In this document: positions 1 to 64,000 of the stretch, piece by piece
Position numbering within the stretch: the first letter of the stretch is position 1
How the letters are laid out: the number at the start of each line of letters is the position of its first letter
Assembly (NCBI GenBank): GCA_965644265.1
Contig: OZ286471.1
Span: forward strand, 46,872,001-46,936,000
Reading direction: 5' to 3'
From: Glycera tridactyla
Lineage: Eukaryota
Length of the DNA stretch: 64,000 nt
Translations under genes and position numbers: made by a program
Notes under the pieces: model-generated
The model's input: the letters and a program-made list of their open reading frames with translations, nothing else
What the model was told of the DNA's origin: nothing
Database searches by the model: none

Positions 1-447
1 TCAAGTTGGAGTTTTGCTTAAATGCTTCACTCAGTCATCATCGCACCTGCCTTCTCGAAAAGTGGATCAGAAGTTAGTCAATGAGCTGTGAGCACCATTA
101 TTCAGCATCCCATCGACAGTAATTGGGAAATCCTCAGAGAAAATAGGACTTTCGTGATTCATTCCAAATTTTTCGACACTGCTGAAAGTGAGCAGGACCA
201 TTGACACTGTCTATCTTGTATAAACACCCCTTGGTGATATGTAATACTTCTGTTTAACATTTACCTCACTTAGATGCAAATGTCACATACTTTTATTAGA
301 TAGTTCGCCGACGAATCTAGTTATTGCTAGAAGTAATGAAGCTGGGTTGAATATGAGCAGAATCTAAATTATTGAGTTGGTTTCATAGCATACTTATTTG
401 AGATACCAACTTTGATCACTCATCCTTATTACCATATTACTCACCAG

Positions 448-636
448 ATCCTATATGTGAAGATGGTGCCATATGCCATACACCGACGGTTGCGGGTACA
501 GGTCTCGGGCTGAACTGTTCATTCCCCTTCTCATATGATGGGGCAAACTACACTGGGTGCATCACCACTGATCATGATCGACTATGGTGCTCTGTGGTCT
601 CCACTGAAGACGTCCAACTGTGGGGTCACTGCCTAG
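448..636 (+). CDS. Exon: short Cys-linker fused to FN2 #1
   Basis: ccag|ATCCT...CCTAG|gtagg, 189 nt; DPICEDGAICHTPTVAGTGLGLNCSFPFSYDGANYTGCITTDHDRLWCSVVSTEDVQLWGHCL; mostly missed by ORF track. Confidence 0.85.
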
Positions 637-3600
637 GTAGGAATTATGAGTTTTCACCTTACATCCACACCGAGTGCCAATGTGGAAAGAGAGAATATGA
701 GGCATGTTGTATTTATTCTTGTGAAAATGTAGCGAGAATTCATTCATATATCAAGTTTGCTTGTGTGTGCCTACTCGCCACATTCCCCTGCCTCTTGGTT
801 TCATCTACTCCCTTATCTTGAAGGAACATGAACTCTATGGGCCGTCCAGTACCTATTCCAGAACTGTTTACTGGGTGTCGTCCCTAATTTTATATGAAGA
901 ATCTGTGAGGACAAGCTTCTTAGTTAGTATGTCCTCAAAGTTTGTTAATCTTCAAATTGATAACAGGGCAATAACGAGGAATGACATAAAAATGCCCTAA
1001 TGAGGATATACCCGATAATGTTATCGCAAAATCACCTAGGACACAATCGTTTTCTGGCAACATCTGTGATGCTATCCTTATTGTTCACTCAACATTGATG
1101 AAAATGGTATTGCATTGTTTAAGGTGAATGATATTGACCATTTTCCTAGTGTCCCAATACAGAACAGTGGTCTCTTATTATGCACGTAGATCCCGTCTGT
1201 GAGGTTCCTGCATCTGAAGAGGCAGTCGGCAATAATGTAACAGTCTCTCATGTTCCGGATGGCTGCATCGTCCCCACCACTGGAGGAAGTGGTACTGAAC
1301 GGAAGTGTCTTTTTCCGTTTGTTTATGATGGTATAAAATATACGGGCTGCACTGACATGGATCATGACCAGATCTGGTGTGCAGTATCTGAAGGCGGCGA
1401 AGAGTTCCTATGGGGAAACTGTCTAGGTATGTGCGAATTGCTCTTTTTCGCATGCTGCATGTAGGCTCAATCGAGTCACATTGGGTAAAATGCGTGATTT
1501 GTTAGAAAAAAATAATTAGTGAAGAATAAATGATAAAATAAGAATTAGTAAATAAATGATAATTAGTTTGAATAAGCTAGGAATAATAACGAAGTAATGT
1601 CTTGTATTGTATCCGATGAAGCATGTGCATATCGTCTTATACAAAGCAAGTGGAAGGTGTGATTTGTTTCCGATAGTGGTGTTGCAAGACCACATAATAG
1701 TTTGAGGAGTGCCGGAAACAATTGCATCCCATTTTGTATACCTGATAGTAAATGATGTCTGCAGCTGAGATGACCTACTAAAGATTAATCAATGTGAAGG
1801 TTCGCAATAATTGACAATTGAGGATTAATCATCTTTTCTAGTAATGCCACAGGTATCGTCTGGGGAGCAGACAACTGCCACTGGGGATTCAGGTGAAATG
1901 TCGTCCAGTCAGTGAGATAGGTTCAAGGAAATAGGAGCCTTGGTATGGTAGAGCCTACCTTCTTTGTTTATATGTCAACTATTCATTCTGCCGTAGTCGC
2001 AAATTTAAGTGAATAATATATTCATTGCGCTACCTCCAGATTATGTGTGCGGATCGAACAAGATGATGGCAGCCAATTTGATCGATAATCGTACCGTCAC
2101 TCCACCAAACATAGAGGTAGAATTAATGGTCGAACCACAAGCCCGCGAATCCGAAGGTAGTCATCCTTACTCACAATCTTTATTTTCTGTATCACATATT
2201 CAAGACACGTTTTCACTCCTTTATCATAAAGTATCAGGAATTCTACGGTACATCCAAAATCATATTCCTTGTCTGCATTATTCACATATTCTGTGTTTGC
2301 AGCGGGAATTCCAATAGCTGATCTGCCTCCTTTCGTCCGATACCATCTCACAAATCAAATACAGTTGAACCTGCCCTGACTATGCCCGGTACTAAGCAAA
2401 ATCTCAGGGTTGCATTCAGGATTTCCTGAATTGGAGGCATTGGCCCCAATAATATGAGAAGAGGGCACATTTCTCCAAGAAATATCTCAACATGGGTGCA
2501 TTCAACATTGGATAGGTGCAGTCCTCTTGCAGATTTAGGGGGCATTGTGGCCCTGATTCCCCCAAAAAGGAACCCACACTCAACAAAGTGTGTGAAATTC
2601 CCGAATACCCCCTCTGGACGCAACCCTGAAAACTTTCCTAAGCAACCCTGCTGTATTCATCCCGCTTGAGTATTCCCATTATGATTCCCTCTACTGAGCA
2701 TGCATCTGTTCTAAGCATGCACTTTTCTGTCTTCCGTTGATCGCAATCCTCAGATTAGGTTTTACTGCATGCCAATTCCAGAAGTGAAGTCAGTTTCTAT
2801 GATATAATCTACATGTTCTTCACACATCTGTGGGTTGATCAATCTTTGCCGAGTTGACATCTCATTGACTTAATTTGAAGTGTGCTTACATTAGCCAGTC
2901 GACTGAATACTGCATGAGCTGGATTACCTCTTAAATTGTCACCAGAGAATGTTAACGTATTCTAGTGACATGTGAACATACTTATAGACCTGGTATGTGT
3001 TTTATTCCACTACTCAGGATGTTTCACACCAACGTCTGGTGGCACTGGAAACGGCGAGAACTGTCGTTTCCCCTTCTGGTATTCGGCTGGAATCTACTAC
3101 AGCTGCATCACTACAGCCGATCGAGATGGGCGGTGGTGTTCCTTAACCACATTCTATGACAGCAGTCAAGAATGGGGCTATTGTCAAGGTGAATATCAGA
3201 ACTACCTCATGATGTGACAGGTGGAACTTGGCACAGATAGTACGTTCCATATGGATTTGAGATATGGGAAATTATCCACTTATTTGGATTAGATCATCAG
3301 CAGCGTCCGGCATCGCCTCTTTAATGTTTACAATCTGTCTTTCTATCGAGTTATCTGTCTGCCCTCTTACAGTCCATCCATCCGTCTATCCATCTGCCTG
3401 TCTGTGTACCTGTTTTCCTTTCCTCTATGTCCTTGCCTTGCTCTCTATTCCTGTCCCTCTTTCTCTCATGGTACCTTCTCTCTGTCTCTGTCTCTGTTTG
3501 TTTGTCACTGCCTGTCTATCATTCTGTTCATCTATTTATCGGCCAGCTCATCCGGTCATCTATTTGCCTGTCTCTGCCCATTCCCCCGTCCTCCTGCTAA

Positions 3601-3775
3601 TATGTCTATCCACCCATCTCTTCACTCCTCTTCTCTGTCTCCCTTCTCTGTCTTTGTCTCTCTCTGACTGCCTGACTGCCTGCTTACATGTATGTCTGTC
3701 TGTCTGTGTCTGTCTGTCTATCATGATGTCAGTCCGTCTGTCTGTCTGACTGTCACTGACGTGATGTCAGTAGCA

Positions 3776-3860
<85 letters not shown>

Positions 3861-4656
3861 CTCTCCCTCTCTCTGTATTCATCTGTCACTCGCATACATA
3901 TAATATATACCTTGTTCTGTCTTCCAATCCTTCCCTATTCTATTTATGCTGCGATATTACTATTTACCAGAGGAGCAATGTGGCGATGCAGTGGATATTG
4001 CTGCAAACGTTCAAGACACAAAAGCTCCATCTACTTCCTCTACAACCACGAAGCAGCTGGTGGTGCCTGTGAATGATCCTAGAGATAATGAAGAGATACC
4101 CGATCCACTTAACATTGATGGGGTAGGAAGAGGTAGGATGTTGTTGATACGCACCTAAGATAGTAGCGATGCACAGGGCCTGATCAAATGTAGTTGTGCC
4201 AGTTCTAGCGAATATGACGTCAACTTTTAACCATCGCTTCTTACCTTGAAGACTGCACTCTAGAAAAACAAGTTTCATTCTTCGGTGCTATATGTAATCT
4301 TCATTCCAAGGCCCCTTCCTGTTCTATCCGATCCTCCAGTTTTCCAGAAATGCATTCACATGAACTCAGGAATCACGTCATGCCTGTTTCCCCCTCACTA
4401 TCGAAGTCTCTCCCCTTAGACATTAAACATAAACCCATCCTCAGGACTTTCAAAGCAATTCTTAAAGGCTTACTTCTGCATGTCTTGATTTTTCTAAGAG
4501 ATACATAAACAATGTAAATCGCCCTGGAGCTCTTCAAGAAAACGCCCATGATAGTCATTTGTGGTAGATTTGTGACTATATGTGTATATGTCTTCGATAT
4601 CGAAAAGTACAAGCAATTACTCAGCAATCATCTGCATGAATACGTGACCAATTCTT

Positions 4657-4742
<86 letters not shown>

Positions 4743-7700
4743 TGCCTATCCATAGTTACCGTAAGAGATATTGTTCCTATGCACTATATAGTATGTTTCA
4801 CGCCAACCTATGATGGGAATGCCGGAGGTAGTCCTTGTGAATTCCCCTTCTGGTACGCTGGATCACTGCACACTGACTGCATCAACATCGATAGACCAGC
4901 GCCGTGGTGTTCCATCACCACCTTCTTTGAACAGGAACAGTTATGGGGATATTGCTTAGGTAAATATATATATAACCTGACATTCTAGTGTTTTCAGGGA
5001 AGAATCACATTCTTCGATGAAGCAGCCTGTCACATATCATTTTCCCTCATTTTCTGAAAACATTAATGAAATAAGGGACAGGTCAACGGGTCCTTTCCAC
5101 AAATGTTGCCATGTATTTCGGATTATCCATGATAGTATTCACAACATTCCATTCATATATCTCTTATTGGTTGGATCCAGTAGCTCAGGTTATCTTCCCT
5201 ACTAGGTCAGATATATACTCAGCACATTTAATGTACAGTTTCTGTAAAATCCTAGGGTCAGCGTCCCATATCCTGGAGTATGCAACGCACTTGAGAATGG
5301 AATATAGTCTATATTTGATAGTTCGTCAAGTTGTAGTTTCAGCTTCCACGATTGCTTGCTGTTTTTATATACAGAGTGACTTGTCTTTCATTGATGCAGA
5401 TGAATTTTGTGCTGGCGTTACAACCACTACATCTACCTCCACCTCAACCACTTCATCCCCGACGGGAATTCCAGGTAGATGAAGGAATTGGTGATCAACC
5501 ACTTCTGAGTATCATATATTTGAATTTATGAGATGGAGATCGATTTTTCTGGTACGACACGTTAGATAATGATACGCATCAAGACTTGTGCCTCAGCTCC
5601 GACATCTGGAGTTCCAGTCCATGTACCGAATACATTCGTTTTCTAGCCTTAGTTCCATCACTTCCTGTCCAATTATATGAAGGCAGTATCGAAAAAAGGC
5701 ATTCTATGTCCATAAGTTTCATGATGCACGCTATTTTAGCATGACTATTCGGTGTTCAGTGTAGAGAATGTCTCCAGGAAAATACATCAGATTAGGAGTT
5801 AGTTTGAACTCCGACCTTGAACTTGAAACGTACGCACTAAATGTTCACGTACAGGGTGCATCTCAACTGATTGATGCGTCAATTTTCTCATTCAGAAGTT
5901 TCAGAGCTCCCAGGATCAAGTGACGCTCAAAATCTATTTCCAGGACCTGTAGTATCTAATTGTTCCATGTACTTTTTTAGTTCAAATGCCTCAAAATCTG
6001 GTTTGAAATTTAGCTTCCAACCAGTTCGGTATGCCCTTGAAATGTTTAAAGTGTATCTCCTATTTGAAGGCAAATATATTAAAATATTCGACTTATTCAC
6101 GTGGCCACAAGAAGGATGAAAACGGTGCACTTAGATCTCAGTCTTTCTCAGTGTAGGTGCTTAGAGCAAGATTGTCTGTAACTCACATATTTCAAACGTG
6201 CCATTTCAGTTGGATGCTACATCCCAACTAGCGGCGGCTCGGCTGGAGGGGCACGCTGCATATTCCCTTTTCAGTACAAGGGGAACTCTTATCGAAGTTG
6301 TACCGCATTAAAAAACGATGGCGTCGAGTGGTGTGCCACAACATCCAACTATGACGAGGATAAACTCTGGGGCAACTGCTTAGGTACTCTACCGAAAATA
6401 ATCCGGTCTAAACCATTCTATAACTAATTCTACGGTGAGAGTTTGGTGGGGATTCCGAGTTGAATGCTCCAGTTCAAATCAAATCAGGTTGAATCCAAAT
6501 TCTGGACGCTATCGTAACCATTATTCCATGTCCCTATCATCCTTTGGTATACTGTTGCCAAGTGCATGCTAGTCATTTTGATTCAATTTCCTGCATCAGT
6601 GTTTGTGCCCGACCTTCTCAATAGTGACTCAGGTGAGTTCTGCTCATAGGCTTGGGCTTCGTCAACTTGGGAGGGTAGCGCAAACCATGGGCCAGTGCCC
6701 GTTGTTACAGCATCCAAGACATGCAAAATTGGGTTGAAGGTCTCTCTCCGGTAATCTCAAGTCACCAATGCAAACTGACCTTGCTTACAATGAAACTGAG
6801 TCTGAGGCTCTGGGGTGTAATTTGTGGGAAATATTCTATCATAATCTTCTGATGGGTGGATCGTAACATTGATTTGACAGTATCCCGTCATCTTTACATG
6901 TACTATACTTTCACTACATAAGTAAAGTAAGGTGACGTTGAAATGCATTCCATCCAGATTGTTCACTACATTGGAAGTCATATTCGCGTCAATACCGGTC
7001 AGCCAACCATTCAAATTCCTGAGCTGAAGGACTAATGTTGGCGATGAGTTGTGAGTGCATGCCCTATATCTGACAATGAGATATTCTATGAATAACATTC
7101 TGATTAGTATCTTGCATTCTCATGGTCTGTAGAACCGGTGTGCGATGGTGTAACGGAGTCCGCGCTTCCTTTACCTGTTACGAGATCACCCGAAACACCA
7201 GTTCGAAGGACAGATCTACCGGTCACCCTCCCAGGTAGACATCTATCACTATTTGCATGCTAATGGACACTACCCTTCCATGAGAATAGGCCAGGCGATG
7301 CAACACATCGCTATGAGCTCCGAAGAATAACTTGCTTGATGATAGCATGGGAATTTTTCGAAACTAGATCACAGTGGAACACATCTTGTGTTCAAGATTT
7401 GTGTGAATGACTTGGACCTTCATGGAAGACTGTGTCTACCCCCATGCCTGAAGCATGTCATCTTCAATGAGAAATACCAGGCAATAGTCTCCTATCAAAT
7501 TCACTTCGACAAAACATCACTTTTTGATGGAAACAAACGGGTTATCAGAAAAATGTGTTGATCACATTGAATCATGTACCAATCACTGACATTTATATGT
7601 TTGTACAAATGTGCATATTCTGCTGACCTGTGTCATAAATACTCATTCAATTATTGTACCAGTAATCCATCAAATGCAGAAGTATCATTCCCGTCAGTTG

Positions 7701-10700
7701 CCACGAGATGTCACTCCGACCAAATGGCACCTCATCGAATGGCTGTTTGGTGTCTATTTCAGCGGGTTGTTTCATACCTACGATTGGTGGGAACGCAAAC
7801 GGGGCTCGTTGTGTATTCCCATTCTTCTACGATGGTGACCTCTACGAGGAATGTACGACCATCAAGAACCAGGGCAGGGAATGGTGTGCGACCACGTCCG
7901 ATTATGACGCTGACAAACGCTGGGGCAACTGCCGAGGTAGACAGATGACCACCTTATGTTTGAGTGTCTGTGAATTCTAGAAAAAGTTCGTGAAAAACTC
8001 CACTCACTACCGGTGCATGGGCGTCTCAATATAGCCTCACTGGTGCTAAGGGGGTGAAATCGACCAACCTACCATCATAGATACATATGAGCCTTCTCGA
8101 TATGTAGCATTGCGATATATTCCGGCAGATGTCCTGGTAGATGTGTAGACATTCGTCGAGCTCAGCGTGTACCCTTGTTCCAATTACAGCGAAGTGTTCC
8201 TGAATTCTGCACCTCTTTTAGAAACGCAGCAAAAGTCTGGAATATTCAATGTATGGTCATTCGTTCTACAAAAACTATGAGTAGACGTGGGACTATTAGA
8301 CTTTGCAAGATACCGCTATAGCTGAATATCATCTACTTTGTCTCTCTCTAGAAGTATTATACTATGAAGCTAAAAGTATCTAGCTCAATTCGAGTACTTT
8401 AGTATACTCGTGCGTATGGTTCTAGTCTCGGATATATGTGAGATATATGTGACCATCGTGAATCATGAGAGCGAGCGGTGAATGAATGAGAAAGGTGTGT
8501 GTGTGTGGGGGGGGGTGTATGTGTGTGTGGGGGGTGGGTGGGTGGGTGTGTGTGTGTGTGAGAGAGAGAGAGACAGAGAGAGAGGGGGGAGAGGGAGAAG
8601 AAGAGCGTGAGAAAAGAGATAGTGGATAGGTGGGAAACGAATGGAGTTACACCAAAGTGTAATAGGTCGAGAAAGGGACATTGTTTCGGCAGTTAAATGC
8701 CCATTCATCAAGCACATATCAATTCTTTCTTGCTGACAGACCTCACCTGTGTTACCAGTACTTCACCTGCCACATCCACTTTGAAAACTACGACTAGCAC
8801 AAGCACTTCATCTCCCGCAACTACAACTACTACTACGCCTGAAGGTACATCGCATTTTTATCATTTCTTATCTTTGCGAAAGTATGATTTTTTTTCTGAC
8901 AGCAGTCCACTTCGAATAGTCGATCAATATACTATACACACGTGCACCAATCTTACATGTTAAACATTGTGCCTCTCATAACGAATGCCCTGACCAAATA
9001 GAAATATCTGATGGATTTGGTATAATCGGTCCTAGCACAGGACCGTTACTACATCTCTTGAATCACATTTGATAAAATATGTCCATCTGTGGGTGGGGAA
9101 GCTTGATAATCTTGCCTCGCTACTATTCTCAATTCGCTGATATATCTCTGATTTGTGATGAAAATTAGAGAAATCATCCACGAAATTACATTCCAAGAAT
9201 AGTACCAGTGGGCCAGTGAAAAATAAATTAGTCGAATTATTCGATACCAAATATGTTTCTTTTAGCCTATGATGGACCCCTTCAACCTATTATCGTCCTG
9301 CGCTGGGCATGAAGGACCCAAACCTGAATTATTTACTTGACATGATTACCATGGCAACGGTTTCAGAATAAATTTTGACTTGAAGAATACTGATTGTACC
9401 GAAAGCCAATGTAGTAACCTAACGTCAGATGTAAGGGTTTCTACCCGTAATTTTGAAAAAAGCTTTCTTCACTGAACTAAACACTCATAACACAATTACA
9501 ATTTCAGGAATCCTTGCAAATTGCACCACAGCAGCATTCACACATAACGTCATTTCACAGGGCTGTACCGTTGGTGAGGATATCCAGGGACTAGACTAGC
9601 CCTCTGTGGGATGATATCTAGGAGCCATATCTGATTTTTATAGCCAGTCACTGGTGAATTGGTCGAACAATTTTCGAAATTTCAGAAGCCAGCTGGCTCT
9701 TGAATTTAAAGTTCAGTAGCTGGGTTTGAAATTCGGTAGCATTTAGATAACCGTGGGTGGTATCATAGAGCCCTGCTACATATGTCTGTATACGATTACC
9801 ATCCCAACTACTAAGCTACTTGGACAATCTACCCGGCATTCACACACCATCACTAACTATGTATATTTGATCGGAAGTGGCTCTCGTCGATCATACCCAA
9901 TGCAATAGTATTCAACAAGTTATGCTGTCTTTCAGGTGATTGCTACACCCCCACTTCAGGAGGTACTGCTGGAGGAGCACGCTGTAGCTTTCCTTTCCTC
10001 TATAATGGTCAGCTCTACGCAGAATGCATAACCCGCAACAATAACAATCGACCGTGGTGTGCTACAACCCTCTTGTATAATGTTGATAGGCTGTGGGGAA
10101 ACTGCTTAGGTAAATTCTACAATTCACACTATTTGATCCAATCTCCACGAATACATTACAAGTTTCTCTTGATCTACCATGGTTCGTCACCCTAGGAGTA
10201 CCATCATATAAAATGGAAGACACACCAATTCACTAATATTTATAACATTCTCATAACTCATATCAGAGTCATATATTTCGTTTATGCTACTGTGTGCAAT
10301 CACTTGTATTTTTCAGTCCATTATTGCATGTCCTATTCATTGATTCAAATCACTGACAATTGCCTCTTGTATGTGATCTCCATAAAACTTATTCTCCCAC
10401 CATGAATCCAGGAGGATGAGTCCATGTGATGCCATTAGCAAAGGCCTCTTTAAAATGCGTGTAATACTGGTTTGCTGGAAAAACATGCTCAATCAATCTG
10501 ATTCATTACTGAAAATCAACTACTGATGGTCACCCTGGGGTTCTATGCCCGGCCCCATTCATATTATGTACGGCTGTTCAACTTTTGTAATCAAGACCAA
10601 GGTGTTGAAAGGTAGCATGATGTCTGTTTGACCCGCCGCAGATCGAGTGTGTGGGATTGCTTCACCGTCGACAATGTCCTCCATGACCAGTCGAACAACG

Positions 10701-13700
10701 ACGGCGCCTTCAACAGAGCCACAAGGCCCCTCTGTTACTGCTCGCTCGACTGTCTCAACATCGGAGCGCACCAGAGCTACACTCATACCAGGTACCTGGC
10801 CAGATTTCACACAATACATGCTATACAACAGCAGAAAAGATACTACCCTCTCGTCGCATCTGATCTTTGGATGGTGGATGATGGGTAGTCAATATTAAAC
10901 TACTTTCGACATTAATTATAAAGGTTGTGCATGGATCGACTACCCCGTGTTATCTTGGTATTTAATTGAATTGAAACAGCTTTATTTAACTTTAATCCAA
11001 CAAGAATTACTCCATATGCATGGCATTTCCACTGAAGACGAGGAACAAAAACGTATATAGTGCAACTTGAATATGTACAATTTAAGATACAAGGTATAGC
11101 CTACTGTATGATCATGATATTGGAGGTTTAACCAATTTGCAAGATCAATGTTTATATCAGAGGTGGGGCCAGTTTCTCATCGCATATCTACAATATGATC
11201 ACAGTCGACCGACTGCAGGTATATATTCTTATCACTAATGCAAATCCAAAAAAGTTTTTCGTGAACAAAAACAAGCACTGAGATGCCAAAACTACAAATA
11301 TTACGCAAGGGGTGGGAAGATAGTCTTTGGAACAACACCATTGTAGAGTATTACATAGTCATAAGACAGTGGGTTAGGGAGGTGGAGAGATAGATGTGTG
11401 ATGAGGAATTGTTATCTACGGGTCAAAATGGTGACCTCAAGCGGTCCTTCATGATATTGGCAGTATGAAGTCTGGGGGTTAGTTGGTCAAGATTTGTCAA
11501 CATATGGGTGGCATGTATGTGCTGAGGTAATTTGAATGTGGTGCTATTTAACTCTCTTAGTTGGTTGCTATACACCGACGGAAGGAGGGACGGCAGATGG
11601 AGCACCATGTGTATTCCCCTTCGTCTACAGAGGTCAAACCTATTTGCAATGTACCAACGTCAGAAATGATAACGTCTTCTGGTGTTCCACCACGCCCATC
11701 TACGACGACCTCTGGGGGAATTGCTTAGGTGAACCAACCCTTCATTTCTTCTTCATTCTGTGCCTGTGGACAAAAACTAAAGCTGTTAAGAGAGATGGAT
11801 GTTTCTTCCGATGTAAACTTTGCCGCGATCTTTCATCAAATCAACAATATGGAATTGTGATCCTCTGGTCACTGCCTGTATTAAGCAATATGATCAAGCT
11901 GTTTGAGAATACTATTGATGACAATACAGTGCCTGCTCTAAAGACCACCTCTGTAAAGACCACGGAAGAGACGACAGATCCAGTCATCCGAGAGACTTAT
12001 CTGGCATTGTTCAGTTTTCTGATTTCACAGGTCATACCATAATTGAATCTCTTCTCAGAAAAGTCCTATTTTCACTGCGCAACACTGGTCAACATAATTT
12101 TCAATAATAGAAATGACACCTTGAATGATGTCCACCTTTTTGTTGGGGCCTGGGAGGGGGAGGCTCAAATGATCCCACCCATTCCCAATGAACGAGCGCC
12201 TCAATATAGCACATATGACACTGACATGTTGTTAAAGCAGGAGCAACCACCCAACAAACTGCCTCAGAAAGTTATTGGCCGCCTGTTCTAGGCCTGGTGA
12301 CCTACTGAAATGTCATACCTTCACTGTCCAGGCTTACGAACCATGCTGATATCCCAAAACATCCATAAACCTTGATTTTTCCATTGTAAAAATCATCACT
12401 AATTATTTCAACAAACGCACTTGCCTTTCATGCAGATGTCTTCTGTCCACCCGAGACCACCACTGGTGCGCCAACTTTCCTACCTCTTGGTTGTTACATC
12501 CCCACACGAAACGCGAGGGGAATCTGTGTATTTCCATTTATATATCGAGGAAACACCTACACAGCCTGCACAAGTATTAACCACGATACCCTCTGGTGTT
12601 CACTTACATCAAATTATGACGTCGATAAACGTTGGGGTGAATGTCTCGGTACGTATATGTTTAGTGTTTAACCACTCCACGGACAAGTCCAGGATATTTA
12701 TGATCGACTTTTTGTGCATAGGTTCCCTCGAGATATATCAGCCAAGAAATAAATCAAATGTATGGTCCACTCAAACTGTTGGCTTTGATCCACACAATGT
12801 ATGGTATCATCAATCAGAATAAGCAATCAGAATTAGCAATAGAAAATGCGCGCCATATGCCTCTATCAGTTGTGAATCCATATCTGATATATGTGATATA
12901 TGCGATATATGTGATATATGCGATATATGTGTGTGTGTTGGTTGTTACTATATTCAGAGGAGCAGTGCGAGTCATCCTCGACAACGACTGTGTTACCAGT
13001 GAAGCCTTCCACCACTGCCGCAGTGTCAGCTACTTCCACTTCCCTGCCAGGTACACGCATCATTTCTGCATACACACATTCTGTTGTGCTTGTTCTGTAC
13101 TAAGCTACCAAGGCTCGCGCCCTTGTCGATTAGAAGGGTCTAAACGCCATCACAGTGGTTTCGAGTTAATCGCAAAGTATTTGTCTACGGATAACACGAC
13201 GCATCGCGCGAGTTCGTGGCCGCTGCCATGTTGGATTTCTGCGCAAGTATCGCTTTGCCCGCTCACTTCCGGTCTAGCTCAACACCATTGAAAATACGCC
13301 CCCTCTCCCTCCCCCAGCTTGCCATGGCTTCCACACCTTTGCAATAAGCTCGAAGAGCTTTGACATGCTTTGAGCCGTGGCTTCTACACCTTCACAGTTC
13401 ACTTGTGAAGCCCTGAAGGGTTGCCACGGCTCAAAGCATGACAAAGTTCTTCGAGCTTATAGCAAAGGTGTGGAAGCCATGGCTTATAAAGCTGGGGGAG
13501 GGAGAGGGGACGAGAGAGTGAGTTAGGGTCAATGTATTTTGAGTGGTGTTGAGCTAGACCGGAAGTGAGCGGGCAAAGCGATACTCGCGCCGAAATCCAA
13601 CATGGCAGCGCCCACGAACTCGATGCGACGTGTGTATGTATACATATATATGAATATCGTGAAGGAAATAGCCAATAGATGAGCTTGACGGGTGAGAGGT

Positions 13701-16700
13701 GAGAAGTGGGAGGGGGGTGATTACGGTTTACCCCTCTTGTACGCTTCACTGAACACAGACCACCCCGCATGGATACGGACGACGTCGTCGTCGTAATCAT
13801 CTCCGGTGTCGTCACTGTCGTCATCATCATAATTCTCAACGCATATATATCCGTAGACATATTCTCCGCGATTTAGATCGAGTGAAAGAAGGCATACATC
13901 ACATTATTCATGGCATCTTCATATGCGCATGGATCGCCGAAAGCAGTCGTATCTAGTATTGACAAACGTCATCGAAATGAATCAAAATTACGTGGAAATA
14001 ATGTCTGAATGATGGCAGTTTCATTCTTCTTTTCTGATCGATTGAGTGGATCCTGAGTTATTGGCCGTGGAAAATCGGGGGTTAGTGGGTTGAAAAAAAG
14101 GATAGTTTTCTGCTTTTGTCACCAATAGCTCAAATTTACTTGCGATATAAATGATGGAAATTATCAAACTTGCATTAAGGAAACTTATGACCATAGGTAT
14201 TTCATTCCCATCTTGCATTCCTTGATTGATGGAAAAGATGCTGAACTTTTCAACATAGAATATGTTGATTCGTCGGGTCAGACATTAAAAAGCTCTTTTT
14301 GGAATTGACGGCTACCTTTGAAGTAAACATCAATTGTTCACGCATCTCGATAATCCCTCATGCTTGCTACCTGCTCACCAATGACCAACCGTCGGAAGGA
14401 GACTGTACTCAACACAGGAGCCATGGCTCTCTCGGCTGTTTGATTTGAGATACACCACAGTATATACAGAACAATAAGGCGAATGATTTCCTCTAATTCG
14501 GTGGTGATCACAAGACTCGTCTCATAGGGATAGACTAATATCTTGGCTTCTAAATGCATTTTCACTTCTGGGAGTCGGGCATTTAGTTTCAAAGTGATCA
14601 ATTCCTCTCAAGTCAACTTCAGGGATACTAGGCTTCTCGATGATATTTCCGCTCGTGGCCACACAAATTGCCGCCGTTTGTCGCAGGGGAGTTGGGGGGG
14701 GGGGGGGGGGTCTGTCACGATGGGCTCAGCGAGTGTGGCGTATGTGTGCGGTGAAGAGTTCGATACAGTATGAGCGGGTGGCTGCTCACTCATGCGTGAT
14801 ACAGTGACGACTACAATCGACCTCCCCCCCCCCCCCACCCCAAACAATGTCACTCACTACAGTCATTCACGCCGACTCCAGCGAATTAGCAACCAGTGCC
14901 ATTGCTTTTGTATTGCTACGATTTTTAGTAACTTTATTTTATTTCATATATTTAGTGCCTATGTCATGTATACCTGATACGGCGAAATTAAGTCTTTTGA
15001 ATCGAATTAGAATTGGTTACACTACCACCATTTCCACCGTCACAATCCCGCCAATGACATCACCGAGATGGATCATATCCTGTACCTGTAAGGGTAAGAA
15101 TGCACACGCTAGCAGAACTTCCACTGTTTACACTATCACCACATCAGTTCCCCTCGTTACCGTCACCACTGGCGGTGTTATGACCGAGTAGGCGATGAGA
15201 ATACAGTGATGGTATAACTCCGACATCTGCTTGAATAGGTGGATGTTTCACTCCTACAACTGGTGGCAATGCAAGAGGTGATCCGTGCGTGTTTCCATTC
15301 TATTACTTGGGAATACGGCACATGCGATGTATCACGCTGGACAACCGGGGTGTCCCCTGGTGTGCCACAACAACTCTCTACGATATTGATAAGCGCTGGG
15401 GAAATTGTGAAGGTGAGATCATATCACTGGCTCATGTGCAAACAATAACTTACAATTGTCAACTGCCCTTTCAACCGTGGAGCGCAGAACGTCACTTTGA
15501 CTACACTTATTCGTGAATTCTCCCTGTCCGTGCACCCCTTCGTCTACATGGCGGATTATCTGTCATTCCGTCCCTTTGTTTGTTTGACAGTCTGGCTGTA
15601 TTGCCTTTCCCCTATCGCCCCCCCCCCCCCCCACAAACACCTATCGCCCCCCCCCCCCACACACGGCATACTCAGATTATCACGCTACAATTAACCAACC
15701 AGAAAGAAATCTGTCACCGTTCCCACCACGACGGCAAGTTGGCGAATGTTGACACTGTTTATCACGCGACTTGTTGATAAGCCGTAAGTAGGTAACTTAA
15801 TTCAGATTCAAAGGTAAATACCAGTAGAAAAAGACCATTACAGATAGTCACAAAATAATTTTACTAATCACGAAATTGTATAGATAAAAGAAATACTCAC
15901 TGATTATATACTTCAAAAAAATTGTGAAATTATTGAAATTTGATTCCACCAATAACTCAACCACATCTAATAGTCAACTTGTTCTTCTCATTGGTCAATT
16001 GATATATTTTGAACCTGCTCTAAAGACCACCTCTCTATGAAAACCACCTCTCTTTAAATACCGCCCTGAGCTGCGACCATGATAGTATATTCAATAGGAA
16101 ATAACCTTTCTATAAAGACCACCTGCCTATAGAGACCACTTTTCGGTGTGACCGAAGGTGGTCTTTATAGACAGGTTCTACTGTATACCTATTTAAGTAC
16201 TAACATATTGAATGTACAGTCGAACCTGTCGATAAAGACCGCATTCGGTAGCATCAAAAGGCGGTCTTTATGGGCAGGTGGTCTTTATAGAGAGGTCATT
16301 TGCTGTTGAAAATACTAACACGGTCGCAGGTCAGGCGGTCTTTATAGAGAGGTGGTCTTTAGAGCAGGTTCGGCTGTATTATATGTTCATGTTGTTCACG
16401 CTCATTGTGGCAATGTGGTCACTATACCCCCATTGAGCAATAGAAAACAAATATCCCCCAATGGTATTTTGATTGTGTCCGTATATCACTGATGGTTTGA
16501 CTCTGAATCCGTTTTCGATGCAGATGAAGTGTGCTTCTCGACAGCGAGGTTTACCGCCACAGCGGTGCCTTTACAGACCACAGTCACAACGCAGCATACT
16601 TCAACGCGGCAGACGCTGGTCCCACTTGGTATGAGTTCTTAATAAGACTAAACTTCCATTGCCAATGCTCCCACAGCTGTAGATTCTGAGGGGTGGGGGT

Positions 16701-18326
16701 TGGTCGAGCTCGACCATCTTCATCGCTGTAATATCCATCTCACCAGAACACCAAGTAGTGAACGAACTTTCTACATACGACGAATTTTGAGGGAGGGGTT
16801 GGCAAAGCTAGATATTGTCGGTGATTACTCTATAGTTCCAGAAATTCCCACCCGGGTATTCCACTGTATTGACACAAGGTGGCACTTGCAGAGAGTCGGC
16901 TCCCACTCCTTGTTTCTATCTTTACCATAGGAATCCTTGTGAATGTGTGATATAACTCCAAGCACTTCTCCGCAATCAATTTGATATATCCAACTTGATA
17001 AGTCATCCTGATCATAATATGTGACTCATCAATTACACAAATAATCCACTGAACTCCTCATACATATGACTACAGCCATTATAGAATCAGCTATTTGATC
17101 CTCTGATTTACCGAGGAAACATCTTCATGGTTTGTTGATTTTCAGCATTATGCCTAAAATCAAAAGGTCCACCCGCATAAAAGCCTATGCCTATCTGTAA
17201 GATTGATTTCAAAGAAACTATCGTATCAAGTCATCTAGCGGAGTAAAAGGGAACAATCATTTCCAATAGTTACCGCTAGGTGTCACTTTACTCAGTAGAT
17301 ACCTCACTGTTAGATGTCTATGGACAGAAGGAGATTTCGCCGTTGAAACAGAGAAAAAATAGTATTCTGTCCCTGCCTCTATGTTCTTGCAACGTGGATG
17401 CAGGTAGTTGAGTCACCCGCGGCTTTGGCATATCATATATACTGTAAACAGGCCTCTTGTTTTTATGTGATAAAAAGCAGAACGTTTCTTCTCACAGATT
17501 GCTACATCCCCACTACTGGGGGGAATTCCAATGGCGATCCTTGCGCCTTCCCTTTCTTCTATCGGGGTGTGCGCTATTCTGAGTGTATCACCATCAACAA
17601 CAACAATCGTCTGTGGTGTGCGACAACAGTATTTTATGACGTGGATAAGCGATGGGGAGACTGTCTAGGTATAGAATGCAATTGTTCAGCGCGTTGTCAC
17701 CTCCGTATCTTCCAATCTCGGCAACATGTGCTCGGTAATGGCATCTCTGATGCCAATGATTATAGTATTAGTAGCAGTGATGATGATAATTATCAGTGTG
17801 ATTGACTAATTGTTATCAAATCATTGGCCACGTTGAAAACATTGATGCCAGAGGTGATAACGGTTATCTTGATGGGACTAGCAGTAACGAGAAAAAATGA
17901 TGATCATGATAATAATGAAATTGATACTGATGATAATGATTACGGAAATGATGAAAATAAATTCAGCAACATTTTATAATAAGGGATAAGATCAATCCTA
18001 TCGGCATCCTGATCGAATTCTATTCTATTTTCAATAAATAGTTACACATAATTCGACAAGACAGAATGCATATATATATAACACATTATAAATTTATATG
18101 ATGTGTGTGTATCTCACCGTTTATCAGATGCGCGATGCCAGGAGTCATCAACTGCTGGGTCACCGACTACTCCAGCCCCATCTAGCACGCTGGAAGCCAC
18201 CAGCGAGGAGACCACACATACTGCCCAGCTGACAACCCCGCAAGCCAGCACGTTGGCAGGTGATCGTCGCTATCGTCCTTGTCATCCTCATCTCCCTCGT
18301 CACCGAAATAGTTATTGTCGTCATCT

Positions 18327-18357
<31 letters not shown>

Positions 18358-21300
18358 TGCTGCTGCCCTCGCTGTCGTCATTGTCGTCCTCATCTCGGGG
18401 TTGCATCGGGGGGGGGGGGGCATTTCACTCATTTTATCAACTTTGTTGCCCTCTTCGACACAATCAGGGGCCATAATGCTCCCCTATATTGACAAGGAGG
18501 TTGCACCTTTTTTTTAATACAAAGTGAACCCATTTTGAAGAATATTTTGAAGAAATGCCCCCTTTTCTAGAATTCAAGGGGACAAATGCCCCCAATTTTG
18601 GAAAATCTGGATGCAAGCCTGCATCTTCATCTTCATCGCTGCAATCATCATTATAAACTGCCGAATCACCGCCTACGTGGGCAGCAGCTCAGGCAGCACC
18701 ATATCACTGAATGATACATAAGTCTGAGTCTTTTGAATTGATATAAATCGTAAACAGCGCGCATCTTTAAGAAATAATTTGAAGTGGACTCGCGTGAGAA
18801 TGTGACGACGTGTGCAATCAAATCCGAGTCAATATTACGACTGTATTTATTCCCCATAGTGGGGCTTTAGCTCATTGATCTGAAGCAGTGAGAGACGGGC
18901 TATTAAGTCCAATCTGCAGTAGACCCATGTATTGATCTCGATTTTGATTCATATTGAGTAGGCGAGTAAGCGAGCGGGTAGTGTATATACCGGGTTGATT
19001 TTTCTCTTGCAGCCGGCTGTTACATTCCAACAACTGGTGGAACTGCTGCTGGTGCTCGCTGCGTCTTCCCGTTCTTCTATCAGAGTAAAAGATACTGGGA
19101 ATGCACGACGGTGAATAATGGGAATACACCATGGTGCTCCACCACGGTATACTACAGCGTCGACAAGCAGTGGGGAAACTGCTTGGGTATTGACATCTTG
19201 CATTTTTCAAGTCCTGTCACCCCTCTCCCCATCACCCGCCCAAGCTGTCCTACCTCACATCTCAGTTTGTGTAACCCATTCACTTCGACCTAGCCATACC
19301 ATACTTACACCTGATGGTGGTACTTCGGAGTTCACAAACTATTGGCCGATAGTGGTCTAAAAAATTAGCACAATTTTGATCCGTGTTGTGGCAAAATTGC
19401 CAATGTTTGTCTCTCATTGATCGCCACCACATAAGAAGTTTTCCTGTATGATCCAAGTCATGCACATCGCATAGGCATCTCAAAATAGTCCAGATGGTGC
19501 TCAGGGGAGAGAGAGAAAGCATGCAAGTAACCGAACACCCATTAGTATGGGTCGTTTGTCACCACTGTAGCGAAAACATAACACATTATTATCCTTTTAT
19601 CGACAGTGAGTAGTATCCGTCATCCTCTCAATAATATATAACAAAAACTCAACCCAACCAAGGAGACGCTGCTTCGATCAACTAAAAACTGTAGTAGCAG
19701 TGTCGTGTATCAGTTTATTCTTTCAACAGAGGTCGTATGTGAAGAAACAACTGTTCCAAGATCATCGTTGCCTCCCTCCTTTACAACGGAAGTGACTTCT
19801 CCTACAACGGAAGTGACTTCTCCTACGATGGGAGTGACTTCTCCAAGGCTCAATACTCTTCCAGGTACTGCAATAGCATGTAGCATTCATTCTTCACAAC
19901 AATGATCTTCATGCTTCTTGATACTATGGAACTTTTGAGTGTATATCCGTGACCCTCTACATTGTACAAGAATCATATTTGCAATCATTATCCAAACCAA
20001 ATAGTACACCGCAGTGACTGAGATTTTGATCATCATCACCTTTTTCCCACCAAGGCGCGGTGTTGAGTGATTTTACCAACACTTAATTCATTAAGATGTC
20101 AAACATTATCTGCATTTGGGGGAAGTTTTCACTGGATGATGTCAAATGGCTATTCAACCTTTGTCTGAAAGCTGTTAGTCCGTTTCGTTGATCCCCAGAT
20201 AACTTCGTAATGCAATGGACACGGCCTCCTGTTTGTATGCACGTGGAACACAACAATATAATGTCGAATGTTGGAAGGTTATCCTTTCATAGAAAAGTAA
20301 TAAATAGTTCCTCATCCATCACACCAATGACGCGTACAATCGATTAGTATCACTTCTTAGTGGAAGTTCATTCTCTGCGAATCCATATCATGACATGGAA
20401 TTCCTTGTTGAGCCTTTCATATATTCCAAGTTTTTGTTCACTGCATTTTTCAGATGGCTGTTACATACCTACAGTGGGTGGAAATGCCAATGGTGATAGC
20501 TGTGTATTCCCTTTTTTCTACCGAGGCGAAAAATACTGGCAATGTACTGTCGTGAAGAACAACAACCGGGCATGGTGTTCTACAACTACCTTCTATGATG
20601 TTGACAAAAAATGGGGCAATTGTTTAGGTAGGCAAGTTGGTAATAGACTGCTAGTTTTGTTGTGAACCCAACTTGTTACCATGAATTTTCATTTCATACT
20701 GAGTGTGCCATGAATATATCGCACTTGTGTACACGTTGTCTTAAGAAATGACAACACAGCATGGTGTTCCACAAATACACTCTATGATGTTAACAAACGA
20801 TGGGGCAATTGTTTAACTAGGCAAGTTGGTGATAGCTCCCTAATTCTTTCATGAATTCAAGTGGTCACGATGAAAGATTTCCAGAGTGTCCCAATAATTC
20901 AATGGAGCTTGTAATACTTTTTCAATCTATGCCTGATGTTCATAGGTCGGTAAAGTTTTTATGAAGCTGGCTCGATAGTAAATGCTCAGATCAAAGTATT
21001 ATGAGATGTAGACAGGCCACTGATGATAATATGCAATTAGAATAAAATAAGAATGGGCATAGGTACTGTATACTGTGATTAGTTCGTGCAACCCCATCCA
21101 CTGTTTGAAAATCCCTATTTGTCTTAGGAGTGAATTGCCTAAAAAGCATTATACCATTGATTAATCTATTTCTGACGTAAAATCATTCGATATTGGAAGT
21201 TCGAAGAGACTCATAGAAACAATCCTATACGTTATTGACAAGTGGCTAAACTGAAGATGAAGAGATATTAAGTGTCACCATAAAAATTGCATGATTGTGA

Positions 21301-24300
21301 TACGTGGGATATCCCTGACGCACTTTGCAAGCACCAAATGGATCTGCCCTTTAGAAAAAATATGTTTTTCTGAATATCGTATCATCGTATTTTCTATATT
21401 TGCCTAGATCTCAAATGCGAACAATCAACAACTGTTTCATCAACATTATCAACAATGACACCCTCATCAGCATCACCCAGATCAACTGTACTTCCGACAC
21501 AGCAGGTCACTCTACCAGGTAATATACCTCTGCCACCTATACCATATGAGGTTTTTGACCATTCTCACGGATGAATCAGGAGATAAATACAGGAGTGCAA
21601 ACCCATATTACATCTCCGCAAAATATATTTGTTTGCCTATCCAGTGACTGCATGATTTGAAATTGCCATTTGAAGTATGTTCCCCCAAATGAACTAGTTC
21701 ATAAGTAATTGTGAACACCTCTGAAATGTCACCGAGGCAAATTGGTCAAAATGATGACCGATGCCTATCTCTAATTGGTCGGGAAGCTGTCACTCTGGTA
21801 TTTTGCTGGCGAGTTGGTTGTTTTAGACTACCACAAATTCTTCCCTCCTTTTTTTGAGAGCATTTGCCCCGCACTTCGTTTGAACTATAACATTGCGAGA
21901 TTGCTTTCACTGTATCATCAACCGTTATTTAGTTCATTCTTGAGAAGGCATTCAGTATTTCCTCAATAATTCATGCTTCCTACAAACCACTTTTTCGGAT
22001 TGGCTACAGAATATTGTTGAATGCATATAATTCTTACATCTAAGAATTTTAGGCAAACAATAGCTGGTAAATCTCTCGATTTATCAGGATCACTTTACAC
22101 AGAATATACTACCAGCACGAATTGCATAGACTTCGTTGTCATCTCCATAAAATATTTCATGGGTTCATTCACTGCATTTTCCAGATGGTTGTTATATACC
22201 TACAGTGGGTGGAACTGCCAATGGTGATCGCTGTGTCTTTCCATTTTACTACGGAGGTGATACATACTGGCAATGTACTGTCGTAAAGAACAACAACCGG
22301 GCATGGTGTTCCACAACTAGCTTCTATGATGTTGACAAACGATGGGGCAATTGTTTAGGTAGGCACGTTGGTGATAAACTGCTAGTTTCGTTGTGAACGT
22401 AACTTGTTAGTGTATTTTCATTGCACCATGGATATTTTGAATTTATGATGCTCGTCCATCTGGACCTGAAGTTTGTGAGTTGATTTTGAAAGTTCAGAGT
22501 ATCTTTGCATGACGCTGATAAGTAACTGAGATGATAGTGAACGAAACATTCCTCATCAGATTGTTCTTTGGTACTCAATCAGACAGTGCCTGATTATGAT
22601 ATGTGAAATTCTGTTGAAACAATTTGCAAATGTCAAATTGAATTGCACATTCACCAATTGACCATTTCCTGCATACTGCCTGCTCTACATTATCCTAGAT
22701 CTCAAATGCAGCGAATCCACCCTTGTTGCATCAACATCAGAAACAGAAGCATCCTCATCGGCATCACCCAGGCCAACCATACTTCCGACACAGCAAGTCA
22801 CTCTACCAGGTAAATAACATCTGGCACCTATATTGTATGAGGTTTTTGGCCATTCTCACAAATGTATTAGGTGATAGTATAGGAATGCAACCTCTTATTA
22901 CATCTCCACAAAAGATATTTGTTTGCCAATCCAGTGACTGCATGATCTGGAATTGCCATTTGGAGTTTGTTCCCCCAGAAATGCACTAGTTCATAAGTAA
23001 GTGTATACACCTCTGAAATGTCACTGAGGCGAATCGGTCAAAACAATGAGCAATATCTATCTCCAACTGGTCGGGAAGCTGTTACTCTGGCATTTTGATG
23101 GCAAATTAGTCAATGCAGACTACCACAGATTCTTCCCACTTTTTTTGAGAGCATTTGCTCAGCACTTCCTCTGAACCAGAACATTGCAGAATTGGTCTCT
23201 CTGTATCATCAAGCATTATGTAGTTCATAGTTGAAACGGCATTCATTAACTCCTCAATACTTCTTGCTTTCTACAGACCATTTTTTCTGATGGGTTACAG
23301 AATATCGTCAAATGCATATGTAGTTCCTACCTCAAGGGATTTTAGGCAAACAATAGCTCGTGACTTACTCAATTCATCAGTATCACTTTCTTCAGAAAAT
23401 ACACCAACCATGCATTGCATTGTCTACATTGTCATCTCCATGATATATTTCATGGGTTCATTCACTGCATTTTCCAGATGGTTGTTATATACCTACAGAG
23501 GGTGGAACTGCCAATGGTGATCGCTGTGTCTTTCCATTTTTCTACGGAGGTGATACATACTGGCAATGTACTGTCGTAAAGAACAACAACCGGGCATGGT
23601 GTTCTACAACTGCCTTCTATGATGTTGACAAACGATGGGGCAATTGTTTAGGTAGGCACGTTGGTGACAAACTGCTAGTTTCGTTGTGAACGTAACTTGT
23701 TACAGTGTATTTTCATTGCACCATGAATATATTGAATTTGTGATGCTCGTCCATCTGGACATGAAGTTTGTGAGTTGATTTTGAAAGTTCAATGAATCTC
23801 TGAAGCAGGTCTGTATGACGCTGATAACTAGCTAAGATGATAGTGAACGAAACATTCCTCATCAGATTGTTGTTTGTTACTCAATCAAACAGTGCGTGAT
23901 TATGATATGTAGTTCTCGTCAAAACAATTTGTGATTGTCAAATTAACTTGCACCTTCACAAACTGACCATTTCCTGCATACTGCCTTCTCTACATTATCC
24001 TAGATCTCGAATGCGGCGAATCCACCCTTGCTGCATCAACATTAGTAACAGAAGCATCCTCATCGGCATCACCCAGGCCAACCATACTTCCGACACAGCA
24101 AGTCACTCTACCAGGTAATTAATATCTGGCACCGATATTTTATGAGGTTGGCCATTCTCACAAATTCATTAGGTGATACTATAGGAATGCGAACCCATAT
24201 TACATCTCCGCAAAAAAAAATTGTTTGCCAATCCAGTGACTGCATGATCTGGAATTGCCATTTGGAGTTTGTTCCCCCAGAAATGCACTAGTTCATAAGT

Positions 24301-27300
24301 AAGTGTATACACCTCTGAAATGTCACACATGCGAATTGGTCAAAATGATGAGCAATTTCTATCTCCAACTGGTCGGGAGGCTTTTACTCTGGTATTTTGA
24401 TGCCAAGTTGGTAGTTTCAGACTACCACAAATTCTCCCCTCCTTTTTTTTGAGAGCATTCGCTCAGCACTTTCTTTGAACAACACCATTGCAGAATTGGT
24501 TTCACTGTATCATCAAACGGTATGTAGTTCATTCATGAAAAGGCAATCAGTATTCCCTAAATACTTCATGCTTCCTACAAACCACTTTTTCGGATGGTTA
24601 CAGAATAGTGTTGCATGCATATGTAGTTCTTACCTCTAGGAATTTTAGGCAAACAATAGCTGGTAATTCAATCGATTCATCAGTATCACTTCCTACAGAA
24701 AATACAACCATCACGAATTGTTTAGACTTCATTGTCATCACCATAATATATTTCATGGGGTCATTCACTGCATTTTCCAGATGGTTGTTATATACCTACA
24801 GTGGGTGGAACTGCCAATGGTGATCGCTGTGTCTTTCCATTTTACTACGGAGGTGTTACGTACTGGCAATGTACGGTCGTAAAGAATAACAACCGGGCAT
24901 GGTGTTCTACAACTACCTTCTATGATGTTGACAAACGATGGGGCAATTGTTTAGGTAGGCAAGTTGGGGATAAACTGCTAATTTCGTTGTGAACGTAACT
25001 TGTTACAGTGTATTTTCATTTGATTATCATTATTTCGAATTTGTGATGCTTGTCCATCTGGACCTGAATTTTGCGAGTTGATTTTGAAAGTTCAGAGTTT
25101 CTTTGATGCAGTCCTGCATGACGCTGATAAGTGACTGAGATGATAGTGAAAGAAACATTCATCATCAGATTGTTGTTTGTTACTCAATCAAACAGTGCGT
25201 GATTATGATATGTAGTTCTCGTTAAAACAATTTGCAAGTGTCAAATTGAATTGCACATTCAACAATTGACCATTTCCTGCATACAGCCTTCTCTACATTA
25301 TCCTAGATCTCGAATGCAGCGAATCCACCCTTGTTGTATCAACATCAGAAACAGAGGCATCCTCATCGGCATCACCCAGGCCAACCATACTTGCGACACA
25401 GCAAGTCACTCTACCAGGTAATTGATATCTGGCACCTATATTGTATGAGGTTTTTGGCCATTCTCACAAATGCATTAGGTGATACTATAGGAATGCAAAC
25501 TCTTTATTACATCTCCGCAGAAGATTTTTGTTTGCCAATCCAGTGGCTGCATGATCTGGAATTGCCATTTGGAGTTTGTTCCTCCAGAAATGCACTAGTT
25601 CATAAGTGAGTGTATTCACCTCTGAAATGTCACTAATGCGAAATGGTAAAAAAAATGAGCAATTTCTATCTCCAACTGGTCGGGAAGCTATTAATCTGGC
25701 ATTTTGATGGCAAGTTGGTGATTTCAGACTACCACAAATTCTTCCCTCCTTTTTTTTGAGAGCATTTGCTCACCACTTTCTTTGAACCACAACAATGCAG
25801 AATTGGTCTCATTGTATCATCAAACGTTATGTAGTTCATAGTTGAAACGGCATACAGTAACTCCTCAATAATTCATGCTTCCTACAAACCATTTTTCTGA
25901 TGGGTTACATAATATCGTCAAATGCGTATGTAGTTCTTACCTCAAGGGATTTTAGGCAAACAATAGCTCGTGACTGACTCAATTCATCAGTATCACTTTC
26001 TACAGAGAATACACCAACCACAAATTGCATAGTCTACATTGTCATCTCCATAATATATTTCATGGGTTCATTCACTGCATTTTCCAGATGGTTGTTATAT
26101 ACCTACCGTGGGTGGAACTGCCAATGGTGATCGCTGTGTCTTTCCATTTTTCTACGGAGGTGATACATACTGGCAATGTACTGTCATTAAGAACAACAAC
26201 CGGGCATGGTGTTCAACAACTGCCTTCTATGATGTTGACAAACAATGGGGCAATTGTTTAGGTAGGCACGTTGGTGACAAACTGCTAGTTTCGTTGTGAA
26301 CGTAACTTGTTACAGTGTATTTTCATTGCACCATGAATATATTGAATTTGTGATGCTCGTCCATCTGGACATGAAGTTTGTGAGTTGATTTTGAAAGTTC
26401 AGAGTATCTCTGAAGCAGGTCTGTATGATGCTGATAACTAACTAAGATGATAGTGAACGAAACATTCCTCATCAGATTGTTGTTTGTTACTCAATCAAAC
26501 AGTGCGTGATTATAATATATAGTTCTCGTTAAAACAATTTGTTATTGTCAAATTGACTTGCACATTCACAAACTGACCATTTCCTGCATACTGCCTGCTC
26601 TACATTTTCCTAGATCTCGAATGCGGCGAATCCACCCTTGCTGCATCAACATTAGTAACAGAGGCATCCTCATCGGCATCACCCAGGCCAACCATACTTC
26701 CCACACAGCAAGTCACTCTACCAGGTAATTGATATCTGGCACCGATATTGTATGAGGTTTTTGGCCATTCTCACACATTTATTAGATGATAGTATAGGAA
26801 TGCAAACCCATATTACATCTTCGCAAAAGACATTTGTTTGCCAACTAGTGACTGCATGATCTGGAATTGCCATTTGGAGTTTGTTCCCCCAGAAATGCAC
26901 TAGTTCATAAGTAAGTGTATACACCTCTGAAATGTCACACATGCAAATTGGTCAAAATGATGAGCAATTTCTATCTCCAACTGGTCGGGAGGCTTTTACT
27001 CTGGCATTTTGGTGCCAAGTTGGTAGTTTCAGACTGCCACAAATTCTCCCCTCCTTTTTTTCGAGAGCATTCGCTCAGCACTTTCTTCGAACAACACCAT
27101 TGCAGAATTGGTTTCACTGTATCATCAAACGTTATGTAGTTCATTCCTGTTAAGGCAATTTGTATTTCCTGAATACTTCATGCTCCCTACAAACCACTTT
27201 TTCGGATGGTTACAGAATAGTGTTGCATGCATATGTAGTTCTTACCTCTAGGAATTTTAGGAACACAATAGCTGGTAATTAAATTGATTTATCAATATCA

Positions 27301-30300
27301 CTTCCTACAGAAAATACAACCATCACGAATTGTTCAGACTTCATTGTCATCACCATAATATATTTCATGGGTTCATTCACTGTATTTTCCAGATGGTTGT
27401 TATATACCTACAGTGAGTGGAACTGCCAATGGTGCTAGCTGTGTCTTTCCATTTTACTACAGAGGTGTTACATACTGGCAATGCACTGTCGTAAAGAATA
27501 ACAACCGGGCATGGTGTTCTACAACTACCTTCTATGATGTTGACAAACGATGGGGCAATTGTTTAGGTAGGCAAGTTGCGGATAAACTGCTAGTTTCGTT
27601 GTGAACGTAACTTGTTATGGTGTATTTTCATTTGACCATGAATATATTGAATTTGTGACGCTCGTCCATCTGGACCTGAATTTTGTGAGTTGATTTTGAA
27701 AGTTCAGGGTATCTTCGATGCAGTCCTGCATGACGCTGATAAGTAACTGAGATGATAGTGAACGAAACATTACTCCTCAGATTGTTGTTTGTTATTCAAT
27801 CAAACAGTGCGTGATTATGATATGTAGTTCTCGTTAAAACAATTTGCAAGTCTCAAATTGAATTGCAAATCAAACAATTGACCATTTCCTGCATACAGCC
27901 TTCTCTACATTATCCTAGATCTCAAATGCAGTGAATCCACCCTTGTTGTATCAACATTAGAAACAGACAAATACTGGCAATGTGCTGTCGTGAAGAACAA
28001 CAACCGGGCATGGTGTTCTACAACTACCTTCTATGATGTTGACAAAAAATGGGGCAATTGTTTAGGTAGGCAAGTTGGTAATAGACTGCTAGTTTTGTTG
28101 TGAACTCAACTTGTTACTGTGAATTTTAATTTCATGCTGAGTGTTCCATGAATATATTGAATTTGTAATGCACATATATCTGGACCTGAAGTTTGTGAGT
28201 TGATTCCGAAGATTCAGAGAGTATCTTTGAAGCAGTCCTTGATGGCACTGATAAGTAACTGAGATATCCATAACCAAAACATTCTTACATCCGATTGTTG
28301 ATTGTTACTCAATTCAACAATGTGTGATTATGATATGTAGAATTTCGTTGAAGCAATTTGCAACTGTCAAATCGAATTGCACATTCACCAGTTGACCATT
28401 TCCTGCATACTGCCTGCTCTACATTATCCTAGATCTCAAATGCAGCGAATCCACCCTCGTTGAATCAACATTAGTAACAGAGGCATCCTCATCGGCATCA
28501 CCCAGGCCAACCATACTTCCGACACAGAAAGTCACTCTACCAGGTAAATAACATCTGGCACCTATATTGTATGAGGTTTTTGGCCATTCTCACGAATTCA
28601 TTAGGTGATAATATAGGAATGCAAACTCTTATTACATCTCCGCAAAAGATTTTGTTTGCCAATCCAGTGACTGCATGATCTGGAATTGCCATTTTGAGTT
28701 TGTTCCTCCAGAAATGCACTAGTTCATAAGTGAGTGTATTCACCTCTGAAATGTCACTAATGCGAATTGGTCAAAATAATGAGCAATTTTTATCTACAAC
28801 TGGTTGGGAAGCTGTTACTCTGGCATTTTGGTGACAAGTTGGTGATTTCAGACTACCACTCCCTGTTTTGAGAGCATTTTTTTGCCACTTCCTTTGAACA
28901 ACAACACTGCAGAATTGGTCTCACTGTATCATCAAACGTTATGTGGTTCATTCCTGAAAAGGCAATTAGTATTCCCTAAATACTTCATGCTCCCTACAAA
29001 CCACTTTTTCGGATGGTTACAGGATACTGTTGCATGCATATGTAGTTCTTCCTCTAGGAATTTTAGGAACACAATAGCTGGTAATTAAATTGATTTATCA
29101 ATATCACTTCCTACAGAAAATACAACATCACAAATTGAATGGACCTCATTGTCATCTCCATAATATATTTCATGGGTTCATTCACTGCATTTTCCAGATG
29201 GTTGCTATATACCTACCGTGGGTGGAAATGCCAATGGTGATCGCTGTGTCTTTCCATTTTTCTACGGAGGTGATACATACTGGCAATGTACTGTCATGAA
29301 GAACAACAACCGGGCATGGTGTTCTACAACGACCTTCTATGATGTTGACAAACGATGGGGCAATTGCTTAGGTAGGCAAGTTGCGGATAAACTGCTACTT
29401 TCGTTGTGAACGTAACTTGTTACAGTGTATTTTCATTGGACCATGAATATTTCGAATTTGTGATGCTCGTCCATCTGGACCTGAATTTTGTGAGTTGATT
29501 TTGAAATTCAGAGGATCTTTGATGCAGTCCTGCATGACGCTGATAAGTATCTGAGATGATAGTGAACGAAACATTCCTCCTCCTTCTATGATGTTGACAA
29601 AAAATGGGGTAATTGTTCAGGTGGGCATGTTGGTGATATTTATTGTGAACTCAACTTATTACGGTGTATTTTAATTTTATACCGAGTGTGCCATGGATAT
29701 AGTGAATTTGAGATGCAAGTCCATCTGGACCTGAAGTTTTTGAGTTGATTCCTAACGTTTAAAGAGTATTTTTGAAGCAGTCCTGCATGGCACTGATAAG
29801 TAACTGAGATATTGGCAACCAAAACATTCCACCATCAGATTGTTGATTGTTATTCAATTCAACAGTGTGCGATTATGATATGTAGAATTTCGTTGAAGCA
29901 ATTTGCACATGTCAAATTGAATTGCACATTCACAAATTGACCATTTCCTGCATACTGCCTGCTCTACATTTTCCTAGATCTCAAATGCAGCGAATCCACC
30001 TTTGTTGCATCAACGTTAGTAACAGAAGCATCCTCATCGGCATCACCCAGGCCAACCATACTTCCAACACAGCAAGTCACTCTACCAGGTAATATACCTC
30101 TGGCAGCTATATCATGAAGTTTCTAGCCACAAATTCATCAGGCAACAATATACGAATACAAACCCACGTCACATCGGCCAAAAAAATATTCGTATGCCGC
30201 TTCTGTGACCGCATGATCTGGAATTGCCATTTGAAGCTTGATATCCAAAAATGCACCAGTTCATAAGTGATGGATCATGCCTCTGGAATGTCACTCAGGG

Positions 30301-33300
30301 TAATTGGTCACAAATAATGAGCAATGTCTGTCTGTAAATGGTCAACAGATCTTTTCCTCCTCTTCCTAACAGCATTCAATCAGCACTCCCCTTGGATCTA
30401 CAACATTGCGGAATTGTGATACACTGTATCATCTAACCTTATGTACTTCAATCTCGAAAAGCCATACAGTATCTCCTTAATACCTCACGCTTCAAAGAAA
30501 GCATGTTTCGAATTGGTTAAAGAATATTGTCCAATACATATGTAGTTCTCCCCTCTGCAATAACAACTACCTCAATCGATTCATCAGTTTCACGTTCTAC
30601 AGAAAATACAACCATCACAGATTGCATGAACTCCATTGCCCTCTCCATGATATATTTCATGGGTTCATTCACTGCATTTTCCAGATGGTTGCTATATACC
30701 TACAGTGGGTGGAACTGCCAATGGTGCTAGATGTGTCTTTCCATTTTTCTACGGAGGTGATACATACTGGCAATGTACTGTCGTGAAGAACAACAACCGG
30801 GCATGGTGTTCTACGACTACCTTCTATGATGTTGACAAAAAATGGGGCAATTGTTTAGGTAGGCAAGTTGGTAATAGACTGCTAGTTTTGTTGTGAACTC
30901 AACTTGTTTCCATGGATTTTCATTTCATACTGATTGTGCCATGAATATATTGAATTTGTGATGCACGTCAATCTTGACCTGAAGTTTGTGAGTTGATTCC
31001 GAAGATTCAGAGAGTATCTTTGAAGCAGTCCTGCATGGCAATGATAAGTAACTGAGATATTGGTAACCAAAACATTCTTACATCCAATTGTTGATTGTTA
31101 CTCAATTCAAGAGTGTGTGATTATGATATGTAGAATTTCGTTGAAGCAATTTTCAACTGTCAAATTGAATTGCACATTCACCAATTGACCATTTCCTGCA
31201 TACTGCATGCTCTACATTTTCCTAGATCTCAAATGTGGCGAATCCACCCTTGTTGCATCAACATTAGTAACAGAGGCATCCTCATCGGCATCACCCAGGC
31301 CAACCATACTTCCAACACAGCAAGTCACTCTACCAGGTAATATACCTCTGGCAGCTATATCATGAAGTTTCTGGCCATTCTCAAAAAGGCATCAGGTGAT
31401 GTTATACGAATGCGAAACCATACTACATCTGTCAAAAAAAAGATTGTTTGCCGCTTCTGTGACTGCATGATCTGGAATTGCCATTTGGAGCCTGTTATCC
31501 AGAAAATGCACTAGTTCATAAGTGATGGTTAATGTCTCTGGGATGTCACTGAGGCGAATTGGTCAGCAGTAATGACCAATGTCTATCTGTAATTGGTCGC
31601 ATATTCTTCCCTCCTCTTCCAAACAGTATTTACTCAGCACTCCCTTTGATCTACAATATTGTGGAATTGGATACACTGTATCATCCAACATTATGCACTT
31701 CAATCTTGAGAAGCCATTTAGTATCTCCGCAATACTTCATGCTTCAAACAGACCGCTTTTTCGGATTAGTTAAAGAACATTGTCCCCTTTAGGAATTTCA
31801 GGCAATCAATAGCTCCTAACTCACTTGATTTATCAATTCACTTTCTACAGAAAATATGACTATCACAGATTGCATGGACTCCATTGCCATCGCCATGATA
31901 TATTTCATGGGTCCATTCACTGCATTTTCCAGATGGTTGCTATATACCTACAGTGGGTGGAACTGCCAATGGTGCTAGCTGTGTCTTTCCATTTTTCTAC
32001 GGAGGTGACAAATACTGGCAATGTACTGTCGTGAAGAACAACAACCGGGCATGGTGTTCTACAACTACCTTCTATGATGTTGACAAACAATGGGGCAATT
32101 GTTTAGGTAGGCAAGTTGGTAATAGACTGCCAGTTTTGTTGTGAACTCAACTTGTTTCCATGGATTTTCATTTCATACTGATTGTGCCATGAATATATTG
32201 AATTTGTGATGCACGTCAATCTTGACCTGAAGTTTGTGAGTTGATTCCGAAGATTCAGAGAGTATCTTTGAAGCAGTCCTGCATGGCAATGATAAGTAAC
32301 TGAGATAATGGTAACCGAAACATTCTTACATCCGATTGTTGATTGTTACTCAATTCAACAGTGTGTGATTATGATATGTAGAATTTCGTTGAAGCAATTT
32401 ACACATTCACCAATTGACCATTTCCTGCATACTGCCTGCTCTACATTTTCCTAGATCTCAAATGTGGCGAATCCACCCTTGTTGCATCAACATTAGTAAC
32501 AGAGGCATCCTCATCGGCATCACCCAGGCCAACCATACTTCCAACACAGCAAGTCACTCTACCAGGTAATATACCTCTGGCAGCTATATCATGAAGTTTC
32601 TGGCCATTCTCAAAAAGGCATCAGGTGATGTTATACGAATGCAAAACCATACTACATCTGTCAAAAAAAAGATTGTTTGCCGCTTCTGTGACTGCATGAT
32701 CTGGAATTGCCATTTGGAGCCTGTTATCCAAAAATGCACTAGTTCATAAGTGATGGTTAATGTCTCCGGGATGTCACTGAGGTAGATTGGTCAGCAGTAA
32801 TGACCAATGTCTATCTGTAATTGGTCGCATATTCTTCCCTCCTCTTCCAAACAGTATTTACTCAGCACTCCCTTTGATCTACAATATTGTGGAATCGGAT
32901 ACACTGTATCATCCAACATTATGTACTTCAATCTTGAGAAGCCATTTACTATCTCCGCAATACTTCATGCTTCAAACAGACCGCTTTTTTGGATTAGTTA
33001 AAGAATATTGTCCAAAACATATGTAGTTCTCCCCTTTAGGAATTTCAGGCAATCAATAGCTCCTAACTCGCTCGATTATTCAGTTTCACTTTCTACAAAA
33101 AATACTACTATCACAGATTGCATGGACTCCATTGCCATCGCCATGATATATTTCATGGGTCCATTCACTGCATTTTCCAGATGGTTGCTATATACCTACA
33201 GTGGGTGGAACTGCCAATGGTGCTAGCTGTGTCTTTCCATTTTTCTACGGAGGTGACAAATACTGGCAATGTACTGTCGTGAAGAACAACAACCGGGCAT

Positions 33301-36300
33301 GGTGTTCTACAACTACCTTCTATGATGTTGACAAACAATGGGGCAATTGTTTAGGTAGGCAATTTGGTAATAGACTGCTAGTTTTATTGTGAACTCAACT
33401 TGTTTCCATGGATTCTCATTTCATACTGAGTGTGCCATGAAGATATTGAATCTGTGATGCATGTCTATCTTGACCTGAAGTTTGTGAGTTGATTCCGAAG
33501 ATTCAGAGAGTATCTTCGAAGCAGTTCTTGATGGTACTGATAAGTAACTGAGATATTGGTAACCCAAACATTCTTACATCCGATTGTTGATTGTTACTCA
33601 ATTCAACAGTGTGTGATTATGATATGTAGAATTTCGTTGAAGCAATTTACACATTCACCAATTGACCATTTCCTGCATACTGCCTGCTCTACATTTTCCT
33701 AGATCTCAAATGTGGCGAATCCACCCTTGTTGCATCAACATTAGTAACAGAGGCATCCTCATCGGCATCACCCAGGCCAACCATACTTCCAACACAGCAA
33801 GTCACTCTACCAGGTAATATACCTCTGGCAGCTATATCATGAAGTTTCTGGCCATTCTCAAAAAGGCATCAGGTGATGTTATACGAATGCAAAACCATAC
33901 TACATCTGTCAAAAAAAAGATTGTTTGCCGCTTCTGTGACTGCATGATCTGGGATTGCCATTTGGAGCCTGTTATCCGAAAATGCACTAGTTCATAAGTG
34001 ATGGTTAATGTCTCCGGGATGTCACTGAGGCAGATTGGTCAGCAATAATGACCAATGTCTATCTGTAATTGGTCGCATATTCTTCCCTCCTCTTCCAAAC
34101 AGTATTTACTCAGCACTCCCTTTGATCTACAATATTGTGGAATTGGATACACTGTATCATCCAACAATATGTACTTCAATCTTGAGAAGCCATTCAGTAT
34201 CTCTGCAATGCTTCATGCTTCAAACAGAGCGCTTTTTTTGGATTAGTTAAAGAATATTGTCCAAAACATATGTAGTTCTCCCCTTTAGGAATTTCAGGCA
34301 ATCAATAGCTCCTAACTCGCTCGATTATTCAGTTTCACTTTCTACAGAAAATACTACTATCACAGATTGCATGGACTCCATTGCCATCGCCATGATATAT
34401 TACATGGGACCATTCACTGCATTTTCCAGATGGTTGCTATATACCTACAGTGGGTGGAACTGCCAATGGTGCTAGCTGTGTCTTTCCATTTTTCTACGGA
34501 GGTGACAAATACTGGCAATGTACTGTCGTGAAGAACAACAACCGGGCATGGTGTTCTACAACTACCTTCTATGATGTTGACAAACAATGGGGCAATTGTT
34601 TAGGTAGGCAAGTTGGTAATAGACTGCTAGTTTTATTGTGAACTCAACTTGTTTCCATGGATTTTCATTTCATACTGATTGTGCCATGAATATATTGAAT
34701 TTGTGATGCACGTCAATCTTGACCTGAAGTTTGTGAGTTGATTCCGAAGACTCAGAGAGTATCTTTGAAGCAGTCCTGCATGGCAATGATAAGTAACTGA
34801 GATAATGGTAACCAAAACATTCTTACATCCGATTGTTGATTGTTACTCAATTCAACAGTGTGTGATTATGATATGTAGAATTTCGTTGAAGCAATTTACA
34901 ACTGTCAAATTGAATTGCACATTCACCAATTGACCATTTCCTGCATACTGCCTGCTCTACATTTTCCTAGATCTCAAATGTGGCGAATCCACCCTTGTTG
35001 CATCAACATTAGTAACAGAGGCATCCTCATCGGCATCTCCCAGGCCAAGCATTCTTCCAACACAGCAAGTCACTCTACCAGGTAATATACCTCTGGCAGC
35101 TATATCATGAAGTTTCTGGCCATTCTCAAAAAGGCATCAGGTGATGGTATACTAATGGAAACCATACTACATCTGTCAAAAAAAAGATTGTTTGCCGCTT
35201 CTGTGACTGCATGATCTGGAATTGCCATTTGGAGCCTGTTATCCGAAAATGCACTAGTTCATAAGTGATGGTTAATGTCTCCGGGATGTCACTGAGGCAG
35301 ATTGGTCAGCAGTAATGACCAATGTCTATCTGTAATTGGTCGCATATTCTTCCCTCCTCTTCCAAACAGTATTTACTCAGCACTCCCTTTGATCTACAAT
35401 ATTGTGGAATTGGATACACTGTATCATCCAACATTATGCACTTCAATCTTGAGAAGCCATTTAGTATCTCCGCAATACTTCATGCTTCAAACAGACCGCT
35501 TTTTTGGATTAGTTAAAGAACATTGTCCCCTTTAGGAATTTCAGGCAATCAATAGCTCCTAACTCACTTGATTTATCAATTCACTTTCTACAGAAAATAT
35601 GACTATCACAGATTGCATGGACTCCATTGCCATCGCCATGATATATTTCATGGGTCCATTCACTGCATTTTCCAGATGGTTGCTATATACCTACAGTGGG
35701 TGGAACTGCCAATGGTGCTAGCTGTGTCTTTCCATTTTTCTACGGAGGTGACAAATACTGGCAATGTACTGTCGTGAAGAACAACAACCGGGCATGGTGT
35801 TCTACAACTACCTTCTATGATGTTGACAAACAATGGGGCAATTGTTTAGGTAGGCAAGTTGGTAATAGACTGCCAGTTTTGTTGTGAACTCAACTTGTTT
35901 CCATGGATTTTCATTTCATACTGATTGTGCCATGAATATATTGAATTTGTGATGCACGTCAATCTTGACCTGAAGTTTGTGAGTTGATTCCGAAGATTCA
36001 GAGAGTATCTTTGAAGCAGTCCTGCATGGCAATGATAAGTAACTGAGATAATGGTAACCGAAACATTCTTACATCCGATTGTTGATTGTTACTCAATTCA
36101 ACAGTGTGTGATTATGATATGTAGAATTTCGTTGAAGCAATTTACACATTCACCAATTGACCATTTCCTGCATACTGCCTGCTCTACATTTTCCTAGATC
36201 TCAAATGTGGCGAATCCACCCTTGTTGCATCAACATTAGTAACAGAGGCATCCTCATCGGCATCACCCAGGCCAACCATACTTCCAACACAGCAAGTCAC

Positions 36301-39300
36301 TCTACCAGGTAATATACCTCTGGCAGCTATATCATGAAGTTTCTGGCCATTCTCAAAAAGGCATCAGGTGATGTTATACGAATGCAAAACCATACTACAT
36401 CTGTCAAAAAAAAGATTGTTTGCCGCTTCTGTGACTGCATGATCTGGAATTGCCATTTGGAGCCTGTTATCCAAAAATGCACTAGTTCATAAGTGATGGT
36501 TAATGTCTCCGGGATGTCACTGAGGTAGATTGGTCAGCAATAATGACCAATGTCTATCTGTAATTGGTTGCATATTCTTCCCTCCTCTTCCAAACAGTAT
36601 TTACTCAGCACTCCCTTTGATCTACAATATTGTGGAATCGGATACACTGTATCATCCAACATTATGTACTTCAATCTTGAGAAGCCATTTACTATCTCCG
36701 CAATACTTCATGCTTCAAACAGACCGCTTTTTTGGATTAGTTAAAGAATATTGTCCAAAACATATGTAGTTCTCCCCTTTAGGAATTTCAGGCAATCAAT
36801 AGCTCCTAACTCGCTCGATTATTCAGTTTCACTTTCTACAAAAAATACTACTATCACAGATTGCATGGACTCCATTGCCATCGCCATGATATATTTCAAG
36901 GGTCCATTCACTGCATTTTCCAGATGGTTGCTATATACCTACAGTGGGTGGAACTGCCAATGGTGCTAGCTGTGTCTTTCCATTTTTCTACGGAGGTGAC
37001 AAATACTGGCAATGTACTGTCGTGAAGAACAACAACCGGGCATGGTGTTCTACAACTACCTTCTATGATGTTGACAAACAATGGGGCAATTGTTTAGGTA
37101 GGCAATTTGGTAATAGACTGCTAGTTTTATTGTGAACTCAACTTGTTTCCATGGATTCTCATTTCATACTGAGTGTGCCATGAAGATATTGAATCTGTGA
37201 TGCATGTCTATCTTGACCTGAAGTTTGTGAGTTGATTCCGAAGATTCAGAGAGTATCTTCGAAGCAGTTCTTGATGGTACTGATAAGTAACTGAGATATT
37301 GGTAACCCAAACATTCTTACATCCGATTGTTGATTGTTACTCAATTCAACAGTGTGTGATTATGATATGTAGAATTTCGTTGAAGCAATTTACACATTCA
37401 CCAATTGACCATTTCCTGCATACTGCCTGCTCTACATTTTCCTAGATCTCAAATGTGGCGAATCCACCCTTGTTGCATCAACATTAGTAACAGAGGCATC
37501 CTCATCGGCATCACCCAGGCCAACCATACTTCCAACACAGCAAGTCACTCTACCAGGTAATATACCTCTGGCAGCTATATCATGAAGTTTCTGGCCATTC
37601 TCAAAAAGGCATCAGGTGATGTTATACGAATGCAAAACCATACTACATCTGTCAAAAAAAAGATTGTTTGCCGCTTCTGTGACTGCATGATCTGGGATTG
37701 CCATTTGGAGCCTGTTATCCGAAAATGCACTAGTTCATAAGTGATGGTTAATGTCTCCGGGATGTCACTGAGGCAGATTGGTCAGCAATAATGACCAATG
37801 TCTATCTGTAATTGGTCGCATATTCTTCCCTCCTCTTCCAAACAGTATTTACTCAGCACTCCCTTTGATCTACAATATTGTGGAATTGGATACACTGTAT
37901 CATCCAACAATATGTACTTCAATCTTGAGAAGCCATTCAGTATCTCTGCAATGCTTCATGCTTCAAACAGAGCGCTTTTTTTGGATTAGTTAAAGAATAT
38001 TGTCCAAAACATATGTAGTTCTCCCCTTTAGGAATTTCAGGCAATCAATAGCTCCTAACTCGCTCGATTATTCAGTTTCACTTTCTACAGAAAATACTAC
38101 TATCACAGATTGCATGGACTCCATTGCCATCGCCATGATATATTACATGGGACCATTCACTGCATTTTCCAGATGGTTGCTATATACCTACAGTGGGTGG
38201 AACTGCCAATGGTGCTAGCTGTGTCTTTCCATTTTTCTACGGAGGTGACAAATACTGGCAATGTACTGTCGTGAAGAACAACAACCGGGCATGGTGTTCT
38301 ACAACTACCTTCTATGATGTTGACAAACAATGGGGCAATTGTTTAGGTAGGCAAGTTGGTAATAGACTGCTAGTTTTATTGTGAACTCAACTTGTTTCCA
38401 TGGATTTTCATTTCATACTGATTGTGCCATGAATATATTGAATTTGTGATGCACGTCAATCTTGACCTGAAGTTTGTGAGTTGATTCCGAAGACTCAGAG
38501 AGTATCTTTGAAGCAGTCCTGCATGGCAATGATAAGTAACTGAGATAATGGTAACCAAAACATTCTTACATCCGATTGTTGATTGTTACTCAATTCAACA
38601 GTGTGTGATTATGATATGTAGAATTTCGTTGAAGCAATTTACAACTGTCAAATTGAATTGCACATTCACCAATTGACCATTTCCTGCATACTGCCTGCTC
38701 TACATTTTCCTAGATCTCAAATGTGGCGAATCCACCCTTGTTGCATCAACATTAGTAACAGAGGCATCCTCATCGGCATCTCCCAGGCCAAGCATTCTTC
38801 CAACACAGCAAGTCACTCTACCAGGTAATATACCTCTGGCAGCTATATCATGAAGTTTCTGGCCATTCTCAAAAAGGCATCAGGTGATGGTATACTAATG
38901 GAAACCATACTACATCTGTCAAAAAAAAGATTGTTTGCCGCTTCTGTGACTGCATGATCTGGAATTGCCATTTGGAGCCTGTTATCCGAAAATGCACTAG
39001 TTCATAAGTGATGGTTAATGTCTCCGGGATGTCACTGAGGCAGATTGGTCAGCAATAATGACCAATGTCTATCTGCAATTGGTCGCATATTCTTCCCTCC
39101 TCTTCCAAACAGTATTTACTCTGCACTCCCTTTGATCTACAATATTGTGGAATTGGATACACTGTATCATCCAACATTATGTACTTCAATCTTGAGAAGC
39201 CATTTACTATCTCCGCAATACATCATGCTTCAAACAGACCGCTTTTTTTGGATTAGTTAAAGAATATTGTCCAAAACATATGTAGTTCTCCCCTTTAGGA

Positions 39301-42300
39301 ATTTCAGGCAATCAATAGCTCCTAACTCGCTCGATTATTCAGTTTCACTTTCTACAAAAAATACTACTATCACAGATTGCATGGACTCCATTGCCATCGC
39401 CATGATATATTTCATGGGTCCATTCACTGCATTTTCCAGATGGTTGCTATATACCTACAGTGGGTGGAACTGCCAATGGTGCTAGATGTGTCTTTCCATT
39501 TTTCTACGGAGGTGACAAATACTGGCAATGTACTGTCGTGAAGAACAACAACCGGGCATGGTGTTCTACAACTACCTTCTATGATGTTGACAAACAATGG
39601 GGCAATTGTTTAGGTAGGCAATTTGGTAATAGACTGCTTGTTTTATTGTGAACTCAACTTGTTTCCATGGATTCTCATTTCATACTGAGTGTGCCATGAA
39701 GATATTGAATCTGTGATGCATGTCTATCTTGACCTGAAGTTTGTGAGTTGATTCCGAAGATTCAGAGAGTATTTTCGAAGCAGTTCTTGATGGTACTGAT
39801 AAGTAACTGAGATATTGGTAACCCAAACATTCTTACATCCGATTGTTGATTGTTACTCAATTCAACAGTGTGTGATTATGATATGTAGAATTTCGTTGAA
39901 GCAATTTACACATTCACCAATTGACCATTTCCTGCATACTGCCTGCTCTACATTTTCCTAGATCTCAAATGTGGCGAATCCACCCTTGTTGCATCAACAT
40001 TAGTAACAGAGGCATCCTCATCGGCATCACCCAGGCCAACCATACTTCCAACACAGCAAGTCACTCTACCAGGTAATATACCTCTGGCAGCTATATCATG
40101 AAGTTTCTGGCCATTCTCAAAAAGGCATCAGGTGATGTTATACGAATGCAAAACCATACTACATCTGTCAAAAAAAAGATTGTTTGCCGCTTCTGTGACT
40201 GCATGATCTGGGATTGCCATTTGGAGCCTGTTATCCGAAAATGCACTAGTTCATAAGTGATGGTTAATGTCTCCGGGATGTCACTGAGGCAGATTGGTCA
40301 GCAATAATGACCAATGTCTATCTGTAATTGGTCGGATATTCTTCCCTCCTCTTCCAAACAGTATTTACTCAGCACTCCCTTTGATCTACAATATTGTGGA
40401 ATTGGATACACTGTATCATCCAACAATATGTACTTCAATCTTGAGAAGCCATTCAGTGTCTCTGCAATGCTTCATGCTTCAAACAGAGCGTTTTTTTTGG
40501 ATTAGTTGAAGAATATTGTCCAAAACATATGTAGTTCTCCCCTTTAGGAATTTCAGGCAAGCAATAGCTCCTAACTCGCTCGATTATTCAGTTTCACTTT
40601 CTACAGAAAATACTACTATCACAGATTGCATGGACTCCATTGCCATCGCCATGATATATTTCATGGGTCCATTCACTGCATTTTCCAGATGGTTGCTATA
40701 TACCTACAGTGGGTGGAACTGCCAATGGTGCTAGCTGTGTCTTTCCATTTTTCTACGGAGGTGACAAATACTGGCAATGTACTGTCGTGAAGAACAACAA
40801 CCAGGCATGGTGTTCTACAACTACCTTCTATGATGTTGACAAACAATGGGGCAATTGTTTAGGTAGGCAAGTTGGTAATAGACTGCTAGTTTTATTGTGA
40901 ACTCAACTTGTTTCCATGGATTTTCATTTCATACTGATTGTGCCATGAATATATTGAATTTGTGATGCACGTCAATCTTGACCTGAAGTTTGTGAGTTGA
41001 TTCCGAAGATTCAGAGAGTATCTTTGAAGCAGTCCTGCATGGCAATGATAAGTAACTGAGATAATGGTAACCAAAACATTCTGACATCCGATTGTTGATT
41101 GTTACTCAATTCAACAGTGTGTGATTATGATATGTAGAATTTCGTTGAAGCAATTTACAACTGTCAAATTGAATTGCACATTCACCAATTGACCATTTCC
41201 TGCATACTGCCTGCTCTACATTTTCCTAGATCTCAAATGTGGCGAATCCACCCTTGTTGCATCAACATTAGTAACAGAGGCATCCTCATCGGCATCTCCC
41301 AGGCCAAGCATTCTTCCAACACAGCAAGTCACTCTACCAGGTAATATACCTCTGGCAGCTATATCATGAAGTTTCTGGCCATTCTCAAAAAGGCATCAGG
41401 TGATGTTATACGAATGCAAAACCATACTACATCTGTCAAAAAAAAGATTGTTTGCCGCTTCTGTGACTGCATGATCTGGAATTGCCATTTGGAGCCTGTT
41501 ATCAAAAAATGCACTAGTTCATAAGTGATGGTTAATGTCTCCGGGATGTCACTGAGGCAGAATGGTCAGCAATAATGACCAATGTCTATCTGTAATTGGT
41601 TGCATATTCTTCCCTCCTCTTCCAAACAGTATTTACTCAGCACTCCCTTTGATCTACAATATTGTGTAATTGGATACACTGTATCATCCAACATTATGTA
41701 CTTCAATCTTGAGAAGCCATTTACTATCTCCGCAATACTTCATGCTTCAAACAGACCGCTTTTTTTGGATTAGTTGAAGAATATTGTCCAAAACATATGT
41801 AGTCCTCCCCTTTAGGAATTTCAGGCAATCAATAGCTCCTAACTCGCTCGATTATTCAGTTTCACTTTCTACAGAAAATACTACTATCACAGATTGCATG
41901 GACTCCATTGCCATCGCCATGATATATTACATGGGTCCATTCACTGCATTTTCCAGATGGTTGCTATATACCTACAGTGGGTGGAACTGCCAATGGTGCT
42001 AGCTGTGTCTTTCCATTTTTCTACGGAGGTGACAAATACTGGCAATGTACTGTCGTGAAGAACAACAACCAGGCATGGTGTTCTACAACTACCTTCTATG
42101 ATGTTGACAAACAATGGGGCAATTGTTTAGGTAGGCAAGTTGGTAATAGACTGCTAGTTTTATTGTGAACTCAACTTGTTTCCATGGATTTTCATTTCAT
42201 ACTGATTGTGCCATGAAGATATTGAATCTGTGATGCACGTCTATCTGGACCTGAAGTTTGTGAGTTGATTCCGAAGACTCAGAGAGTATCTTTGAAGCAG

Positions 42301-45300
42301 TCCTGCATGGCAATGATAAGTAACTGAGATAATGGTAACCAAAACATTCTTACATCCGATTGTTGATTGTTACTCAATTCAACAGTGTGTGATTATGATA
42401 TGTAGAATTTCGTTGAAGCAATTTACAACTGTCAAATTGAATTGCACATTCACCAATTGACCATTTCCTGCATACTGCCTGCTCTACATTTTCCTAGATC
42501 TCAAATGTGGCGAATCCACCCTTGTTGCATCAACATTAGTAACAGAGGCATCCTCATCGGCATCTCCCAGGCCAACCATTCTTCCAACACAGCAAGTCAC
42601 TCTACCAGGTAATATACCTCTGGCAGCTATATCATGAAGTTTCTGGCCATTCTCAAAAAGGCATCAGGTGATGTTATACTAATGTAAAACCATACTACAT
42701 CTGTCAAAAAAAAGATTGTGTGCCGCTTCTGTGACTGCATGATCTGGAATTGCCAATTGGAGCCTGTTATCCAAAAATGCACTAGTTCATAAGTGATGGT
42801 TAATGTCTCTGGAATGTCACTGAGGTGAATTGGTCTCCAATAATGACCAATGTCTGTCTGTAATTGGTCGCATATTCTTCCCTCCTCTTCCAGACAGTAT
42901 TTACTCTGCACTCCCTTTGATCAACAATATTTTGGAATTGGATACACTGTATCATCCAACATTATGTACTTCAATCTTGAGAAGCCATTTACTATCTCCG
43001 CAATACTTCATGCTTCAAACAGACCGCTTTTTTTGGATTAGTTGAAGAATATTGTCCAAAACATATGTAGTTCTCCCCTTTAGGAATTTCAGGCAATCAA
43101 TAGCTCCTAACTCGCTCGATTATTCAGTTTCACTTTCTACAGAAAATACTACTATCACAGATTGCATGGACTCCATTGCCATCGCCATGATATATTACAT
43201 GGGTCCATTCACTGCATTTTCCAGATGGTTGCTATATACCTACAGTGGGTGGAACTGCCAATGGTGCTAGCTGTGTCTTTCCATTTTTCTACGGAGGTGA
43301 CAAATACTGGCAATGTACTGTCGTGAAGAACAACAACCAGGCATGGTGTTCTACAACTACCTTCTATGATGTTGACAAACAATGGGGCAATTGTTTAGGT
43401 AGGCAAGTTGGTGATAGACTGCTAGTTTTATTGTGAACTCAACTTGTTTCCATGGATTTTCATTTCATACTGATTGTGCCACGAAGATATTGAATCTGTG
43501 ATGCACGTCTATCTGGACCTGAAGTTTGTGAGTTGATTCCGAAGACTCAGAGAGTATCTTTGAAGCAGTCCTGCATGGCAATGATAAGTAACTGAGATAA
43601 TGGTAACCAAAACATTCTTACATCCGATTGTTGATTGTTACTCAATTCAACAGTGTGTGATTATGATATGTAGAATTTCGTTGAAGCAATTTACAACTGT
43701 CAAATTGAATTGCACATTCACCAATTGACCATTTCCTGCATACTGCCTGCTCTACATTTTCCTAGATCTCAAATGTGGCGAATCCACCCTTGTTGCATCA
43801 ACATTAGTAACAGAGGCATCCTCATCGGCATCTCCCAGGCCAACCATTCTTCCAACACAGCAAGTCACTCTACCAGGTAATATACCTCTGGCAGCTATAT
43901 CATGAAGTTTCTGGCCATTCTCAAAAAGGCATCAGGTGATGTTATACTAATGCAAAACCATACTACATCTGTCAAAAAAAAGATTGTGTGCCGCTTCTGT
44001 GACTGCATGATCTGGAATTGCCAATTGGAGCCTGTTATCCAAAAATGCACTAGTTCATAAGTGATGGTTAATGTCTCTGGAATGTCACTGAGGTGAATTG
44101 GTCTCCAATAATGACCAATGTCTGTCTGTAATTGGTCGCATATTCTTCCCTCCTCTTCCAGACAGTATTTACTCTGCACTCCCTTTGATCAACAATATTT
44201 TGGAATTGGATACACTGTATCATCCAACATTATGTACTTCAATCTTGAGAAGCCATTTACTATCTCCGCAATACTTCATGCTTCAAACAGACCGCTTTTT
44301 TTGGATTAGTTGAAGAATATTGTCCAAAACATATGTAGTTCTCCCCTTTAGGAATTTCAGGCAATCAATAGCTCCTAACTCGCTCGATTATTCAGTTTCA
44401 CTTTCTACAGAAAATACTACTATCACAGATTGCATGGACTCCATTGCCATCGCCATGATATATTACATGGGTCCATTCACTGCATTTTCCAGATGGTTGC
44501 TATATACCTACAGTGGGTGGAACTGCCAATGGTGCTAGCTGTGTCTTTCCATTTTTCTACGGAGGTGACAAATACTGGCAATGTACTGTCGTGAAGAACA
44601 ACAACCAGGCATGGTGTTCTACAACTACCTTCTATGATGTTGACAAACAATGGGGCAATTGTTTAGGTAGGCAAGTTGGTAATAGACTGCTAGTTTTATT
44701 GTGAACTCAACTTGTTTCCATGGATTTTCATTTCATACTGATTGTGCCATGAATATATTGAATTTGTGATGCACGTCAATCTTGACCTGAAGTTTGTGAG
44801 TTGATTCCGAAGATTCAGAGAGTATCTTTGAAGCAGTCCTGCATGGCAATGATAAGTAACTGAGATAATGGTGACCAAAATATTCTTACATCCGATTGTT
44901 GATTGTTACTCAATTCAACAGTGTGTGATTATGATATGTAGAATTTCGTTGAAGCAATTTACAACTGTCAAATTGAATTGCACATTCACCAATTGACCAT
45001 TTCCTGCATACTGCCTGCTCTACATTTTCCTAGATCTCAAATGTGGCGAATCCACCCTTGTTGCATCAACATTAGTAACAGAGGCATCCTCATCGGCATC
45101 TCCCAGGCCAAGCATTCTTCCAACACAGCAAGTCACTCTACCAGGTAATATACCTCTGGCAGCTATATCATGAAGTTTCTGGCCATTCTCAAAAAGGCAT
45201 CAGGTGATGGTATACTAATGGAAACCATACTACATCTGTCAAAAAAAAGATTGTTTGCCGCTTCTGTGACTGCATGATCTGGAATTGCCAATTGGAGCCT

Positions 45301-48300
45301 GTTATCCAAAAATGCACTAGTTCATAAGTGATGGTTAATGTCTCTGGAATGTCACTGAGGTGAATTGGTCTCCAATAATGACCAATGTCTGTCTGTAAAT
45401 GGTCGCATATTCTTCCCTCCTCTTCCAGACAGTATTTACTCTGCACTCCCTTTGATCAACAATATTTTGGAATTGGATACACTGTATCATCCAACATTAT
45501 GTACTTCAATCTTGAGAAGCCATTTACTATCTCCGCAATACTTCATGCTTCAAACAGACCGCTTTTTTTGGATTAGTTAAAGAATATTGTCCAAAACATA
45601 TGTAGTTCTCCCCTTTAGGAATTTCAGGCAATCAATAGCTCCTAACTCGCTCGATTATTCAGTTTCACTTTCTACAGAAAATACTTCTATCACAGATTGC
45701 ATGGACTCCATTTCCATCGCCATGATATATTTCATGGGTCCATTCACTGCATTTTCCAGATGGTTGCTATATACCTACAGTGGGTGGAACAGCCAATGGT
45801 GCTAGCTGTGTCTTTCCATTTTTCTACGGAGGTGACAAATACTGGCAATGTACTGTCGTGAAGAACAACAACCGGGCATGGTGTTCGACAACTACCTTCT
45901 ATGATGTTGACAAACAATGGGGCAATTGTTTAGGTAGGCTAGTTGGTAATAGACTGCTAGTTTTGTTGTGAACTTAACTTGTTTCCATGGATTTTCATTT
46001 CATACTGATTGTGCCATGAAGATATTGAATCTGTGATGCACGTCTATCTGGACCTGAAGTTTGTGAGTTGATTCCGAAGACTCAGAGAGTATCTTTGAAG
46101 CAGTCCTGCATGGCAATGATAAGTAACTGAGATAATGGTAACCAAAACATTCTTACATCCGATTGTTGATTGTTACTCAATTCAACAGTGTGTGATTATG
46201 ATATGTAGAATTTCGTTGAAGCAATTTACAACTGTCAAATTGAATTGCACATTCACCAATTGACCATTTCCTGCATACTGCCTGCTCTACATTTTCCTAG
46301 ATCTCAAATGTGGCGAATCCACCCTTGTTGCATCAACATTAGTAACAGAGGCATCCTCATCGGCATCTCCCAGGCCAACCATTCTTCCAACACAGCAAGT
46401 CACTCTACCAGGTAATATACCTCTGGCAGCTATATCATGAAGTTTCTGGCCATTCTCAAAAAGGCATCAGGTGATGTTATACTAATGCAAAACCATACTA
46501 CATCTGTCAAAAAAAAGATTGTGTGCCGCTTCTGTGACTGCATGATCTGGAATTGCCAATTGGAGCCTGTTATCCAAAAATGCACTAGTTCATAAGTGAT
46601 GGTTAATGTCTCTGGAATGTCACTGAGGTGAATTGGTCTCCAATAATGACCAATGTCTGTCTGTAATTGGTCGCATATTCTTCCCTCCTCTTCCAGACAG
46701 TATTTACTCTGCACTCCCTTTGATCAACAATATTTTGGAATTGGATACACTGTATCATCCAACATTATGTACTTCAATCTTGAGAAGCCATTTACTATCT
46801 CCGCAATACTTCATGCTTCAAACAGACCGCTTTTTTTGGATTAGTTGAAGAATATTGTCCAAAACATATGTAGTTCTCCCCTTTAGGAATTTCAGGCAAT
46901 CAATAGCTCCTAACTCGCTCGATTATTCAGTTCCACTTTCTACAGAAAATACTACTATCACAGATTGCATGGACTCCATTGCCATCGCCATGATATATTT
47001 CATGGGTCCATTCACTGCATTTTCCAGATGGTTGCTATATACCTACAGTGGGTGGAACTGCCAATGGTGCTAGATGTGTCTTTCCATTTTTCTACGGAGG
47101 TGACAAATACTGGCAATGTACTGTCGTGAAGAACAACAACCGGGCATGGTGTTCTACAACTACCTTCTATGATGTTGACAAACAATGGGGCAATTGTTTA
47201 GGTAGGCAAGTTGGTAATAGACTGCTAGTTTTGTTGTGAACTCAACTTGTTTCCATGGATTTTCATTTCATACTGATTGTGCCATGAATATATTGAATTT
47301 GTGATGCACGTCAATCTTGACCTGAAGTTTGTGAGTTGATTCCGAAGATTCAGAGAGTATCTTCGAAGCAGTTCCTGATGGCACTGATAAGTAACTGAGA
47401 TATTGGTAACCAAAACATTCTTACATCAGATCGTTGATTGTTACTCAATTCAACAGTGTGTGATTATGATATGTAGAATTTCGTTGAAGCAATTTACACA
47501 TTCACCAATTGACCATTTCCTGCATACTGCCTGCTCTACACTTTCCTAGATCTCAAATGTGGCGAATCCACCCTTGTTGCATCAACATTAGTAACAGAGG
47601 CATCCTCATCGGCATCACCCAGGCCAACCATACTTCCAACACAGCAAGTCACTCTACCAGGTAATATACCTCTGGCAGCTATATCATGAAGTTTCTGGCC
47701 ATTCTCAAAAAGGCATCAGGTGATGTTATACGAATGCAAACCCATACTACATCTGTCAAAAAAAAGATTGTTTGCCGCTTCTGTGACTGCGTGATCTGGA
47801 ATTGCCATTTGGAGCCTGTTATCCAAAAATGCACGAGTTCATAAGTGACGGTTAATATCTCTGGAATGTCACTGAGGCTAATTGGTCACCAATAATGACC
47901 AATGTCTGTCTGTAATTGGTCGCATATTCTTCCCTCTTCCAAACAGTATTTACTCAGCACTCTCTTTGATCTACAATATTGTGGAATTGGATACACTGTA
48001 TCATCCAACAATATGTACTTCAATCTTGAGAAGCCATTCAGTATCTCCGCAATGCTTCATGCTTCAAACAGACCGTTTTTTTGGATTATTTAAAGAATAT
48101 TGTCCAAAACATATGTAGTTCTCCCCTTTAGGAATTTCAGGCAAGCAATAGCTCCTAACTCGCTCGATTATTCAGTTTCCCTTTCTACAGAAAATACCAC
48201 TATCACAGATTGCATGGACTCCATTGCCATCGCCATGATATATTTCATGGGTCCATTCACTGCATTTTCCAGATGGTTGCTACATACCTACAGTGGGTGG

Positions 48301-51300
48301 AACTGCCAATGGTGCTAGCTGTGTCTTTCCATTTTTCTACGGAGGTGACAAATACTGGCAATGTACTGTCGTGAAGAACAACAACCAGGCATGGTGTTCT
48401 ACAACTACCTTCTATGATGTTGACAAAAAATGGGGCAATTGTTTAGGTAGGCAAGTTGGTGATAGACTGCTAGTTTTGTTGTGAACTCAACTTGTTTCCA
48501 TGGATTTTCATTTCATACTGATTGTGCCATGAATATATTGAATTTGTGAAGCACGTCTATCTGGACCTGAAGTTTGTGAGTTGATTCCGAAGATTCAGAG
48601 AGTATCTTCGAAGCAGTCCTTGATGGCACTGATAAGTAACTGAGATATTGGTAACCAAAACATTCTTACATCAGATCGTTGATTGTTACTCAATTCAACA
48701 GTGTGTGATTATGATATGTAGAATTTCGTTGAAGCAATTTACACATTCACCAATTGACCATTCCCTGCATACTGCCTGCTCTACATTTTCCTAGATCTCA
48801 AATGTGGCGAATCCACCCTTGTTGCATCAACATTAGTAACAGAGGCATCCTCATCGGCATCACCCAGGCCAACCATACTTCCCACACAGCAAGTAACTCT
48901 ACCAGGTAATATACCTCTGGCAGCTATATCATGAAATTTCTGGTCATTCCCAAAAAGGCATCAGTTGATGTGATACGAATGCAAAACCATACTACATCTG
49001 TCAAAAAAAAGATTGTTTGCCGCTTCTGTGACTGCATGATCGGGAATTGCCATTCGGAGCCTGTTATCCAAAAATGCACTAGTTCATAAGTGATGGTTAA
49101 TATCTCTGGAATGTCACTGAGGTGAATTGGTCACCGATAATGACCAATGTCTATCTGTAATTGGTCGCATATTCTTCCCTCCTCTTCCAAACAGTATTCA
49201 CTCAGCACTCCCTTTGATCTACAATATTGTGGAATTGGATACACTGTATCATCCAACATTATGTACTTCAATCTTGAGGAGCCATTTAGTATCTCCGCAA
49301 TACTTCATGCTTCAAACAGACCGCTTTTTTTGGATTAGTTAAAGAATATTGTCCAAAACTTATGTAGTTCTCCCCTTTAGGAATCCAGGCAATCAATAGC
49401 TCCTAACTCGCTCGATTATTCAGTTTCACTTTCTACAGAAAATACTACTATCACAGATTGCATGGACTCCATTTCCATCGCCATGATATATTTCATGGGT
49501 CCATTCACTGCATTTTCCAGATGGTTGCTATATACCTACAGTGGGTGGAACTGCCAATGGTGCTAGATGTGTCTTTCCATTTTTCTACGGAGGTGACAAA
49601 TACTGGCAATGTACTGTCGTGAAGAACAACAACCAGGCATGGTGTTCTACAACTACCTTCTATGATGTTGACAAAAAATGGGGCAATTGTTTAGGTAGGC
49701 AAGTTGGTAATAGACTGCTAGTTTTGTTGTGAACTCAACTTGTTTCCATGGATTTTCATTTCATACTGATTTGCCATGAATATATTGAATTTGTGATGCA
49801 CGTCAATCTTGACCTGAAGTTTGTGAGTTGATTCCAAAGATTCAGAGAGTATCTTTGAAGCAGTCCTGTGTGGCACTGATAAGTTACTGAGATATCTGTA
49901 ACCGGAACATTCTTACATCAGATTGTTGATTGTTACTCAATTCACCAGTGTGTGATTATGATATGTAGAATTTCGTTGAAGCAATTTACAACTGTCAAAT
50001 TGAATTGCACATTCACCAATTGACCATTTCCTGCATACTGCCTGCTCTACATTTTCCTAGATCTCAAATGTGGCGAATCCACCCTTGTTGCATCAACATT
50101 AGTAACAGAGGCATCCTCATCGGCATCACCCAGGCCAACCATACTTCCAACACAGCAAGTCACTCTACCAGGTAATATACCTCTGGCAGCTATATCATGA
50201 AGTTTCTGGCCATTCTCAAAAAGGCATCAGGTGATGTTATACGAATGCAAACCGATACTACATCTGTCAAAAAAAAGATTGTTTGCCGCTTCTGTGACTG
50301 CATGATCGGGAATTGCCATTTGGAGCCTGTAATCCAAAAATGCACTAGTTCATAAGTGATAGTCAATGTCTCTGGAATGTCACTGAGGTGAATTGGTCAC
50401 CAATGATGACCAATGTCTATCTCTAATTGGTCGCAGATTCTTCCCTCCTCTTCCAAACAGTATTCACTTGGCACTCCCTTTGATCTACAACATTGTGGAA
50501 TTGGATAAACTGTATCATCCAACATTATGCACTTCAATCTTGAAAAGCCATTTTGTATCTCCGCAATACTTCATGCTTCAAACAGACCGCTTTTTTGGAT
50601 TGGTTATGGAATATTGTCCAAAACATGTGTAGTTCTCCCTTCTCGGAATTTCTGGCAATCAATAGCTCCTAACTCGCTCGATTTATCAGTTTCACTTTCT
50701 ACAGAAAATACAACTCGCTTGATTTATCAGTTTCACTTTCTACAGAAAATACAACCATCACAGATTGCATGCACTCCATTGCCATCTCCATGATATATTT
50801 CATGGGTTAAATCACTGCATTTTTCAGATGGTTGCTATATTCCTACAGTTGGTGGAACTGCCAATGGTGCTAGCTGTGTCTTTCCATTTTTCTACGGAGG
50901 TGACAAATACTGGCAATGTACTGTCGTGAAGAACAACAACCGGGCATGGTGTTCTACAACTACCTTCTATGATGTTGACAAAAAATGGGGCAATTGTTTA
51001 GGTAGGCAAGTTGGTAATAGACTGCTAGGTTCGTCGTGAACTCAACTTGTTACTGTGGATTCTAATTTCATGCTGAGTGTGCCATGAATATATTGAATTT
51101 GTGATGCACATATATCTGGACCTGAAGTTTGTGAGTTGATTCCGAAAGTTCAGAGAGTATCTTTGGAGCAGTCCTGCATGGCACTGATGATTAACTGAGA
51201 TAATGGTGACCGAAACATTCTCACATCCGATCGTTGATTGTTACTCGATTCAACAGTGTGTTATTATTTATATGTAGAATCTCATTGGAGCAATTTGCAA

Positions 51301-54300
51301 CTGTCAAATTGAATTGCACATTCACCAATTGACCATTTTCTGCATACTACCTGCTCTACATTTTCCTAGATCTCAAATGTGGCGAATCCACCCTTGTTGC
51401 ATCAACATTAGTAACAGAGGCATCCTCATCGGCATCACCCAGGCCAACCATACTTCCAACACAGCAAGTCACTCTACCAGGTAATATACCTCTGGCACCT
51501 ATATCATGAAGTTTCTGGCCATTCTCACAAATGCATCAGGTGATAATATACGAACGCAAACCCATATTACATCAGTCAAAAAACAGTTTGTTTGCCCCTC
51601 CTGTGACTGCATGATCTGGAATTGCCATGTTGAGCCTGTTATCCAAAAATGCACTAGTTCATAAGTGATAGTCAATGTCTCTGGAATGTCACTGAGGTGA
51701 ATTGGTCACCGATAATGACCAATGTCTATGTGTAATTGGTCGCAGATTCTTCCCTCCTCTTCCAAACAGTATTCACTCGGCACTCCCTTTGATCTACAAC
51801 ATTGTGGAATTGGATAAACTGTATCATCCAACATTATGCACTTCTATCTTGAAAAGCCATTTTGTATCTCTGCAATACTTCATGCTTCAAACAGACCGCT
51901 TTTTTGGATTGGTTATGGAATATTGTCCAAAACATGTGTAGTTCTCCCTTCTCGGAATTTCAGGCAATCAATAGCTCCTAACTCGCTCGATTTATCAGTT
52001 TCACTTTCTACAGAAAATACAACCATCACAGATTGCGTGGACTCCATTGCCTTATCCATGATATATTTCATGGGTTTATTCACTGCATTTTCCAGATGGT
52101 TGCTATATACCTACAGTGGGTGGAACTGCCAATGGTGCTAGCTGTGTCTTTCCATTTTTCTACGGAGGTGACAAATACTGGCAATGTACTGTCGTGAAGA
52201 ACAACAACCGGGCATGGTGTTCTACAACTACCTTCTATGATGTTGACAAAAAATGGGGCAATTGTTTAGGTAGGCAAGTTGGTAATAGACTGCTTGTTTT
52301 GTTGTGAACTCAACTTGTTACTTGGAATTTTAATTTCATGCTGAGTGTTCCATGAATATATTGAATTTGTGATGCACGTCAATCTTGACCTGAAGTTTGT
52401 GAGTTGATTCCAAAGATTCAGAGAGTATCTTTGAAGCAGTCCTGTGTGGCACTGATAAGTAACTGAGATATCCATAACCAAAACATTCTTACATCAGATT
52501 GTTGATTGTTACTCAATTCACCAGTGTGTGATTATGATGTGTAGAATTTCGTTGAAGCAATTTACAACTGTCAAATTGAATTGCACATTCACCAATTGAC
52601 TATTTCCTGCATACTGCCTGCTCTACATTTTCCTAGATCTCAAATGTGGCGAATCCACCCTTGTTGCATCAACATTAGTAACAGAGGCATCCTCATCGGC
52701 ATCACCCAGGCCAACCATACTTCCAACACAGCAAGTCACTCTACCAGGTAATATACCTCTGGCAGCTATATCATGAAGTTTCTGGCCATTCTCAAAAAGG
52801 CATCAGGTGATTTTATACGAATGCAAACCGATACTACATCTGTCAAAAAAAAGATTGTTTGCCGCTTCTGTGACTGCATGATCGGGAATTGCCATTTGGA
52901 GCCTGTTATCCAAAAATGCACTAGTTCATAAGTGATGGTTAATATCTCTGGAATGTCACTGAGGCAAATTGGTCACCAATGATGACCAATGTCTATCTGC
53001 AATTGGTCGCATATTCTTCCCTCCTCTTCCAAACAGTATTCACTCAGCACTCCCTTTGATCTACAATATTGTGGAATTGGATACACTCTATCATCCAACA
53101 TTATGTACTTCAATCTTGAGGAGCCATTTAGTATCTCCACAATACTTCATGCTTCAAACAGACCGCTTTTTTGGATTAGTTAAAGAATATTGTCCAAAAC
53201 TTATGTAGTTCTCCCCTTTAGGAATCCAGGCAATCAATAGCTCCTAACTCGCTCGATTATTCAGTTTCACTTTATACAGAAAATACTACTATCACAGATT
53301 GCATGGACTCCATTGCCATCGCCATGATATATTTCATGGGTCCATTCACTGCATTTTCCAGATGGTTGCTATATACCTACAGTGGGTGGAACTGCCAATG
53401 GTGCTAGCTGTGTCTTTCCATTTTTCTACGGAGGTGACAAATACTGGCAATGTACTGTCGTGAAGAACAACAATCAGGCATGGTGTTCTACAACTACCTT
53501 CTATGATGTTGACAAAAAATGGGGCAATTGTTTAGGTAGGCAAGTTGGTAATAGACTGCTTGTTTTGTTGTGAACTCAACTTGTTTCCATGGATTTTCAT
53601 TTCATACTGATTGTGCCATGAATATATTGAATTTGTGATGCACGTCAATCTTGACCTGAAGTTTGTGAGTTGATTCCGAAGATTCAGAGAGTATCTTCGA
53701 AGCAGTCCTGCATGGCACTGATAAGTAACTGAGATATCTGTAACCGGAACATTCTTACATCCGATTGTTGATTGTTACTCAATTCAACAGTGTGTGATTA
53801 TGATATGTAGAATTTCGTTGAAGCAAGTAACAACTGTCAAATTGAATTGCACATTCACCAATTGACTATTTCCTGCATACTGCCTGCTCTACATTTTCCT
53901 AGATCTCAAATGTGGCGAATCCACCCTTGTTGCATCGACATTAGTAACAGAGGCATCCTCATCGGCATCACCCAGGCCATCCATACTTCCCACACAGCAA
54001 GTCACTCTACCAGGTAATATACCTCTGGCAGCTATATCATGAAGTTTCTGGCCATTCTCTAAAGGCATTAGGTGATTTCATACAAATGCAAACCCATACT
54101 ACATCTGTCACAAAAAAGATTGCTTGTTGCTTCTGTGACTGCATGATCTGGAATTGCCATTTGGAGCCTGTTATCCAAAAATGCACTAGTTCATAAGTGA
54201 TGGTTAATATCTCTGGAATGTCACTGATGTGAATTGGTCACCAATAATGACCAATGTCTGTCTGTAATTGGTCGCATATTCTTCCCTCCTCTTCCAAACA

Positions 54301-57300
54301 GTATTTACTCACCCCTTCCTATTGATCTACAATATTGTGGAATTGGATACACTGTATCATCCAACAATATGTACTTCAATCTTGAGAAGCCATCTCGTAT
54401 CTCCGCAATACTTCATGCTTCAAACAGACCGATTTTTTGGATTAGTTAAAGAATATTGTCCAAAACATATGTAGTTCTCCCCTTTGGGAATTTCAGGCCA
54501 TCAATAGCTCCTAACTCGCTCGATTATTCAGTTTCACTTTATACAGAAAATACTACTATCACAGATTGCATGGACTCTATTGCCATCGCCATGATATATT
54601 TCATGATTCCATTCACTGCATTTTCCAGATGGTTGCTATATACCTACAGTTGGTGGAACTGCCAATGGTGCTAGCTGTGTCTTTCCATTTTTCTACGGAG
54701 GTGACAAATACTGGCAATGTACTGTCGTGAAGAACAACAATCAGGCATGGTGTTCTACAACTACCTTCTATGATGTTGACAAAAAATGGGGCAATTGTTT
54801 AGGTAGGCAAGTTGGTAATAGACTGCTTGTTTTGTTGTGAACTCAACTTGTTTCCATGGATTTTCATTTCATACTGATTGTGCCATGAATATATTGAATT
54901 TGTGATGCACGTCAATCTTGACCTGAAGTTTGTGAGTTGATTCCGAAGATTCAGAGAGTATCTTCGAAGCAGTCCTGCATGGCACTGATAAGTAACTGAG
55001 ATATCTGTAACCGGAACATTCTTACATCCGATTGTTGATTGTTACTCAATTCAACAGTGTGTGATTATGATATGTAGAATTTCGTTGAAGCAATTAACAA
55101 CTGTCAAATTGAATTGCACATTCACCAATTGACTATTTCCTGCATACTGCCTGCTCTACATTTTCCTAGATCTCAAATGTGGCGAATCCACCCTTGTTGC
55201 ATCGACATTAGTAACAGAGGCATCCTCATCGGCATCACCCAGGCCATCCATACTTCCCACACAGCAAGTCACTCTACCAGGTAATATACCTCTGGCAGCT
55301 ATATCATGAAGTTTCTGGCCATTCTCTAAAGGCATTAGGTGATTTCATACAAATGCAAACCCATACTACATCTGTCACAAAAAAGATTGCTTGTTGCTTC
55401 TGTGACTGCATGATCTGGAATTGCCATTTGGAGCCTGTTATCCAAAAATGCACTAGTTCATAAGTGATGGTTAATATCTCTGGAATGTCACTGAGGTGAA
55501 TTGGTCACCGATAATGACCAATGTCTATCTGTAATTGGTCGCATATTCTTCCCTCCTCTTCCAAACAGTATTCACTCAGCACTCCCTTTGATCTACAATA
55601 TTGTGGAATTGGATACACTGTATCATCCAACATTATGTACTTCAATCTTGAGGAGCCATTTAGTATCTCCGCAATACTTCATGCTTCAAACAGACCGCTT
55701 TTTTTGGATTAGTTAAAGAATATTGTCCAAAACTTATGTAGTTCTCCCCTTTAGGAATCCAGGCAATCAATAGCTCCTAACTCGCTCGATTATTCAGTTT
55801 CACTTTCTACAGAAAATACTACTATCACAGATTGCATGGACTCCATTTCCATCGCCATGATATATTTCATGGGTCCATTCACTGCATTTTCCAGATGGTT
55901 GCTATATACCTACAGTGGGTGGAACTGCCAATGGTGCTAGATGTGTCTTTCCATTTTTCTACGGAGGTGACAAATACTGGCAATGTACTGTCGTGAAGAA
56001 CAACAACCAGGCATGGTGTTCTACAACTACCTTCTATGATGTTGACAAAAAATGGGGCAATTGTTTAGGTAGGCAAGTTGGTAATAGACTGCTAGTTTTG
56101 TTGTGAACTCAACTTGTTTCCATGGATTTTCATTTCATACTGATTTGCCATGAATATATTGAATTTGTGATGCACGTCAATCTTGACCTGAAGTTTGTGA
56201 GTTGATTCCAAAGATTCAGAGAGTATCTTTGAAGCAGTCCTGTGTGGCACTGATAAGTAACTGAGATATTGGTAACCAAAACATTCTTACATCAGATTGT
56301 TGATTGTTACTCAATTCACCAGTGTGTGATTATGATATGTAGAATTTCGTTGAAGCAATTTACAACTGTCAAATTGAATTGCACGTTCACCAATTGACCA
56401 TTTCCTGCATACTGCCTGCTCTACATTTTCCTAGATCTCAAATGTGGCGAATCCACCCTTGTTGCATCAACATTAGTAACAGAGGCATCCTCATCGGCAT
56501 CACCCAGGCCAACCATACTTCCAACACAGCAAGTCACTCTACCAGGTAATATACCTCTGGCAGCTATATCATGAAGTTTCTGGCCATTCTCAAAAAGGCA
56601 TCAGGTGATTTTATACGAATGCAAACCGATACTACATCTGTCAAAAAAAAGATTGTTTGCCGCTTCTGTGACTGCATGATCGGGAATTGCCATTTGGAGC
56701 CTGTAATCCAAAAATGCACTAGTTCATAAGTGATAGTCAATGTCTCTGGAATGTCACTGAGGTGAATTGGTCACCAATAATGACCAATGTCTATCTCTAA
56801 TTGGTTGCAGATTCTTCCCTCCTCTTCCAAACAGTATTCACTTGGCACTCCCTTTGATCTACAACATTGTGGAATTGGATAAACTGTATCATCCAACATT
56901 ATGCACTTCAATCTTGAAAAGCCATTTTGTATCTCCGCAATACTTCATGCTTCAAACAGACCGCTTTTTTGGATTGGTTATGGAATATTGTCCAAAACAT
57001 GTGTAGTTCTCCCTTCTCGGAATTTCAGGCAATCAATAGCTCCTAACTCGCTCGATTTATCAGTTTCACTTTCTACAGAAAATACAACTCGCTTGATTTA
57101 TCAGTTTCACTTTCTACAGAAAATACAACCATCACAGATTGCATGCACTCCATTGCCATCTCCATGATATATTTCATGGGTTAAATCACTGCATTTTTCA
57201 GATGGTTGCTATATTCCTACAGTTGGTGGAACTGCCAATGGTGCTAGCTGTGTCTTTCCATTTTTCTACGGAGGTGACAAATACTGGCAATGTACTGTCG

Positions 57301-60300
57301 TGAAGAACAACAACCGGGCATGGTGTTCTACAACTACCTTCTATGATGTTGACAAAAAATGGGGCAATTGTTTAGGTAGGCAAGTTGGTAATAGACTGCT
57401 AGGTTCGTCGTGAACTCAACTTGTTACTGTGGATTCTAATTTCATGCTGAGTGTGCCATGAATATATTGAATTTGTGATGCACATATATCTGGACCTGAA
57501 GTTTGTGAGTTGATTCCGAAAGTTCAGAGAGTATCTTTGGAGCAGTCCTGCATGGCACTGATGATTAACTGAGATAATGGTGACCGAAACATTCTCACAT
57601 CCGATCGTTGATTGTTACTCGATTCAACAGTGTGTTATTATTTATATGTAGAATCTCATTGAAGCAATTTGCAACTGTAAAATTGGATCGCACATTCACC
57701 AATTGACCATTTTCTGCATACTGCCTGCTCTACATTTTCCTAGATCTCAAATGCAGCGAATCCACCCTTGTTGCATCAACATTAGTAACAGAGGCATCCT
57801 CATCGGCATCACCCAGGCCAACCATACTTCCAACACAGCAAGTCACTCTACCAGGTAATATACCTCTGGCAGCTATATCATGAAGTTTCTGGCCATTCTC
57901 TAACGGCATTAGGTGATTTTATACGAATGCAAACCCATACTACATCTGTCACAAAAAAGATTGTTTGTCGCTTCTGTGACTGCATGATCGGGAATTGCCA
58001 TTTGGAGCCTGTAATCCAAAAATGCACTAGTTCATAAGTGATAGTCAATGTCTCTGGAATGTCACTGAGGCAAATAGGTCACCAATAATGACCAATGTCT
58101 ATCTCTAATTGGTCGCAGATTCTTCCCTCCTCTTCCAAACAGTATTCACTCGGCACTCCCTTTGATCTACAATATTGTGGAATTGGATACACTGTATCAT
58201 CCAACATTATGTACTTCAATCTTGAAAAGCCATTTTGTATCTCTGCAATACTTCATGCTTCAAACAGACCGCTTTTTTGGATTGGTTATGGAATATTGTC
58301 CAAAACATGTGTAGTTCTCCCTTCTCGGAATTTCAGGCAATCAATAGCTCCTAACTCGCTCGATTTATCGGTTTCACTTTCTACAGAAAATACAACTCGC
58401 TCGATTTATCAGTTTCACTTTCTACAGAAAATACAACCATCACAGATTGCATGGACTCCATTGCCATCTCCATGATATATTTCATGGGTTAAATCACTGC
58501 ATTTTTCAGATGCTTGCTATATACCTACAGTTGGTGGAACTGCCAATGGTGCTAGCTGTGTCTTTCCATTTTTCTACGGAGGTGACAAATACTGGCAATG
58601 TACTGTCGTGAAGAACAACAACCGGGCATGGTGTTCTACGACTACCTTCTATGATGTTGACAAAAAATGGGGCAATTGTTTAGGTAGGCAAGTTGGTAAT
58701 AGACTGCTAGGTTCGTCGTGAACTCAACTTGTTACTGTGGATTCTAATTTCATGCTGAGTGTTCCATGAATATATTGAATTTGTGATGCACATATATCTG
58801 GACCTGAAGTTTGTGAGTTGATTCCGGAAGTTCAGAGAGTATCTTTGAAGCAGTCCTGCATGGCACTGATGATTAACTGAGATTATGGTAATCGAAACAT
58901 TCTCACATCCGATCGTTGATTGTTACTCGATTCAACAGTGTGTGATTATGATATGTAGAATCTCATTGAAGCAATTTGCAACTGTAAAATCGAATCGCAC
59001 ATTCACGAGTTGACCATTTCCTGCATACTGCCTGCTCTACATTTTCCTAGATCTCAAATGCAGCGAATCCACCCTTGTTGCATCAACATTAGTAACAGAG
59101 GCATCCTCATCGGCATCACCCAGGCCAACCATACTTCCAACACAGCAAGTCACTCTACCAGGTAATATACCTCTGGCAGCTATATCATGAAGTTTCTGGC
59201 CATTCTCTAAAGGCATTAGGTGATTTTATACGAATGCAAACCCATACTACATCTCTCACAAAAAAGATTGCTTGTCGCTTCTGTGACTGCATGATCTGGA
59301 ATTGCCATTTGGAGCCTGTTATCCAAAAATGCACTAGTTCATAAGTGATTGTTAATATCTCTGGAATGTCACTGAGGTGAATTGGTCACCAATAATGACC
59401 AATGTCTGTCTGTAATTGGTCACATATTCTTCCCTCCTCTTCCAAACAGTATTCACTCAGCACTCCCTTTGATCTACAATATTTTGGAATTGGATACACT
59501 GTATCATCCAACAATATGTACTTCAATCTTGAGAAGCCATTTAGTATCTCCGCAATACTTCATGCTTCAAACAGACCGCTTTTTTGGATTAGTTAAAGAA
59601 TATTGTCCGAAACATGTGTAGTTCTCCATTCTCGGAATTTCAGGCAATCAATAGCTCCTAACTCGCTCGATTTATCAGTTTCACTTTCTACAGAAAATAC
59701 AACCATCACAGATTGCATGGACTCCATTGCCATCTCCATGATATATTTCATGGGTTCATTCACTACATTTTCCAGATGCTTGCTATATACCTACAGTGGG
59801 TGGAACTGCCAATGGTGCTAGCTGTGTCTTTCCATTTTTCTACGGAGGTGACAAATACTGGCAATGTACTGTCGTGAAGAACAACAACCGGGCATGGTGT
59901 TCTACAACTACCTTCTATGATGTTGACAAAAAATGGGGCAATTGTTTAGGTAGGCAAGTTGGTAAAAGACTGCTAGGCTCGTTGTGAACTCAACTTGTTA
60001 CTGTGAATTTTAATTTCATGCTGAGTGTTCCATGAATATATTGAGTTTGTGATGCACATATATCTGGACCTGAAGTTTGTGAGTTGATTCCGAAAGTTCA
60101 GAGAGTATCTTTGAAGCAGTCCTGCATGGCACTGATAAGTAACTGAGATAATGGTAACCGAAACATTCTTACATCCGATCATTGATTGTTACTCAATTCA
60201 ACAGTGTGTGGTTATGATATGTAGAATCTCATTGAAGCAATTTGCAACTGTAAAATTGAATCGCACATTCACCAATTGACCATTTTCTGCATACTGCCTG

Positions 60301-63300
60301 CTCAACATTTTCCTAGATCTCGAATGCAGCGAATCCACCCTTGTTGCATCAACATTAGTAACAGAGGCATCCTCATCGGCATCACCCAGGCCAACTATAC
60401 TTCCAACACAGCAAGTCACTCTACCAGGTAATATACCTCTGGCACCTATATCATGAAGTTTCTGGCCATTCTCACAAATGCATCAGGTGATAATATACGA
60501 ACGCAAACCCATATTACATCAGTCAAAAAACAGATTGTTTGCCCCTCCTGTGACTGCATGATCTGGAATTGCCATGTTGAGCCTGTTATCCAAAAATGCA
60601 CTAGTTCATAAGTGATAGTCAATGTCTCTGGAATGTCACTGAGGTGAATTGGTCACCAATGATGACCAATGTCTATGTGTAATTGGTCGCAGATTCTTCC
60701 CTCCTCTTCCAAACAGTATTCACTCGGCACTCCCTTTGATCTACAACATTGTGGAATTGGATAAACTGTATCATCCAACATTATGCACTTCTATCTTGAA
60801 AAGCCATTTTGTATCTCTGCAATACTTCATGCTTCAAACAGACCGCTTTTTTGGATTGGTTAAAGAATATTGTCCAAAACATGTGTAGTTCTCCCTTCTC
60901 GGAATTTCAGGCAATCAATAGCTCCTAACTCGCTCGATTTATCAGTTTCACTTTCTACAGAAAATACAACTCGCTCGATTTATCAGTTTCACTTTCTACA
61001 GAAAATACAACCATCACAGATTGCATGGACTCCATTGCCATCTCCATGATATATTTCATGGGTTAAATCACTGCATTTTTCAGATGGTTGCTATATACCT
61101 ACAGTGGGTGGAACTGCCAATGGTGCCAGCTGTGTCTTTCCATTTTTCTACGGAGGTGACAAATACTGGCAATGTACTGTCGTGAAGAACAACAACCGGG
61201 CATGGTGTTCTACAACTACCTTCTATGATGTTGACAAAAAGTGGGGCAATTGTTTAGGTAGGCAAGTTGGTAATAGACTGCTAGGTTCGTCGTGAACTCA
61301 ACTTGTTACTGTGGATTCTGATTTCATGCTGAGTGTGCCATGAATATATTGAATTTGTGATGCACATATATCTGGACCTGAAGTTTGTGAGTTGATTCCG
61401 AAAGTTCAGAGAGTATCTTTGAAGCAGTCCTGCATGGCACTGATGATTAACTGAGATAATGGTAACCGAAACATTCTCACATCCGATCGTTGATTGTTAC
61501 TCGATTCAACAGTGTGTGATTATGATATGTAGAATCTCATTGAAGCAATTTGCAACTGTAAAATTGAATTGCACATTCACCAGTTGACCATTTCCTGCAT
61601 ACTGCATGCTCTACATTTTCCTAGATCTCAAATGCAGCGAATCCACCCTTGTTGCATCAACATTAGTAACAGAGGCATCCTCATCGGCATCACTCAGGCC
61701 AACCATACTTCCAACACAGCAAGTCACTCTACCAGGTAATATACCTCTGGCAGCTATATCATGAAGTTTCTGGCCATTCTCTAAAGGCATTAGGTGATTT
61801 TATACAAATGCAAACCCATACTACATCTGTCACAAAAAAGATTGCTTGTCGCTTCTGTAACTGCATGATCTGGAATTGCCATTTGGAGCCTGTTATCCAA
61901 AAATGCACTAGTTCATAAGTGATGGTTAATATCTCTGGAATGTCACTGAGGTGAATTGGTCACCAATAATGACCAATGTCTGTCTGTAATTGGTCGCATA
62001 TTCTTCCCTCCTCTTCTAAACAGTATTTACTCACCCCTTCCTATTGATCTACAATATTTTGGAATTGGATACACTGTATCATCCAACAATATGTACTTCA
62101 ATCTTGAGAAGCCATCTCGTATCTCCGCAATACTTCATGCTTCAAACAGACCGATTTTTTGGATTAGTTAAAGAATATTGTCCAAAACATATGTAGTTCT
62201 GCCTTCTCGGAATTTCAGGCCATCAATAGCTCCTAACTCGCTCGATTATTCAGTTTCACTTTATACAGAAAATACTACTATCACAGATTGCATGGACTCT
62301 ATTGCCATCGCCATGATATATTTCATGATTCCATTCACTGCATTTTCCAGATGGTTGCTATATACCTACAGTGGGTGGAACTGCCAATGGTGCTAGCTGT
62401 GTCTTTCCATTTTTCTACGGAGGTGACAAATACTGGCAATGTACTGTCGTGAAGAACAACAATCAGGCATGGTGTTCTACAACTACCTTCTATGATGTTG
62501 ACAAAAAATGGGGCAATTGTTTAGGTAGGCAAGTTGGTAATAGACTGCTTGTTTTGTTGTGAACTCAACTTGTTTTCATGGATTTTCATTTCATACTGAT
62601 TGTGCCATGAATATATTGAATTTGTGATGCACGTCAATCTTGACCTGAAGTTTGTGAGTTGATTCCGAAGATTCAGAGAGTATCTTCGAAGCAGTCCTGC
62701 ATGGCACTGATAAGTAACTGAGATATCTGTAACCGGAACATTCTTACATCCGATTGTTGATTGTTACTCAATTCAACAGTGTGTGATTATGATATGTAGA
62801 ATTTCGTTAAAGCAATTTACAACTGTCAAATTGAATTGCACATTCACCAATTGACTATTTCCTGCATACTGCCTGCTCTACATTTTCCTAGATCTCAAAT
62901 GTGGCGAATCCACCCTTGTTGCATCAACATTAGTAACAGAGGCATCCTCATCGGCATCACCCAGGCCATCCATACTTCCCACACAGCAAGTCACTCTACC
63001 AGGTAATATACCTCTGGCAGCTATATCATGAAGTTTCTGGCCATTCTCTAAAGGCATTAGGTGATTTTATACGAATGCAAACCCATACTACATCTCTCAC
63101 AAAAAAGATTGCTTGTCGCTTCTGTAACTGCATGATCTGGAATTGCCATTTGGAGCCTGTTATCCAAAAATGCACTAGTTCATAAGTGATGGTTAATATC
63201 TCTGGAATGTCACTGAGGTGAATTGGTCACCAATAATGACCAATGTCTGTCTGTAATTGGTCGCATATTCTTCCCTCCTCTTCTAAACAGTATTTACTCA

Positions 63301-63831
63301 GCACTCCCTTTGATCTACAATATTTTGGAATTGGATACACTGTATCATCCAACATTATGTACTTCAATCTTGAGAAGCCATTTAGTATCTCCGCAATACT
63401 TCATGCTTCAAACAGACCGCTTTTTTGGATTAGTTGAAGAATATTGTCCAAAACATATGTAGTTCTCCCCTTTAGGAATTTCAGGCAATCAATTGCTCCT
63501 AACTCGCTCGATTTATCAGTTTCACTTTCTACAGAAAATACAACTCGCTCGATTTATCGGTTTCACTTTCTACAGAAAATACAACCATCACAGATTGCAT
63601 GGACTCCATTGCCATCTCCATGATATATTTCATGGGTTAAATCACTGCATTTTTCAGATGGTTGCTATATACCTACAGTGGGTGGAACTGCCAATGGTGC
63701 TAGCTGTGTCTTTCCATTTTTCTACGGAGGTGACAAATACTGGCAATGTACTGTCGTGAAGAACAACAACCGGGCATGGTGTTCTACAACTACCTTCTAT
63801 GATGTTGACAAAAGATGGGGCAATTGTTTAG
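448..63831 (+). CDS. Partial spliced gene (5' and 3' ends outside window): giant extracellular-type protein of >=46 tandem FN2 domains separated by S/T/P-rich linkers
   Basis: About 90 exons with AG/GT boundaries, all phase 1-1 and length divisible by 3, no stops seen; FN2 signature C-x-FPF-x-Y-x5-C...WC...WG-x-C in every domain exon. Confidence 0.9.
1190..1426 (+). CDS. Exon: linker fused to FN2 #2
   Basis: gtag|ATCCC...TCTAG|gtatg, 237 nt; DPVCEVPASEE...DGCIVPTTGGSGTERKCLFPFVYDG...WCAVSEGGEEFLWGNCL. Confidence 0.85.
2040..2156 (+). CDS. Linker exon
   Basis: ccag|ATTAT...CGAAG|gtagt, 117 nt; DYVCGSNKMM...QARESE with Cys at position 4. Confidence 0.75.
2405..2628. mobile_element. ~225-bp MITE-like element (possibly hAT-related termini), copy 1
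   Basis: TIRs CAGGGTTGCATTCAG / CTGGACGCAACCCTG (13/15 match); internally homologous to reverse complement of 18396-18621; no clear TSD. Confidence 0.6.
3018..3188 (+). CDS. FN2 exon #3
   Basis: tcag|GATGT...TCAAG|gtgaa, 171 nt; GCFTPTSGGTGNGENCRFPFWYSAG...WCSLTTFYDSSQEWGYCQ. Confidence 0.9.
3400..3875. repeat. Pyrimidine-rich degenerate (TCTG)n tract ending in pure (TC)n at 3779-3856
   Basis: Direct reading. Confidence 0.9.
3971..4132 (+). CDS. Linker exon (3' boundary less certain)
   Basis: ccag|AGGAG...AAGAG|gtagg, 162 nt; EEQCGDAV...STSSTTTK...; 4132 is the first phase-1 GT I found. Confidence 0.7.
4659..4742. repeat. (TA)n microsatellite
   Basis: Direct reading, two interruptions. 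Confidence 0.95.
4792..4959 (+). CDS. FN2 exon #4
   Basis: atag|TATGT...CTTAG|gtaaa, 168 nt; VCFTPTYDGNAGGSPCEFPFWYAG...WGYCL. Confidence 0.9.
   Translation, partial: YVSRQPMMGMPEVVLVNSPSGTLDHCTLTASTSIDQRRGVPSPPSLNRNSYGDIA
5400..5474 (+). CDS. Thr/Ser-rich linker exon
   Basis: gcag|ATGAA...TCCAG|gtaga, 75 nt; DEFCAGVTTTTSTSTSTTSSPTGIP. Confidence 0.85.
6210..6383 (+). CDS. FN2 exon #5 (absent from ORF track)
   Basis: tcag|TTGGA...CTTAG|gtact, 174 nt; VGCYIPTSGGSAGGARCIFPFQYKG...WCATTSNYDEDKLWGNCL. Confidence 0.9.
7133..7234 (+). CDS. Linker exon
   Basis: gtag|AACCG...CCCAG|gtaga, 102 nt; EPVCDGVTESALPLPVTRSPETP...VTLP. Confidence 0.85.
7763..7936 (+). CDS. FN2 exon #6
   Basis: tcag|CGGGT...CCGAG|gtaga, 174 nt; AGCFIPTIGGNANGARCVFPFFYDG...WCATTSDYDADKRWGNCR. 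Confidence 0.9.
8494..8600. repeat. Compound (GT)n/G-run/(GA)n microsatellite
   Basis: Direct reading. Confidence 0.85.
8740..8844 (+). CDS. Thr/Ser-rich linker exon
   Basis: acag|ACCTC...TGAAG|gtaca, 105 nt; DLTCVTSTSPATSTLKTTTSTSTSSPATTTTTTPE. Confidence 0.85.
9936..10109 (+). CDS. FN2 exon #7 (absent from ORF track)
   Basis: tcag|GTGAT...CTTAG|gtaaa, 174 nt; GDCYTPTSGGTAGGARCSFPFLYNG...WCATTLLYNVDRLWGNCL. Confidence 0.9.
10642..10791 (+). CDS. Thr/Ser-rich linker exon
   Basis: gcag|ATCGA...ACCAG|gtacc, 150 nt; DRVCGIASPSTMSSMTSRTTT...TLIP. Confidence 0.85.
11561..11728 (+). CDS. FN2 exon #8
   Basis: ttag|TTGGT...CTTAG|gtgaa, 168 nt; VGCYTPTEGGTADGAPCVFPFVYRG...WGNCL. Confidence 0.9.
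   Translation: MVAIHRRKEGRQMEHHVYSPSSTEVKPICNVPTSEMITSSGVPPRPSTTTSGGIA
11925..11963. mobile_element. Terminal fragment of the TA-flanked MITE family seen at 16011-16376
   Basis: TACAGTGCCTGCTCTAAAGACCACCTCTGTAAAGACCAC matches the GAACCTGCTCTAAAGACCACCTCT end of that family. Confidence 0.55.
12436..12648 (+). CDS. Exon: linker fused to FN2 #9 (ORF track shows the wrong frame)
   Basis: gcag|ATGTC...TCTCG|gtacg, 213 nt; DVFCPPETTTGAPTFLPLGCYIPTRNARGICVFPFIYRG...WCSLTSNYDVDKRWGECL. Confidence 0.9.
12885..12930. repeat. 9-bp tandem repeat (GATATATGT/C) x~5
   Basis: Direct reading. Confidence 0.75.
12958..13050 (+). CDS. Thr/Ser-rich linker exon
   Basis: tcag|AGGAG...GCCAG|gtaca, 93 nt; EEQCESSSTTTVLPVKPSTTAAVSATSTSLP. 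Confidence 0.85.
13159..13887. mobile_element. Fold-back / long inverted-repeat element in intron
   Basis: Arms ~13195-13393 and ~13414-13632 are reverse complements; outer arms 13159-13192 and 13849-13887 also pair; element class is inferred. Confidence 0.7.
15239..15412 (+). CDS. FN2 exon #10
   Basis: atag|GTGGA...TGAAG|gtgag, 174 nt; GGCFTPTTGGNARGDPCVFPFYYLG...WCATTTLYDIDKRWGNCE. Confidence 0.9.
16011..16185. mobile_element. ~170-bp MITE copy A (pogo/Tc1-mariner-like CAGT...ACTG termini, left end eroded)
   Basis: GAACCTGCTCTAAAGACC...GGTCTTTATAGACAGGTTCTACTG-TA; internal TAAAGACCAC subrepeats. Confidence 0.7.
16217..16376. mobile_element. ~160-bp MITE copy B, inverted relative to copy A, TA-flanked
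   Basis: TA-CAGTCGAACCTG...CAGGTTCGGCTG-TA; reverse complement aligns along copy A. Confidence 0.75.
16524..16628 (+). CDS. Thr-rich linker exon (absent from ORF track)
   Basis: gcag|ATGAA...ACTTG|gtatg, 105 nt; DEVCFSTARFTATAVPLQTTVTTQHTSTRQTLVPL. Confidence 0.85.
17498..17668 (+). CDS. FN2 exon #11
   Basis: acag|ATTGC...TCTAG|gtata, 171 nt; DCYIPTTGGNSNGDPCAFPFFYRG...WGDCL. Confidence 0.9.
   Translation: MATSPLLGGIPMAILAPSLSSIGVCAILSVSPSTTTIVCGVRQQYFMTWISDGETV
17740..17960. repeat. Degenerate (GAT/AAT)n trinucleotide tract
   Basis: Direct reading. Confidence 0.65.
18128..18259 (+). CDS. Thr/Ser/Pro-rich linker exon
   Basis: tcag|ATGCG...GGCAG|gtgat, 132 nt; DARCQESSTAGSPTTPAPSST...ASTLA. 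Confidence 0.85.
18262..18395. repeat. (CGT/CAT)n trinucleotide tract
   Basis: Pure (CGT)n near 18326-18356 in degenerate flanks. Confidence 0.85.
18396..18621. mobile_element. MITE-like element copy 2, opposite orientation to 2405-2628
   Basis: Ends CGGGGTTGCATCGG / CTGGATGCAAGCCTG; reverse complement aligns by eye with 2405-2628. Confidence 0.6.
19013..19186 (+). CDS. FN2 exon #12
   Basis: gcag|CCGGC...CTTGG|gtatt, 174 nt; AGCYIPTTGGTAAGARCVFPFFYQS...WCSTTVYYSVDKQWGNCL. Confidence 0.9.
19730..19864 (+). CDS. Linker exon with internal 21-nt repeat x3
   Basis: acag|AGGTC...TCCAG|gtact, 135 nt; EVVCEETT...TTEVTSPTTEVTSPTMGVTSP...TLP. Confidence 0.85.
20454..20627 (+). CDS. FN2 exon #13 (first array-type)
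   Basis: AG|ATGGC...TTTAG|GT, 174 nt. Confidence 0.9.
20728..20830 (+). pseudogene. Degenerate 3'-half FN2 exon fragment
   Basis: AAGAAATGACAACACAGCATGGTGTTCC...TGGGGCAATTGTTTAACTAGGC; no acceptor, donor GGTAG changed to ACTAG. Confidence 0.75.
21408..21518 (+). CDS. Linker exon (array type)
   Basis: AG|ATCTC...ACCAG|GT, 111 nt; DLKCEQSTT...QVTLP. Confidence 0.9.
22185..22358 (+). CDS. FN2 exon #14
   Basis: 174 nt, AG/GT, phase 1-1. Confidence 0.9.
22699..22809 (+). CDS. Linker exon
   Basis: 111 nt, AG/GT. Confidence 0.9.
23478..23651 (+). CDS. FN2 exon #15
   Basis: 174 nt, AG/GT; PTEGG variant. Confidence 0.9.
24004..24114 (+). CDS. Linker exon
   Basis: 111 nt, AG/GT. Confidence 0.9.
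24781..24954 (+). CDS. FN2 exon #16
   Basis: 174 nt, AG/GT. Confidence 0.9.
25307..25417 (+). CDS. Linker exon
   Basis: 111 nt, AG/GT. Confidence 0.9.
26088..26261 (+). CDS. FN2 exon #17
   Basis: 174 nt, AG/GT. Confidence 0.9.
   Translation: MVVIYLPWVELPMVIAVSFHFSTEVIHTGNVLSLRTTTGHGVQQLPSMMLTNNGAIV
26614..26724 (+). CDS. Linker exon
   Basis: 111 nt, AG/GT. Confidence 0.9.
27393..27566 (+). CDS. FN2 exon #18
   Basis: 174 nt, AG/GT; TVSG variant. Confidence 0.9.
27919..28065 (+). CDS. Chimeric exon: 5' half of linker fused in frame to 3' half of FN2
   Basis: ctag|ATCTC...GAAACAGACAAATACTGG...TTTAG|gtagg, 147 nt; DLKCSESTLVVSTLET-DKYWQCAVVKNNNRAWCSTTTFYDVDKKWGNCL; inclusion in mRNA not shown. 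Confidence 0.7.
28433..28543 (+). CDS. Linker exon
   Basis: 111 nt, AG/GT. Confidence 0.9.
29198..29371 (+). CDS. FN2 exon #19
   Basis: 174 nt, AG/GT. Confidence 0.9.
29582..29620 (+). pseudogene. Orphan 3' FN2 exon fragment followed by a second copy of the downstream intron
   Basis: CCTTCTATGATGTTGACAAAAAATGGGGTAATTGTTCAG|gtgggc with no upstream acceptor. Confidence 0.75.
29978..30088 (+). CDS. Linker exon
   Basis: 111 nt, AG/GT. Confidence 0.9.
30685..30858 (+). CDS. FN2 exon #20
   Basis: 174 nt, AG/GT. Confidence 0.9.
31226..31336 (+). CDS. Linker exon
   Basis: 111 nt; DLKCGESTLVASTLVTEASSSASPRPTILPTQQVTLP. Confidence 0.9.
31933..32106 (+). CDS. FN2 exon #21
   Basis: 174 nt; DGCYIPTVGGTANGASCVFPFFYGGDKYWQCTVVKNNNRAWCSTTTFYDVDKQWGNCL. 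Confidence 0.9.
32455..32565 (+). CDS. Linker exon
   Basis: 111 nt, AG/GT. Confidence 0.9.
33181..33354 (+). CDS. FN2 exon #22
   Basis: 174 nt, AG/GT. Confidence 0.9.
33703..33813 (+). CDS. Linker exon
   Basis: 111 nt, AG/GT. Confidence 0.9.
34430..34603 (+). CDS. FN2 exon #23
   Basis: 174 nt, AG/GT. Confidence 0.9.
34971..35081 (+). CDS. Linker exon (RPSILP variant)
   Basis: 111 nt, AG/GT. Confidence 0.9.
35676..35849 (+). CDS. FN2 exon #24
   Basis: 174 nt, AG/GT. Confidence 0.9.
36198..36308 (+). CDS. Linker exon
   Basis: 111 nt, AG/GT. Confidence 0.9.
36924..37097 (+). CDS. FN2 exon #25
   Basis: 174 nt, AG/GT. Confidence 0.9.
37446..37556 (+). CDS. Linker exon
   Basis: 111 nt, AG/GT. 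Confidence 0.9.
38173..38346 (+). CDS. FN2 exon #26
   Basis: 174 nt, AG/GT. Confidence 0.9.
38714..38824 (+). CDS. Linker exon (RPSILP variant)
   Basis: 111 nt, AG/GT. Confidence 0.9.
39440..39613 (+). CDS. FN2 exon #27
   Basis: 174 nt, AG/GT. Confidence 0.9.
39962..40072 (+). CDS. Linker exon
   Basis: 111 nt, AG/GT. Confidence 0.9.
40689..40862 (+). CDS. FN2 exon #28
   Basis: 174 nt, AG/GT; NQAW variant. Confidence 0.9.
41230..41340 (+). CDS. Linker exon (RPSILP variant)
   Basis: 111 nt, AG/GT. Confidence 0.9.
41957..42130 (+). CDS. FN2 exon #29
   Basis: 174 nt, AG/GT. Confidence 0.9.
42498..42608 (+). CDS. Linker exon
   Basis: 111 nt, AG/GT. Confidence 0.9.
43225..43398 (+). CDS. FN2 exon #30
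   Basis: 174 nt, AG/GT. Confidence 0.9.
43766..43876 (+). CDS. Linker exon
   Basis: 111 nt, AG/GT. Confidence 0.9.
44493..44666 (+). CDS. FN2 exon #31
   Basis: 174 nt, AG/GT. Confidence 0.9.
45034..45144 (+). CDS. Linker exon (RPSILP variant)
   Basis: 111 nt, AG/GT. Confidence 0.9.
45760..45933 (+). CDS. FN2 exon #32
   Basis: 174 nt, AG/GT. Confidence 0.9.
46301..46411 (+). CDS. Linker exon
   Basis: 111 nt, AG/GT. Confidence 0.9.
47028..47201 (+). CDS. FN2 exon #33
   Basis: 174 nt, AG/GT. Confidence 0.9.
47550..47660 (+). CDS. Linker exon
   Basis: 111 nt, AG/GT. Confidence 0.9.
48273..48446 (+). CDS. FN2 exon #34
   Basis: 174 nt, AG/GT; start of the continuous DKKW block. Confidence 0.9.
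48795..48905 (+). CDS. Linker exon
   Basis: 111 nt, AG/GT. Confidence 0.9.
49521..49694 (+). CDS. FN2 exon #35
   Basis: 174 nt, AG/GT. Confidence 0.9.
50061..50171 (+). CDS. Linker exon
   Basis: 111 nt, AG/GT. Confidence 0.9.
50828..51001 (+). CDS. FN2 exon #36
   Basis: 174 nt, AG/GT. Confidence 0.9.
51370..51480 (+). CDS. Linker exon
   Basis: 111 nt, AG/GT. Confidence 0.9.
52096..52269 (+). CDS. FN2 exon #37
   Basis: 174 nt, AG/GT. Confidence 0.9.
52637..52747 (+). CDS. Linker exon
   Basis: 111 nt, AG/GT. Confidence 0.9.
53362..53535 (+). CDS. FN2 exon #38
   Basis: 174 nt, AG/GT. Confidence 0.9.
53903..54013 (+). CDS. Linker exon
   Basis: 111 nt, AG/GT. Confidence 0.9.
54629..54802 (+). 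CDS. FN2 exon #39
   Basis: 174 nt, AG/GT. Confidence 0.9.
55170..55280 (+). CDS. Linker exon
   Basis: 111 nt, AG/GT. Confidence 0.9.
55895..56068 (+). CDS. FN2 exon #40
   Basis: 174 nt, AG/GT. Confidence 0.9.
56435..56545 (+). CDS. Linker exon
   Basis: 111 nt, AG/GT. Confidence 0.9.
57202..57375 (+). CDS. FN2 exon #41
   Basis: 174 nt, AG/GT. Confidence 0.9.
57744..57854 (+). CDS. Linker exon
   Basis: 111 nt, AG/GT. Confidence 0.9.
58510..58683 (+). CDS. FN2 exon #42
   Basis: 174 nt, AG/GT; DACY variant. Confidence 0.9.
59051..59161 (+). CDS. Linker exon
   Basis: 111 nt, AG/GT. Confidence 0.9.
59776..59949 (+). CDS. FN2 exon #43
   Basis: 174 nt, AG/GT; DACY variant. Confidence 0.9.
60317..60427 (+). 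CDS. Linker exon
   Basis: 111 nt, AG/GT. Confidence 0.9.
61084..61257 (+). CDS. FN2 exon #44
   Basis: 174 nt, AG/GT. Confidence 0.9.
61625..61735 (+). CDS. Linker exon
   Basis: 111 nt, AG/GT. Confidence 0.9.
62351..62524 (+). CDS. FN2 exon #45
   Basis: 174 nt, AG/GT. Confidence 0.9.
62892..63002 (+). CDS. Linker exon
   Basis: 111 nt, AG/GT. Confidence 0.9.
63658..63831 (+). CDS. FN2 exon #46
   Basis: 174 nt, AG/GT; DKRW variant. Confidence 0.9.
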
Positions 63832-64000
63832 GTAGGCAAGTTGGTAAAAGACTGCTAGGCTCGTTGTGAACTCAACTTGTTACTGTGAATTTTAATTTCA
63901 TGCTGAGTGTGCCATGAATGTATTGAGTTTGTGATGCACATATATCTGGACCTGAAGTTTGTGAGTTGATTCCGAACGTTCAGAGAGTATCTTTGAAGCA

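What the first reader, a model, noticed from the sequence alone, without database searches (positions are those of the whole stretch)
448..63831. Giant 'beads-on-a-mucin-string' protein with at least 46 fibronectin type II domains
Seen: 46 intact FN2 exons alternate with S/T/P-rich linkers (array linker 12 S/T + 4 P in 37 aa) in one reading frame of about 4,360 codons, with both ends outside the window. Established: the characterised FN2 proteins I know carry only 1-4 FN2 modules (fibronectin 2, MMP-2/MMP-9 3, BSP seminal proteins 2, ELSPBP1 4, mannose-receptor family 1), and FN2 binds gelatin/collagen or choline phospholipids through an aromatic pocket whose F/Y/W residues are retained here. 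The T-V-G-G-x-A-N-G-x-x-C lead-in resembles the MMP-2/9 modules. Inference: a very high-avidity secreted or surface collagen- or lipid-binding glycoprotein (mucus, adhesive, matrix or gamete coat) of a type I cannot match to a described family.
Basis: partly seen in the sequence, partly recalled or inferred. Interest (0 to 1): 0.88.

Follow-up and report, generated by a model that had tools for sequence, protein, structure and literature searches.

The report
Giant FN2-and-mucin-linker repeat gene
This 64-kb stretch is an inner part of one very large animal gene in which 46 collagen-binding-type (fibronectin type II) domains alternate with mucin-like spacers; it holds more such domains than any protein in a library of 1.84 billion, but its ligand, tissue and full length are still unknown.

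Summary
The + strand carries 46 intact FN2 modules (Pfam PF00040), one per exon. They alternate with 43 linker exons rich in Ser, Thr and Pro; three FN2 exons carry their linker fused in.

All 90 exons of my model have AG/GT borders and are phase 1-1. Together they read 4,341 codons without a stop, and the gene is open at both window ends.

From about 20.4 kb on, a two-exon cassette of 1.25-1.31 kb is tandemly repeated at 90-100% identity. Exons are about three times better conserved than introns, and dN/dS is about 0.3, so these are selected coding exons.

Every module has two extra cysteines: one 14 residues before the core, and one in a C-x4-C motif formed across the splice junction.

An extracellular, multivalent, probably O-glycosylated binder is the best reading. 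However, predicted proteins with 10-29 FN2 domains already exist, some with the same bead-and-linker plan or with a SEA domain and membrane anchor. One wall of the gelatin pocket is Asn instead of Phe in 41 of 46 modules.

Earlier notes of this scan report the same array in neighbouring windows, roughly 280 modules in all; I did not check this. Single-gene status, expression and ligand remain untested.

The parts
448..63831 (+). Inner segment of one transcription unit: 90 phase 1-1 exons, 4,341 codons, no stop, open at both ends
448..636 (+). First exon in the window. It holds the C-x4-C second Cys, a very short linker, the outer Cys and FN2 module 1, all fused in one exon.
   Evidence: Pfam fn2 E 5e-11
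1190..1426 (+). Fused linker + FN2 exon (module 2), 237 nt, phase 1-1
12436..12648 (+). Fused linker + FN2 exon (module 9), 213 nt. It is the only module whose outer Cys lies at -11 rather than -14.
3018..20453 (+). Old, diverged part of the gene: modules 3-12, 42-72% identical to the array module. Their linker exons are individual, 17-54 codons long. Introns reach 2.2 kb.
20454..63831 (+). Tandem array of 34 two-exon cassettes with a period of 1,245-1,308 bp (a few older units are longer). Units 20-45 are 90-100% identical, introns included. A three-unit higher-order repeat is present.
33181..33354 (+). Typical FN2 exon: 174 nt, 58 codons, containing the outer Cys and the four-Cys FN2 core
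33703..33813 (+). Typical linker exon: 111 nt, 37 codons. It starts D-L-K-C, which completes C-x4-C, and is followed by 12 Ser/Thr and 4 Pro.
27919..28065 (+). Chimeric exon: the first 16 codons of a linker exon joined in frame to the second half of an FN2 exon. It is 147 nt, open, with AG/GT intact. It lies between two copies of intron 1 and is the product of an unequal exchange.
20738..20815 (+). Dead relic of the second half of an FN2 exon. Its donor is destroyed and a stop lies upstream.
29575..29620 (+). Dead relic of the end of an FN2 exon, with no in-phase acceptor before a stop

Best explanation
**What it is.** The window is an internal part of one very large animal gene for an extracellular 'beads on a string' glycoprotein.

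**The bead.** Each bead is a fibronectin type II domain of the gelatinase kind. It carries two extra, invariant cysteines, one 14 residues before the core and one five residues after it, on the next exon. They most likely pair with each other. That would close each bead into a loop and bring its two linker attachments side by side.

**The string.** The beads are joined by spacers of about 30 residues rich in Ser, Thr and Pro. These are most likely O-glycosylated and extended.

**How it grew.** The gene grew by repeated unequal crossing-over of a 1.27-kb cassette of two symmetric phase 1-1 exons. Any number of cassettes therefore keeps the reading frame. The copies are kept functional by purifying selection.

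**Proposed function (inferred, not shown).** It acts as a high-avidity multivalent binder in mucus, matrix, an adhesive secretion or a surface coat. Many weak FN2 pockets on a stiff glycosylated stalk would grip a repetitive ligand. Candidate ligands are collagen-like or proline-rich chains, or choline-bearing surfaces. The plan resembles the way DMBT1/gp-340 uses SRCR domains on Ser/Thr/Pro spacers. Relatives suggest the unseen 3' end could carry a SEA domain and a membrane anchor.
For: **Shown**
- There are 46 FN2 modules on one strand.
- All 90 exons have AG/GT borders and are phase 1-1. They give 4,341 codons with no stop.
- In array units 20-45, nucleotide diversity is 0.016 in FN2 exons and 0.023 in linker exons, against 0.057-0.060 in introns.
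- dN/dS is 0.30 for FN2 exons and 0.39 for linker exons. Old modules are saturated at synonymous sites yet keep the fold residues.
- Units differ by 0-10%, fall into length classes and a three-unit higher-order repeat, and have left recombination relics.
- The outer Cys is present in all 46 modules (at -14 in 45 of them, at -11 in one), and C-x4-C in 46/46.
- A relative's six-Cys unit folds confidently as FN2 (pLDDT 87). Single-residue bridges appear near both extra Cys, at residues 8 and 65.
- A second organism (L001) has the same module in phase 1-1 exons, with C-x4-C across the intron.
- P0003 repeats the same bead-and-linker plan 16 times. P0005 and P0045 join FN2 arrays to a mucin domain, SEA and a membrane anchor.
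- There is no excess of signal-peptide-like first exons, and no AATAAA on the + strand across the last 43 kb.

**From established knowledge**
- FN2 pockets bind gelatin or collagen (PMC4635314).
- DMBT1's binding capacity scales with its SRCR copy number (PMC5435793).
Against: - There is no transcript evidence. The gene ends, signal peptide and any anchor lie outside the window.
- The pocket departs from proven gelatin binders. It has Asn for the Phe of G-F-C in 41/46 modules and Lys/Asn for the Arg/Asp pair, so the ligand may be something else.
- O-glycosylation and the third disulfide are inferred only. The tool gives no coordinates, so the Cys-Cys distance was not measured.
- The exact copy number in a 95-100% identical array depends on the assembly.
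- Because all exons are symmetric, the mature protein could contain far fewer modules than the gene.
Confidence: 0.6

Rival explanations
1. It is one gene, but the cassettes are a reservoir of skippable or alternative exons. Mature proteins would then carry only a variable subset of modules and would be much smaller than the genomic array suggests.
For: Every exon is phase 1-1, so any subset splices in frame. A chimeric half-module exon with intact splice sites exists and would be harmless if it were skipped.
Against: Purifying selection acts on all copies, including old and diverged ones. All 90 splice-site pairs are intact. I looked for no selector or docking elements. Relatives encode 16-29 modules in continuous open frames.
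Confidence: 0.15
2. The locus is a cluster of several smaller FN2 genes on one strand rather than one gene.
For: Introns of up to 2.2 kb in the first 20 kb could hide first or last exons. Nine AATAAA motifs lie on the + strand before 21.1 kb.
Against: No exon in the window starts or ends out of phase. Only one signal-peptide-like ATG exon candidate was found on the + strand, against four on the control strand. The array is free of AATAAA for 43 kb. Every module needs the next exon to complete C-x4-C.
Confidence: 0.1
3. The array is a neutral or dying satellite derived from an FN2 gene, or its size is an assembly artefact.
For: Units of 1.25-1.3 kb at 95-100% identity are hard to assemble. Two dead relic exons exist.
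Against: There is no stop in 4,341 codons. dN/dS is 0.3, and exons are about three times more conserved than introns. Copies differ in an ordered way, with length classes, block-wise R/Q and K/Q variants, and a higher-order repeat. A collapsed or inflated assembly would not produce this.
Confidence: 0.05

Closest known systems
FN2 modules of gelatinases MMP-2 and MMP-9 (PF00040)
   Same: These are the best solved relatives (E 1e-29 and 8e-29). About half the residues are identical to MMP-2 module 3. The four-Cys spacing is the same, as is the G-G-x-A-x-G lead-in. The Tyr/Trp/Tyr/Trp pocket residues are kept. A relative's unit matches only FN2 folds in the PDB.
   Different: The gelatinases have three modules inserted in a protease, whereas here there are 46 or more with no catalytic domain in view. 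This gene adds two extra cysteines per module. The loop between Cys2 and Cys3 is one residue shorter than in Endo180 and the gelatinases. Asn replaces the Phe of G-F-C in 41/46 modules, and Lys/Asn replaces the Arg/Asp pair.
DMBT1 / gp-340 / salivary agglutinin (SRCR domains separated by SID spacers)
   Same: Small disulfide-rich binding domains alternate with short Ser/Thr/Pro spacers in a tandem array. The arrays vary in copy number, and binding capacity scales with the number of domains. The protein is a secreted mucosal glycoprotein (PMC5435793).
   Different: The binding domain is SRCR, not FN2, so this is an analogue and not a relative. DMBT1 has 8-13 repeats, not 46 or more. It ends in CUB and ZP domains, whereas the ends of this gene are unknown.
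Apolipoprotein(a), kringle IV type 2 array
   Same: A two-exon cassette coding one small disulfide-knotted domain of the kringle/FN2 kind is tandemly repeated at near identity inside one gene. This creates a size-variable protein (my own knowledge; title and abstract of PMC7613587, listed and not opened).
   Different: Apo(a) has true three-disulfide kringles of about 80 residues, short linkers, a 5.5-kb unit and a protease-like end. Here the domains are FN2 cores with an added outer Cys pair and mucin-like spacers.
Uncharacterised predicted multi-FN2 proteins (P0003 from a metagenome contig; P0005 Branchiostoma belcheri KAI8499649.1; P0045 Oculina patagonica KAL9950856.1; P0001 Sardina pilchardus XP_062381919.1)
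   Same: P0003 has 16 six-Cys FN2 modules, each followed by a Pro/Ser/Thr linker, with a unit of 94-105 residues against 95 here. P0005 has 18 FN2 modules, a long mucin domain, SEA, EGF and a membrane anchor. P0045 has FN2, a mucin domain, SEA and an anchor.
   Different: The domains are at most about 55% identical. These proteins have 5-19 modules, not 46 or more. P0003 is intronless and spaces its last Cys by seven residues, not four. None has been studied.

Membership tests
Fibronectin type II domain (Pfam PF00040) | Profile match above the curated cut-off | tested here: met
   Four sampled exons score 43-65 bits against a cut-off of 22.2, E 5e-11 to 5e-18. All 46 match the core pattern.
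Fibronectin type II domain (Pfam PF00040) | Four cysteines with the canonical spacing (Endo180: 187-213 and 201-228, i.e. 14, 12 and 15 residues) | tested here: met
   The Cys1-Cys2 spacing is 14 in 46/46 modules. Cys2-Cys3 is 11 in 42 and 10 in 4, one to two residues shorter than canonical. Cys3-Cys4 is 15 in 43 (PMC4635314).
Fibronectin type II domain (Pfam PF00040) | FN2 fold | tested here: inconclusive
   The fold was tested only on a relative's six-Cys unit (P0003:206-276), with window exons in the alignment. It gave pLDDT 87, and the top 50 PDB matches were all FN2. The window's own spliced unit could not be handed to the tool.
Gelatin/collagen-binding FN2 (MMP-2, fibronectin, Endo180, mannose receptor) | Pocket residues shown by mutation or comparison to matter in Endo180: Tyr193, Arg206/Asp208, Tyr219, Trp225, Phe227 | tested here: not met
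   The Tyr193 equivalent is kept in 46/46 modules, Tyr219 in 43/46 and Trp225 in 46/46. The Phe227 equivalent is Asn in 41/46, and Arg206/Asp208 are Lys/Asn in the array (PMC4635314, PMC10914487). So the pocket is partly kept and partly changed.
Gelatin/collagen-binding FN2 (MMP-2, fibronectin, Endo180, mannose receptor) | Binding to gelatin or collagen | not testable with these tools
   This needs a recombinant unit tested on gelatin-Sepharose or by SPR.
Mucin-like (PTS) glycoprotein | Tandem segments rich in Pro, Thr and Ser | tested here: met
   Linker exons overall are 16.8% Ser, 17.5% Thr and 10.6% Pro. The array linker has 16 of 37 residues as Ser, Thr or Pro. The segments are short (25-54 residues) and interrupted by folded domains, unlike classical mucin PTS blocks.
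Mucin-like (PTS) glycoprotein | Dense O-glycosylation; for gel-forming mucins VWD/CK ends, for membrane mucins SEA plus an anchor | not testable with these tools
   The ends of the gene lie outside the window. The relatives P0005 and P0045 have SEA plus an anchor.
Kringle (PF00051) | About 80 residues with three disulfides and a Pfam kringle match | tested here: not met
   Only fn2 was reported by Pfam. Kringle clusters rank far below FN2 in the Atlas search, 0.63 against 0.93. No kringle appears among the top 50 fold matches. The only shared feature is a possible outer disulfide, which is inferred.
DMBT1-type SRCR/SID agglutinin | SRCR domains | tested here: not met
   The domains are FN2. 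The resemblance is one of architecture only.

The most novel reading that the evidence does not exclude
The array seen here continues through the neighbouring windows as one gene. Earlier notes report at least 43, 66, 82 and 47 further modules, from 185 kb upstream to 62 kb or more downstream. That would give a secreted or surface protein with roughly 280 six-cysteine FN2 modules and 25,000 or more residues, among the largest proteins known. Its module, an FN2 core closed by a kringle-like outer disulfide formed across an exon junction, would be a living intermediate between kringles and FN2 domains.
Probability: 0.3. Interest if true: 0.85.

Novelty: new variant of a known kind. Interest (0 to 1): 0.62.

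Why it matters
Characterised FN2 proteins use one to four modules. Here a single gene strings together at least 46, and possibly several hundred, on glycosylated spacers. No protein among 1.84 billion library representatives showed more than 29 FN2 stretches among the 150 best hits, and scores add up per domain, so a larger array should have ranked at the top.

If the gene is expressed as one chain, three things follow:
- It would be a new type of giant mucin-like binder. It would offer a natural test of how avidity scales with module number, as in DMBT1 and apo(a).
- It would be a good candidate component of mucus, adhesive or egg-coat material.
- The invariant extra cysteine pair, split between exons, bears on the old question of how FN2 domains relate to kringles.

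The near-identical 1.27-kb cassettes also predict strong copy-number variation between individuals.

Tried and rejected
- **Species identification failed.** A word-index search with the unique 78-residue exon 1192-1425 found nothing. The run and assembly accessions of related contigs appear in no paper. The earlier notes name no taxon. The best domain-level relatives are only about 55% identical, so the organism's own proteins are not among the hits.
- **Spliced products could not be submitted.** They cannot be given by reference, so I did not search or fold the window's own six-Cys unit. I used a relative's unit instead.
- **Described families.** I searched papers for a described multi-FN2, mucin-like or adhesive family. 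I found only the planarian nidovirus FN2 domains and the salmon-louse FN2 expansion: 192 domains in 74 genes, mostly occurring alone.
- **Ozhogina et al. 2001** on the origin of FN2 and kringles is not held in the library.
- **Kringle membership** was considered and rejected.
- **Internal gene starts.** I scanned for signal-peptide first exons and found no excess over the control strand.

Full report
**1. What is in the sequence**

The window has about 40% G+C and shows eukaryotic gene structure. A six-frame pattern scan found 46 FN2 cores. All are on the + strand, from 516 to 63827. Four sampled exons match Pfam PF00040 at E 5e-11 to 5e-18, well above the curated cut-off.

Each core is followed by one codon, one base and then GT. 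Each is preceded by an in-phase AG with a pyrimidine tract. Each FN2 module is therefore one symmetric phase 1-1 exon, typically 174 nt.

In every interval between FN2 exons there is one further phase 1-1 exon. It begins [D/E]-x-x-C and continues rich in Ser, Thr and Pro. In three places (448-636, 1190-1426, 12436-12648) this linker is fused to the FN2 module in a single exon.

With a chimeric exon found later, the model has 90 exons, 13,023 exonic bases and 4,341 codons with no stop. Introns run from 309 to 2,188 bp, with a median of 612. The first exon begins and the last exon ends in phase 1, so the gene continues on both sides.

**2. The genomic array**

Modules 1-12, in the first 20 kb, are old. 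They are 42-72% identical to the array module and have individual linkers.

From 20,454 onwards a two-exon cassette repeats with a period of 1,245-1,308 bp. Units 20-45 are 90-100% identical, introns included. Units 21-23 recur as units 24-26 at 99.8-100% identity, which is a three-unit higher-order repeat. The length classes of 1,248, 1,267 and 1,307 bp partly reflect a 41-bp tandem duplication in the second intron.

Unequal exchange has left visible scars:
- Unit 18 contains two copies of intron 1 flanking a chimeric exon (27919-28065). This exon joins the start of a linker exon in frame to the second half of an FN2 exon, and it still has AG/GT borders.
- Two further FN2 fragments are dead. 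The one at 20738-20815 has lost its donor. The one at 29575-29620 has no acceptor.

This ordered variation argues for a real, evolving array and against an assembly artefact. The exact copy number still depends on the assembly.

**3. Are the exons functional?**

- In units 20-45, nucleotide diversity is 0.016 in FN2 exons and 0.023 in linker exons, against 0.057-0.060 in the two introns.
- Pairwise dN/dS is 0.30 for array FN2 exons and 0.39 for linker exons. Among the old modules synonymous sites are saturated (pS 0.85) while pN is 0.27.
- There is no stop in 4,341 codons, and all 90 splice-site pairs are intact.

These are selected coding exons.

**4. One gene or several?**

Evidence inside the window favours one transcription unit:
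- All exons share the same phase.
- Every module needs the next exon to complete its C-x4-C motif, in 46 of 46 junctions.
- Only one signal-peptide-like ATG exon candidate lies on the + strand, against four on the control strand.
- There is no AATAAA on the + strand from 21,042 to the end, while the opposite strand has 13 there. This count is not independent across near-identical repeats.

There is no transcript evidence. Because all exons are symmetric, exon skipping cannot be excluded.

**5. The module**

The nearest solved relatives are the FN2 modules of MMP-9 and MMP-2 (E 1e-29 and 8e-29). Fibronectin, PDC-109, the mannose-receptor family, IGF2R, SEL1L and factor XII follow.

I mapped the module onto Endo180, whose disulfides are 187-213 and 201-228 and where Y193A, R206A/D208A and Y219A abolish gelatin binding (PMC4635314). 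The results are:

| Endo180 position | State in the 46 modules |
|---|---|
| Tyr193 equivalent | kept in 46/46 |
| Trp before Cys3 | kept in 46/46 |
| Tyr219 equivalent | kept in 43/46 |
| Trp225 equivalent | kept in 46/46 |
| Phe227 equivalent | Asn in 41/46 |
| Arg206/Asp208 pair | Lys/Asn in the array loop K-N-N-N-R/Q |

DEC-205 lacks the aromatic residues at the Tyr193 and Phe227 positions and does not bind collagen (PMC10914487). So the pocket is largely kept but not fully, and the ligand need not be gelatin.

From memory, the Tyr/Trp/Tyr triad that holds phosphorylcholine in PDC-109 corresponds to three of the conserved positions. Choline-type ligands therefore remain possible.

**6. Two extra cysteines**

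Besides the four core cysteines, each unit has one Cys 14 residues before Cys1 (45 of 46 modules; 11 residues in the other one) and one Cys five residues after Cys4, on the next exon. Earlier notes of this scan made the same observation (s1-318271, s1-302870); I confirmed it here.

I could not fold the window's own spliced unit. A six-Cys unit of the relative P0003, aligned with window exons, folds with mean pLDDT 87. It shows isolated bridge residues at positions 8 and 65, next to the two extra cysteines. All 50 best PDB matches to it are FN2 domains and none is a kringle.

An intramodule third disulfide that ties the two ends of each bead together is the most economical reading, but it is inferred. 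If true, tension along the chain would pass through that disulfide and not through the fold.

**7. Relatives elsewhere**

A profile of 18 window exons was searched against 1.84 billion representatives. It found 6,169 proteins at E up to 0.001. Among the 150 best, the largest numbers of FN2 stretches are 29 (a dinoflagellate transcript), 27, 27, 22, 19 and 17. Scores add up per domain, so a 46-module protein should have ranked first. None is there.

The named hits are all 'uncharacterized' or 'hypothetical': Sardina pilchardus (17 modules with no linkers), a frog (10 modules, followed by a Cys-rich C-terminal region that I did not classify), Branchiostoma belcheri, two shrimps and the coral Oculina patagonica.

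Three hits matter for interpretation:
- P0003 is an intronless 1,552-residue ORF on a 1.09-Mb metagenome contig. It has 16 six-Cys FN2 modules, each followed by a Pro/Ser/Thr/Lys linker, with a unit of 94-105 residues.
- P0005 from amphioxus has 18 FN2 modules, a long mucin domain, SEA, EGF, a membrane anchor and a tail.
- P0045 from coral has FN2, a mucin domain, SEA and an anchor.

A genomic contig of another organism (L001) shows two complete phase 1-1 exons of 234 and 246 nt, and the start of a third. Each holds a linker, the outer Cys and an FN2 core, with C-x4-C formed across the intron. The module and its exon logic are therefore conserved beyond this genome. The fused form seen in three window exons may be the older one.

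**8. Literature**

I found no described family of multi-FN2 mucin-like or adhesive proteins. FN2 domains outside vertebrates are known. The salmon louse has 192 domains in 74 genes, mostly alone or with trypsin, and planarians and their nidovirus also have them.

The closest described architecture is DMBT1/gp-340. It has 8-13 SRCR domains separated by Ser/Thr/Pro-rich SIDs, it is copy-number polymorphic, and its bacterial binding falls as the domain number falls (PMC5435793).

**9. Mechanism proposed**

Shown here: the exon structure, the selection, the FN2 identity, the cysteine pattern and the array dynamics.

Inferred: the product is an extracellular chain of disulfide-closed FN2 beads held apart by extended, O-glycosylated spacers. 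It would act as a high-avidity multivalent binder in mucus, matrix, an adhesive or a surface coat. It may be anchored through an unseen SEA domain and membrane end, as in P0005 and P0045.

The ligand is open. Collagen-like or proline-rich chains are the default for FN2, but the changed pocket lowers that claim.

**10. Extent**

Earlier notes of this scan describe the same kind of array in adjoining windows:
- at least 43 modules, 185 kb upstream
- at least 66 modules, 122 kb upstream
- at least 48 to 82 modules, 61 kb upstream
- at least 47 modules, starting at 62,351 of this window

They also describe a second FN2 locus on another piece of the genome. I could not read those windows. If they are contiguous and form one gene, the total is about 280 modules.

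**11. Verdict**

This is a new and extreme variant of an existing but unstudied kind, the multi-FN2 mucin-like proteins. The main gaps are transcript evidence, the gene ends and the ligand.

Noticed in passing
window 27919-28065: A chimeric 147-nt exon joins the start of a linker exon in frame to the second half of an FN2 exon. It has AG/GT borders and an open frame, and it sits between two copies of intron 1. If spliced in, it adds a half module that lacks Cys1 and the F-P-F strand.
   Followed up: yes
window 20738-20815 and 29575-29620: Two dead relics of FN2 exon ends lie inside introns of units 13 and 19. In the first the donor is mutated and a stop lies upstream. In the second there is no in-phase acceptor. 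They help explain why these units are longer.
   Followed up: yes
window 13209-13622: A nested inverted repeat lies in the longest intron. Its 89-nt arms are 94% complementary, and inner 61-nt arms are 95% complementary. It looks like a small foldback or MITE-type insertion.
   Followed up: partly
window 50671-50755, 57045-57129, 58353-58437, 60927-61011, 63501-63585: A 41-bp segment just upstream of the FN2 exon is tandemly duplicated in five units. The duplication marks the 1,307-1,308-bp subfamily of the cassette.
   Followed up: partly
window 19782-19844: A 21-bp unit is repeated three times inside linker exon 19730-19864 (T-T-E-V-T-S-P repeated). It is a small mucin-type repeat within one linker.
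   Followed up: no
window 3779-3874 and 4659-4742: Long (TC)48 and (AT)42 microsatellites lie in introns of the old part of the gene.
   Followed up: no
window 21042-64000: There is no AATAAA on the + strand across 43 kb of the array, against 13 on the opposite strand. This fits a long transcription unit, but the counts are not independent because the units are near-identical.
   Followed up: partly
whole model, window 448-63831: The model has only 3 N-x-S/T sequons in 4,341 residues, although it is 5.3% Asn and 21.5% Ser+Thr. About 50 would be expected by composition. N-glycosylation sites are almost absent, although the repeats make this a non-independent count.
   Followed up: no
window 18260-18390: Directly after the donor chosen for linker exon 18128-18259, the frame stays open through a run of GTC/CGT triplets, which reads as poly-Arg. 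It offers many alternative in-phase donors. This is a triplet repeat at an exon-intron border.
   Followed up: no
L002 10001-14659 (ENA ERZ22147071, contig of 1.09 Mb): A relative with 16 six-Cys FN2 modules and Pro/Ser/Thr linkers is encoded as one uninterrupted 4,659-nt ORF. It is presumably from a eukaryote in a metagenome assembly. The same architecture therefore exists without introns.
   Followed up: partly

Follow-up and report, generated by a model that had tools for sequence, protein, structure and literature searches.

The window, which is the whole 64,000-nucleotide stretch of Glycera tridactyla DNA analyzed here, contains a head-to-tail array of a two-exon FN2 unit of ~1.27 kb that starts at position 20454 on the + strand and comprises 54 units over 73 kb, the last of which lie beyond the window. 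Each unit carries its own two introns, the array is built of layers and multi-unit blocks of different ages, and its exons are constrained while its introns have drifted. Taken as a whole, the locus is best explained, with a probability of about 0.8, by intragenic tandem amplification of FN2 exons in a giant invertebrate gene of secreted type and 'beads on a string' layout.

The repeat unit and its FN2 domain

The unit consists of a 174-nt FN2 exon, intron A, a Ser/Thr/Pro-rich linker exon of 111 nt, and intron B, in this order. Both exons are phase 1-1 and add up to 285 nt, a multiple of three, so the reading frame survives when whole units are gained or lost. Unit u10 is given as an example.

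33181..33354, + strand: FN2 exon of u10, 174 nt, phase 1-1, AG/GT, encoding GCYIPTVGGTANGASC...WGNCL
33355..33702, + strand: intron A of u10, π = 0.070 among core units
33703..33813, + strand: linker exon of u10, 111 nt, phase 1-1, AG/GT, encoding LKC(G/S)ESTLVASTLVTEASSSASPRPTILPTQQVTLP
33814..34429, + strand: intron B of u10, carrying 19-bp and 41-bp indels

The two indels of intron B generate the unit length classes of 1248, 1267, and 1308 bp. The FN2 exon of u10 matches Pfam fn2 with E = 1.1e-14, and the linker exon, with 13 Ser/Thr, 4 Pro, and one Cys in 36 residues, gave no match to Pfam profiles. All 34 FN2 exons in the window measure 174 nt and are bounded by AG/GT, and all 33 linker exons measure 111 nt, are bounded by AG/GT, and are stop-free, in agreement with the constant exon lengths and open frames reported in the preliminary description. 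Over the entire array, AG/GT splice sites flank 54/54 FN2 exons and the 53/53 linker exons checked (45 in the core and 8 at the edges), and the 107 array exons are free of stops and frameshifts and all retain their splice sites.

The modules are bona fide FN2 domains. Matches to Pfam PF00040 score 54.6–65.3 bits against a cut-off of 22.2, cover all 42 profile positions, and have E values of 1e-14 to 5e-18; in this Pfam scan, fn2 alone was reported at E ≤ 0.01, with no match to kringle PF00051. The signature C-x-F-P-F...C...W-C...W-G-x-C, containing the four FN2 cysteines and the aromatic core, is found in 54/54 array units. Among solved structures, the FN2 domains of MMP-9 and MMP-2 come closest (1l6j, E = 1.3e-29; 1eak; 1e88), and the ESM Atlas confirmed FN2, with the closest clusters from Chordata and Nemertea. 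The modules share with MMP-9, MMP-2, and fibronectin the four canonical cysteines and an aromatic core of FPF, Y, and W; however, those proteins have 2–3 FN2 domains, as opposed to at least 224 at this locus, and the modules here bear two additional cysteines. Specifically, one extra cysteine lies 14–15 residues before Cys1 and the other four residues after Cys4, the latter encoded by the next exon, and the module spans the splice junction. Scored against the outer disulfide of kringles (Cys1–Cys6, with C-x4-C at the C-terminus), the extra cysteines occupy kringle-like positions in 219–222 of 224 modules. Ozhogina et al. reportedly placed the FN2 domain in a kringle/FN2 structural group in 2001. 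The FN2 domains of gelatinases bind collagen and gelatin.

Extent, layers, and blocks of the array

We mapped the array by k-mer spacing and unit alignment, as Tandem Repeats Finder, with a longest period of 500 bp, gave no call. The dominant spacing periods, 1245–1309 bp, run from ~20.4 kb to the end of the window. The array, previously taken to extend to 64000, is cut there by the window edge and, in window coordinates, extends as far as about 93809, the window containing its 5′ two thirds. The earlier observation that a two-exon unit was amplified with its introns and with the frame kept holds for the 34 FN2 exons in the window and extends to all 54 units. A regex and translation scan of the window identified 46 FN2 modules, all on its + strand; 34 belong to the array and 12, which are diverged, lie upstream of it. 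These upstream domains had been described as divergent and their introns as unique, and the k-mer analysis bears this out, with no repeated 20-mers within 1..20453; the upstream module at 6212–6382 matches Pfam fn2 with E = 5e-18. The organization of the window is as follows.

1..20453, + strand: 12 diverged FN2 exons with unique introns, upstream of the array (scan of translations; Pfam)
20454..30684, + strand: older layers, u1–u7 (units 13–19 of the preliminary description), with introns 72–89% and exons 92.5–97% identical to the core
30685..64000, + strand: in-window part of the homogeneous core, u8–u33 and the start of u34; the core continues to about 93809
31933..39439, + strand: recent three-unit block duplication, u9-u10-u11 versus u12-u13-u14, 99.8%, 100%, and 98.8% identical at a lag of three units (~3743 bp)
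41957..47027, + strand: adjacent near-identical units u17–u20, 98.3–99.8%, read as single-unit duplications

Diverged FN2 exons reappear 3′ of the array and reach 152 kb in window coordinates; at least 224 FN2 modules, all on one strand, are spread across 272 kb. The upstream FN2 exons and the array are parts of one putative giant FN2 gene, and a single putative transcript may run through the FN2 exons between −185 kb and +152 kb and the PAN exons beyond, at 160–190 kb. To our knowledge, this gene exceeds every protein in FN2 module count, and a search of the literature turned up no relevant report of a large FN2 array in an invertebrate.

The core consists of 46 units, followed on its 3′ side by one old unit and then by diverged FN2 exons; its 3′ edge is abrupt. 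Pairwise identity among 45 aligned core units ranges from 90.8 to 100% with a mean of 94.3% (mean divergence 5.7%), 23 subfamilies are distinguishable at a 2.5% cut, and unit-length classes go together with these sequence subfamilies. The preliminary description had units 13–20 as diverged, which is accurate for units 13–19 but not for unit 20 (30685–31932), a member of the homogeneous core, and units 21–46 as nearly identical, which applies to their exons but not to whole units, given the range above. It also called the array polarized. This is largely an effect of the window edge, since the homogeneous block ends 30 kb past the window, with diverged FN2 exons again beyond it; what remains of the polarity is a graded ladder of older layers confined to the 5′ edge.

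The unit tree is correspondingly ladder-like (u1 > u2–u5 > u6 > u7 > core), and the core falls into two roughly positional clades. In the older layers, u2 and u4 are 92.3% and u3 and u5 95.6% identical, a pairing that points to an old two-unit duplication. The closest relatives of core units are found at lags of 2, 3, or 5 units with identities of up to 100%; besides the blocks listed above, close sets include u23/u28 (99.2%), u31/36/41 (98.7–99.0%), and u44/47/50 (98.3–99.5%). Peaks of k-mer spacing at 2574, 3743, and 6374 bp agree with multi-unit blocks, and the lags of 2, 3, or 5 units suggest multi-unit duplications via unequal crossing-over.

Three rearrangement scars, absent from the preliminary description, interrupt the regular unit order.

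27919..28065, + strand: chimeric in-frame exon in u6, 147 nt, AG/GT, phase 1-1
29582..29620, + strand: FN2-exon remnant (FN2 positions 136–174) in intron A of u7, a rearrangement scar
20751..20815, + strand: FN2-exon remnant (FN2 positions 109–173) in intron A of u1, donor site lost

The chimeric exon joins linker positions 1–49 to FN2 positions 75–174 and consequently lacks FN2 Cys1; it records a non-homologous in-frame deletion that fused an old-type with a core-type unit. In addition, a solo LTR with a target-site duplication is present in one single unit of the array.

Exon constraint and the origin of the array

Within the core, nucleotide diversity is 0.014 in the FN2 exon and 0.027 in the linker exon, versus 0.070 in intron A and 0.067 in intron B. 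Segregating sites number 41/285 in exons versus 336/982 in introns (Fisher P = 2e-11), and all 21 indel events, with sizes of 1, 2, 3, 5, 19, 41/42, and 98 bp, are intronic (P = 0.0047). The ratio pN/pS is 0.32 within the core and 0.36–0.55 between old layers and the core. The confinement of small indels to introns and the purifying selection on exons, both proposed in the preliminary description, are thus confirmed. Compared with the core, old layers are 93.5–95.7% identical in exons, 94–94.5% in the last 50 nt of introns, and 61–80% in intron interiors; this retention of exons and 3′ splice-site regions is the pattern expected of truly spliced exons. Purifying selection on the protein and its splice signals preserved all exons while the introns drifted. 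Conservation of this kind suggests that the array is expressed and spliced, with its exons included in the message.

The same data speak against a decaying, unexpressed relic in which duplicated exons lie outside any functional message. One chimeric exon without an FN2 cysteine and two exon remnants are what decay would leave, but the intact state of all 107 exons, an exon diversity 2.5–5 times below intron diversity, the low pN/pS, and the conserved 3′ splice-site regions make this reading scarcely credible. Nor is the array likely to be an artefact of assembly, whether a few copies over-expanded or many more collapsed. Some neighboring blocks are 99.8–100% identical over 1.2–3.7 kb, as an artefact would predict, but the mean divergence between units and the number of subfamilies are at odds with it, no N bases occur in the 344 kb examined, and units bear distinct variants, with the unique scars and the single solo LTR anchoring positions inside the array. 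We compared the locus with four public runs in the form of assembled contigs, none of them recorded as RNA; two of these runs cover small shares of the stretch. An independent 2016 run yielded contigs over introns and exons at 93–99% identity, with several variant contigs at the same core positions and one joint that 'goes back 2479', the signature of tandem order. Altogether, we regard an artefact as very improbable. A search of the assembly for a second haplotype, or a haplotig carrying the array flanks, found none; interspersed repeats aside, these flanks occur there once.

Concerted evolution at fixed copy number, in which an old array of ~50 units was homogenized mainly by gene conversion, deserves more weight, though it is still unlikely. 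Old-layer exons are closer to the core than silent-site neutrality predicts: silent-site divergence from the core is 0.08–0.11, below the 0.18–0.28 of introns, so exon-centered gene conversion or silent-site selection may supplement purifying selection. However, likeness between units covers whole units and multi-unit blocks, including introns and indel states, as in the 3.7-kb three-unit block; high identity in the old layers is limited to exons and ~50 nt at 3′ splice sites, with no long tracts; and unit-length classes follow sequence subfamilies.

Under the favored reading of tandem amplification, repeated unequal homologous recombination would have duplicated blocks of 1, 2, 3, and 5 units, generating higher-order repeat patterns and a young 46-unit core, bordered 5′ by progressively older layers and 3′ by an old unit followed by diverged FN2 exons. 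The array would contribute ~5,100 residues as FN2 beads on spacers that, judging from their composition, are probably O-glycosylated. Added FN2 beads would lengthen the protein and may increase its binding valency; composition and family suggest an extracellular matrix or mucus-type ligand binder. Some duplicated blocks are only 0–0.2% apart and probably younger than the typical allelic coalescence in marine invertebrates that outbreed, so that length variants could plausibly be segregating. More tentatively, the 54-unit block could be a fast-turnover, length-polymorphic segment of a matrix or mucus protein with ~270 FN2 modules and more than 25,000 residues, in which individuals would differ in the number of six-cysteine, kringle-clasped beads and copy number would be selected for binding valency, much as in DMBT1 or LPA.

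Relation to other repeat arrays

The FN2 array is a new and clear instance of gene growth by a known route and introduces no new principle. It offers a clean natural case of growth through symmetric (phase 1-1) exons and unequal crossing-over, in which layers of different age, multi-unit blocks, rearrangement scars, and a solo-LTR insertion that has been dated can all be read from a single haplotype, and exon constraint can be measured directly against co-amplified introns. If the length-polymorphic reading is correct, this would be an independently evolved invertebrate coding VNTR of exceptional size, within a giant FN2 gene that may still be expanding. Were copy number to vary between individuals, the locus would join the medically important coding VNTRs of LPA and DMBT1 as an invertebrate counterpart and would call for caution in gene annotation and short-read analysis at the FN2 locus.

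In DMBT1, the SRCR domain and the SID occupy separate symmetric exons, as the domain and spacer do in the FN2 array. The array was initially likened to the KIV-2 repeat of LPA, an analogy that stands for the architecture but not for the near-identity of copies or the layout of domain and exons. Both loci amplified an intragenic two-exon unit with both introns and with the frame preserved, and both are flanked by diverged single-copy paralogous units (KIV-1 and KIV-3 to KIV-10 in LPA). The KIV-2 unit measures 5.5 kb, has exons of 160 and 182 bp, and occurs in 1 to >40 copies, which are reported to vary very little in sequence (PMC4378929). In contrast, FN2 units average 94.3% identity, with introns differing by ~7% and with higher-order blocks, and near-identity of copies, introns included, is limited to some blocks (99–100%). 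The FN2 unit is also 4.4 times shorter, a protease domain is not seen at the FN2 locus, and the kringle is divided over two exons, whereas here one exon encodes the whole domain and the other the spacer.

By analogy of layout, DMBT1, with its SRCR exon and SID exon, appears to be the closer counterpart. Both are built of small disulfide-rich domains separated by Ser/Thr-rich spacers (the SID, O-glycosylated in DMBT1), and in the FN2 array the domain exon covers the full Pfam profile. DMBT1 is a mucin-hybrid glycoprotein, as the FN2 protein may be. The two differ in domain size (~110 aa for SRCR versus ~57 aa for FN2), in repeat number and unit size (13–14 repeats of larger units versus 54 FN2 units), and in the CUB and ZP domains at the end of DMBT1. 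The DMBT1 repeat (gp340, or salivary agglutinin) is a multiallelic copy-number variant of 7–21 domains (PMC9038570); copy-number variation is proven there, whereas the FN2 array was read from one haplotype.

Finally, the FN2 array resembles higher-order repeat arrays formed by unequal crossing-over, such as alpha-satellite, in that the closest relatives of a unit are several units away, subfamilies interleave, and the edge is more diverged than the center, but it differs from them in being protein-coding, with exons under purifying selection.

Architecture and growth of the FN2 array

A k-mer analysis of the window revealed 20-mer spacing peaks at 1245–1309 bp, with no repeated k-mers before ~20 kb and near saturation beyond ~31 kb. 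A translation scan of the + strand yielded 46 FN2 modules: 12 diverged, irregularly spaced ones upstream of 20.4 kb and 34 downstream at intervals of 1.25–1.8 kb. The modules cover the full Pfam fn2 profile (E = 1e-14 to 5e-18), and the nearest matches among solved structures are FN2 domains that bind collagen, from MMP-9, MMP-2, and fibronectin. Each unit contains two exons and two introns, as in the following example.

Anatomy of one array unit (window coordinates)
33181–33354, + strand: FN2 exon, 174 nt, AG/GT, phase 1-1
33355–33702, + strand: intron A
33703–33813, + strand: linker exon, 111 nt, AG/GT, phase 1-1
33814–34429, + strand: intron B

The 36 residues of this linker exon include 13 Ser/Thr, 4 Pro, and one Cys. 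Throughout the array, every FN2 exon measures 174 nt and every linker exon 111 nt, with no stops and intact splice sites. Together with the k-mer period and the Pfam matches, these constant lengths bear out the array of the preliminary description. Its count of 34 units up to position 64,000 was truncated by the window; in the 344 kb that we read around it without gaps, the array ends at ~93,809 and comprises 54 units (u1–u54), each with its FN2 exon intact, over 73.4 kb, or 68.2 kb minus an inserted element.

This element, which interrupts intron A of u45 and is 5,171 bp long, lies beyond the window (L007:3947–9117, window 77947–83117). It has TG..CA ends and is flanked by an (A)ATAG target duplication; full-length copies, 98–99% identical, number at least 29 elsewhere in the 2.04-Gb assembly. 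Many of these form pairs on one strand with a spacing of 11.8 kb, and one pair has a spacing of 13.4 kb. The ends, the target duplication, and the paired copies identify the insertion as a solo LTR of a very young ~17-kb element, whose LTRs are unusually long (5.2 kb).

Unit alignment, partition BLAST, and a tree defined the layers of the array.

Layers of the array, 5' to 3'
u1: oldest 5' layer; intron B ~72% identical to core
u2–u5: old 5' layer; introns 72–82% identical to core
u6, u7: transitional layer of chimeric units
u8–u53: core of 46 units; identity 90.8–100%, mean 94.3% (45 aligned, u8–u52)
u54: old 3' unit; FN2 exon 89.7% identical to core, introns nearly unrecognizable

Within the old 5' layer, u2/u4 and u3/u5 form pairs, the product of an old two-unit duplication. 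Older material thus flanks the array on both sides, graded at the 5' side and abrupt at the 3' side, and the polarity ascribed to the array earlier is mostly a product of the window end. At the 3' edge, intron B of u53 extends for 152 nt and then gives way to other sequence; part of this is a ~910-bp interspersed repeat located exactly at the break (L009:11–920, window 94011–94920). Copies of this repeat are 88–95% identical, with ~9,000 first-look candidates in the genome.

Core units usually find their closest match at a distance of 2, 3, or 5 units rather than in the adjacent unit. Specifically, u9-u10-u11 match u12-u13-u14 at 99.8, 100, and 98.8%, u23 matches u28 at 99.2%, u30/35/40 and u31/36/41 match at 98–99%, and u44/47/50 at 98.3–99.5%; four neighboring units, u17–u20, are near-identical. 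Clustering at 2.5% yields 23 interleaved subfamilies, with which the length classes of 1248, 1267, and 1308 bp, generated by 19- and 41-bp intron indels, co-segregate. Longer k-mer spacing peaks (2574, 3743, and 6374 bp) agree with a pattern of multi-unit blocks. The distant best matches, interleaved subfamilies, and k-mer peaks argue for unequal crossing-over, which would have copied blocks of units and built higher-order repeats, and against unit-by-unit homogenization.

Exon constraint and rearrangement junctions

Among the 45 aligned core units, nucleotide diversity (pi) is 0.014 in the FN2 exon and 0.027 in the linker exon, versus 0.070 in intron A and 0.067 in intron B. Segregating sites occupy 41/285 exonic versus 336/982 intronic positions (Fisher P = 2e-11), and the 21 distinct indel events fall exclusively in introns, with exons accounting for 22.5% of unit length (P = 0.0047). 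Within the core, pN/pS is 0.32; comparisons of the old layers with the core give 0.36–0.55. The purifying selection suggested earlier is upheld by the lower exonic diversity, the lack of exonic indels, and the core pN/pS.

Compared with the core consensus, u2–u5 retain 93.5% identity in the FN2 exon, 95.7% in the linker exon, and 94–94.5% in the last 50 nt of the introns, whose interiors fall to 61–80%; conservation is therefore centered on exons and 3' splice-site regions. Such centering is consistent with the prediction of real splicing and coding constraint, whereas long gene-conversion tracts would give a different pattern. Because the old layers differ from the core less at silent sites (0.08–0.11) than in introns (0.18–0.28), some exon-centered conversion or silent-site constraint may contribute. 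From constraint, we infer that the array is expressed and its exons used.

Three rearrangement junctions, all located where layers meet, were missing from the anatomy drawn up by the preliminary description.

Rearrangement junctions (window coordinates)
27919–28065, + strand: chimeric in-frame exon, 147 nt, AG/GT, phase 1-1
29582–29620: FN2-exon remnant
20751–20815: FN2-exon remnant, donor site lost

The chimeric exon joins linker positions 1–49 to FN2 positions 75–174 and consequently lacks FN2 Cys1. If spliced in, it would add half an FN2 module and an odd cysteine count.

An extra cysteine lies 14–15 residues N-terminal of FN2 Cys1 in 219 of the 224 modules on the + strand of the 344 kb (C32:46,752,001–47,096,000, where C32 is contig OZ286471.1), and 222 carry a phase-1 donor exactly 4 nt past the Cys4 codon. 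The next exon contributes a cysteine, creating C-x4-C as at the kringle C-terminus. We propose, from the two conserved cysteine positions only, that the modules could form a third disulfide. Far-upstream modules show a kringle-like PWCYTS motif.

Related arrays, assembly, and copy number

In our view, the array is real and well resolved, an intragenic amplification that arose by unequal crossing-over while purifying selection acted on it. This kind of amplification is already known, and the array is a further example, inside a remarkable giant FN2 gene. In LPA KIV-2, with which it had been compared, a unit of 5.5 kb whose exons measure 160 and 182 bp is present in 1 to >40 copies that differ very little from one another (PMC4378929; also PMC6314250, PMC11462820). 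The analogy holds for the joint amplification of two exons and their introns, the kept frame, and flanks of diverged paralogous units. It fails in two respects: the kringle is split over two exons, whereas a single exon here encodes the whole FN2 domain, and KIV-2 copies are much more alike. DMBT1 is the closer design: a disulfide-rich domain alternates with a Ser/Thr-rich spacer, like FN2 and linker here, and each of the two has its own exon. Its tandem SRCR domains, disulfide-rich and interspersed with the glycosylated SID spacer, form a mucin-hybrid with a multiallelic copy-number variant of 7–21 domains (PMC9038570).

An assembly artefact is an unlikely source of the array. The surrounding 344 kb were read without gaps, the units can be told apart, the scars are unique, and the 5,171-bp insertion resides in u45 only. 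Contigs from an independent 2016 run match core introns and exons at 93–99%, with several variant contigs over the same positions, and one joint steps back 2,479 bp, indicating tandem order. The depth of these contigs is not a copy-number measure, and no unit count was taken from them. Apart from interspersed repeats, the sequences flanking the array occur once in the assembly. Segregating length variants are plausible, because blocks differing by 0–0.2% probably arose more recently than alleles typically coalesce in outbred marine invertebrates.

Genomic surroundings

Diverged FN2 exons resume 3' of the array as far as 152 kb (window coordinates) and, 5' of the window, reach back past −120 kb. 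Beyond the last FN2 exon, at least nine PAN_1 (apple) exons occupy the + strand at ~160–190 kb (pieces L017–L020), an order that is reversed from, and reminiscent of, the PAN-plus-kringle layout of plasminogen/HGF. On the − strand, the open frame of a neighboring gene at 220.7–223.7 kb (L023:6694–9666) runs for 991 codons and encodes many C2H2 zinc fingers. Upstream, an FN2 match at C32:46,698,570 falls within an open frame of 1,637 codons. Exons usually hold one module and are far shorter, and this frame may be a multi-module giant exon.

Genome-wide, FN2 candidates exceed 1,000, in several clusters. A regular array at C42:45,650,000–45,685,000 (period 2.2–2.5 kb) is possibly homogenized as well, since identical Pfam scores recur; another, at C42:73,181,900–73,183,100, is probably poor in introns, given the mere 160–320 bp from one module to the next. 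Finally, the intron region 5' of the array contains a ~225-bp interspersed repeat (window ~18400–18630) with thousands of copies at 77–84% identity.
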